A DNA stretch of 64,000 nucleotides from Tubiluchus corallicola (taxonomy: Eukaryota; Animalia; Priapulida), in contig JAQGDQ010000254.1 of the NCBI GenBank assembly GCA_030141605.1, positions 260,213 through 324,212 on the forward strand. Reading direction: 5' to 3'. The translations under genes were made by a program, and so were the position numbers. Under the pieces are notes generated by a model. The model saw only the letters and a program-made list of their open reading frames with translations. It made no database searches and was not told the origin of the DNA. The first letter of the stretch is position 1. Every line of letters begins with the position of its first letter. Shown piece by piece: positions 1-64,000 of this stretch.

Positions 1-1099
1 ATCTTGCTTCAACAAAAATGAACTAGGTAAGGTTCTAGCTAGCTGTTAAAATTGTTACTATTACAAAATAGACATAGACATAGAACATTTATTTTCTCCA
101 ATATAGTTTCACAGCAAAAGTTTTTGTTAAATATTAAATAATTGTAATCATGGAGCAGGGCAGGGAGGGCCAAAGGGTCACCTAGTCTCCTGCCCTTTCA
201 TATAGCTAGAAAGGTATGTTAAAAATGAACGGTGATGCTGGAGATAAAAAAATCAAATAAGAAGAAAAAATAGTACAATTTGTCAAAAAAACTAAAAACA
301 AAAAATAGTAGAATAAAGTTAAATACATAAATCTAAACAAAAGAATGTTGTGAGGAGTTGCCAAGTGTACACAAATGCATTGTCTGGTACACTTAACCTT
401 TAACATTTTGAGAATCATCATAATTGTTGGAATTGTGAAAATGCTTATTTATGCATTCTGTTGTTGTAAATGACTTCCAATTGTTTCTAATCTCTGTGCC
501 TGTACACACAAATTAAACATTAAACCAATTTATTGTTAACATTACTGTTTACTAAATATAAAAACATAGAAAACAGATGTCAGATACCACAGCCTCAATT
601 AGTAATATGCAAGAATGTGTTAATTTACAGCATCTAACAATTAATGGCAATACCATCTCAAAGAGCATAATTTAAACAAAACAACAGCACGATTTAATGC
701 TAAAACTTAAGTCAGAAATTATTTTTGTTCGGCTGCTACTTCATTTGAAATATGTATTGACAAGGCTCATGTATATAAGGATGAAAATACTCCTACTTAG
801 TTACTGATGTTCAAGAGCTGGGACATTCATGCAAATCTTTTTGTATTGAAATTGAATCTCATGGATATATCAGCAAAGAAAGTGCAAACAAGATACTCCA
901 GGGAACTTGCAGATTGGTCTGCAAGTTACTATACCTAAACGCAAGTTTCGGGAATTAATTCAAAATTTAAGGAAAATTTCTCTACTGTCTTCATTTTCAA
1001 TTTTCCAGTCAAAAATGAAAAAATATCTGGGATGAAGTGTTACTTATCAAAATTAACAACTAGTTGTGACACGGGTAATTAAAATTGCTCAAGATGTCC

Positions 1100-3968
1100 A
1101 TTTTATTTTTGGAAATGCTACATACAGTCAGAGTATCACTACCACGTGACAACATATCCAACTGCTAAAGCATTGCCATAGATTTGCTCAGCTCAGATAA
1201 GCTTCAAATAACTTGTGTTTACCATCTTCCCTCTGCGAATACTCATTACTCCATTGTTCTTTGTAATATTCTTCAGGACTTGTGCATAAACTCTGACTCT
1301 AATATTGTTATCACAGGAGATTTCAATCTCTCCCAAATAAACTGGAATGAATTAGTAGCTCCAGATATTAATGTGTAAAATGAATTTATGAAGCTTTTAG
1401 GCGAGAGCAATTTACAGCAACTAGTTAAATCTCCAACCAGAAATAATAATATATTAGATTTAGTTCTGGTAAATAATCATTAAGTGTATCCTGTGTAAGT
1501 GTATGGCAGGCTTACACAACAATGACCATTATGCAATTACTTTTAGGGCTCACTGTGCAAATTCTTGATATTCTGTCCATCCCAAATCTTAATTTTCAAA
1601 GAACAAATTATGCAACATTATGTAGGTTATTAGACAAAATTAATGGAGAATTTGTGTTTCGATACTGTAGTAATGTCCAGGAATTGTACGATGTTTTTAT
1701 TTGTACTTTGCAGTCCATGTTTAATGCAACAGCGCCAGTGCTACATTTTATTGATAAGCCATCCTATCCTAAACATATGAGATAATTGCTGAAGAAAAAG
1801 AAGACAAAGTGGCATGGGTTTCAAAATGACCGAAGCTCTACTGAAGAAAGTTAGCTTACCATGAATCGTGTTTGAAAATTCAGGAAGCTATCCATAATAG
1901 CATGATAGCCAGGGAAACAAAAATTATTAATACTAGAGATCGTTCTCAATTTTTCAGATGTGTACATGAAAAGAATAAAACTCCATCAGGGGAGGCCCTA
2001 CTATTAAAACTATTAAAATATGATGGTACCACTGCATTATCAGATTTGGAAAAGCACATGTGTTAAAAAATCAGTTTTGTTCTGTCCTTGTACTAGATAA
2101 TGGGTGATAAATTATGCCCTTTTTCCTTCTTTAAATAATAGAACACGATGCTTAAATGAGTTTATCATAAATGAGGAAATGATTTACAAAATATTGTGTT
2201 CTAGTAAAATAAAATTTACCATAACGCCAGATAATATTCCACCTGCAGTTCTTCGTAATTGTGCAACTCAGTTAGCAGCCCCTTTACACAATATTTTTGT
2301 GCATTCTTTAATATCCACAAGTTTACTAAGGCAGTGGCGCACTCCAGATATTACTGCATTTTATAAAGTGAATGATGCTGCATTAGCAAAAAATTATGGA
2401 CCAATTTCTGTCACTTCTGCCATTTGCAGATGCTTGGAAAGTATAATTGTTGATAAGCTTCTCAAATATCTGCTCTCAAATAATTTCATTAGTGAAAACC
2501 AATTTGATTTTTTTATCTCGTAGATCCACTGAATTACAGCTGCTTAGCTTGTGTTGATGCTTGGACCAGTCTTATTGATCTCGTGTTGATTAGTCAAAAG
2601 CTTTCGATACAGTTTCCCATTCAAAAATTATATCATTATTGAAGGTAAAGCATTGTAGTGGATAAAGGCTTCCTTGACAGACCGGACTCAGTGTGTTAAA
2701 GTGGGAAATTGTAATTCCGACTATTCCAATGTTTTATCTGGTGTTCCTCAAGGGTCTTTTCTAAGCCCAATCTGTTTTTTACTTTTCATAAATAAATATA
2801 TGTTTTCCTCCGGTAGCGCTAAAACCTGTACACATAAAAACAAAATCCAGATCACCTTGAACTACTTCGCAGATTGGCGGAATGCATAGCAACTGGCCTT
2901 AGCAACTGAAAAGTGTTTTGTGCTAAACATTGGATTGGAATGTGCTTGCAACTATACACTAGATAATGTCGCACATCTTAAAATTCAAAAGATGCATCAT
3001 TTGGGATAACTGTGGATACTAAACTTAGTTTCAAAGAACACATTGCACAAATTGCCCAAAATGCATATTTCTCAATTAATGTGCTGTTCAAGTGTTTCTT
3101 GATAAAAGATGTTGAGACTTTGACTAAGGCCTATTGTGTTTATGTGAGGCCCATAATAGAATACTGTAGTACTGTTTGGAACCCCTTTTTCGCTATAACT
3201 TGTTCTCAAGCATATATAGGAAGAAAAGACAAAGCATAAAACGTTCAAAAATACTTCATACAATTCTTCCTTAAGGCTTCTTCACAAACTGGTTGTCCCT
3301 ATAAGTACAGATTGGCCATTCTTAAACTAGAAACTATAGAGGTTAGAAGGGTCAAAGCAGATCTTAGTATGGTCTTCAAAATAGTATGCACCTAGTGTGA
3401 TAGCATGATTTTTATGACCTAGTGCTTCGAAATATCAATTTTCAAAATGTTGCTTTAATAACAACTGCTCTTAACTCTGTTCTAAACCATCAAGCTTCCA
3501 CCAGTCAGTAGTTACTTATTATGTCAGTTTGTATGAAGAGATTTTGAAATTTTTAATCTCATTTTAGTACTACGAGTCTTAAATATGAGTTGAAATGTTG
3601 TAAAATCAGCTCTTCCATTATGTTAGATAGCTTAAAGCAAATTTAGTTAATTCTTAACTTCATTATAATATTATTCTACTAATCTTTGTTTTTAGTGCGT
3701 ACAAATACTAACTAAGGGCTCCGTACATCATTTTCAGTTCACGATATTATGCAGTAACTGTGCAATAGTTAACTGAAATATCTTGTTAATTACTTTGTTA
3801 AAATCAGACAGGCCCAAAAAAAGTGATGTGTTTTCATTCATCTTATTATAGTAACTATTTTCAATAGACTTTTTTATGCTATATACATGCTGGTAAGCCC
3901 AGCACTTTCATTGTAAATAAATTTGTGTTGTTACAAAGTGCAAATATATAAACTAAACTAACTAAACT
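1100..3968 (+). mobile_element. Decayed CR1/L2-group non-LTR retrotransposon (APE endonuclease and reverse transcriptase), antisense and downstream of gene D exon 8
   Basis: Broken ORFs with ITGDFN, PTRNNNILDLVL, PDNIPPAVL, NYGPISVTS, SGVPQGSFLSP, YVRPIIEYCSTVWNP; many stops and frameshifts; 3' AATAAA and (AACTA)n tail near 3950-3968. 5' edge approximate. Confidence 0.9.
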
Positions 3969-4089
3969 TATTGACCAGTGTATTTCATGAATCTTATGTT
4001 TGTAGATTCGTGAATGTTATCTAGATTATACATAAAGACTTCTTTATGTTGTTTTCAAAAAAAAGATTTTAAAAATATATTATTAGGGG

Positions 4090-4195
4090 TAAGGTGAAAA
4101 GCAGCTGACAGTATGAGATCAAAATTAGCTCAAACGCTGAACTGGTCAGTACGTGGATGGGTGATACTAAAGGAGCATCACTTCCTACTGAGGAA
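4090..4195 (+). other. Degenerate 5S rRNA-like sequence (pseudogene or head of a 5S-derived SINE3)
   Basis: CTGGTCAGTACGTGGATGGGTGA (4142-4164) resembles the 5S internal control region CTGGTTAGTACTTGGATGGGAGA; weaker similarity on both flanks. Confidence 0.5.
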
Positions 4196-5144
4196 GAAAT
4201 ATACATTAGAACAAGACTAATACTCCTCGGCTGGATCAGTGCCGCATCTTAATTGATCAAAATGATTATAAATTCTTGCAATGCGATATAATTCTAGTCA
4301 CAACCACCGCCATCAACATGATAAGTTTACATTACTCTTTGAGAAACAATACTTTTAATTGCAAGCTACATGGATTTTACAAACGAACGACTGAAATCCG
4401 ACACTAACCACACCAGCTCCTTCTAGCGGAGGAACAACTAAGTGTTAAAATGTCTGTAACCCGCAGTTTGGATACTAGCTAAACAATTGTCTCATGCCCA
4501 ACCCAATAAAATAGATGGTTATGGCCTTTATTTATGATGCCTCAGTACACAAGGAAGGCACGTGACTAGCCTTATGTTCTTTAAAGTGATTTTAATATAA
4601 AAATACATTTCTAAAAATTAAAGGTTGCACGGAATTCCTTTTTGTCTGCAGAAAACTCTGGGATACTTGCTACATTCTGGGAGTCGTTTAAAACAAGTTC
4701 AGGTAATACTGTGTAGTTTTAAAAAATAATCAGATAACTCGTAGGGCACTTTATATTATCAATAAAACCAATAATTGTTGGTTAGAATTTGGTGAATCTG
4801 TGGTGCACACTGAGATGGTGATGCAGCGCAGTTTTATCAGGTGGTGAGAATGTATTAAATTACTAAGAATTTTCTTCTCCAATTACACAAGTCTTTAAAA
4901 CACATAATATAATACTAAGTAATATAACTTTGTATGGCAAGTTCTTCAGAAGATACTTTAAAATTCCATTTTCGTCCTTTTTAGATTACACAAAAGATCA
5001 AAAATAAAATTCTGCATTTTTAAGTTACAAGTAGTAAATGTAGTTGCAGTCAGTCAAAGTCGACGTCATTGTCGGCATTGTTGCTATTGTCATCATAGTA
5101 ACAGTAGACGACAACTTCCTGGTGCTGTGGCATTCTGTATTTAC

Positions 5145-8100
5145 CTGATCAATATTTCCCAGTTCACAAGGAAACAGCTTAAGATAAACGGTGAACGGTT
5201 CCAACGGAATTCTGTACATGCCAATACATGTATTAGTAAACTTGTTATGAATCTATAAACCAGAAAAATAGAGAATATTTAACTAAATCAGCAATAATGC
5301 TTAAAGCAAAGGAAAAGTCACCTAGCATGTTGGGTTTAATTTACTATTATGATCTAAGCTTAGAATAATATAACAAAGAAATTTCCAAAAACCTGTCTAT
5401 AAAGCATAAAATTAATTAACGCTATTATTGCAAAGAAATTTTCAGGTGCAACACTTGCCACCTTTACTAAATAATTTAGACATGAGTGGTGGATGTCGCG
5501 ACTCTTCCTGAGTGGCTTTCAGTAAGTGCACACCACTTAAATTGATTCAAACTTGTGCAGCTTACCTAATGTTCATGCAAAATATCACAAAATTAACTAT
5601 CTGGTTTTTTTTGTAAAAACTTTTTATACTTTTTACGGAAATTTAGAGTGTCCTGCTTTTCTTCAGTTGATGAATGACGTCATTCGTGAAAGAATAGGTG
5701 TTTAAAATGGGAGTGCCCAAGCAAGAAATAATCGCAACTTTAAAGCAATTTTACCAATTACAGAAATTGTTTATGACACTTTTACTACTAAACACTTCTA
5801 ACATTTTTCGTGAACATTCCAATAAGCCCGATTTCTCAGACAGCTTGGCCTGCTTTTGATGATTTTGGTTGTTTACGTGCAACTACAAGGGCTGAAGAAA
5901 ATTTATGTTTACACTGTAGTGAGTTTCCAGATAGTTTCCAGAAACAATTCCCCATAGTTTATTCGCTAGCATAAGGATAGTAGAAAAATACATCCTTCTG
6001 TGCAACAAACAAAGTTGATTTGACTACACGCTGCTAAGCTGAAGAGAATTAGGTGCCTGGCTTCAAGCAATGCAAAAGCAAGCCAGCTGATGCCATATGA
6101 TGATAAATAATGCTGTTTAATGATGCTTTTAACTTTGAAGCTTTTTTCATTTTACACACAGTAAATAACACAGGCATCTTATTTATAAATTACTGTAGTT
6201 TTTATCGAGTGTACGGCAATCAGAATACCATTAAATGCATTATTGGTATATTAAAAAAACTTTGAGATAAGGAAGTAAACCTCAAGATAAACTTAATCCT
6301 CATGACCAGGACAGCTCAATCTGATTTGTTAACTAAATGGATTGAATCAGAAAATAGTTTGATCTCTCTAAGACATGAGGTCCAGTGAAATATAGTGGTT
6401 TGCATGCTCAACATGTAATTCAAAGATGCTTTGTTAAGAACAAGATTATTTTTGATCTTTCTAGTTTCTTCACTTGGCAGTATATGAATTCGTCCATCTA
6501 AGATATTTGGGTTTTTTTCACTTAGCTTCATCATGGCTTTCTTAGTTGAAACACAAAAATTTTAATTTTCAAAAAAACTAGCGAAATTATTCAAATCCTT
6601 TTTTACTGACACCAAAATGTTATCCCGAGAAGAGATCACACCTACTCTATCTGAAAAAAATTCAGGCTTGCGGAGCACTACAGGCTGGCGCCAGGCTTGC
6701 AGAGCATTGATAGCACTCGAGACTGTTCATAACCATTAGACATGCAATGAAATTGGGTTAATTACTCCATAAGAAGGTGTATTTCCAATCAAAATGTTAA
6801 TAGATCTACCCTAAAAGGTGGCCTATGACCTAAAATTATTATGTCACATTTTTTATTAAGAGAATGGTGGAAATTTCAGCCAAACATATCTGGAACAGTA
6901 GTTTTTTATAGCAGAATATTTTATGGGACTGAAAACCACACATGAAAAAATATACAAATCACACTTGCGACAGTACAGTCAAACCTCATTATACTGCCTC
7001 CTGTTATAATGTCAAACTAGTTTACCGCCTGCAAAAATGGCTAGGAAAAAAACGGCTGTATTCAACTGCATATAAAAATAGCCAGTTATACTACCTCCTA
7101 TTACCCGACAGGCAAAATAACAAACATGTTCATTGAGGAAATACCGTCAGCCACGCCAGTGACCTTGGTATTATGCCAGCTGTACGAGGCTGCTATATGC
7201 TCCGCTGGGTCACTTACACTGACCAGACGTCACGTGTCGTGCAAATTAATGCATGTTATCATGCTTTGATTTTTGCAAGCTGTACTGCACTTCGTACAAT
7301 TATAATAACAAAGGATTGATAGGTTTGATATTACTGTCAATGTACCACTCAGTTATAATAGCAACTGACAGAAAACACGTGGTTCTTTATTGCCACAAGA
7401 AATGTGTTTTTTAAGAATCATCCAAGCAAATCCTAACAAGAAATTTGTAGTTACACCTTGACCTTTTTTACATATACATAATTAGTGAAGCAGAAGGCCT
7501 ACAACCTATTACATGTATATAGCTGAATAAAAGATACGTATATTATGTAAACAAAATGCTCTTCTTAAAAATGACTGATTGCAAAGAGTCATTTCACAAA
7601 TAATTAATTTAATAATTTTCTTTTAATTCATTAACCTTTAGAGTGAAAATTGTGGACTCTAACCTGTGTACAATACATTTGTCTGACTACTCTGTGATTT
7701 GTTTTTGGCAAAATTTAACACGCCTTGTTATAACACCAAATTCCCTATAATGTCAACTTTTTTCTGGTCCTAAAGTGGGAGATACAAAGAGGTTTGACTG
7801 TATTATAAGATGCTGCATATTATCCTGCTTACTGAATATTAAAAAAAGTAGAAGTACGTGCATAAAATAGGAATACAGATAATTATCATTATCTCTTAGA
7901 ATACATTTACCGTTCCAAGTGAAAAAGCATTTTCATTAGGTCTAAACTGCCCTGGAGTGATGTTGTCCAAGTACCATTTAAAGCTCTTGCAGCCTAGTTG
8001 ATTCCTGAGAGCTTTTCTTTCTGATACATTACCATAGCGAATTTCCTGGACAAATAAAACATACAAGTGAACAGGATAAAGACTTGCACAACTATGAAAA

Positions 8101-11100
8101 TGAAAATCAAAATGAAATGAAAAGCAGAAATTCAGTTTTATACATCTTTTAGCCAGCGATTCAGCGAAAGCAGAGAAAGTAGTAGCAAAATAATTTTGTT
8201 GACTTTTACCTTTGTTTACCATGACTAGTGTAAAAAGACTGTGTATTTCTTTATGTTAAGACTATAAAAACTTAGTAATATTTTTTAAACTAAAATTTTT
8301 ATTGTATTTCATCTCACTCTCATTTATTGCACATACAAATGCAGTTTATCAATCGCATTTTTGTAAACTTCTTCAATAGCCCCAGCTGGTTATATAAATA
8401 AATAAGTAAGCAGCTTTTGAAAGTAATAAGAGAACTGCCATAAGCAAAATTGCACTACGCTGACTTTCTTTGCTATTGTACTCAATGCAATTAATTGATA
8501 AGAGACATGGGATCAAATAACACCTTAGATTATTGAGCAGATTCTGCATCAAATTAAGCGAAATACACACAAGCTGTTTCTCAAACAATAAAATGTTAAT
8601 TTTTCATATTTTACTGTGCAAGTGTTTGAAAAAAGGATAGAAAACAAATATGTGAAAGTTCCTTTAAAGGAACAAACTTTTTCACAGGATTTTTTTTTGT
8701 AATGTAAGAAAACTGTATGTCTGTTGCATTAAATGCACTTGATATTAACTATGTCACACAAGTATACTGTACACTAGATGAAATAATACCAATAGTCACT
8801 TTGCAAGATACCTTTGCAATCTTTCCATGCTTCAGGGTACGGTAAAACAAATGCTTGTAGTCATCCATCCACACCTCTGCAAGACGCATAGAGTTAACCA
8901 CAAAATGATAATACAAGCTTTCCTCAGGAAAACTGTAGGGAGGTTCTGTCCTGAAAATATGTCCCACACGTGAACAAGGAATGATTTCCAGCCTGCCACC
9001 ACACATCCAAGTCTAAATGAAATCAGAGTTGAGTTAGGTCGCTATGTTTGTAGATATGTTGCAGAATTAGTACACTAGGCTTCTTCCTAATAGTTTTTAC
9101 GCAGCAAAAACATATACGCGAGATGCAATGCCCAATGCTGTCAAAGTTGTTTTTGGAACCAAAGTTAAAGCACTAGAAAACTCTCTACTTACATAATGCT
9201 GAAAAAATTTGTCTTGAAACTTTATACCACTTACATACTGCCTTTATGTATACAGGGCTTGAGTCAGCAGTAATGCTGTATAAAACTTGTAAATTTAAAC
9301 TCCCGCGATGGTCGTTAAACAACTTTTGAACGATAAGTCATTTGAAAAAAGTATAGATAACACTGAGTAAAGTTTGGACACATAATCAGACCATTCGTAG
9401 TGCACTCGTCCCTAACTAAGTACTGTATCTCTGTATTTTAAATTACTGTATCTTGTCAATACGATTAAAAATACATTTTTAGTTAGTCAGTGGTGCACTG
9501 TGGAGGAGAGTCAACAAACTTTCTTTTCTAGTTATACAAGTCTTTCAAGCAAGTAAGCAAAGCGCTAAGTAATATAACTTTGCATAGAAATTTTTTAGGA
9601 TACAGTTTAACATTTATTTTTTGATTCACATTGTAAGTATATGACGTCATGTAATGACGGGATCGGAACAGTATTGCGGGAGATTTAAAATGAAAACAAA
9701 CAGAAAATCCTTTCAATGCGAGTATGATATATGCATAATAATGCTAAAAGGTAATATAATTTTGAAGCGATTTTTCTGAAACCTACTTCAGGTACTCCTT
9801 TTCTTGTCCTTTAAGGCTGATTAGAGAGTGGATGGGTGAACAGATTCATTTCTCAGTCTGGGCGGTTTTCTTCGCTATTTTGACTCTGACATAAGGATAC
9901 ATATCCAAAAGAGACCGAGGCACCTCTGCTAATTCAGTGGCTTGTCCTAGGGTCGTAGCCTTGATAAAAGGTGAAGTCCCAATCTTGTTACAACCATATT
10001 CAATTTGAGTAAAACTGCCAATGAATGCTTGATTCCGACTTGCAGGATCTCGAATAATACAAAAAACATTGCTTTTCTCGTGCATTTGAAGTTCTTTAAG
10101 ACACTTTGAGCATGGGCTCAAAAAGTGAAGTGATGTCTATTACACCATATAAAAAAACTAATTGTGTCTGTGACCATTTTAACCAATAAGGGTTATTTTT
10201 ATGCTATTGCAAACTATATTTAAATGTGCTGTTTAACTTTGTTTGGTGCTTTGAATTAGCATGCACGCAGATATCGTGGGTTATGCACTATAGGCTGTTT
10301 TGTATATAAACATATTTTTATGCAAAACTGAAAAATTATGTTAATTTACGTGCGCATATGTTTGTTCTCTACAGTGAGCGAAGCAACGGAATAAAATGGA
10401 TGAAATTTTACTGTTCACGCTTGAGAACACTGTGAACCAAGAAGTATGATAAAGTTCTGTTTGCCAAAACGTTTGATATTAATTCATCATCCTCAGTTCC
10501 TCTTACGTTGCAAAATATTGCAATTACAAACACTGTCAAAGTGTAGCTAATTAATTAATAATTATAACCAGCTGACTAACTTGAATTCGTTGGTAAAAGA
10601 TGCTATTAATACTTGCCCTGAAAGATATTTCAATGTTTTCTCCACCCCAACCTTCCATTCCGGGATCATAGGCACCAATTTCCCAGAAGTATTTACGATC
10701 AACTGCCAGCAGACCACCCAGCATTGTTGGAGACCTTGAAATAATCACAATAAATAATAAATAAATACTTTCAGTAATTAGATAATAAAATTTTGTCTTT
10801 ATAACATAAATCATCACAAGAATTGCACCTGCAGTGTAAACAAACAACAAAAATAACTTGTCATTTAGTAATTTTTTTCTTTTCACATAAGCATAAGTGA
10901 AACAAACAAGTAATCAACAGACTATGCAGAAGAAATGTGATGCAAGAAATATTTAATGCCTTTTAAAGCAAAACTGAGAGCAAAATTACATTTGATTTCA
11001 AAATACAATTTGACATTACTAATAATCATATCATGTTTAAAAATTGAGGAAATCTTTGTGCAGGCAAAAATAAGCTGCTTTAATTTTGCTGTGATGTCAC

Positions 11101-14100
11101 TGGCGTCTCTAGTGCATTTAAGACATAAAATACAAAAATACCACTGTATCAAACTTTTCTTGCTGAATTTACACAAATTATGTCAGCGACACGAAAAACA
11201 GCCAAAACTCTTGTATATATCAAGTACGGGTGCAACGAATTTGCTTGTTAAACTATAGCTGTATGGAAACTAGGAGACCTGTGTGGCTCCGTTAGGCTGT
11301 ACAAACAATAGTATGTCAAATACTCTGGTGAATCAAATCTGTGATCTAAAAATAAACTGCTAATCACTACGTTCTGGATTAATATTTGCACAATAATTAA
11401 AGGCAAAAATTAATAATTCTGGCTAAATTTCATGAAAACTACATTTGGCTTAGACTAAGAATTACTGAACTATTCTGCAAGGATAACAAGTGTTTTAGCA
11501 ATACTATAGTAAGTTGTAACTAAAAAAATATTTTGGATAAACTCATCCCAGCTTATTTGAGCTACAATTTCCCAAATGTACTTCAGTTAGGACTTGCACA
11601 CCTCATGATATCTGCGTAAATAAATGAAATGATTGTAAATTCAGTGGTCCTACCTGTCTACTATTTAACCACAGAGACAAAAAGCTGCAACAGCTTTGAG
11701 TTTCATTTTCGTTTTGAATCTTACATTAATTCAGAGAGCACACGCAGTCTGCTCTGGCTCAAAACTGTCACTGGCAAAGCACAGGAAACCACAGAATATA
11801 GTATATAGTACCTGTAGCAATATAGTACCTTTGACGAAATCAAACTCTCTCATGAAAACTATATGTCCAGGTCTTCTCTCATTGATCACACCTAAATATA
11901 CACTGTTCTCGTACAATTTTATCCTTGCTATCCTTGCGAAGGATAAAATTTTATCTCTACAACTTGATCCTACGTGGAAAGACATTAATATAGGTTCTTT
12001 CGAACCTGTTACTCTATCCTATTAACAATTATTATATTTTCCTCACTATGAATATACGTATTTTGTAATTTGTTAACAAAATACTGTTTAAACTGATTTT
12101 ATCCTTTAGAAAATGTAAATATGATCACTCGTTGTCAGAAGCACAAAGCAACCTCATAATGAGACATTTAAAAAGCATGTTTGATCTGAAAATGTTCAGA
12201 ACAGAAAGTTTAATCACCTGACAACAATAAAGCAGTGACATCACGCTAACATTTTGGCACCTGCCATCTTGTTTGTAACATCTTGGTCATCTATAAGTGT
12301 GGAAAAACGTATGACTTGAGCTTAATGTTAAAAAGCCTTCAGTATTGGTTTAAATTGAATAATCTTAAGAAAACCCAACATACATAATAGGATCAGTGCT
12401 ATGATTTCTCATATGCCTATGCTCTTTGGGAATTGGTATCCATCGGAAAAACAGTGACCAGCTAAAACTGCCTGCTGCTAGTTCTCCAGCATGATACTCC
12501 ATTGTGTTGCCTTCGATTATGTCTATGATTGGTATGACTATGGTGTTGCGCCTGTCCTTAATTCGCTGAAGTAAAGGTGGCAACCTAGAATGCAAAAATG
12601 CTAATCTAATGTAATTCCTTCCGACTGTAAAATATTATATAAGAGACATTTTGTTTATGAAGCATTTTATGCACTTTTCGGAATGGTAACTTCAGCAAAG
12701 AAAATTTTAGAGTTGGTGGTAGCAAAATATTATAATAGTTGCACTGTTGTGCAGGTATTATAATAGGTAAACTCAGGATGTAAAAAGTCGTAAGAAAAAT
12801 CATGCATCATCAGGAGCAAACACCAACAAATGTATAACTTGAGAATGTTTCCACACATCTTCTTATAGCGAATTACTTCCTGTAAAATTAAAATTTTTGT
12901 AAACTCTCCCCTAACTCATTTTGTTTGTTTATATATAAGCAAATGTTACTGATCTATTACATTAAGTGATTCATTATGACACAGTATCCATACCAGTTTT
13001 CTGCAACTTCACAATGTGCATCGAGAAAGATAAGAACATCCCCGACAGCTGCATCGGCTCCAACAATACGACCGCCAGCAATTCCTCGCCTTTGCTTTAA
13101 GCGTACAACACGAACATTGAGAAAATGGTTTGCTACATAATGGGACAATCGATTTCCTAGCTCAGCTGTAATTAAATTATTACATTTACATAATTATATA
13201 GGCTATAGAGCCAATTTCCTGTTTTAAATTTAATAGTGATCCTGGCTGATCAACCTACTTTACCCTAAATTCACAATTGCAACAAAAAGACAATTTACTT
13301 TCCCTTTAAAAAGAAAAGCTTCATCCACATTTACCAAAAAAAGATCAAATACCTCTGTCACTGAAGTCATCCACAAGCAAGACCTCACGCAGTAAATGAG
13401 CAGGAGATCGCTTAACAACACTCCACACTGTACGAATTAGTGGAGACCATGCCTCATTATTGAATATGATTATAACACTGGCTATGGGTAGTTCAGCATC
13501 GTATGTCAACTTTTTACAACTAAAATAGACAACTGGTCAAAAACTTGAAAATCACATATTATTAAATGAGCAAATTTAGATTATCGTGATGCAAAAACAA
13601 AATGAATGATCACATAACAATAATAATAAATGCATTTAGGGCATCGTCTAGGAGATAACACCTTAAGTAACCCAACACTTATTTCCACAAGGTGGTCCCG
13701 ATTATTATTACCCTCATGTTACTTCGATAAATGTTCTTGGTGAAGGAACCAGCTGTACCATTTTTTAAGTCTTTGGTATGATTCAGTTGGGAGTAGAATT
13801 CGAGACCTTCTGGATGGGAAGCGATCGCACTACTACTGAACTACGTCACCTGGTCGATGAATAATTCATACTTATGCATGTCAGAATCGCATTAGTCTCA
13901 GCATTCAATTTATGATCAGAAGTTTTTTAACCACATAGTCTATAGGTCTAGAGTAAAAATGTAGAGGTGTCCTTGTTCTTAAGATTCATATATAATACAT
14001 TTATATAATCATTGGTAGCTAAATGTAGCAAAGTTTATGACAAGAGGTGCCTATACAGGCCAAATAACTGCATTTTTTAAGCTAACTCAGGACTTCTACA

Positions 14101-14765
14101 CCCAAACTTATCCACTTACAAGCCAGGTAGTTAGTGATACAAATATCGTGATGAACCAGTACTTTCTCTAAAATACACATCTTAGAGTACAACAAATCCC
14201 TCTATTTTTTCTTAGCTGGAAAATGAAGTAAGAATAACTGTCATACATTAATTTCTAAATACAATTAGACCTTTGACTAACTCTACTGAACAGGTTACAT
14301 ATATACAGTTTCTGTTAATAACAACAAAGTATTTTGAAAGAATTGTTGCGATGGAATTTGTGTTGAGAAAGGGGGGAGAGAAAGAAAGAGAGAGAGAGAG
14401 ATAGGCACGTCTAAATTTAAGAGCTAGAAACACATGTGATACCCTGGATCCCTTGTATCTGGAATGGAACGAATGTAGGAAATCTGGTCGCTGGCAACGA
14501 CATTAAATTTTTCTTTTTCAAACAACTTCCTCTGCAATTTTTCTTCTTCTCCTGACAAAAGAACTGGTTCACCATTTTCACCAAAATGTCTTGCTGGCCC
14601 ATCCGCCGGCACCCGAATCACAACATGTCGAACACGATCACTTTTTTTAATAATAATCTCGGTATTGTTATAAAAGATAATAAGTCCTACACCATTTAAC
14701 ACACAACATAAACCAATCACAACCTTGATAATAGTTTTTCCATTCTGACTGATAAAAAGCCACAT
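5145..14765 (-). CDS. GALNT: Gene D: polypeptide N-acetylgalactosaminyltransferase with canonical catalytic motifs; exons 1-8 seen, exons 9-10 not found in the window (3' partial)
   Basis: Exons: 14443-14765, 13353-13519, 12994-13165, 12384-12584, 10617-10734 (GC donor), 8812-9012, 7911-8045, 5145-5252. Motifs [52 protein letters not shown]. Confidence 0.9.
6976..7800. mobile_element. Non-autonomous Tc1/pogo-type MITE in gene D intron 7
   Basis: TIR CAGTCAAACCTC...GAGGTTTGACTG flanked by TA on both sides; no coding capacity; a second copy lies at 21494-22180. Confidence 0.85.
13640..13856 (-). mobile_element. tRNA-derived SINE (MetaSINE-like core) in gene D intron 1
   Basis: Minus strand shows A-box-like TAGTTCAGTAGT and B-box-like GAATTCTACTCCC, followed by CATACCAAAGACTTAAAAAATGGTA, which recalls the Meta core domain. 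3' edge approximate. Confidence 0.65.
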
Positions 14766-15709
14766 TATTAGATTTGGTTTAAATCCGTGTTCTGCATGAC
14801 ATTCCGTCGCAAGTTACAAGGTAGTTTTAACGACATGCCCATCTGATAAAAAAACGAAAACTTTTCACTGATAAATGCTTGTTTGGCAAAGATCGTGAAA
14901 CTTGTCATTGCAAAAATATCTGTGGCTCTGGTTTAACAAACATCCAAAAAATCATGTCATACTGTCAAAATCTGCAAAAAATGAATAACTCATTAAACTG
15001 TAGACTAGATATTTTTATTCAATATTGAACAAGTTACAGTACATTAAAAAGTAAAGGTGATGACTTTGACACTTTTTACAAGCCAAACATCACAGCAAAA
15101 CCACTACGCTTGTCTTGCATCACTCTACATTGCATATCAACTACTTGTACTATTTGTTACTGTAGTATACACTCATTTCATGGCTTAACTTTTATTCTGA
15201 TTTTGCAGATTATGGAATTTGGCTTAGAAAATTTCACAGTGTGAAAATGTAGACTGTCAACTTGTTAACTTAGTACACTTACATATTAATGTAATAGCTG
15301 TTTCGATCAGCCTAGTAACTATTATGTTAGCTTAAGTCAAGGCTGATTTAAGTCAGCTTAAGTTAAGTTCATTTGAAATATGTTAAATATAAGAAATGTA
15401 AGAGAAGCGAACCATGATTTTTTAAACAAGAGATTAACTACTCGAAATAACTGTTTATTAACATTTTAAAAACTTATTTCAGGCTACTGAACTGAAATGT
15501 ATCAATAAATGGACTGTTATGTTTAACAACATATGAAAAAGGATAATATATATTATTATATTCCTTTAATGATGTAATCCCTCTGCGACAGTGCTCAGCA
15601 ATGTACCTAGGCCAATGTAGCTAAATTCATGGAAAAAAGCGTGCAAGAAGACTTAAAGAAAAAAGGATTTCACAAAAACACTAACTTTTGTGGTTCATAG
15701 TTTATGTGT

Positions 15710-16150
15710 TCAGGCTATCAGCATGTAATAACTCATTGTTATATTCAAACGAATTATTGAAAATGGATTATCACTTTTTGGGAAATTATTGAAAATTATA
15801 AACTGAAATTGAACAACATCATAATATTTGCTACCTTTTTGTACATTCATATCAGTAAGAAAATTTTTATCGGGATCAACATTTTCAGTATCATCATACA
15901 CATCAAGGTTCAATGAATCTATATCAATATCAGAATAAAAATTACAGTGTCTAGTTAATAAGTGAAAACCATCATCATCATCAATGTTATTAAATGGAAA
16001 AATTTCCTGCAAACAACAGTGGCAAAGCCATGGGTCTCTGTCTCTAGAAAGTATATTATAATCAGTTAATATAATATATCATAGTTAAAAGAAAGCATTT
16101 AAGATGGACCCAGGATCAGCAGCAATCGCACAGCATCCCACGCTGATTTC
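15710..16150 (-). mobile_element. Fragment of a CR1/L2-group LINE ORF2 N-terminus (end of PHD-like region and start of endonuclease)
   Basis: WLCHCCLQEIFPFN...DPDKNF...SKYYD...FSIIRLNI pattern; isolated and truncated. Confidence 0.6.
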
Positions 16151-17340
16151 TCTTTACTGGTTTTTTTTGCACGCAGTACAGGGAAACTGAACCATGATCA
16201 AAGTTAGTAAAAAAAAGTTGAAGTCAAAAACAAAAGAAAGTAGTGCAAATGGAAAAATAAAAACACAGCAACAACAACACCAAAAGCAAGGTGCAAGAGG
16301 ATGCTTCAAAAAGTCGAGTGGCGGCAGAAAAACATTTTACACTGGGCGTAATAACAGACAAATTATAGGGCAGTAATTCATTGGCTAACTCAGCAGTAAA
16401 ACTAGCAATCAAAATTACATGAAATTAAGTATTGTGATAACACAGCTTGATTAACATTATTTATGGTGTTTATGTCTAGTCTCACATAGTATTAGAAGTT
16501 GCTAAAAGTCCCAAGAGATGTATAGATTATTATGAATAACACAGAATAATACATTTGAAGTGTTTGATGTGATATATCATCACTGCTTGTTAAACAGATT
16601 TATTAACAACCTAACTGGCTATGGATAATATGGCATAATGAAACATTTCTCTTAATACATAGAACATTAGCCAAAACGTAGCATTACTGCTTACTAATTT
16701 TATCATTAGTATATCATGGCACAATAAACACTGTTTATGGTCCCTATTCGGCTTAACGTGGCAGCATGGGTTACAAAACAGATTAAAACTTGTATGTGAA
16801 AACATGATACCAATAAACGATATTTGTACGCATTGTTTAAATAAGTGTATCACTAAGAGTAAGAGCTGTTATTTAGAACAATTAGATTAACGAAGTGTAA
16901 ATAGCGATATAATAACATAATATTAACTGTGTGGGAATTAATTTGAGTAACAAAGCATTTATGCATATGTTATTAAGGGAGGGGAGGTATTTGGCATTAG
17001 CTTAGCATTAGGGCTTTCAAAAGAAACAAACTATTGCAAATATAGTTTAATGAATATTGCATTAAGTGCAGAATAATATTTTGAAGACTAGGTTTATTCT
17101 TAATAAGTATAGTGCTTAAGTCTGCAGAGTGCCCACACAATAGGTGGAATGAGACTTTGAAGAAGGATATATAAATTTAATGTTATAAACTTAAAATGGA
17201 CTCTACGGATTTACATAATACAACAACAGTACACGAGATGTCCAGCAAGTGCGATCATCCACGCTTGGCATAACAGTCATCGCCAAGTAGATACTAATCC
17301 TATCTGAAAACTCAAAAACAATCAGGTAGACACTTATTTC

Positions 17341-18656
17341 CAGGGCACTTTATTTATGACTTTAGTCATAAATTGCATAAATAGCTTATTTAATACTAAT
17401 TTCAGATTTTATTTATGACTATTTATGACGTGTCAAATTTTGACCAAAAATGCCATCCTGAGCTAAAAGAAATACATATTTTTAATCAGAATCTTGTATT
17501 TTGCCTTTCTTCGTTCTTCATTACATTAAAATGTAATAAAAATGTCTACTTTCATCATTCCAAGGCCTGAAGTTTCTCGTATTGTTTTGCATGCAGGCAT
17601 CCCTCCAGACTGAAATCCGTGATCGTGTTTATAATAATTATAGTATCGGTTTTAATTTGTTTAGGATGACCTATAAAATTACTGCTCATAAAAATCAATC
17701 TATTAATTAATTCGTACAGTCACAATTCGTAGCCACAATTAGTACAAGTAAATAATGTATTTTTTTAAATATCGATTTTAAATTTAATGTTGGAAAATAC
17801 TATTGGCTATTACATCTTTCTAGGGAACCGTCACGTATGTTTTCTAATTAAAATTACATTAAGCAAAATAACTAAACAAGAAAAACAGTTAAATTTTAAT
17901 GACAATGAAGCAACAAATTCTCCCAAAGATAAAATATGCTCAAATTCTAGCAGACGGCATTATTCTTATTTCTTGAGGATGAGGCAGTAAGGCACGGGAA
18001 ACGCTTGCGGCAAACTCGAGCTAAAACCTACACCCAAGCCATTGACTTACGCCGCTTAGGGGTAAGCATCGAAGTTCGGTTCGATTCGAATTCGAAAGTC
18101 ACAAATTCGGTTCGATTCGAATTCGCTTTCTGGTAGAGAATGCTCACCCCTAACGCCGCTAGGATGAGAAAGGCACTGAAATGAACGTGCAAAGAAAAGA
18201 ATTAGAAGTGTAGATTTCTGTTATTGTGCAGAGCGTAGGTTTGAGGCGGCAGAACTTTAGGACATTAAAATAGGTAAGCTGTCTTTAATTCAAATTTTCG
18301 ATGGAACGACAACGATTCTGTCGGTGCCTATTTATTTTTTCGCGGTAACGCGCTCATTTACTTTTTATTATTTAGGTTGCTTCTAGACGAGTTAATGACA
18401 GATAAACGCATCAGTTAGACAGTCTCAGTTACTGTGTTAGTCCACCAAACAGTCACGCGCAAGCTTCTTATGGACTGCCTGTGTGTGTGGGAGAGAGAGA
18501 GAGAGAGAGACGGTGGAAACAGTTTTCTGTACTGAATTTTTTGTTCCATTCATCGGGAAATGATTATTTTTCTTTCGTTATTTATGACAAATTTGAAATC
18601 TTATTTATGACTATTTATGACTATTTTGCAAGAAAAGTCATAAATAAAGTGCCCTG
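17341..18656. mobile_element. Non-autonomous hAT DNA transposon (1316 bp) upstream of gene D
   Basis: Perfect 23-bp TIR CAGGGCACTTTATTTATGACTTT; perfect 8-bp TSD CTTATTTC (17333-17340 and 18657-18664); subterminal ATTTATGAC repeats at both ends. Confidence 0.92.
18057..18152. mobile_element. 96-bp hAT mini-element nested in the 17341-18656 element
   Basis: 13-bp TIR TAGGGGT(A/G)AGCAT; perfect 8-bp TSD ACGCCGCT (18049-18056 and 18153-18160); two internal TTCGGTTCGATTCGAATTCG copies. Confidence 0.9.
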
Positions 18657-18889
18657 CTTATTTCTCTAGTTTGAAATCGAAAAATTTAAGGTAAGAGGGT
18701 AGATCTTCGTTGCTAGGTATCTAACGCATCATCTTCCCAGCAACAAATACGCGAATCTTAGCGTTCGCCACTAATTACCTAGCCATCTATACGAGCCACA
18801 TGTACGACACAGTCGAGTTAATATTTAACACCATACTTCCGTCTCTCTATCATGCAGCTCTATTCTCCCCAACATGGAAACTTATCCCA

Positions 18890-19985
18890 AACCATGTATC
18901 AGAGTATGAGAATGATCAATGACAAAAATTCAGAAAGACAAAAGCCAAACAAAATTCTAAAAGCGGGATATGAAAATCTATTTTAGCAAAATTTATAAAG
19001 ATGATAGGAAAAAGAGAGGCTGGAACAAGCTCAAATTTTACAAAGCATTAAAATGCAAATGCAAAATGGAGTTATACCTAAACATTATTAAGGACAAAAA
19101 TCATAGACAGGCTATCACAAGACGCCGATTGAGTATCATGATTTGGAAATCAAACATGCTCATTACACCAAAACACCAGAACAAGAATAAGTATGAAGTT
19201 ACTGCGCAAATTCCTCCCCTAAAAACACGAAATAGAAGATGAAATGCACGTTATTTATGATTGCCAACTTTTCGCTGAAAACATAAGAAATTTATGAAAA
19301 TAAACTTTTAACCTTTTTCTCTAGAAACACTACCTCTCTCATGGGGCTACTTAGCAATGACGTTCAACAATGTATAATCATTTTGGAGAAAATATATTTA
19401 AAAACTTCCAAATAAGAAAAACCAAAAGCTAACGCTGGCTACACCTTGTTAAAACTTTTCAGTGTTAACCCAGCTACTCAAGAGTTGAGATATTTTAATA
19501 CTTTTGGCATTATTTTATGTTGCATAATGTATGGTTGTTAATAGTTTTTAATACTGTTTTTTTTTTGTTTTTATAGGCTTTGTGGTTACCCTTTGTACAT
19601 TTATGACACCAAGCCAAGAAACTTAATTTGGCAACAACTCTGATCCCTATGGTAGAAATCAGTACTACGGCAGCGGACTCTAACCAAATCTATTTTGGAC
19701 TTTTATTATTTTATTCTTTATAACCTTTCATTTAAAAAGCTGGAACAGATACTACTCTTAAGTCATTTTTCTTTTTTCATTGCTGCATTATACAATATCT
19801 AACTGTGATTTTTCGATCGATATACTACATCTTAATATTTATTAATAAAAATAACTTTGCATAAAGCCTATTATTATTATTTTCAGTTTATGTAGTATTT
19901 GACATGTATATTATAAAAACATTATTACTTTGCCAATGTACACTATATGTATTTGTGCAAATAAAATTAAATTGAATTTAAAATT
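18890..19985 (+). mobile_element. 3' fragment of a non-LTR retrotransposon
   Basis: KLKFYKALK..MELYLNIIKDKNHRQAITRRRLS and a frameshifted EDEMHVIYDC zinc-knuckle-like tail; AATAAA and (AAATT)n end near 19960-19985. Edges approximate. Confidence 0.65.
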
Positions 19986-20932
19986 AAACTGCTATATATT
20001 ATTATTAGTGGCTTTTGTGTATTTTAGTGGTAATTACAGTTAGGGTTCTTGCAAAACAATTTAAATGGCCACAGTAAACAGTTGTTGAGATTCATCAGCA
20101 ATAGCATTCAATTTGAAAATTTTAGATTTGCATCCATGAATTCTCACAGTACACGTAAGGACCTTATCGGGAGAGACACAACCTAAGGTTTGAAGTTTAG
20201 CTTTCTTTTGTAATGATTGCACACCTTACCAGTCTCAAAGATTTCAACCAATATATTAGGCAAAAGCAATTTATGCAGATTCTGGAGATTAGGATTGCTG
20301 CTAATGTTTTTGGTAAAACCAAAAACTGCAACCAAGCCACGATCAACAAAATTTTTTTATCATAAAAATTATGGCTCTTGTTTGGATGTTGCACATGTTT
20401 ACTAGTGATGGTGAGTGACATATACCACTACCTATAGCCTTTATACTTAAAATGCAGTGGTGTATCAGCATTGTGTTGTGAAGAAAAATCCTAAATTTGT
20501 GAGTTTACAATCAAATCTTGAAGATAAATCATCAACTCTATCATTTCATGACATATGATCAGTAATACTGTACAACATGATTGCATGCGGTCATAAAAAA
20601 CATGTACACACATTCAATAACAAAATAATTATTAACTTTGTAAATAATTTAAGAATTTATTAACAATAGCCAACAATAACGCATGTATTCATCACGTCAG
20701 AACTTAGTAAAATTGGTTGCAGTACACACGTTACACACAGTACCAGTCATTTTCAGACAAGTTTGCACATTAATTCCTACATATACTTTTATCGAGTTAG
20801 TGAATATTTAAATATATGTTCTAGCTAAAATAATCACAGTGCGCAAAAGGCCAACAGTACAGAATAAGTACAATAACAGTCTGAAATTTAATTATATAGA
20901 CACAGTGTATCGATTTAGTGAAGCATAGGAGT

Positions 20933-23900
20933 TCAATCAAGGGTTTGAAATTCCCATTCTCGAGACTTAGGTTTAGTGTGATTACAGGTTTTAATTTCCA
21001 AATGTCTCGATGATGCTTCATTCAGACACTTTTTCGTAGCGCTGTGAACAATTGTACCACTCTGGATTAAAAAAAACAAGTTGTAGTAAACCCGTGAATA
21101 ATACAGACATATAAAAAAGGAAGAGAGAAAGAGACGAGGAGGAGAAAGAGATGCGTAGAGCATGGAAAAGAACAAGTGAGAAAAAGCAGACAAAGGGAAC
21201 AGGCACTTAATCACTTACTTTGTAAAATGTCCATGTTTGACTGCCCTTATCAGGGTTACATGCGGACAACCTCACAGCAGTACCATTATTTCCAAAAACA
21301 TCAAAGCAAAAAATCCGTTTGTAGCGAATTTCCCCAACTCTATTAATAGTGAACATCTGAAATTAACAAATCACTGGCATGAAAAGTGATCCAGTTTTAG
21401 CTGGCAAACGTAGAGCGATATTTCATGTCTGGCGGTTTGAAATGTACGAGAAATCAGTCTACCATCACTAGCCTCATTGTCTCATTTCACGTACTGTCAA
21501 ACCTCTTTATACCACCCGTCTTGGGATGGGAAAAAACTTGTCGTTGCAGCGAGTTTGGTGTTATAACAAGATGTGTTAAATTTTGACATTTACAAATCAC
21601 AAAACATTCAGGTAAGTGTTCACATGTCAGTGTCCTCAGTTATCACTCTAAATGTTAATGAAGTAAAAAAATTATTAATTTAATCATTTACGAATGAATG
21701 ATTCTCTCAAAATCAATCATTTTTATCAATAACATTTTGTTTACATAAACGTGTAAGTCATAACTATAAATTTCTTGCTGTAATTTGTTTGGATGATTCT
21801 TAGAAAACAACGTGTTTTCTTGTCAGTTGCTATTATGACTGCATGGCGTATTGATAATAATATCAGAGTATCAATCCTTTACTATTGTGATGTATGATGT
21901 ACAGTACAGTTTGTAAACAATCAAAACTTGTTAATATGCATTGTTTTACATGACACGTGACGTTTGATCAGTGTAATCAGTGATTTGACCAAGCAGAGAG
22001 TGTAGCAGTCTTGCACAGCTGGCATAATATCAAGGTCATATTTCCACATTGAACATATATATGAATTTGCCCTGCAGATGGCGTGTAATGGGTGGCGGTA
22101 TAACAGGCTATTTTTGTGTGCAGTTGAATACAGTCGTTTTGTTCTTGGCCATTTTGCATGTGATAAACAAGGTTTGACTGTACTACAAGATCTTTTGGTA
22201 CCCTACTCTCTACTTGTTTTACCGCTTCAAGAATATTTGCAACTTACCTGCATTTCACTGCTTGACTGACATTCATAAACACCAAGAGGTTCTTGTTTTC
22301 CTATATCTCTCATTAATGTGTCAATACAGTTATGGGAAGCCTTGTTAACAATCTACAAAAGCAAAGCTGCATTGATGCAATCTAGCCGCAAGCAAAACTG
22401 AGTTTCAAAATAGACAGAAATAGCAAAAAAATGAATAAGCAGTAATTAAGACGATAACAATAATGGTAATAATCGCAATGATGGTGATAATAATCACGAA
22501 GGTTTAAATCTCTGATAAGGTTGGGAAACTGCAGCAGTAAATTCAAGATACAGCTTTGACACCTCTTCTACGTTAAATGTAAGCTTTCTGCTAAAGCCAA
22601 GTATACATCAAGAGGAATGAATCAGTTGACTGTCTTTTTTTATAAAATATCATGCTTGTTTAATTGTTACATATCTACTAATTGTACACTTTGTCTTTCA
22701 TGTACTGTATTTGTATTATCTCTGTACAGTTTTACTGTATGTCAAAAGGTTGTAAAATAAATATGTTTAAACTAAGTTATGCACCAGCCAGTATAAAACC
22801 AAAGCCTTCTCTGCTTTGCTCATCCAGTTAGCTGGACCCATGATAGTTAAACTCTGTTTCATCCTTATATTTTGACACTATGTTTTTTATACATCACTTT
22901 AATGCTTTGTAAATGAAAATCAGGAAACTTACACTGACTGGCCTCCATATCTGCTGGTATGAAACCAATCTAGGCAGTCTGTCTTTGTTGTTGAGGTACA
23001 TTACAGTTCATTAGTGTCAGAAGAGGTAGGTAGGCATAAGCTTGTGTTCGTTTTCAACTGTGCATTTTGCAAGTGTTAAGCCGAAGTACATTGTTTTTAG
23101 TCACTATTTCATGGGTGTGATCGATTTCTTTGATCAGCGCTAGCCAGTTATGGTGTGATAGATATGATGTAACAATGTTGGTTTTATGACAACACAATGG
23201 CAATCAAAAATTTGTGACATACTGGTTGTTCTTTAGTTCAGCATGCTATGCGTACAGGCTAAAGTTACTTTTCGAATACAGCTAGTCTCTCAATTTGCTC
23301 TACTTATTGTTAACTCGCTGCAGTATATGACCCGGATTTTGCATTAACTGGATCCGGCTCACAATGGCTAGATTGTGAGTCTAGCTTTTCTGTTCTACTT
23401 GCTTGTGTTACTATTTTTCCACTATGCTTTCTTTAACAGACTTATTTTAAACATTTATGCTGATTAATACATTTCTGTATACTGTCTAAGCTGTAACTGC
23501 ATTTTTTAATTTACCCCAACTTAGTCATTCTGAGGTCAGAATGCTTTTGTGAGGGAATAGTGCACTGAACACCTCTTTTGATGTATGTGCAAGTTTCTTC
23601 TATTGACGCCAAGTTACGCACCTAGCCAGTATGAAAGCAGCTTTCTTTGTTTTTTTACAGGTCCAGTCAATGTAACCCTTGACAGTTAAATAAACTGTTT
23701 CACTGTTGTATTATGATGCTTTGTGTATGTGCCTTGCTTAATAACGATACCATTTTCTTATACATCATTCTATTGTTTTGTGAATGTAAATCAGGGTCAT
23801 TCTAGACTTAGCCCATCTGTATTTGCTGGTACTAAACCAACTGACCTGGGCAGTCTGCCTTTGTCGGTGAGGTAGTGACTGCAGTTGGATGTTAACCATA

Positions 23901-26900
23901 TTTTTACTTCTCTGTACTACTTTTAAATGTGTATATATAAAAAGGCATATTTTTGTGAGGAAAAACAAACTGGTGCCATTGTTTAATGAAATTACGAAAC
24001 CAGGACTTAAAACAGAAAGCGATTGTGAAATTTTGTTAGTATTATAGATTTCAGGTCTTAGGAAACTTATTTAACTGCTCAGAAGTCAACAACATTTAGC
24101 TGTACACACCCACACCCACCCGCACGCATGCACGCACGCGCACACACACACACACACACATATATACGTCTTTTCTTATTGAAATAAACAGCCAGAATCA
24201 CCACACCAGATTTTGACTTGCAGGCTCTTACTAAAAGCTGGATTCTGGCTTGCAGTGCACCATATAGTACTATTAAAAGCTGAATTCTTGCTTGCAGCAC
24301 ACCTCTTAAAAGCTGGATCCTAGCTTGCAGTGCACTACATAGTACCATTAAAAGCTGGATTCTGACTTGCAGTGTGCCTGTTATAAGCTAGATTTTGGTT
24401 AGCAGTGCACCTGTTAAAAGTTGGATTCAGGCTTGAAGTGCAAAGCACACTACCCTGTTAAAAGCTGGATTCTGCCTTGAAATGCGCCATAGAATATTCT
24501 CGATTCTCCATAGTACAATACGGATTTAGTATCAGCAATAGAGCTGGGAAATCCGAGCTTTAGCAAGATTGTTGTGGGAATAGTGTTTTTTCAAAAGTCT
24601 ACGTATGTTGGTATTGTGCTAGACCTTTATGCTATATCAAAAAATTATTATAATAAAATATCAAACCTTTTTCTTTTCCTTGTTAAAATGTTTTACTTTT
24701 ACTTTGCCAAAACAATAATTCTTAATGACAAGAACAGTAACAATAAATTTTAAAAATCACACAATTAAAAAACAAGGAAAAAGAAAGGAAAAATGACACA
24801 ACTGAAGCTACATGTGTCTTTTCTCTCTTTTTTTATTGTTTTTAATTGTGGAATTGTTGTATTCACTTTTTTACCTTTCCATGAATCTCATCCATTTCTT
24901 CCAGCAGTGGTTGCTGAGGGAAAATTTTATCAAGGTACCAATGGAAGTATTGACAGCGCAGCTTCTGTTTCAGAGTTTTTCTAGTATATATTTCACCTGA
25001 TTTTATATCCTGAAAAAATATTATGCTGATAATGTATAGATGGATATATGTTCTTGCTTTCTCTGCTCTTAAGAGTGTTAAATAGTCCAAACTTAGTAAA
25101 AAGATTTATTCCTTTTTTCAAACTTCAGCGGACTAACAAATCCTTGAAAATGGACTATTAGATATGTGCAGAATAACCTTGTGTCACTATATACTATTAA
25201 TTTTTTGTTTTTCCTGTTCGATAATTTCAAGGACGAGAAAGCTATTAGGAAAAGGTGAAGGTAAAATTAGGTGACCTCAGTGTGCAGATTAACCTATGAA
25301 GAAAAGGGTAAAGTGAAATTTAAAGCTTATTTAAACTTTTATGATACTTCAGAATAAAATAAGCATAGTGCTGCTTTAGAAACTGCTTTATAAAACAGTT
25401 ATGCGGCGATATTACACCAGAATAAGCTTAAAATAGCCCACCCGACGGACAACCAGCAAGCCAAGTTACATAAGCAGGAGCCTTAAACCATTTTCTTAAA
25501 CTATTTTTGAAAAAGAAAGTTGTCGTGTCCAGTCGAAATTCATAGTGAAACGTTTCCACTGAACCCGCACTTATGACACTCCACAAAAAGGAATTTTCAC
25601 TGACTGTTTACAAGAGCGAGACTCTTTACTAAGTTAGAAAGAGTGAAAAATTTGTTTAAACACTACAAGAAAGGATTTAGACCTGATAAGCTCTGTCAAA
25701 TGTGGGATCTGTGGGATTTCATTGCACTATAAGTATTTTGTTGAAAAAGAAAAATTACTGGAACCAGATTTAAATTGGTGAAATACCTTTAAACTCTTCG
25801 AGTATTCATCATGCTTGTACATCAGATGTTTAAAATTTACAATCCACCTTTCAGCCAAACGTAGAGAATCGGTTTCCGTGGCCTTTTTGTCAAACACGTA
25901 TAGTTGTGATTCGTGGGTGACATGGCCCACATGTGAGCATGGGATGAATTTAAAAGTACCACCACACATCCAAAGCTACAAAAAATCAACTCCTAGTTTA
26001 AATGTGTATCCCTTTCAACAAATGTCTAACCGGCACTAAGGCAATGAAAAAGCAAGCAATCTAAAGGCAGCTGTTCGGAAATTTATTTACAATGCATTCT
26101 ATAATAAGAAATAGCTATCATCAAGGCATTGAATTATCATTAACCACAAGCACCAAGCTTGATAGTCCATAAACCCGGATTCAGGCACTCACTGGGCAAA
26201 CACAGACCTACTAACAGTAGTGTATCAGCAATACTAAAATTTAAAATTCCAAATTTTAAAAATTACATTGCGCTAATGGATTCTATTTGGATTGCTCTAT
26301 TCACATCCCACCAAAGGGATGCACCACCACGAGAAAGATAACTCAGCCTCCAATTTAAAATAGCACAATGTCAAACTGCTATTGTGCAGGATTTTTAAAT
26401 TTTAGCTGAATTTTAAATTGTGGTGCCATCTGCTGGTATGTACATCAACAATGAAAAATAGGTCACTGTAATAGGTGGGCGAGTCAGCACCTGGCTTTTG
26501 TTCAAATAAAATCATAATAATTTTAAGACTTGAGGAATACTTTATTTTCAAAAATATGTAATAAACATATAATCAATACTATCCAATGGATCAGAATTCT
26601 ACAAGGGGCACAATTATGAATGACCAACAGAGGCTCAGTTGAGTTTGCACCCAGCCACCACATCCATAACTTCACTCCATCATGCCCTTCAACACCCACC
26701 TAGGCAGAAACATGATCCATGCATGCTTAGCTGACGTACACTTATACGACAGCATGACAGTCACAAAAAATTGAGGCACCACGCTTCAACATGTATCTGC
26801 TACGCGAATCAACATCATATGTATTGGTTTGAAATCAACTAAACAGTGCAAGTGATAATGCAAAAACGTAACCATACATTAAGGTTAAAAACGTGCAGTT

Positions 26901-29900
26901 AACTTGAGGATGCGGTCCTCCAACCTGATGATCAAAAAATGGAGGAAAGACAAACGAAGTCAATCACTCCTCAAAAAAGAGGGTGAGCACCTCAGAGTCA
27001 CTCAAGCCGATGTCACAGAATGCAGTTTGACGACTATGCGCGAATTTTTTTGCAGGGTTGTTTTTGTTGTTGTTGCTGCTGATGTTGTTTTTTCCGTTGT
27101 TACTGTTGCCATCACTGTCATCATTGGAAGCAGGGGTAGCAAAGGAGTGTGGGGTGAAATGTAGACAGTGTGGTGCCGCATTGTGGTGTGGTGTGACATC
27201 ATGTAATGCAGTGTGATGTGTTGGGTGTAGTGTGGATGTGCAGGGATGAAAATGACAAATTGCAAAAAATCCTGAAACAGCCCGGGGGGTTTGGGGCCAC
27301 CTAGGCCCCCAATGGGGTTGAAATGGCAATTTTGTGACCATAGAGAGTTTCTAAGTGGACTTAAAATATCAATTACCTTGTTTCATGCATAATTTAAAAT
27401 ACCCAACTATCAAGGATATATGATAGCTAATTGTCTCAAAAAGTACTAGCTGCTCCTATGCAAAAGTATATAAAAACTGTCTGCAATTGACTCAAATAAC
27501 TCCGCACAATTGATTCTATATTTTTATACACAGAGATATACACGTGGGTACACTGATAAACGTGTGTAAACAAAGTGACGGCCTGCCAACTAGCGGTCAG
27601 CTTGTGAAATAATGTACTGGGTCCGTAAAAATTTTGTCAACGAATTTACGCGATTTACAAAAATCACACTACTGGTCTTCCAAAAACTCGGAATTCCGCG
27701 TATCCGCGGAAAATTCTCATCCCAATTCCCATCAAATGGATGTGATGTGGATGTAATGCGATGGTATGGTATGGTGTGGGTTGCTTGGTGTCACTTGCTT
27801 GTGGTTGCAGTTATGGTTTTATGCACAGTTTTTTACAGCGTTTGTCTTGTTATATTAGTATTTTTACATTTGTAAGAACTATACTGTAAAATATAACTTT
27901 GAAATTTAATTCAACGGTTTGTGTGATATCAGCAGAATTTCAACTTGTACACTTGCAGACAAATGAGCCCAAAGTACTCCAACTACTCTGATAGCAAAAG
28001 CTAATTACTGATCAAATAATGTAGGAACAATAACAAAATTTGAAGAACATCTTGACGTTTTGGTTTTATGTAATAATCAGATGGTGCTTTAACAATTGTT
28101 CCTGCATGAGACTGTAGTGCAGTATGACAAAGTACAAATTAAATGATGCCATTCATATCATCCAGTGGTAAAAATGCAAAGCACTGTTCATAAGCACTGA
28201 TAAACAATTTGATAATGGATCATGAGAATGTTTGCATCATGTGGTGCCACAAAGCTATTAAAGGCACAGTACCTTGATTTTGTTTTGTACCTGTGAGCAC
28301 ATTTGCATAAAAATGTATTGGTAATTTGCAGAACAAATTCTAAACTTTTCCAGAATGTTTCACTTTAGCCACATCATTTTGATTTGGAAATACAATTTTT
28401 TTTGTTTAAATGTTAACGGAAAAATCAATTTCATATTGTTGATTTCGATTCACTAAGGAAACAAGCCAGTTTTAACTTAGAAAATACTCATACAGTACTA
28501 ACCCTAAATGATAGCTCAAGGTCGTCATTAGTGTGGTCTTCTATATGAGAAAGAGTAATTTCCCAGAAGCGTCTCCGACTGATTGCAAAAACACCTTCTG
28601 AATCTGAAGGTGACCTAGTAATAATTAACACACATACTTCATCAACGAAGAAACGACGACTTACAAAGTTACACAACACTGCAATAAAATAGCTGCACAA
28701 CAATTAAAAACAGTTAGCAATCCGACTGGGCATTAGTACAGAAATTATAAGAACAGAAAATTTTGAAATAATCCACATAGTCGATTGTCACAAATTGTCA
28801 CAAAGATAAACATATGATGAAGACAATGTTATTAATTGAGCAATTTGAAACTATAACTTTACCTAGCATGCTAAAATCAAAATAAAATATATGCAGCATT
28901 AATTGGATCATTTGTGAAGAAACAACATTTGAAAATTAGGAAAACTTAAAAATTGGGAAAACCAGAAAGTAAAAAGTGCCAGCTGGAGTGCACCTACTGT
29001 GCAAAATTACAAAAAAATGTATCCTGCTTAACCACTTTCTATGCAAATCAAATTTCAACTAATGACAATTCATTAATTACCAATATAGATGTTACCAGTA
29101 ACTACTTACAACTTGTCAAAATTCTGTTTTTGGACTAAATGAGGCCTCCAAGATACATGTTCACGCCACGTAAATTTGCCAAAAGGCTCCGGACCACGCT
29201 GATGATATCCCAATGTGAAATAATCAATTCCATCAATCCATGGCACAGCAATATTATTTGGTTCATACTTTACTCTCTGAAGTAAGGGTTTCAACCTAAA
29301 AACAATTCGGAAAATCGGGAGTCATAATGAAATTAATGGCAATTCAGAAAATTTGATACATTTGCTCATTGTGATCAACTGAAAATCAAACTTGCTGACT
29401 TTCTAGCAGAGAAAGAACTTGAAGTCATTCCAATAATATTAACGCAACTCTCCCCAGTCAGCTGGGCTGGCTACTAAAATGAATGAAAGAATAAAGTTAT
29501 TTCATCAACATAAGCAGCAGTGGTACAGCTACTAGGGGAGCAATATCTCCTCCGAGCACATTTTTAAAACTGGCTCCTTTTCAACAATAGAGACATTACA
29601 TTATTTGACCAAACTGCCTCCTGTATTTTTGAAATGAGCGTGCATTTAAGCACTCATTTGTCAAAATTGACTGATTGAACCAAGGATCAAATTTACCCAA
29701 ACCTTATTATTATAATATATTCTAGTCACACAAATGTACCAATGATGGTGCAGCACCTGAAAAAGCTGATCGCGGGTAAAAACAGGAATTTTTGAATATA
29801 AAATTTGTATTTAGGCAATCATGAAGCATATTGCTTCAAAATTCTTGATGAAATTAATTTAACAAGTCACAGCAAATGTTCTGAACATGTTGTTTTACAG

Positions 29901-31823
29901 TTTTGTGTCCCTTTAAATTTTTTCGGCCCAAACAATAAAACTTGAGAAGTCTATTTGATCATGTTCATTTTGATAATCAGTACAATTTGCTTGAATAAAT
30001 AAATTTGTCACCACTGATGTCCAGCTTCACAGTGTGATTCTAGAAAAACAAGAACATCTCCAGTCGCAGCTTCTGCGCCCGCACTACGTGCTCCCGCAAT
30101 CCCTCGACGCCATTTTAAGTGAATTACACGAACATTGCGAAAATGGCTCGTCACATAGCGGTCTAGTTTTTCACCCATTTCCTCTGAAATCAACTGCAGT
30201 GCATATTTTCTACGACTCTTCTTTTAGGAGTAATTCACAGTAGTTTTCATATCAAATTAGGCATAAAACCCTGGTACCAAATACACTGTTTCATATTGAG
30301 AACATTCTCTTCCTTTAGGGGTAATTCACAGTAATTTTTATATCAAATTAGCCAGGAAACCCTGGTACCAAATACACTGTTTCACAGTGAGAAGGTAATA
30401 TTCTAACGTGATGTTGCCAAAGAATGGTCATACACTTGGTAATGATAATTATATGTACATATACACTATCAATGAAGAAGCCACAGACCCGCACATTATA
30501 AATTTAAAATCTTTGATATAAACTATGTATTACAACCAAGTATTTTATGCCATTTGAAATGTGCTTTGTGTTAAAAGAAAAATGAAAAGCAGTTTAATTA
30601 AACCTAATTCCAATTACTCTAATTTCAGAAAACAAGCCTACTAAATATGTTCTACTAGAATTACTATCTTTCCAGAAGTTTCAGTGCTTCTCTTTACAAC
30701 ATCTTTTATTGATTAAGTAAAAATTTGAATTAGTCGCTGTAATTATAGTAATTATATAAAGTTTAAAAAATTGAGGTTTTTACCTTTATCACTTAAATCA
30801 TCTACTAACAATATCTCTCTCAGCAAAAGAGCAGGTGAACGTTTAACAACAGTCCATAGTGTTCTCATTAATGTGGACCATTCTTCATTATGGAACGGAA
30901 TTATAACACTAGCCGTCGGTAGATCAGTGTCATACTCTATTTGTGCACATCTAAGGTAAAAATAAACAATGTGATGAACTTAGACAACCTGGAATTACTA
31001 ACTTAATAGAATTTGCCAATTAAGTTTTAATAATTATAATTATAAAGAAAATCTTAGCCTCCAAAACTAGGCATGAATTTAAGTATAAAAAGAAATGAGA
31101 AAACCAAACGAAGCAATAAGTATAGCTGTGAAATGCCTGCCTCAGCAAATTACAACAGAAATAAAAACAAAACAGACCTATTATAGATATTAAAGCTGCA
31201 AGCTAAAAATAATCACAGAAAAGTGATATAATAAGTTGCAAACTGACAAAAAGTAAGAATAGACTGATACATTGTTGGTGTTCTCTCAGACTTTGGTAAA
31301 AAAAATTAATATAACTGTCTACTGCACAATAAGTTTCTTCTAAAATTAAGAGAATGAAGTTATGTTTTTTTAGGAACTATACTGTCAGCTAATCAAAATA
31401 TGTTTGATCATTGATTTTAGAAGACACTGTGGATTTATATCATCACAGAACAAAGTTTAATATCAATATTAATAATCGTTACCTTGGATCACGATTATCC
31501 GGGATAGATCGAACGTAGGAAATATTGTTGCTGACATAAACATTTAACATCTGTCTCCTGATTAACTTTAACTTGGACAATTCATCGTCCCTATGCAAAT
31601 ACACTGGTTCACCATTTTCACCAACACGGTGTGGTGGTCCATCCACTGATTTCAAAACCTCGACATGATTGCCTGCACTTTTGGGGTTAACCATGGAAAC
31701 ATCAACATATGGCCAGTATCTGATTGCAAAACTGAACAGCACAGCATACATGCAGGCTAGAAGAATACAGGCTCTTCCAACAAGCACCCAATCCTTACTA
31801 AACTGCAGACTTTTTGCAGACAT
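20933..31823 (-). CDS. Gene C: divergent GALNT-like protein, closest paralog of B, probably catalytically inactive, 10 coding exons, about 557 aa, intact frame
   Basis: Exons (GT-AG, 1674 nt): 31483-31823, 30784-30950, 30012-30183, 29110-29295, 28503-28614, 25787-25975, 24875-25009, 22248-22352, 21219-21356, 20933-21061. First in-frame ATG is MSAKSL at 31823 (the ORF-track start at 31868 is TTG). Contains [31 protein letters not shown] and CSHVGHVTH. Confidence 0.9.
21494..22180. mobile_element. Tc1/pogo-type MITE in gene C intron 8, same family as 6976-7800, inverted
   Basis: TA-CTGTCAAACC...GGTTTGACTG-TA; internal sequence is the diverged reverse complement of 6976-7800; empty site visible in gene B near 37700. 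Confidence 0.85.
22780..23895 (+). repeat. Pair of diverged ~250-bp direct repeats (about 22780-23030 and 23620-23895), possibly LTR/TRIM remnant, in gene C intron 7
   Basis: Shared blocks AGCCAGTAT.AAA, AGTTAAA...CTGTTTCA, TGCTGGTA..AAACCAA, GGCAGTCTG.CTTTGT.G.TGAGGTA. Confidence 0.5.
24103..24490. repeat. (CA)n/(CACG)n microsatellite followed by a minisatellite with core TTAAAAGCTGGATTCTGGCTTGCAGTGCAC (about 7-8 imperfect units of 30-42 bp)
   Basis: Repeat units directly visible from about 24230 to 24490; explains the LQARIQLL repeat ORF 24079-24348. Confidence 0.9.
30215..30390. repeat. Local tandem duplication, two ~87-bp units, in gene C intron 2
   Basis: TAATTCACAGTA.TTTT.ATATCAAATTAG...AAACCCTGGTACCAAATACACTGTTTCA occurs twice. 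Confidence 0.85.
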
Positions 31824-32789
31824 AATCTGCTCTTCCCTCAACAGGTATGGCAGTAGGTTAATGTACAACTTGTATCAGCTAAAGCAAATATAAGAACTGC
31901 CTCAAATAAAAGTACTTAAGATCAAAATTCTGCTTTTCGTAATACACTGTATTTAAAAAATAATATGTTACATAATGGAGAAGCAAATACATTGTAATTC
32001 GATAAGAAATAAAAAAATTATAATCTACTCCTCAAAGGAGAAAACACTTTCTTACCTTGCATTTCAAATGATCTTATAATCAGATGGATACACCAGGTCT
32101 ACCCCGATAATAATCCATCTTTTTCTGATGTTATCTTTTTTCAACTTCCCATTCCATCGTAATAACTTTCTGAAAATCAAGCCTAACAAATTTACAACCA
32201 ATATGCTTTACTTCTTTCCAACTGTATTTACTAATTATAGTAATAATTATTGCTATGCTATGCAGGCAAACATTGAATTTTAGAAGTTGGTTCATGATAA
32301 AAACAGCAACTGCTTGTTTTATTTAGATAAAAATAAAAAAAATTAGCAGTAAATTCTGGCTTATACATTGAAACCCTGGTGTAAAAGCCCCACTGTTTTG
32401 ATTCTAAGGCACAGCTGACAGTAACAACTCATGTGGCAGGTGACAGTAGGTGTCACAGGAGTGTGTTTTGAAGGCTACGATATACATCTTCGAGTGTCAG
32501 ATGACGCTTGTAGCTGAAGCTGGCAATTTTGTAAAGAAAGGCATGAGTTAAATGTACGTTTAAGTAAACACCAATGATTGTCATTTATAATAAAAAAGAA
32601 AAACAACTGGGAAACAGAATATTTTGGAAAAGTGAGGTCTATAAAATAGGGTCGTAATGTAAATTCAATAAGAACAAAAGATAAACAAAAGTGAGCAATT
32701 GGTTACAATTAGATTATATTAGACTATCAAGCTTATCAATCTTGTATGTTCATGCTTTTGTAGTTTATCGACCGTTGCTTTAAGAGAAT

Positions 32790-33170
32790 TGTTTTTAATT
32801 TTACGTCTAACAATAATCATGTTTTGCCGTATGCAGGTCGCTTTTAAAACCATCAAACATAGCTGAAATAAGTTTTCTGAGGTTGGGTGATGGCATCCAT
32901 TCCATGGTCAATTTTTGAAACTTTTGCACTTAACATAGATTGAGTCTGTTTGATTGACCCCAACTCCCTCTTAATCTTCGTCACTTTGGTATCTGAAACT
33001 GTCATTTTTTTATTTTTGTGCAATAACCTCACAATCTCACTGTCGTTGTCACCATCAGTTTTACTCATACTCGTACTATCTAAACTCTTATCATCATTAC
33101 CTTTAAGGGTAGCTGTAGCTAAGCTGACGGGAGCCGTCATGAAGTCTGGAAGAATGCCTTGTAGAAACAC
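32790..33170 (-). mobile_element. Possible LINE ORF1 (coiled-coil) remnant
   Basis: Heptad-like VTKIKRELGSIKQTQSMLSAKVSKID followed by an out-of-frame RQNMII resembling the RxNNxxI motif; no splice context. Confidence 0.35.
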
Positions 33171-33699
33171 GCACTTCAGAGCTGCATTCGTTAGAAAAAA
33201 TTGACTTTTTTACTTAAATTTGTCACCAATTGGAGACATAATACTTTAAAATAAAATTTAGATCAAGATGGTTGCTTAGAATATCAAACTTCATCGAATT
33301 TTTTATAGGTATGATTATAACTGACCTACAATGCATGCATATGCAAAAAACCTAATACCATATCCAAAGAAATAAGGACCTAGATGGTAACTATCTGTAA
33401 ACGGTCTTCTCTCAAATACATTTTGAAACTATTGAATTATGAAGCACTGATGATTTATGATAAAAGATGACTTCACGGCTGAAATACGCGATGCCCAAAG
33501 GTGTGTGATCTGATGTTACCGTGGATACACACAATCCTCTTCACCAAAACGGCAAGCAAACTGACATCAATAAAAAGTGCCAGTTTGCAAGATCAAAAAA
33601 CACATATTTTGTTCACTTTGTACTTGCATAAATTTCTCCTTTTCCACCAATCAACAATAATTACTGTTACTGTTTTTCGTCTTTCATTACAGTTTTAGC

Positions 33700-34950
33700 T
33701 GCGAGAGCTCTGTGACATACAATGAAACTTTTCTTAATTTATCTACATGGTATCACTAATATCTTGCACAGATATTCTCCATTTATTAATATATATTGAC
33801 CTACATTCAAACATATGTTCTGTAATATCATCTGGAAAATGACAATGAACATTTCAAATCTTCTTTAAACGAGTTTTTAAAATTTGCTTTTACCTTATAG
33901 TCATAATTTCTTTCATCTCCCCTAAACAGCATTTTAACACATAGCCTTGCTTTTGAAAACTGTTGTTTTTTAGAGATCTTAATTTTTTTATGTTCTCTGC
34001 TTTAATTTTAATTTCATTTTTGATAAACAAATTAATTCATTTTTTACGTACTTCTTCCATTTAGACTTTTTGACTTAATTTATATTAACTACATTTAGGT
34101 CAATTTTGTATTTCAGAATATCAATTTTATAATATCATTTTTTTATATTCAATTCTACATAACAGAAGCCCTGTCTGCGTTTCAGCTAGCATGCCCCAAT
34201 ATGGCGTACTGTTTTTTCAGCACAAAATTTTTGCTAACATCTCTCTGAATATTCTCAAACATACCTACTTTTCTTTGAGTGAGGTTAGTCCAAGTCTCAC
34301 TATTATTTGTTAAAAATGGAACAACCATATTTTCGCATAACATTAAATGTGCTTCTGTTACAGAAGAACCTACTTTTGTTTTACTACCAATAGCCAACAC
34401 CTCAGATATTACAAATTTCATTTTCTCTCTCCTTTTTTCAAACATCAGATGATATTTATTTTTAGTGTTAAGCCAGTCTCCCCGATATTTATATTCGTTT
34501 GTTTTTTTATTTGTCCATTTTTTACATTCAGTACTAACTGTTTTGTATTTTTTATCATATTACTAGTATTAGTCACCATATACTGTCTTTTTAAATTAAA
34601 TGACAGCATTTTTTAGTTTCTATTTCTATAAAATTCTCGACAGCTTTGCTTAACGTTTTCGGGCTGCCAGCAGAAAAAAACGTCGTCTACATATAACAGT
34701 GTACCTACATATTGCTGTTGATGTTCCTTCTAGCTGGTTGCACAAATAACTTAGACTCATGACCACGAAGAACTCTATGAGGCCCGGAAAAGTCTGTCTC
34801 TGTCAGAACAGTATTTCTACTAATTATTCTGGAGCAGTTCACATTCTGGTCTACAGTTTCACGCCTTTGCTCCAGAATAAAATTCGAAGTGGGATCCAAA
34901 TCAATAGCAAGAAGATTATATCTATCCTGGGTCCTTTGAGAGCATTCTTG
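33700..34950 (-). mobile_element. Decayed non-LTR retrotransposon reverse transcriptase and C-terminal fragment
   Basis: TLLYVDDV at about 34680-34705, VVPFLTNNSETWT, and C-terminal CHFPDDITEHMFEC zinc-knuckle-like motif near 33800-33845; frameshifted. Edges approximate. Confidence 0.75.
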
Positions 34951-35825
34951 AAAGTAGCACTAATTAGTTCAGTAGTATTAATAAATTTACAAAAAAGTAA
35001 GAACATAATACTTACACGACAAGGAATTTTCTAATTTAATGCAGCTTCTTCGTCACACATGACACGTGCAATTCTAAGTTTGAAAATCGAAAAATTTATT
35101 AATAGGTAAGAGGATAGAACTTCGTTGGCATGTAAGCGCTTCCCAGCGACCAACTCGCCGAACTAAACGTAACAGCTAACATGAGCCAGACAATCAGCAT
35201 TCAGCAGATATACGACACAATCGAGTTCTCTACAAAACTCGACACAGCACTTTTGAACTCGTGTGTTAATTCACAGTAGGTAGAGTGTGCTTTGACCAAT
35301 GAGAACAGTTTCCTATCACTTCGTTTGTTTATTGTTGACGACTTGGCTAGATAATTGTTTTCACACCACTGAATATCGGAAAAGATACAAAAATAACACG
35401 ATAGACTGACAAATTATCACAACTAACTAGTTCGTCAAAATGGCAAAATACATTTAAGCCTAACTTGTCAAAAACAATAGTTGAATTTAGAGAACATTAT
35501 GTGTGGTTCTTTACGACGGCCCAGGTGTCTTGCTTTGTTTAATAAAGATTTCGTCTAATCATAGACGATTCTCTGCAATTTAAAGCACACGTAAATAACA
35601 AGTAATATTACTACGATGTGGTAATCAGTTGTTTAAACTCATCTGCAATAGCATTTAATTTCGATATGTACCTATAGCACAGGTATTAAATCTTATTTAG
35701 AGAAATACACATTCAAGTGTTGAAATCTTTGCTTTCTAAAAGACAAAAGCATTATATAGCATATTTAAGAGAGGGGTATTAAAAAGACCTCAGACCTACG
35801 CAAATGGCAGCGAGCCCTTATATTG

Positions 35826-35935
35826 CTCCTGCTATGTGTGTATTTTTCCTGCTGTTGTGAATACGAAGGGTTGTTACCAATCCTGCTATGTGTATATTGT
35901 TCCTACTGTTTTGAATACGAAGGATTGTTACCAAT
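35826..35935. repeat. Tandem duplication, two ~54-bp units
   Basis: TCCTGCTATGTGT.TATT.TTCCT.CTGTT.TGAATACGAAGG.TTGTTACCAA occurs twice. Confidence 0.85.
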
Positions 35936-36139
35936 GTTATGTAGCAAAAGCAAAAGCTTCTAGCAAGCTATAGTGATCAAATGAATAAAAAATGATCTGG
36001 ATCTTGCAAATGCTCATCAGTAATGATGAATGCTACATGTGAAGTGCCTCTTTGTTATAAAATTTAAAACTCATTCAGTGGTATTTAACAGTGACAGCAT
36101 CTGTAGGCAGATGTAAGTCCTAAATTTATGAGTTTACTG

Positions 36140-36710
36140 TTGAATCATGAAGATAAATCATAAGTTCCATCACTAATGATTAGTAGTACAGTACAGTATT
36201 ATTGCGGTACAAATATAAAAAAATACGTACATATTCAGTAATAAAATAATTATTATTAGCTTCATAAAGTTTAACAATAGCGATATATACATACTATAGA
36301 CAGTACCGGTCCTTTTCAGACTAGTTTGCGCACTAATTCCTTTACGTACTTTACCAAGCCAGTGGTTATTGCTTACCTCTAGCAAAATCTGTATATTTTG
36401 ATATTTTAATCACAGCGTGCAAAGGGTACTGTATACAGAGTACTGTAATAACAGTCTGACAGATTCAATAACAGTTTGAAATTTATCATACCAATGCAGT
36501 GTATAGATTTAGTGAATTAATGTAAAGTATAGAAATTTCAATTTTAGAAAAAACACTTACTAAAATTCCTGTATTAAAAACAAGTATTACTAAACCTGTG
36601 GGTTGTGAAGACATAAAAAGAAAGATAAAAGAGAACAAGGTAGGGGTGGAGAGGGAGAGAGAGATAAGGGAATGCAGGAGAGAGGGGGAGGAGGAGAGGG
36701 AGAGGGAGAA
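36140..36710 (-). repeat. Decayed duplicate of gene B intron-9 end, exon 10 remnant and 3' UTR
   Basis: 36142-36510 aligns by eye with 36712-37090, and 36568-36640 with 37225-37300 (CCTG.ATTAAAAA..AGTATTA.TAAACCTG...AAGACATAAAAA). Confidence 0.75.
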
Positions 36711-37102
36711 AGAATCATGCAGATAAATCATAAATTCCATCACTAAAGTTTAATAATACTGTACAATATTATTACACACAATTATAAAAAACATATGTAC
36801 ATATTCAATAATAAAGTAATTATATTAATTTTATAAAGTCTAACATAGCCAATAATAATTATTACAACAAAACTGAGTAAAATTGGTCGCAATACGTATG
36901 CACTATACACAGTAACATCCTTTTCAGACTAGTTTGCACGCTAATAATTCCTACATATACATTTCAACAAGCCAGTTGTTATTACTTATACATATCCTCT
37001 TAATCAGAAAGTACAAAATGCCAATAGAACACAGTAACTACAATAACAGTCTGAAATTTAATTATGCCAATAAAATTTATCGATTTAGTGAAGCACGGGA
37101 AT

Positions 37103-40100
37103 TCATGCAACACTTTGAAAGTCCCATTCTTGAGACTTAGTGCGATTGCACGTTTTTATGTCCAAATGTCCGTGAGAGTTATCATTTAGACACTTTTTGG
37201 TAGAGCTATGAACAATGGTACCATCCTGAATTAAAAAAACGAGTATTAGTAAACCTGCAAATTATAAAGACATAAAAAAACAAAAAAGAAAGACACAAAA
37301 GAGAAAATGGGAGAAAGAGAGAGAGAGAGAGATACCAAACACGAAAGACAGGAAAAATGAAAAAGTGGGAATCCTGTCTTTCAAGTTTGGTAGGAAAATT
37401 TAATGAATGAATTGTGGGGTTGTACAAGTATCAATACTCTTCATATTAAGATTAAAATAATTAGTATAGTTACTTACTTGGTTAAATGACCAGGCTTGAC
37501 TACCCTTATCAAATTTACATTCGGCCAACCTCACAGTAGTGTCATTCTTTCCAAAGACATCAAAACAAAAATCTCTTCCGAAGCGAATTTCCCCATTGGT
37601 GCTAATAGTGAATACCTGAAATTTGTAAATCACTGGCATGAAAAATAAAATTTGTTATGTAAGAAAAATTGCGACCACTGTTAGTTGCATTGTTTCACTC
37701 TACATGCTACAAGATCTTTTGGTATTATGCCCTGTAGTTTTATCAGTATAGTATAATACAGTTATAACGAGACTCTGGTAATTCTAAGTGAAACGTTAGG
37801 CTCAGCACTTAGAAGCAATGCATTAAAAATATGGTTATGTCTAATGATTATGGAAGAATGTTCTTTAACTGTTTCTACATCTTTTGGGAAATGTGCTAAA
37901 CATATAAACTTTATACCACTTTGTAGATTTTTTCAAGCCCCACACTTCCCATTAGATTTATTTATAATGTTAATTGTCATCTGTGTACAATAGTCTAAAC
38001 TAAAGTATAAGCAAAAAATCTAATTTGTGAAATCTGTCTGCACTGCAGTGAAATTCACAGCACATGGATTTGAAGTTTCAATTAATTTCTTTGCTGCATT
38101 GAAACACCTAACATACTCAAAATCGAAAAAAAAATAAAAAGCAGTATGTGCATTATGCAGAAGTTGAGTACTAGCTATACTTTTCTATAGTAAACAAGAA
38201 ATGACTTTATTGGGCATAATGCAAAATATAACGCTAGACTCTTTACTCATATTATTGCAACACGGAAAATCCTTTCACCTTATTTGTTCGTTCAGTGATT
38301 AGTTCATTCAATGATTTTACAATGTGACTCACATCAGCTACAATGATATACAGTTACAGGCGTTGTCAGACACACTTCTGCATTTACTTAGGATGGGATA
38401 TGCCATCTGACAGCTTTTCAACCAAGACAATAAGTACAGCACATGCTGTCAGATAGCTTTTAAGTGTTAAATAATGTATTTAAATCTTGCTTACCACGAG
38501 CTTTTTATTATCCCTGCATACAATGAGTACACGTTTTAGTAACACACAATCAAATCATGTAGCACAGCAAAACAAATTATTGACATTTATAATAACCGAT
38601 AAAGTCAATGTTAATATGGTATCAGTGAGCATTATGATCAGATGACCAATATATGGTATCCAGAGGTGATGTGACAGAGATAAGCACGGAGGCGAAACAG
38701 CCAAAATAGTCTCATTTAAAATGCTGTTTTTGGTTAGATAGGTAAAACAGGTTTAAGAGTGCTACAGCAAATGTGACAAGTAATCTGATTACAAGATTAA
38801 GTAAAGTACATGTAACTGCATAATACCAGCATTACTCGTCACAGCCTAATCTGTCTACGTTATTGCCTTCAATTCTACGTTTAAAGAATTGAATTTCACT
38901 ATAAAGAGACTTGATTAAGCGACAAATTCTGATTATCCCCTGAACCCATTACAAGCAGATTACTCTGTACGATGATATTTATATATTACTGGCAAGAACA
39001 GCTAGTTACAAGTATTTACAACTTACCTGCATTTCACTGTTAGACTGACAACCGTAAAAACCAAGAGGTTCGTGTTTTCGTGAATCTCTCATTAATGTGT
39101 CAATACAGTTATGGGAAGCCTTGTTAACAAACTGTAAAAGCAAAGCTGCATTGATGCTAGCCATAAGCTAAACTGAGTTTCAAAATAGACAAAAATAGCA
39201 AAAAATGAAAGCTAATTTAATAGTTAAGACGATAATAATAATAGTAATAACTGCAATGATTATGATGATGATAATCACAAAGTATTAGGTAAAGTTGAGA
39301 AACTGTAACAGCAAATTGAGGATCAGGTTTAATAGTAACAGCATTACTATTTCACTGTGTATTACTTTGAAATGTTAAATTTTAATTTTGTTCAACTGCA
39401 GAATACATGTAACATATGAAAAAAGAATATTTTTGCGTGGTAAAACAAAGCAGTACCAATGTTCAAGGAGAAATCAAGGCTTAAAACAAACTGATGCCGA
39501 AATGTTGCCAGCATTGTTGATTTCAGTCTTAGATGTTGACTTATTTAACTGCTCAAGAGACCGCATCTCCGTACAAATTTTGATTTTGATTAAATCTGCA
39601 CACTAATTCTGAATGACAAAAAAAGTGACAATCAATTACAAAGTCTCACAATTAAAAACAGTGAAAAGAAAGAAAAAATGACACCAATGTATTTTGAAAA
39701 CGTCATGTTCTTTCTTTCTTTTTTCTTATTTTTAACTTTTTTAATTCGTTGTTTTACCTTTCCACGTTTCTCAACAGTTTCTTCCAGCAGAGACTCTTGA
39801 GGAAAAATTTTGTCGAGGTACCAGTGGAAATATTCACAGTGCAGCTTCTGTTTTAGGGTTTTTCTGGTATATATTTCACCAAGTCGTATATCCTGCAAGA
39901 AAAGGATTGCACAGACAGTGTCAAGCCGTACATTACATTTAGTTTTTCTCTAATCTTGAGAATGCAAAATGATACTTTCTTAGTTATACTATTCATTACG
40001 TTTTCCAAACTTCAAGACTACTAGATGTATGCAAAGTAAGAATGAGTCACTACTTTCTATTAAATTTTCATATTTTATTCTATAATTGCCAGTTGAAAGA

Positions 40101-43100
40101 TGAGAAATTTTTTAGGAAGGGCTACAAAGTGAAAAATTAAGCGAACTCAGTGTCCAAAATAATTTATGAAGGAAAACATAAAGTAATATTTAAGCCTATT
40201 TAAACTTTTATGACAGTTTAGAATAAGATAGATATGCATAGTGCTGCATTGGAAATCTACTTTATAAAGCAGTTGTGCTACTATTTCACACTAGAAAACG
40301 AGCAAAATAGCCTGCCCGACCAATAAGTCCACCACTTAGACAACCAGTAAGTCCACCAGGTTAAAGAAGCAGAAGCCTTAAACTATTTATGAAAAAAAAC
40401 TATTATATTTCATGGAACATCATTGTGCAACTTTTTCACTAAACCGGCACACACGGAACTCAACAAAAAGGACTTTTCACAGACTGTTTACGATCACCAG
40501 CTGCAGTACTTTGCAGGTGTATGCAAAGATTCAAAAACCACTGTTAAATTATACTATTGCCTAAACACTCAAATGATTTCCATCTGATAAATTCTGTCAA
40601 ATTTCAGTGCGATTCTTACTGCAGCTTACAATTTTAACATATAGTTGTTATAAAAAAAAGAAAATGGCTGCAGCTGAATTTCATTTAGTGCAATACCTTT
40701 AAGCTCTTCGAGTATTCATCATGGTTGTATATCAGACGTTTAAAATCCGCAATCCACCTTTCAGCCAAACGCAGAGATTCGGTTTCCGTGTCCTTTTTAG
40801 CAAACAGGTGCGATTGTGATTTGCGGAAGATATACCCCATACGTGAGCATGGAATGAATTCAATAGTCCCACCACACACCCAAAGCTACAAAGAAAATCA
40901 ACTTCTTGCACATAAATTAAACGTTTCCCTCAAAGAACATATTTTCTCATTTACTGAAAATATATATGTTCACATACTAAATGAGCTAAGATACCTGTCA
41001 GTTCAGTATAAGCAGGGAATTATTTTTGCTGCTGATCAAAGTTGCAGTCTTGCCACAACCATCTGCATTAAGTACAGTATAAGTCCTCGCTTAACGACTA
41101 CCCATTTAACAATGTTTCCTTTTTACAACCCTGAACTTTGACACCTTTTTCTCACTTAAAGATAAAGGTTTCATTTCTACGACAATTTTTTACTTTCTCA
41201 GAGTCATTTTTTATTTTATCAACAATTTTTTACCTAATTTGAAGCATGAAAGCAGAGTATATACCGTTATTCTATTCTAAAAATGCACTGGAGTTTTTTA
41301 GTAATGTAGAACAATACAATATTATTTACATCTTTGCTTCTTGACTGACCGCTAAATGCTAAAGCTGTTTGTGTCATCGGAGATCTATCTGCAATTAACT
41401 ACACATGTATGTTACAATGACATGTGAACATTTTATCAACTATAGAATTTCATCTAATCATGGGAAAGCAACGAATTATCGTGGTCTCACTGCCAGCTAA
41501 CAGCTTAGCTGAGCAATACCATGGTGATTTGAGTTAAGTGGTAGGCTTCGCTTACAAAGTGCAAGCGCAAAAAACAAGATATGGTGCTTTAAGGCTAAAA
41601 AATCGTCATTAAAAGTGAAAAAAGGTATAAAAAAGCTAGGGTCGTAAAAACGAAATGTTGCAAAGTAGGGTATTGTTAAACGACAACTTACTGTACTTCT
41701 TTCCGGCACACCATTATGAGACTCAGGTGCATTGTGCTACTCAGTCATTTAAGAAATAAGCAAGATTGTAAAACAGTACTAACCCTAAATGATAGCTCGA
41801 GATTGTCATTATCTTCTCCATGAATTTCCTGGAAACGTTTCCGACTGATTGCAAAAACACCTTCTGAATCTGAGGGTGACCTAATAATCACATTAACACA
41901 CGTACACATATTTCATCAACAAGAAACAATGACCTACAAATTAATATAATTTAAGACTTACAACAACACTACAAGAACGGTGAACATTTTATGAAAAGAA
42001 CTGCATAATTAGAAACAGTGAAGCAATATAGAAACAGTCAATCATAAGTAACTATGAAGGGCTGTTTTTGTTTTTGATAGATATACTGATGACAAAGGTA
42101 TCATGTGACTCATTCGAAAATGCACATTTTCTTTGCGTGTTAAAAATATACAGCATTAACTAGATCATTTATCAACAAAACAGCACCTTAAAAGCAGGAA
42201 AAAAATTAATCTGGAAAATCAGAAATAAAATTGTCAGCTGGATGAAAAATTATGAAAAATTTATATGCTACTACTTACCTGCTAGATTAATTAAATCTCA
42301 AATATAAGAATTCTCAGTTTCCATCTAAGACTTTCTCCTTAGAAAATACTTACAGCTTATAGTTTTCTACATGCGCCCTATGAGAATCCTGTTTGTAAAC
42401 TAAATCTGGTCTCCAGGGTAAATGTTCACGCCATGTAAAGTTGTCCAAAGATTCTGGACCATGTTGGCGGTAACCCAGCGTGTTATAATCAATTGCATCA
42501 ATGCAGGGCACAGCAATATCATTTGGTTCGTCCTTTACTCTCTGAAGCAAGGGTTTCAACCTAAAGGAAAATTTGTTTCATTTGCTTATTGAGCCAAATC
42601 TGTCAGTGAAACTTGCTGGCTTTAGCAGAAGAAAAAAACTTGATGTCATTCCACAAGACACAAATTCACTCTGTAGTCTCTGCTCAGTCAGTAACATCAA
42701 GCCAAAAAATAAAAGACTACTAAAATTAATGAAAGTGATATCATCAACAAAAGAAGAGGCGGTGGAATAACTTGATAAGTAAACGGCCAAGGATTATGAT
42801 TCCTAACACAGCCTATATTGCATTGAATCTTACGAATTTCTCTATTGTTATAAATTTCCAGTTATAACAATGAGATTTCTAGGGTATATGATACAAATAA
42901 CAACAAAGTAAACTGGAAACATTAGAAAAAGTACTGTATTTAGATAAATAATGACGCTCAAGATATTATCTTTACTAGCAGAAACGAACTTGAAAATATG
43001 CTTGAGTACAAGCCTTGAGAATCTACTTAACCATGGTTCTTTTTGTTCATTGAACAATTTGCTTGAATAAGTAGCTTAATTTGCTCACCACTGATGTCCA

Positions 43101-45057
43101 GCTTCACAGTGTGATTCTAAAAAAATTAGAACCTCTCCAGTAGCAGCTTCTGCTCCCACGTTGCGTGCTCCCGCAATCCCCCGATGCCATTTTGAATGGA
43201 TTACACGAACATTACGAAAATGGCTTGTCACGTAGTGGTCTAGTTTTTCATGCAGTTCCTCTGAAATCAGTCAGAGAACATTCATCTCTGTGACTTTTCT
43301 CAAGACTAAGTTTAGGTAATAATAATTCAAGATTTACTATAGTAATCAATTAATAAGTGTCACTGAACATGGCGATGCGATAAACATACAACACAGCGTA
43401 AAACCTGATACAGAAAAATATTTTGTATCTTTCACATCACATATGCCAGAAACAGAACTCAAATGTATTGTGTCTGCCTACTGCATCAGTATTGTTATGC
43501 TTTTAAAGTTACTAATATCAAAAACAAATGTAACCTGTCTTTTTTGTCTAAACATATTTATATTTTATCATAACTTTTGGTATATAGTTATACATAACTG
43601 ATTAATAATACCCAGGCTGTAATGAAAAAGAAATGCATGTTACAAAATATGATGCACGACTATTAAGTTCAGTAATGAGTTAAATAAATATTGATCAATG
43701 TAATTTATTTAATGTAACTTGTCCTGTTTGAAGGTATTAAAAAATTCATTGATCGGTTGTACAATAATGAAAATATTGATTAAGATACAGCTATTTGTTT
43801 ACGCAAATAATACTGCATCCAAAATTAAATTCTCCTGGTAAAAGAACAATATGCATCAAATTGAGCGTATTTCCTTGGGATAGTTAGTGAACATAGTTTC
43901 ACAGTAAAAATCTTACACAGATTACTTTCAAACTTAAAAGTGACATTCGAAGATTGCCAGTCACAAGGATAAACGAACCATGTATCATGTTACTGCAAAA
44001 TCTAATGTCTTTGTCTTACATTATTTTATACATCGAACATTTTAAGCCATTCGAAATGTGTTCAGCATTAAAATGAAAAATGAAAACAAGTGCAATTAAA
44101 CCCAACACTAAATGCTCTGATGTCAAAAAACCTGTTGCATATTGCCTACTGTATTTTCCAATAGTTTTAAATTTTCTGTTTATATCATCTGAATTAGTAT
44201 GTTAGTGCTACTATGCTAGCAAGTTAATAATTACATTAAATTAAAAAGAAACAAGTGCTGTGACTGTTACCTTTATCACTTAAATCATCTACTAGCAATA
44301 TCTCTCTTAGCAAATGGGCAGGTGAACGTTTCACAACAGTCCACAGTGTTCTCATTAGTGTAGACCACTCTTCATTATGGAACGGAATTATAACACTAGC
44401 CTTTGGTAGATCGGCATCATACTTTATCTTTGCACATCTAAGGTTATAAAGATAAAAATAAGACGAAACTAGTTCATTTGCTTAGAAACGGTCAATTAAT
44501 AATAATTATATTGGAGGAATTCTTTATTCATGTCTCTAAGACTTTGCACGAAAAAGAATTTTTAATAAAACTGCATCAATTATGCATTAACAAGTTGCTT
44601 TATTAAAACTAAATACAAATATAAATTAAAATCCATTTGACAATTATATCTAAAAAAATAATTAATTGGATTTATGCCATCACTGAACTGAGTTTAATAT
44701 GACTCACCTTGGATCACGATTATCCGGAATAGAACGACTGTAGGAAATTTTCTTGCTGACATAAACATTAAACATCTGTTTCTTGATTAACTTTAATTTA
44801 GGTAATTCCTCATCTCCATGCAAATGCACTGGTTCACCATTTTCACCAGCTCCAGCTGGTGGTCCATCCATTGATTTTAAAACTACAACATGTTCGGTTT
44901 GATTGCCTGCACTTCTGTTGTTAACCATGGGAACATCAATGTGTGACCAGTATTTCATTGCAAAACTGAACAGCACCGCATACATGCAAGCTAGAAGAAT
45001 ACAGGCTCTTCCAACAAGCACCCAATCCTGACTAAACAGTGTGTTTTTTGTAAACAT
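37103..45057 (-). CDS. Gene B: divergent GALNT-like protein, probably catalytically inactive, 10 coding exons, about 560 aa, intact frame
   Basis: Exons (GT-AG, 1683 nt): 44708-45057, 44271-44437, 43089-43260, 42354-42560, 41784-41880, 40697-40885, 39758-39892, 39027-39131, 37478-37615, 37103-37225. Same intron positions and phases as gene A. Contains [31 protein letters not shown] and CSRMGYIFR. Confidence 0.9.
41075..41693. mobile_element. pogo/Tigger-like MITE in gene B intron 5
   Basis: TA-CAGTATAAGTCCTCGCTTAACGA ... TTGTTAAACGACAACTTACTG-TA imperfect TIRs. Confidence 0.7.
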
Positions 45058-45989
45058 ATTTTGCTCTTTCCTTCAACACGTATGGCAGTGGGTAATAAAC
45101 AACTTGTGCTAAATAAAGAAAATACAAGCATCATCTCAAATGAAAGTAAGATCAAACTTTTACTTTAGATGTGGGACATACGGCTCTCTAAAAATATAAA
45201 CTCTACAGTCTGTACTTGATAAGAAATAAAAATACTTAACATACAACATACAATAATATTACAGTGCAAAAGTAATTATTCCTTAGTGCTGACAGGGTGA
45301 TTAAATAACTATGAATTATCGTGGTCAGCCACCCTCTCAGAATTGTTACTAATATAATTAATTAATACGCATGTGTCAAGTAATTAAAAATTATCAGATT
45401 TAGCATTTAAGACGACTGTTGATTGAATTATTATACAAATGTGTTAGTTTCTAATAAAATAATGTTCAATAACGACAAAGAAGAGACAAATGTGACTATC
45501 TTTAAATATTAAGTTAAGCTTTACGTATTTAAAATTAATATTATGATTAGGACCTAGAACTGAAGAAAGTAATAAAAAATTAATTTTTTGCTTATAGCTA
45601 CCAAAAGTGGGTAAACATGTATGCTTAGTCATGCAGAAAAAAGTTGAAAGCAAACGTATCTTAAAATTCTTTAGGATTAGCATTGATGATTACATAAATA
45701 TTACAGATATACAAAAGGAGCACCCTACCTCTGTAATACACATTTGAGCTGTAATACTTACTGAAGGATTAGTGAAGCGATGCAAATTATCTGTATTGTA
45801 TTAATTAGCGCATTGTAATAACTGGATTCAGTGTAAATTGCGCATTAGTATTTAATTAATCTAGTATTTAAATAAATGAAATGTAATATGAACTTAAGTA
45901 GCATCAGTTGAGATTATTAGTGAATTTACACATCATAGAAAACTTATTAAAAATAACAGAGTTAGCTCAAGTGCAAGGAATTCAACTTA

Positions 45990-47050
45990 AATGAAAGTAA
46001 GGAAAATAATAGTTATAAATTACAGTTAGTTTAGCAAAAATTTACACTACTGTTAGCATATCATAGATCTGCAATGATGTATACTGAGATATTAATTTTT
46101 TTCTTTATATTTGCTGATAAGATAATAAATCGATTTGTTTTTATTTCCTTGGGAAATAGAGTTCCAGATGTGGGGTCTTGATATTTAAGAGAGCACTGAA
46201 TTTTGTTTGTGTTGTATCTTAATACCTTAATATACTGGCTATATGACAAAAAAATATATTATAGTCACTTGAATACATCAGGATCTAGAATGGCAATGAT
46301 ATATCTTTTTCTTATGAATGGTGTCTCGTGTTGCCTTTTTATTCCCATGTCTAACATACACTTTACTCTGTCAGGAATCCCACTGCACTTTTGGGTTTGA
46401 TTAGTTTAGATCAGCCAGCTTTCTGGTCCGTAGCCAGCTTTTATGCTTACCATATTGTACTATCAGGATTTTCAGTACTATCTCCTTTGCAGAAGGTGTT
46501 AATCTTATGAAGTAGAGCAATCCTCGGCTGAGCAATCAGCTGAGATGAGAGTAGAGAAGTTCTTAGAACGACGCACATATTATACTGCGTTTTCTTTTCA
46601 GTGAACCCAATGGACAAAAATGAACAACAGAAAGTTGTTCAAAGGGATTTTTCTTGAAGTCTTGAACAATATAATTCTAAAGTCATTTACAACACACTAG
46701 AAGTTTGGGATGTCTATGATTAGTATAAACTGTGAGAAAAGCAGAAACTTGCCAAATAGTGATTGTATTGGAGTGTAAGGTTAGAGGTGAAAAATGGAAA
46801 TCAAACACGGTGTGGCTGCATGCTGAATATATAAGTTTACAGACAGGCAAGGTTTGGTGTTACGCTCATGATAGCAACAGCTGAGGGTGCTAGCACCTGA
46901 AGTAGTCTCTAGATGATTTGGTGGGAACGAGTTTGTTCCATAAACTTAATACTCTGGGGTACAAGGTATTTTTACAATTTTAGAGATGCAGGGCTTTATC
47001 AAGCGTTGTTAAGACAAAGGAGATTGATTCAGATAAATATGCAAGGGCAT
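45990..47050 (-). mobile_element. Heavily decayed LINE 3' fragment(s) upstream of gene B
   Basis: Frameshifted KYQxPHIWNSI-like (about 46150-46190) and RVLSLWNKL (about 46935-46960) peptides typical of CR1/L2 ORF2 C-termini. Edges uncertain. Confidence 0.45.
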
Positions 47051-47857
47051 ATGGCAAGGAAGAAATAATTAATTAGTCACCAAAATGTAACATCGTACCA
47101 TAACTACAGGTGTGAAAGTGATGCACATAAAATAACAGTTTTTTCCCAGTTTAAGACCTCAACGATAACTAAAATAAAGGTGTAAGAACAACAGCAGGAC
47201 AGTTTTTTTTGGTTTGCTCGTTTATGACGTGGACGGTGGATATACAGGAGCCTGTTAGATATATTAGTAAATAGCCATTGTGAGTTACCTGTGTTAGTAA
47301 TGTTAATAAATTTAAAAAACATATATGAACACAATACTTACAACTTAAGGAAATTACCTTAGTCTTCTGCGTAGAACACGTGAGGTCATATAAATTGACT
47401 TAAATGGTTTTTGCCGTTGCCACGGAGGAAAGACACGAAATCTTTTAGAAAGAACGTTATGGCAAATGCAATACACACGCTACTGCGTAAAAATCATTAA
47501 ACTTTAATTGTTGTCAGTGTAACCGTTTATCAGACAATCCCTGACGCAAATTATGCGTTTTAAGTTGCAGTAGCTCGATATGCAATAACATATTCCCGAT
47601 GTCTGGGAAACGCCTCTCAGAAGCACTCCCCTGCGTTATAATAAAATCCTAAAGTAGTAATCTAGGGCGCAGACGTCTCACAATTGACTTTTATAATTGC
47701 TGGGCTACGTAAGATTAGAAAAAGCACATAATAATATGAAGTTGAGAGTACGTAGGTGGTAGGAGACATGATAACACCAGGTAGATAGGTGATACCAGTA
47801 GAATACACTGATGGTTTCCTGCTAATTAATACAGGTTATAGGGCGCGGAGTACGCGA

Positions 47858-48664
47858 CTAGCTGAAGTAGGACACGTTCGCTAAAGCGCATGTGCCAAAT
47901 TTGCGGAAAACCAGTGTCGTACATGGGCAGCCAATGTAGGGCACTGCCAATTTTTGTCGACAATCGAAAATTATGGCATAATAAAACATAAAACAAAATT
48001 CGTTTTAGAAAAAAAGCAACTTTATAATAGTGATGGATAATTCTTGACAATTTACAAATGTATTTTATACAATAATATCATGATTATTATTAGCTATCAT
48101 CATATTAATAAACTAAGTATCTAATGCTTTAAAGATAAAAACTACGTAGAGAGAGAGGGCACGTCGCTCGCTAGCCTATTTACTTAGTAGATAGCTAGCG
48201 AGATAGGCAGTCGAATTTTAACTGCTATTGAGAAAATAAAGTTGAAATGAATTGAATCAGTAGAAAACAATTATTTGACCAACACAGGTAATGAAACGGA
48301 TCGCCTGTCTGTGAAGCGAGCAAAATAAAAATGTTACACCTTAAGCAAATGTTGGAGTCGCCTAAAAAGCAGGCTTATTTCACTTCAAAAAAGATCAGTA
48401 TCGAAGCCAAATTTTATATTGGCCATTCCACTAGCTCAGAATAAGATTCTTTTATTTTATCGATATTTTATGTATAATAAATTATTTAACGTGTACTGAT
48501 GTTTTCAATTATTATTATTATTAAATAAACAAAGGCAACTGATGTTGCCAGTACAGTTAACGACTCAATTCGTGACCTGTCTCTAGTGTCCTACATGGGC
48601 AGCCCATGTACGACGCATCCTACCTGGGCTAGCCTGCGTATGCCAATTGTCTTACTTCAGTTAC
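47858..48664. mobile_element. Foldback/MITE-like element with ~80-90-bp imperfect inverted ends between genes A and B
   Basis: Left CTGAAGTAGGACA...GTCGTACATGGGCAGCCAATGTAGGGCACT matches the reverse complement of right AGTGTCCTACATGGGCAGCCCATGTACGAC...TGTCTTACTTCAG; TSD not resolved. Confidence 0.65.
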
Positions 48665-49700
48665 CAACGCAAGTGATGTGGTTGCTTGTCCCTGGGAGGA
48701 GGAAGGTTAAAATGTACCAAAAGCTACATCTGTTAGAAATAAGATGACATTAGGTAATCCAATTTGATTAAATTTTTATACAAATTAAATGGCATTAACT
48801 GCAAAATAAAATGATTAGTTATACTGTACAGAGAAAGGCATCAAAAGTAGAAACTTTTTCCATCAAAAATAAAAACAAAAACATCTTTGTAATAAATATA
48901 AATTTAATAGTATTAAAAAGGAAACCAAACAAGCATATTAAAAACACATCAAACATAAAACAATCATTTTTTTGTAAAAATTTAACATTAAATTAATAAT
49001 GAAACCAATACGTATGTTAAAAACACCTATTAAACATTGCCAACAATTGAACAATTATCTTAATTAGCTATAACATTTCAATGTTTGAAACACCAATAAT
49101 TAAACTTGCTTCTGAACAACATTTGTACAAATAAGGCACTGTCGTGTTAAATTTTTACACTTCACAATGAACATTATCGCCAACAATAATTACAATGAGA
49201 CTGGGAATAATACTGAAAAATGCTGACGAAATGTGCTTTCTTAGCACATCATTGTTGATTGCTGGCTAAGTTATTCCACCTGCACCTTCATTTTTGTTTT
49301 TTTAATATAATAAGTATATACAGGCTGCACCAGTGGACAGTCTAACTCCATTTATTTTTTATGTTTAGTTCATAAACATTAGCTGCCAAATATTGGCCAA
49401 AAAACGAGATCACGCCTTCCAGCTTATAATAATACCAGCTTACGAGTGACACAAATAACAGAATTTTATCACAAATGAATTTCCAAGTTTGCCTCATGCT
49501 GAAGTATCATAGACAGCCTAGCAACATTCGTGATGTTAAAAGTTTTTTGTGTAAATGTCAACTTTTCCAGACTGCACCCACATTGAAAGTTGATGGGATT
49601 ACAATATCTCACCATAAACTTCGTAATCAAGCCGTGTATGCCTATGTCTGCATCGACAGTTAAGTAGAGCAAACCCCTTCTACTAATAATGAATACTTTA

Positions 49701-52700
49701 TCACAACTGAGCAACATTTAAGATCTTTTTGAATTCTGGTGTAGCATTTTGAACTATCCATTTTTGATCGGGATGGCCTGTGCAGGGAGCTACCACCAAG
49801 TCTCCGGAACCATGAGCATTACTTCCATCGAGGCACTTCTTACTTAGTGTGTGAACAATTGTGCCATTCTAGAGCAAAAAACACAAAAATGACGTTATTC
49901 ATTGCGCGTCATTGTGCACCATAAGAAATGCAATGCCCAGCAATTTTATGATGAAGATTACACTAATAAAATGTCTGTAACTCTAAAAAAATTCAAGTCT
50001 AGATTTCTATGTGCAATATGGCTTATCACACGGGTAATACGGGTTGCACATACATTTAAAAAAAAGAAAGAAGCAATGAAAAAACATTCCGAGGATTCAG
50101 GCAAGTGGCAACACTGGCGTTCATACGAGCAATATTGGTATGTACTCATGTATCTAATAGATGATCATACATTGTTCTCTCACTTATCGTAGGTGTTCAG
50201 TTCCAGGCCCACTCACGAAAAGTGAATTTCCGCAAAGTAGAGTAGCATCTCAAACGGGCACAAGTACTACATTTCGTTTTTGGTGTGTATTCATCCGCCG
50301 AATAAATACATTATTTACTGTAAATGGTCATTTTTTATGATTTATATATTCTTTTAATGTTAGAATTAGTATTTTTAATATATTTTTTATGTATTTTGTG
50401 ATTTTTATGCAAAATTCATCAAATCTATATATTACTGTACAATACGTACTACGCATATACAAAAATACTTTAGACGGAGTACTGCAAAAACCCGCAAAAC
50501 AGCGAAGGAACATTGTATAGTAATTTCAATTTGCATTAGTTTATTATGATTTAACGTTAAATCATTTTTCACCAGCCATTACCCAATATTGTAAATTCAA
50601 TGCTGTATTTACCGAATAAAATGTCCAAGCTTGATTGCCTCGATCACCATGGCAGTCAAACAGCTTAACGGGAGAAGATTCCTCACGTTTTGACACATCA
50701 AAGCAATGTTCCTCCGTACGAATTTCACCAATCTTAGTTATGGCAAACAGCTTAAAAAGTTCAAAATAAAATATGATTACAAATACGAACAAATTAAATA
50801 ATTTTATATCACAGTATAAGGTACTCGCTTATAAGGGACCACCAACACCAGCCCTGATTTTTCGTAACATTTTTCATAGGTAAAAATCTTCGTATATAAG
50901 GTACTAGGATATAAGGGACTTTTGGTTATAAGGGACGATATCTTCAGGTCCCGCACAATAGAAACACAGGTAAATTACCTCGCATATAAGGGACCCTATG
51001 ATCAAAGCGAAATTGATCGATTTTTAACCTCAATTCTTTGCAAATTTGGCCTTCGAACAGCTCGGCTTCCGTGATCACATACATCTCGCATCACTGAAGG
51101 ATCTTCCTACATACTGTTTGCACAGAATGTGTGGCAATAATCCATAAAAATATAGGTAAAAGTACAGGTCTAGATACACCCTCGGTCTGGCTCAACTTCG
51201 GCTATGAGGAACATCGGATATAAGGGACGGTTTTTCCGGTCCCGAGGTGTCCCTTATATCAGAATTTGACTGTATCTTTGTAAGTTTGCTGACCATTATA
51301 GATGCTTGTAAAGTTGTAATATATACCAAGAGTCAGTTCTTGGTATCTTCAACTTTGCTTCAGGAACGACATCAGGAAATTGGAAACTAGTCATTTCTTA
51401 CATTAGTGCTCATATTCTTGCTACAACCCTCATTACAACGCTCCCCCTTTATAATGCCAACTTTACTTAGCGCGCAAATTTTTAGCAAAACAAAATATTT
51501 CTTTTTTCATAGAGAGACATGTATTAATGCAGCTCGTTATAATGCCAAACACGCTATAACTTTTGCAGTCCCAAAGTAGGCAATATAAACAGGTTCGACT
51601 GTACCTCTCTTCTTTGTTTTACAACATGTTTTTTTCTATCATATGCCAGATTCTCTTAAACTTTAAATTACAATCATGTTTAAATACATTACATAAGTAT
51701 TTTAATTTGTAGTAGTGGTTTAGTGTTTATTTTATTTTTCATTTAAGAACATTTATAAAATACATTTTTTTAAAAGAAAATGGCAGCAGGCACATAGCAC
51801 TTATGCTAAGCATATAATACAATATAAAGTAGTTTGCAATATATTTACAATCACAGTTGTAAAACAAATTCATGGGCAGTAAAAATGTTATCATTAAGCA
51901 AGAAAAAATAACTTAAAAACCTAAAACACCAAAAAGAAACTTAAAACGGAGAGACACTGTATACAATAAAGAAAAATAGTTTACATAAAACGATTAAAAT
52001 GGCAGTAGCTTAAAAAGTTGCAACTTATTAGTCTACTGCTGAAAATGACAATATTTGGTGCATTAACCACATCATGATTGAGATCATTCCAGATAGGGAC
52101 TACTCTATTTGTGAAAGAATATTTGTATACACCTAATCTAGAATAATGTCTAAACAATTTGTAACTGTGACCATGTAAATTTTGGGTAGAAGCATAACAA
52201 AAGAAATCATCAAATGACAAATCCACTAATTTATGGAATATTTTATAGACTATCTTATGATCAAAAATTATTCGTCTGATTTTGAGTGATTGTAAATCTA
52301 AAATGCACAACCTGTCCAAATAGTTAAAAGTACCAAGCTGACAATGGGCAAATAATCTGCGTGCAAAATATCACTGAACTCTCTCTATAGCATCAATGCC
52401 CAGCATATGATATGGACCACACTGGCGTACAATATTCAAGTAGTGGCCTAACATAAGCTTTGTATGCAGTAATGAGGACATTTTTGGTCTTTGTGGAGAA
52501 ACAGCGAAAAAGCACGTTTACCACACAAAAGGATTTAGCAATTTGATCTTTAGATTTAGAAAAATTTAAGCTTGACCAAACAGCTATTCTCAAATCTTTA
52601 TAATCATTGTTAGCAGACAAAGTAACTCCATTTAAGATTTACTGTAATTGAGGATTATCACGCCCTAAGTGGAACATAGCGCATTTATAAGCAGCTATAG

Positions 52701-55700
52701 AAAGCTGCCAATGTACAGACCAAACAGACAAAGTTTCAATAGCATTTGTTTATAAATAGTTGTTGTTAACAGAGGCATACAATTTCAGATCATCAGCATA
52801 TACCCTACAATTAATAGCAACTAATTCTTGTGGTTAATCGTTAATGAATAAAATAAACAAAATTGGTCCAAGTACACTGCCTTGAGGTGTTCCAGAAATA
52901 ACCTGGCTATATTGAGAAAATTCCGGACCAACGAGAACTCTTTGGGTATGAATACTTAAGAATGCCCTGATCCATGCAAAAAGATTGCCAGAAATACCAT
53001 TGATTTTGATTGATTAAAAACACCACAATTTGATTAAAAGCTTTGAATGAATAATGCTAGCAAAGCCTTTTGCGTAATCAACATACAGCACATCTAATTA
53101 CAAACCATTGTCAATACATTTACACCAGTCATCAACACAATCAAGTAATTGTGCACATGTGGACATGTTTTCCATAAAACCATGTTGAGATTTAGAGATT
53201 AAATTATGTAATAATAGATAATCTAAAAGTTCATCTTTAATACAAATTTCCATCACCTTGCAAGCTACGCAAGTTAGTGAAATAGAACAATAACTAAGGG
53301 GGGTCTGCAGGGCCACCTTTTTTGAATATTGGGACGATGTCAGCGCACAACCAAGAACTAGGCAGGGCTGTGTGTCTGAAAAGAAATTTCAAAAATGTTT
53401 GCTAGTGGTATGAAAAGTTGACTGGCGAGCTTAGAAAACAGGATGTTGGGCAAACCATTAGGTGTGAGGCTAGTTTTACAAATGATCTTTTTAAGTGCTT
53501 TATAGACAACGTCTGTTGTAAAGCGTACTACATTTACTAATGCCAGGAGGAAACAAATAAACAAACCTGAGCATGACTGCCTTCTTGACAAGGAAACAGT
53601 CCAACAATAGGAGCATCTTTTTCATTTCTTCCCATAGTGTCAATACACAAAGTTGAAGCTTTGTTACTAATCTAAATATACAATAAGACATCATTACGTA
53701 TAAACAAACCAGCCAAAAAAATAAAAACTACAATATAAGGTGACTAGATAAAATCTTAAAGCGAAGTATTCATCAAACTTACTAAATGCTTATATGTAAA
53801 GATGCTTTTATTCAATGTTGACAAGTTTAATGTGGAAACGTATTAATCTGTTTATCACACGTTACCTTTCCAAAAGCAAGAGCGTGTTCGTCGGGTACAA
53901 ATTGTTGCGGGAAAACATTTTCCAGATACCACTTAAAGCTCTTGCAACCCAGTTTCTTCCTTAGAGCTTTTCGTTCTGATATATCACCATAATCAGTGTT
54001 CTTCTAAATAGAAAGATTTGAATGAAAGCAGTTTTTACAAAATGCCTGAAGTAAGCTATATGTTACATATGTTGATAATATATGCTTAAAGTTGATTCTA
54101 TGAGTTTTGCTCAACAGCTTCAGAAAAAAACTGCATTCTCTGCAGTCATAATAGCTTGTTTGCTGCCTAACTGCCAAAGTTGACTGACTTTATTAACCAC
54201 TGAACTTGGAAAATGCTCAAGCTGAGATCAGACCAGAGCAAAGGATCAGGGCACAATAAATAAACTAAAATAAGCGGCTGTACATGACTAATAGCCGGAC
54301 AAGCATGTATTAATCATAAAGTGTATAAGAAACGAACAATGTGTGACTTCATAGAGTATATAAAGTACTTTAAGAAGACGTTAAGAAGTATCAAATACTT
54401 TGCAATATATTCAAATTCAATAAAAAGTATTTTATGTGATTTCAATAAAGTAAAAATTAAGGAATACTTCATATTAAATTGTGGGTACATGTTCAGCAGT
54501 AAATTCACTTGCTATGTTCAGTAAAGTCAATGAGATTCATTAAAAATTCGCTCAATATTGTTTGCACAAAATTTTTGTTTGTCCCTTGGTGTAAAAACCT
54601 TTTGCTGTAGAGTTACTCGTTTGATGACCCATGTGCTACCAGTGTAAGTACATAACACAACTTAGTGCAAACTATCAAACTGCTGAATGGCTCATTGTTT
54701 TTATACAGCTAGTACACAAAATGACATGACATCTTAACAAGCAACTCTGCATGCTGCATCCTAACAACTTTTTTGCAGTACCAGGAATGATGAGTTAAGT
54801 TTAACAGTAAATTAATTTGCAAGCGTTTGGCAAAGTACGCATTAAAAACTTATAAATACATAGCAATACAGGCAATGGGCCTGACAAAAACTCCGCAATA
54901 CGCAATAACCAAGTACGCAGTATTCAAATATTATATTATAATAATATTTTAATATAATTAATATAATAATAATATATTATAACATTTTTATACTAGTTAA
55001 ATGAATGATGAAAGTTTGTTCTTTTTCATAAGTTGCATTACTGGTGTGTACGCAGTAAACCCTGTACGCCGCAATGGTGTTATACTGTGTAGTTCAAAAC
55101 CAAAAAATATGCATCCAACTTCAGAGATCATATTGCGTTTACAGCTATAGCAACATACCAAAGGAATAGCTGTAAAGCTAGGTTTCCACGACAGAAAATG
55201 CGAGTTCAATAACTTACCTTTAAGTCTCTTCGGTGATTGTAAAAGAGTCGCTTATAGTCATCCATCCAAACTTCTGCCAGTCGCATAGAATTTATTCCGT
55301 GGGTGTCCCTATTACCTGGAAAAGTGTAAGGATGAGCAGCCCGAAAAATGTGTCCTACACGAGAACAGGGAATGAATTCCAGCCTGCCGCCACACATCCA
55401 GACCTAAACAATTATAACAAAAAAGCAAAATTTACAAAAAAGCTAACATAGTTAACATACCATCTGAGTCTGACCAATAACTGCACCAATTGACGCTTGT
55501 AGAAGCTAAATGGCAAGTACTGCATGGCACTAAGTGTTTATATCTACGATTTAGATAAAACTCAAGTAATTATAATTAGGTTTTGGTTTCATAACACTTG
55601 CTGTCCCCCGAGTCATAAAATCATAGAATTGTAATTGAGTGCTCATAAAAACTTAATAATTGTATCATACAATGAATAAACAAAATTGTGATTTAATTAC

Positions 55701-58700
55701 ACAATTGCTTTTTCACCATTCAAGTCAAAACACAGAATCGTGTTTTATTTGCTTATTAAAAGTTTAGAATAATATATGATTATTAATATTATGAAAAAGT
55801 TTTTTGAAACCTGGCCATAACACCAAAACTGACACAGATATTCGAGATGCTATTGTTGCTCCAAAAATCTGCTAAACTGGTTAGACTGCCATAAAAATAG
55901 GTGGCAACAATCTGAGAGAAATGAGAGCGGTCGACTAAGTAAAAATTTTACATTTGCAGCTAACAGGCTCTAATTAAATAGACTTTTGCCAAAAAAGTTC
56001 GTAAGATACACAATGGTGACTAGTTGTGTTTCCTCAACCAAAAAACTGCACCTCTTCAATTCATTTTAACCCAAAGAGCAGTTATCTGGACCAGGTTCTA
56101 AAGTTAGAGGGAACAAGCAAATAAAAAAGGGCACCATAGTACATGCCACAATTTTTAACACATTCAATATAAAGTTTAATTTTGTATTTAAAATCAAAAC
56201 ACGAGGAAGATACAGTTTCATAGGAAGTACATAATTCTTATTTTGTATTTAACATTAAAACACAATAAAAAATTTAAAAGTGAGTTCATCAATCTTAAAA
56301 TGTAATAAAAACGTGTGTTATTTAATTATTTAAGTTTAAATGTAAAATGGAGATAAAATATTTCTGAAAAGGCAACAATTTTGAAAAATGTGCTAGAGGG
56401 GAATGGACCCAAGCTTCATTTACCCTTGACCAGCCACATTATTTCTATTAGTCTTATTTATAAAATTACAACACACAAACACACGCCATATTAGGATTAT
56501 AATATATACACACTACTCACCCTGAATGATATCTCCAAATTCTCTCCACCCCAAACTTCCATGCCTGGATCATAGGCACCGATTTCCCAAAAGTATTTTC
56601 GGTCAGCTGCTAAAAGGCCTCCAGACATAGTTGGCGACCTACAGCAACAAAGGAATTCATAATATTCAGCAACAACATTTTTGATTATAAATTCACCACT
56701 ATTACAAAACTGCACTAGTAATTATTCAATGTTTCAATTGCAATGGTACTTTTAAAAATTCCAAAAACAACTAAAAACAGCATTAACTTGCCAGTCTTTC
56801 GCAAAAATGATGCTTTGCACCAAATGAACGTAAATTGTTTTTAATCTGTTAACAAAATCTGACTGACATCTATTCCATTAATGTTTGTATTATATTATAA
56901 ACAAAATGTTTCGCTTGCTGCTGCAATTGTTGTCAGTTGGAAGCATGATCTGTAAAAAAAACAAAGTAAACTCTTCAAAAAAATCCAACTTGGTGCACCA
57001 AATTAATAAATAGATTTTATTAAGCGACTGGATTTATAGACCGAGGAAGACTTACTAAGTAGTGTTTTCTATGTTGCTACAGTTCCAATTGTTCGTTTGT
57101 GAAGCCAAGGCTCTTAACACTCAGTGAACTGTTTGCAAATTTTTTTTAAGTAAACTGCAATAATTTATTAGCATAAAGGCATCTCGCGTAAAATATGCTT
57201 TGTTAACCATGATGCCATTATCTTTTACATGTGATAAACTGTTTGCCAAGTTTAAAAAATGTAGTACATGTAACTTTAATATGAGTCATTAACATCCTCA
57301 CACACAATTGTTTAAATCAACAAGAAATAACATTTTTGTTTTACCTGATTATGTATGCAAAACGAGTAAACAAGACCATTATATTAAACGCATATAAGTT
57401 TAAAGTCGAAACATGTCTAGTGTGGTCTGTTCTGACAGATTTTTCAAAAAAAGTTACATTTGAATGTCTTGCTTGAGTTTGCCAAAGTGTCACATGTTTG
57501 AATAGTCGCAGTCGACGGTGCAGTGTTTTCAGCGCATCGCATTTCAGCAGCTGATGCAGTAATTTCTGGTTCGTCGCTGTCGTAACACCTATCTTATTGA
57601 TGAGGGTCATTAAGTGCAAAAATGCAAAGGTGTAAAAAAATGTGTTTAGAACAAAGATGCTGATCTAGCTCACGTCAAAATGTGGAACAATTGTGTGGTC
57701 TTATGCCACAAGTTGTTGTCTTCACAGCACGCAAGGCAGATTTACAAAGTGAAGTTTGGATTTAATAAACGGCAGATTTTACTAGGTTAAAGCATTATAC
57801 AGTTCAGTTCCAGCAATACTGGCCACAATAAGCGGCTGGATTTATTATCCGTGCATTTATTAAATGAATCCTATTGCGCAATGAAAAATTTACAGGCACA
57901 TGAAAAACAGTTGTACAATAATTAAAAAATTCCTATCAAAACAAATTCAACTGCATGTGAGTTTATTTACTTATCAAATGCAGTTCAATTCATTCTGACA
58001 AGAACTGTTTCACACCAGACCGTAATTTCAATGTATTTCATTACAGATCACTCATCTGACTGCCAACAATTACAGCTACAATCGAAATGTTTTGTTTATG
58101 AAAATAAATAGTTTACATTCAAGAGAGACACAGAGTAACGGCACATACATAACAGGGTCAGTACTGTAGTTTCTCATACGCATGTGTTCTCTAGGAATCG
58201 GCCTCCACGTAAAGTGTAGCGACCAAGTGAAACCACCTACGGACACACCTCCTTGACGTTGATACGCTAGAGTATTATCATTAATAGCATCGATCATTGG
58301 CACAGCTATTACCTTCCGATTGTCCTTGATTCTTTGTAATAAAGGCTCTAACCTAAAAATTATTATATAGATATCAAAATATAAAAGTAAATATATAAAA
58401 TTATAGATAAAAAAGCTATGACAAAATTATAGTTCAGCCAGAAACTGTCTTTTTCACTTAAACCAGTACATTTGGGAACACACTGTCTCTTTCTAAATGG
58501 CAACAGCTACAAAATTAAAATGGTAACATTTATATTTTAATAGATAGCTTTACTAGTGCATTGACAATTGACAAAAAATTTCTCTTCGTTAGCACACAAC
58601 AGTAACATAATCTAAACGTTTACTACAGCATTTCATAATAAATATGTTAACAAAGCTTCGTTGAACTTAGATAGCCTTGATGGAATACAGGAATAATTTT

Positions 58701-61700
58701 AAAACCAGCATAGCAAACTAGGCTGCACAAGGATTTATCTTAAATTATTTTTCAATCACTCTACCTACCAATAATCAGCAACTTCACAGTGTGCTTCTAA
58801 AAAGACAAGAACATCTCCACTAGCTGCCTCTGCACCGACAATACGGGCACCAGCAATTCCTCGGCGCTCCTTTGTGCGCACAACACGGACATTGATAAAA
58901 TGGCTTGCTACATAATTGTCCAATCGTTCACCTAGTTCCTCTAAAAACAGTAACGTAAGTTTTAAATTATAACCCAGACATAAACTGTGATATTACAGAA
59001 ATGAGTATTTAACACAATTTTCAGAAAATTTTTAAAAACTTTAAAGGAAAACCGGATTGAATCTTAAACTATAGCTCAAAACAATCCAATCAATAATGTA
59101 TCGAATGGGAACACATTTTTCAAAATTAACTTACGTGAAAAAATTAGTATTGCAGAAACCTAATTTTGCATTCACACGGTTAGTTATTCGCTGTTGCATG
59201 ATTTTGCCATTTGCTAGTTAGATTGGCATTAGCACCTGCATCTCCGAAAGGCATTGCACAAAAACAAGCACTGTACTTCCCAATTCAGATGAGTTCAGTT
59301 GTGGCATAGCACACGTGTTTGAGAGCTCATGAGTGAGCACTGGGATAAACTTGAAATTTTACTTTTTAAACTTGAACTTTTTCTTGGAATGCTTGTGCTG
59401 TTGAAAATTATGTTCCTTTGTAACACACCACCACCAACTGGGCTCATCCACCATTAAGTAAGTTTTTAACCTATTATTTAATTATCAGAAACACTTCCAA
59501 ATTAGTTTATACGAAAATCAATCAAAATTTTGTAAACAAATGAATGAACTTCTGTCGTCTCCATCAATAACATGAGTTTCTATTGTAGTTCAGTACTTTT
59601 ATAACACACGGTTATAACACCAAATATCAAACAAACTTTTAAGTTATAATTCAAATTATAATTCGTAAAAAGTATACATGTTCAAAACACTTCAATTACA
59701 CAATTCACAGTTTGTTACCAAGGCACTTCAGCCATGCAGTAAAACTCTCCTCCCCTATGGTAGCAAAGGCACCCGGTCACGAGACTGTTTGGACAGATTG
59801 CGTCTGTACAGACAAGTGCAGAAAATAATAATGACAGGATAAAAAATAGCTTTACTTAGTTACGAAAAGTCTTTCTTTGAAAAGATAATGCTGAGTTTGG
59901 AAATGCTAATTTTTGCCATTAGTGATAGCATTTCAAAGTTAATATAGTAAGTAATTTTTATGACATCAACAATAGTGCAAAGAAGTGTAGAAGACATGTG
60001 CTTCTCTAATGTACCTAATGATACCAAAATCGAAAAATTTTTTACTTATCTAGTTATATTCCCCAAATTTAAACAAATAAATTTTAATTAAATAAGGATT
60101 ACTTTGTCCTACAAAGATTTTGAAGAGCTAGTTTACACAGTAGAGATGTTATTAGGAAGCAAAGTTAGTAGCTAGTCACTGGCTACCATATTCCTTATGA
60201 CAGGAGCGACTGTTTTAATTATTTCTTAAAGAAATTTTTGAAAAACTTACAATTTCTATGTTTAAAAAAATGATTTTGGGTAATACCACATAATATTTAA
60301 AATGTATCAAGTACAAATACAAATCAAAAACATCGGTTATAATAATCCAGAGTTGAAATCTATTCTTCCGATATTAGCTGTTAAAGATTTCAGTAAGTTG
60401 AATTATTCACAATTTTTGGCCTTGCACCTAACTGTTTTATCAGATTTCACATAACATACAGTTTAATGTTAGCATGCCTTAGTATTTAAAGGAAGACAGG
60501 ATGATTTTTAAGAATGGCAAAAAGTATGCATTTTAACACCAATAAAACTGCAAAAACATTTCTGATAATTAAATAATAGATTAAAATTCTAATTATCAGC
60601 GGGTGAGCCCAACTAGTTGATTACATCACAGACTAACATAATTTTCAACATCATTTTCGAGTGTGTTGTGTGTGTTTGTGAAAGCAAAAATTAAAGTACA
60701 GTGCCACTGTAAGAAATTCAGTGTATTGTGCTAAAACTCAGCAAGTTCAAAGATAAAAATTCAAATTTTAAATTTGCCGCTGTATAAGCTGTCGAACGTA
60801 TGCAGTTTCTCACAAACTAACACATCTGAACTGAGAGGTACAGCACCTGTTTTTGGTGCAACGCTAGTTATGCAGGCGCTAGTGCCTGTCTAACTAACGA
60901 ATGGCAAAATGCATGTAACTGCAAAGAACTAGTGACACGAACGCGAAATTGCATTCGTGTGATAAGAATTCTTTTACATAAATCATTCTTTAAAAAATAG
61001 TATGTTTCCTTTCAATATTTTATAGAATAGGTTGTTTTGACCTACAGTTTAACATAGGGTCCAGTTTTGCTTTAACCTTAGGTTATATATAGTGGCGGCT
61101 CATAGCAAAAATTAATGAGGGTGTTGCTTCAGAAAATTTTTAGCTATTGTTTTAATGTGTAATACCAAACAAACATATGTAATTTTAATGTTATAATTTG
61201 TAATTGTAATTTTAAACAAACAAACATACTATATTAATTCTACACTTTATCACATTCAAGAATATGCCCGTATGCGGTTCTTAAGCACGTGACAACTGAC
61301 AACACACATTGCCGAAAGTGCTCTCTCTACCTAGAGTGTAGTGACTTACCTCAATAGGGATTGCCTCAGGCGCACAACAGCCAAGCAACAGACAATAGAC
61401 ATGTTGCTGGAGTTGTGAGTGCACAGAGCTGGACCTGTGAATACACAGTTCCATCACGTGCTCTGGTTCCGTAAAAATATAAAGAAAGAATTAAACAATA
61501 AAGACTCATTACGCTGAATATTATCGATTATATCGAGTGAAAATAGAGGGTGTTGTAGTTCCAAAGTGACTATACATGAGCCGACACTGGTTATATGATA
61601 GGGCCTCAAGATATATATGAAACTAATTATTTACCATGTGTCTACACTGTAATACTTATAGTAGAAATAATACTTAATTTCCACAACAAACCAAATTTCT

Positions 61701-63230
61701 CCCAAAAAATACTCAAACTCTACAAATAACACACAAAGTAAACAATATTTCGTTTGGCTGCCGGAATTGAAGAGGCCCTTGTGCATTCTGGCAGAGGAGC
61801 CGGAAGGGTTAAATAAATAAAAGATCAGAAATGTTAGTGGTACAGGCTTAAAAAACAGGCATTTACAGATTTAAATGAAAGCATTGGTACTGAAATTAAC
61901 AATGATGATGGAAGAAGTCAAATGTTACTACATACACGTACCACAGTTATTTAGTACAACTAAAATTATATGTTGATTTTGAGAACGTAAAGTCTGCAAC
62001 GTGTATATGATAACCATGATTAACCAGCAACTAACTTATCTATAATTAGTACCTCTGTCACTGAAATCATCCACTAGCAAGATCTCACGCAGTAAACGTA
62101 CAGGTGATCGCCTAATTACAGTCCAAATTGTCCGCATTATAGGAGACCAAGCTTCATTATTAAATATGATTATAACGCTAGCTGTAGGCAGATCTGCATC
62201 ATATTTAATCTTTGTGCACCTAGAATCAGAAACAATTAATCTGATGTTAAACTACTTCTGGTTTGGTGATATTTCGTTTTAATGGCGTCAAAGCTTTAAA
62301 CAGTTTTTTCACTTAAGGATGCATATTTCTTTTCAAAGACGATCTTCCTGTATAACTTACTGAAATATGTTTGCACGTTATATTCAAAGAAGCCTACTGG
62401 TAATCCAAGTCATGGTAAAAATTCTTATTACTGATAGTGATAGTAGGCTCTCAGAAACATATATACCACAGTATTAACAAAAAATTAAAATAACAAAGTT
62501 AAATTCTTTTAAACAGCAGTGCAACATCCTTTTATGAATATTAATGGAGGATTCCCGCCACTGTGCAAAAAATTGTTAAAGGCAGGAATAAACGCGCTAT
62601 AACAAAAATTAACACATTTTATTTTCACTAGATTATCAACCATGGTGATTAATATTATTTGGGATAAATCTTGATCGTCATTTCACAATAAAGAGCACTA
62701 TTTCGTATTTCATCAATTTTTATCAGAGCGCAAAGAAACACTAGATATGAAAATCGCCTCGCCAATAGTGATGTATAATGTGTTACACTGTTAGTGAAGT
62801 GAGCTGAGCCTACCATCTATAACTTGGTTCGATAAGGTACAATATCATTTAACTTTAATTAAACTTCTATTTCAAAAATAAGTCTTGCGTACCTTGGATT
62901 ACGAGTATCTGGGATAGAACGACTGTACGAGATTCTGTCACTAACGACTACATTAAATGTTTCTTTTTTAAACAACTTTTTTGCCAACGCTTCATCCTCT
63001 CCTGACAAAAACACAGGGTCACCATTTTCACCTGGGCCATGTGGTGGCCCATCCATTGGCATTAATGTTACAACATGACCGTTACTAGATTTCTGTTTAT
63101 TTACAGAGTGAGGACGTTTAGCATCTTTTGAGGTGAAGATAAATATCACAGTAAATGTACAACATAAAGCAATAAACGCTCTCGTAATAACTTCTCTACG
63201 TCTGTAAAAGTAACGCGTCAGCTTCGCCAT
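49701..63230 (-). CDS. GALNT: Gene A: polypeptide N-acetylgalactosaminyltransferase (GT27 catalytic domain plus ricin-B lectin), type II Golgi membrane protein, 10 coding exons, about 577 aa; resembles Drosophila pgant1-type enzymes
   Basis: Exons (all GT-AG, phases consistent, 1734 nt): 62893-63230, 62053-62219, 58769-58940, 58149-58352, 56521-56638, 55218-55403, 53866-54003, 53567-53671, 50613-50750, 49701-49868. Motifs: N-terminal [74 protein letters not shown]; lectin CID/CFD/CLD with QAW and QKW; TGA at 49701-49703. Confidence 0.95.
50812..51272. mobile_element. pogo/Tc1-like MITE with ATAAGGGAC subterminal repeats in gene A intron 8
   Basis: CAGTA...CTCGCTTATAAGGGAC start, GTCCCTTATATCAGAATTTGACTG-TA end, multiple internal ATAAGGGAC copies. 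Confidence 0.75.
51710..53548 (-). mobile_element. 5'-truncated, decayed CR1-like LINE in sense orientation in gene A intron 8
   Basis: [57 protein letters not shown]; 3' AATAAA and short-repeat tail at about 51710-51740. Confidence 0.9.
59045..61071. mobile_element. Non-autonomous Kolobok-like DNA transposon (~2 kb) in gene A intron 2
   Basis: TTAA on both sides (59041-59044 and 61072-61075), AG...CT termini, and ~200-bp diverged inverted repeats (59045-59240 versus 60870-61071). Confidence 0.7.
61090..61589. mobile_element. hAT-type MITE in gene A intron 2
   Basis: TIR TAGTGGCGGCTCA / TGAGCCGACACTG; 8-bp TSD GTTATATA / GTTATATG (7 of 8 match). Confidence 0.7.
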
Positions 63231-63394
63231 ATCCCAAATCTTTCGTTAACGCTCAAAATAAGAGCAATCGGCATTAACAAAAATAATTAGCTGCACATCA
63301 CAGAATAGAAACAAAGAACTACTTAAAGCCCTACAAATGCTTCAAATTTACACGCAGGTTGCCAACTACACCATTTTCTACAGTATAAAAGTAG

Positions 63395-63455
63395 CCAAGT
63401 AGTACTTCCGGTTCTGTTTTGTTGCGCATAGCACCAAAACGCAGGCGCGCCATAA
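63395..63455 (-). promoter_or_regulatory. Candidate proximal promoter of gene A (ETS-like and NRF1-like motifs)
   Basis: ACTTCCGGTT at about 63404 and GCAGGCGCGC at about 63441, locally CpG-rich, about 170-220 bp upstream of the ATG. Motif match only. Confidence 0.3.
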
Positions 63456-63604
63456 TTTGTGCATAGAAGTCTGCGTCTAATGAAAAGCAACTCGCACAGT
63501 TTAAAAATGCGTTTAGTTTACTGCACGGCGTTATTACTGTTAGGCATCAAATGTTCCAATGATTATTTATATTATATGGCGAGGACCCTTGGAGAAAGTC
63601 AATA

Positions 63605-63952
63605 TAAGACGAATTCGAACGAGTTTTTTAGCTCGAATTCGATTCGAACCTAAAACTATAGATTCGAATAATTCAGCACTTCAATCACATACGTTCTTTA
63701 TCATTAACACTATTTAAACATCATGCATTTAGCGTAATTTGTCTGTGATTTCTGTGCACAATTTTAAACAAATTATTAGTAGTTTTACTGCAGAACAAAA
63801 TCGAGTAATATGCAAGGTCTTTGTAAGACTAATTTCTACTGCTGGTTCCAAAACTTGTTTAAAAACCTTTCAATCTCAGTTCGAATTCGATTCAGAAATA
63901 CAGAAATTCGGTTCGATTCGAATTCGCTTCTGGTAGAGAATTCTCATCGCTA
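63605..63952. mobile_element. Longer relative of the 96-bp hAT mini-element, upstream of gene A
   Basis: Right end AAATTCGGTTCGATTCGAATTCGCTTCTGGTAGAGAATTCTCATCGCTA nearly matches 18100-18152; inverted TTCGAA clusters at 63610-63670; left TIR not identified. Confidence 0.7.
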
Positions 63953-64000
63953 ATGAGCAGCCAAGTCAAAGTGCCTCAGAATGGGGAGGGGGGGGGGGGG

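What the first reader, a model, noticed from the sequence alone, without database searches (positions are those of the whole stretch)
20933..45057. Genes B and C look like selectively maintained pseudo-glycosyltransferases
Seen: exon 5 changes from SPTMxGGL...[14 protein letters not shown] to SPSDSEGVF...HGEDNDNLE (B, 21 nt shorter) and ...[14 protein letters not shown] (C, 6 nt shorter). DxH is ESH in both. The distal Mn His is Tyr in B (MGYIFR), and C keeps the His but loses the following Arg (VGHVTH). Yet all exon length differences are multiples of 3, there are no premature stops over about 560 codons each, all 18 introns are GT-AG, and the TM anchor and lectin cysteines remain. Known: vertebrate GALNT18 and GALNTL5 are low- or no-activity family members with proposed non-catalytic roles. 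Inference: an independent origin of dead or re-purposed GalNAc-Ts acting as chaperones, scaffolds or regulators.
Basis: partly seen in the sequence, partly recalled or inferred. Interest (0 to 1): 0.8.

Follow-up and report, generated by a model that had tools for sequence, protein, structure and literature searches.

The report
Two intact but disarmed GalNAc-transferase copies
In a row of four related genes for the enzyme that starts mucin-type sugar chains, two copies keep unbroken, selection-constrained reading frames but have lost most of the residues that hold the sugar donor, so they likely no longer catalyse the reaction and would instead act as non-enzymatic helper proteins, a role already proposed for a few vertebrate relatives.

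Summary
Observation confirmed. B (560 aa) and C (557 aa) are intact 10-exon GT27 genes in a tandem array A-B-C-D. Of ten donor- or metal-facing residues B keeps 4 and C 3; A keeps 9 and D 10. B-versus-C dN/dS is 0.35 (95% 0.27-0.46). Neutral decay would give about 20 stops and many frameshifts; none are seen. The four genes form one clade with a long B/C stem, so the loss is independent of vertebrate GalNAc-T18 and GALNTL5. The best lectin sugar site of A is eroded in B/C. Constraint on B/C is weaker than on A/D, and neutrality of B alone is not rejected. No B transcript was seen, C was not tested, and no close orthologue was found. A chaperone, scaffold or regulator role is inferred by analogy only. 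The scan had not reported this on other DNA. Verdict: new member of a known kind (pseudo-glycosyltransferase); modest interest.

The parts
37103..45057 (-). Gene B, 10 exons, 560 aa: 45057-44708, 44437-44271, 43260-43089, 42560-42354, 41880-41784, 40885-40697, 39892-39758, 39131-39027, 37615-37478, 37225-37103
   Evidence: Open frame, 9 of 9 GT-AG introns; PF00535 and PF00652 matches by exon
20933..31823 (-). Gene C, 10 exons, 557 aa: 31823-31483, 30950-30784, 30183-30012, 29295-29110, 28614-28503, 25975-25787, 25009-24875, 22352-22248, 21356-21219, 21061-20933
   Evidence: Open frame, 9 of 9 GT-AG introns, 75.6% identical to B
41784..41880 (-). B exon 5: G308 equivalent is Glu; WGGE Trp and Gly lost with a net 7-codon deletion; E334 equivalent aligns as Asp (register ambiguous)
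   Evidence: numbering from the A exon 5 match to GalNAc-T2 304-341; B exon 5 has no PDB match at E<=10
28503..28614 (-). C exon 5: same SDSEG G-loop; WGGEN replaced by HTNDD; net 2-codon deletion
   Evidence: no PF02709 match at E<=0.5, whereas A and D match
43115..43117 (-). B: Glu codon at the DxH Asp (D224 of GalNAc-T2)
30038..30040 (-). C: Glu codon at the DxH Asp
40832..40834 (-). B: Tyr codon at the distal Mn-binding His (H359)
25913..25924 (-). C: His359 kept, F361 is Thr, R362 is His
49701..63230 (-). Gene A, 10 exons, 577 aa; keeps WGGENLE and GHIFR, has EAH at DxH, near-canonical lectin beta site; spliced in RNA run X2
5145..14765 (-). Gene D: exons 1-7 (14765-7911) with all ten catalytic residues, GC donor at intron 5, divergent exon 8 (5252-5145) lacking the lectin alpha-site Asp; exons 9-10 not found in the window

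Best explanation
B and C are tandem duplicates of an invertebrate polypeptide GalNAc-transferase that keep intact, selection-constrained reading frames but have lost most donor- and metal-binding residues, so they are likely folded, catalytically dead membrane proteins that would serve as non-enzymatic partners (folding helper or regulator) of active GalNAc-transferases or their client glycoproteins. Shown: intact gene structure, residue losses, dN/dS below 1, and local origin from the A/D lineage. Inferred: the active site was remodelled once on the B/C stem (G-loop SDSEG, WGGE Trp/Gly, Asn of NxxR, Asp of WMD). After B and C split, each lost a different closing-loop residue (H359 in B, R362 and F361 in C), as expected if that site no longer works. 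The N-terminal Rossmann half (exons 2-3) stays most constrained, which fits selection on fold or on a binding surface. Untested: translation, localisation, absence of activity and the partner. My odds: kept by selection as protein about 0.9; no canonical UDP-GalNAc transfer about 0.8; partner-of-active-GalNAc-T role specifically about 0.4.
For: Ligand-facing residues kept: B 4 of 10, C 3 of 10, against 59 of 77 and 58 of 77 for other conserved catalytic-domain columns; A 9 of 10, D 10 of 10. Of 81 database homologues covering all ten sites, 70 keep all ten and none loses six or more. H359 is His in 173 of 174 and W331 Trp in 91 of 100 covering homologues. Roles of D224, H226, H359, W331 and the R362 loop: PMC4432651 passages. 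WGGE binds UDP beta-phosphate and its Glu is critical: PMC6789641 passages. Y-subfamily enzymes with YGGE fail on classical substrates: PMC5288242 passages. dN/dS 0.35 overall, 0.26 for the catalytic domain, 0.15 for exons 2-3, 0.70 for exon 6. Stop and frameshift controls. B and C carry 3-7 times more unique amino-acid changes than A with each of five outgroups, p<1e-8. Precedents: GalNAc-T18 (PMC9587226 passages) and COSMC (PMC7185993 passages).
Against: No direct evidence for any partner or helper role. RNA run X2 has spliced contigs for A and none on B exons 1-6; that run is small, from a divergent strain, and absence is not evidence. Constraint on the B/C tips is about half that on A/D. 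Forcing omega=1 on B alone is not rejected (p 0.07 whole, 0.88 catalytic); for C it is (p 0.025 and 0.031). GT-A folds can compensate for loss of the C-terminal His with water and tolerate core changes. A is conserved and spliced despite Glu at DxH, so motif reading alone can mislead. No orthologue of B/C was found elsewhere, so long-term conservation across species is unknown.
Confidence: 0.55

Rival explanations
1. B and C are re-purposed enzymes: the rebuilt acidic G-loop (SDSEG) and helix start bind a different donor or acceptor, or hydrolyse a nucleotide sugar.
For: [13 protein letters not shown] is identical in B and C. Residues on the nucleotide side (FHNE, VDD, R208 equivalent, H226) are kept. 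GT-A enzymes lose the C-His or DxD and stay active (PMC7185993 passages). A divergent Toxoplasma GalNAc-T uses a novel Glu and a second Mn site (PMC11074326 passages), though it keeps Asp-His-His.
Against: B and C differ at the metal and closing-loop residues (Tyr/Arg versus His/His) and have different indels in the WGGE loop. Exon 6 has dN/dS 0.70, so no shared new site is visible there. The identical 13 codons differ at only one synonymous site, so their identity is weak evidence of selection.
Confidence: 0.18
2. B and C act as carbohydrate- or glycopeptide-binding proteins through the trefoil or the emptied catalytic cleft, in the secretory pathway or at the cell surface, like GALNTL5.
For: Lectin exons are intact with six Cys and match PF00652. 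The alpha-site Asp and Tyr are kept. GALNTL5 has no transferase activity in vitro yet binds GalNAc (PMC12443989 abstract and passages).
Against: The beta site, near-canonical in A (Asp, Phe, His, Asn), keeps only the Asp in B and C. The alpha site has Gln and Met where GalNAc-T2 has His474 and Asn479. Lectin exons are less constrained (dN/dS 0.50, 95% 0.28-0.91).
Confidence: 0.15
3. One or both copies are redundant genes now decaying; the low dN/dS records past selection and inactivating changes have not yet arrived.
For: Omega is higher than on A/D, and neutrality of B alone is not rejected. Post-split losses continue in exons 5, 6 and 9.
Against: Most active-site loss is shared by B and C, so it predates their split, and the frames then survived dS of about 0.38 in total. 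From (19.5 stops per 0.38 substitutions/site), a copy neutral for more than about 0.06 substitutions/site would have under 5% chance of being stop-free, before counting frameshifts. Splice sites are intact.
Confidence: 0.12

Closest known systems
Polypeptide GalNAc-transferases (CAZy GT27), invertebrate clade with proteins named GalNAc-T 1 in Drosophila grimshawi (P0011) and Panulirus (P0053), and tardigrade RvY_12618 (P0005)
   Same: Type II anchor, GT-A domain, ricin-type trefoil; B is 42% and A 53% identical to P0005; one clade with SH-aLRT 100
   Different: B and C lack WGGE Trp/Gly, G308, D224 and either H359 or R362; 70 of 81 full-coverage homologues keep all ten sites
Vertebrate GalNAc-T18 and the Y subfamily
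   Same: Full domain layout; no proven in-vitro activity; proposed chaperone-like effect on GalNAc-T2 and T10 (PMC9587226 and PMC5288242 passages)
   Different: The Y subfamily alters WGGE to YGGE; B/C erase the motif and a metal or loop ligand. Separate origin: B/C nest with A and D (no vertebrate sequence was in the tree)
GALNTL5
   Same: GT27 protein without transferase activity in vitro that has a non-catalytic job (PMC12443989)
   Different: GALNTL5 lacks the lectin domain; B/C keep it. GalNAc binding is untested for B/C
COSMC (C1GALT1C1, GT31)
   Same: Duplicate of an active GT-A enzyme that lost DxD and xED motifs and chaperones its paralogue (PMC7185993 passages)
   Different: Different family; its client and mechanism are shown, whereas none is shown for B/C

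Membership tests
GT27 family (homology) | N-terminal type II transmembrane anchor | tested here: met
   Hydrophobic segment 13-31 in B and C; hydropathy only
GT27 family (homology) | GT-A catalytic domain homologous to solved GalNAc-Ts | tested here: met
   B exons 3 and 6 match GalNAc-T structures at E 1e-9; PF00535 in B and C exons 2-3
GT27 family (homology) | C-terminal ricin-type beta-trefoil with six Cys | tested here: met
   PF00652 on exons 8-9 of B and C, single exons below the curated cut-off; Cys kept
Active polypeptide GalNAc-transferase | Mn ligands Asp-x-His plus distal His | tested here: not met
   B: Glu, His, Tyr; C: Glu, His, His. A also has Glu
Active polypeptide GalNAc-transferase | Gal/GalNAc-T motif D-x5-WGGENxE | tested here: not met
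   Lost in B and C; a six-frame scan finds WGGEN only in A and D and no alternative exon 5
Active polypeptide GalNAc-transferase | Flexible loop with F361, R362, Y367 | tested here: not met
   B keeps F and R, Y is His; C has Thr and His, keeps Y
Active polypeptide GalNAc-transferase | UDP-GalNAc to Ser/Thr transfer | not testable with these tools
   needs an assay
Pseudo-glycosyltransferase (GalNAc-T18, GALNTL5, COSMC kind) | Intact frame under purifying selection with catalytic motifs lost | tested here: met
Pseudo-glycosyltransferase (GalNAc-T18, GALNTL5, COSMC kind) | Expressed | tested here: inconclusive
   Small RNA run X2 covers A, not B exons 1-6; C not examined
Pseudo-glycosyltransferase (GalNAc-T18, GALNTL5, COSMC kind) | No activity in vitro and a shown non-catalytic role | not testable with these tools
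   needs assays
Vertebrate Y subfamily (orthology) | LD-x5-YGGENxE motif | tested here: not met
   Absent in B and C; nearest relatives are A and D

The most novel reading that the evidence does not exclude
The array has split one enzyme's jobs among paralogues. D keeps a perfect catalytic site but has a degenerate, apparently truncated lectin domain; B and C keep the trefoil but have no working catalytic site; A carries an unusual Glu-x-His metal site. B and C would then be obligate non-catalytic subunits that recruit substrate to, or tune, D and A in trans, making a heteromeric GalNAc-transferase not found described in my ten literature searches.
Probability: 0.1. Interest if true: 0.72.

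Novelty: new member of a known kind. Interest (0 to 1): 0.38.

Why it matters
It would be an independent invertebrate origin of non-catalytic GalNAc-transferases, with far deeper active-site erosion than vertebrate GalNAc-T18 and with the lectin domain kept. The active-looking sister genes sit next door, so the array is a natural series for testing what the GalNAc-T scaffold does without catalysis and whether Glu can replace the DxH Asp. The concept is already established, and the case is so far limited to one genome.

Tried and rejected
No whole genome is held, so other family members and D's 3' end could not be searched. Search with B exon 6: 0 of 5 candidates passed. A B/C exon 6 profile over 1.84 billion representatives gave 1549 hits at E<=0.001, best 73.8 bits, with no close B/C orthologue among the 150 listed. 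A exon 4 found relatives of at most 58% identity. Run search listed 2 runs and no RNA holder of B. X2 had no depth on B exons 1-6; this is not evidence of silence. A divergent X1 contig on B exon 2 looked like a third copy, but 10 of its 11 differences match gene C, so it was rejected. An alternative WGGE-bearing exon 5 inside B or C was sought and not found. Three apparent non-3n gaps within exons in the blastn alignment are taken as alignment artefacts, since the frames are open. A burst of positive selection on the B/C stem is not supported: stem omega is 0.11-0.25 with saturated dS. The order of A, D and B/C splits is unresolved. The careful tree did not finish; the quick tree was used, built from 45 of 182 homologues. 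The idea that C's Asp at the N335 position mimics the base of inverting GT7 enzymes rests on recall; a paper search found nothing, and it was dropped. Searches for DxH Asp-to-Glu mutagenesis found no usable paper. Recalled only, unverified: conservative changes at that Asp abolish GalNAc-T1 activity, and several Drosophila pgant genes are inactive; one search shows only that four have no characterising reference (ND). No structure or complex prediction was run, because the spliced proteins are not contiguous in the window. No supplements were read.
Full report
Gene structure. The window holds four tandem minus-strand polypeptide GalNAc-transferase genes, A (63230-49701), B (45057-37103), C (31823-20933) and D (from 14765). 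Exon models built from the sequence give open frames of 577, 560 and 557 aa for A, B and C with identical intron phases; all 18 introns of B and C are GT-AG. Identities are B-C 75.6%, A-B 50.4%, A-C 48.1%, A-D 63.7%. The model of A is backed by spliced contigs in run X2 (RNA by guess, a divergent strain) across the exon 3-4, 4-5 and 6-7 junctions. D has seven clear exons, a GC donor at intron 5 and a divergent exon 8 at 5252-5145 (best of 73 candidates, score 21 versus 8.5 for the next distinct one); exons 9-10 were not found in the window.

The observation. Numbering was fixed from matches of single exons to GalNAc-T2 chains. The ten-site set D224, H226, G308, G309, W331, G332, E334, H359, F361, R362 was taken from passages of PMC6994419, PMC4432651 and PMC6789641. 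Among 87 catalytic-domain columns conserved in at least 85% of 45 homologues, B keeps 4 of the 10 ligand-facing and 59 of the 77 other columns (Fisher p 0.024); C keeps 3 of 10 and 58 of 77 (p 0.007); A keeps 9 of 10 and 73 of 77; D keeps 10 of 10 and 73 of 77. Losses fall mainly in the C-terminal half of the domain (B 26 of 30 versus 37 of 57; C 26 of 30 versus 35 of 57). Of 81 database proteins covering all ten sites, 70 keep all, 7 lose one, 1 loses two, 1 loses three and 2 lose five through a missing exon-sized block, probably gene-model errors. The register of the B and C exon 5 loop is ambiguous, but the Trp is absent in any alignment.

One correction matters. The Asp-to-Glu change in DxH is shared by A, B and C (GAA codon), and only D has Asp. 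Among 71 covering homologues 70 have Asp. A has the lowest omega of the four (0.09 in the free-ratio fit) and is spliced, so this change alone does not mark a dead gene here. Whether A is active is untested.

Selection. Nei-Gojobori B versus C gives dS 0.38, dN 0.13, omega 0.35 (bootstrap 0.27-0.46). By region: exons 2-3 0.15, exons 4-6 0.36, exon 7 0.18, lectin 0.50, anchor and stem 0.53; exon 6 alone is 0.70. A codon ML fit gives 0.30 for the B and C tips against 0.15 for A and D (LRT p 0.001). Because the stem is saturated, dS cannot be split well between B and C: omega=1 is rejected for C (p 0.025) but not for B (p 0.07; catalytic domain 0.88). Frame survival is the stronger argument: 0 of 2000 neutral simulations were stop-free (mean 19.5), and non-coding DNA aligned between B and C has 28.7 non-3n indels per kb.

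Origin. In a quick IQ-TREE tree of 49 rows (45 of 182 homologues, those covering the catalytic domain), A-D form one group (SH-aLRT 100) inside an invertebrate clade with Drosophila, crustacean, annelid and tardigrade proteins. B+C have a stem of 0.87 against terminal branches of 0.11 (A), 0.51 (D), 0.12 (B) and 0.21 (C) (names). Relative-rate counts confirm faster protein change in B and C with each of five outgroups. As the closest relatives keep WGGE, the loss arose locally. No vertebrate sequence was in the tree. No close orthologue of B or C was found. One unnamed fragment, P0127, has independently or relatedly lost 6 of 8 covered sites and was not placed in a tree.

Lectin domain. GalNAc binding uses Asp458, Tyr471, His474 and Asn479 in GalNAc-T2, with equivalents in the beta site of T10. 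A has Asp, Phe, His, Asn in its beta repeat; B has Asp, Ala, Lys, Ser and C Asp, Ser, Asn, Ser. The alpha repeat of B and C keeps Asp and Tyr but has Gln and Met at the other two places; it is also non-canonical in A and most subfamily members. So the trefoil is kept while its best sugar site is eroded, which weakens a pure lectin role.

Mechanism. The most likely reading is a folded, catalytically dead type II membrane protein kept for a binding role, most plausibly as helper or regulator of active GalNAc-transferases or their clients. The steps from sequence to lost canonical chemistry are well grounded; the step to a helper role is analogy with GalNAc-T18 (PMC9587226 and PMC5288242, passages) and COSMC (PMC7185993, passages). 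Rivals are a re-purposed enzyme, a GALNTL5-like glycan binder (PMC12443989, abstract and passages) and recent decay. Expression of B is unshown and C was not examined.

Novelty. Non-catalytic GT27 members and pseudo-GT-A chaperones are known, so this is a new, independent member of a known kind. Ten paper searches listed no report of an invertebrate GalNAc-T pair with a deleted WGGE motif; that library lacks most subscription papers and no supplements were read. The scan's own notes show no earlier report of this locus or sequence but several similar dead-paralogue cases in other enzyme families (unchecked notes). Other papers seen as passages only: PMC9996832, PMC4682476, PMC11074326. Interest 0.38.

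Noticed in passing
window 58795-58797 (-), gene A exon 3: Gene A has Glu-Ala-His instead of Asp-x-His yet keeps every other catalytic residue, has the lowest omega of the array and is spliced in run X2; 70 of 71 covering homologues have Asp. A natural test of whether Glu can serve as the Mn ligand.
   Followed up: partly
window 5145-14765 (-), gene D: Catalytically perfect copy with a GC-AG intron 5, a divergent exon 8 lacking the lectin alpha Asp, and no exons 9-10 in the remaining 5.1 kb; may be lectin-less or continue beyond the window.
   Followed up: partly
protein P0127 (unnamed, ENA; 226 aa) and P0089: Other GalNAc-T fragments with degenerate G-loop and WGGE motifs (6 of 8 and 3 of 8 covered sites lost), possibly further independent pseudo-enzymes.
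   Followed up: no
window about 51984-53388 (-) and 2101-3236 (+): Broken reading-frame pieces that look like LINE reverse transcriptase (resemblance recalled, not tested), in A intron 8 and downstream of D exon 8.
   Followed up: no
window 7011-7802 and 21492-22178: An approximately 700-800 bp element present in opposite orientation in D intron 7 and C intron 8, 72-76% identical; probably a mobile element.
   Followed up: no
window 59041-59491 and 60559-61075: Long imperfect inverted repeat (69-74% identity) in A intron 2, like decayed terminal repeats of a DNA transposon.
   Followed up: no
window 24208-24488: Short degenerate tandem repeats in C intron 7.
   Followed up: no
window 43214, run X1: The one listed variant of B exon 3 in the DNA run is synonymous (Arg188); only 40 of 518 variant rows were shown.
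   Followed up: partly
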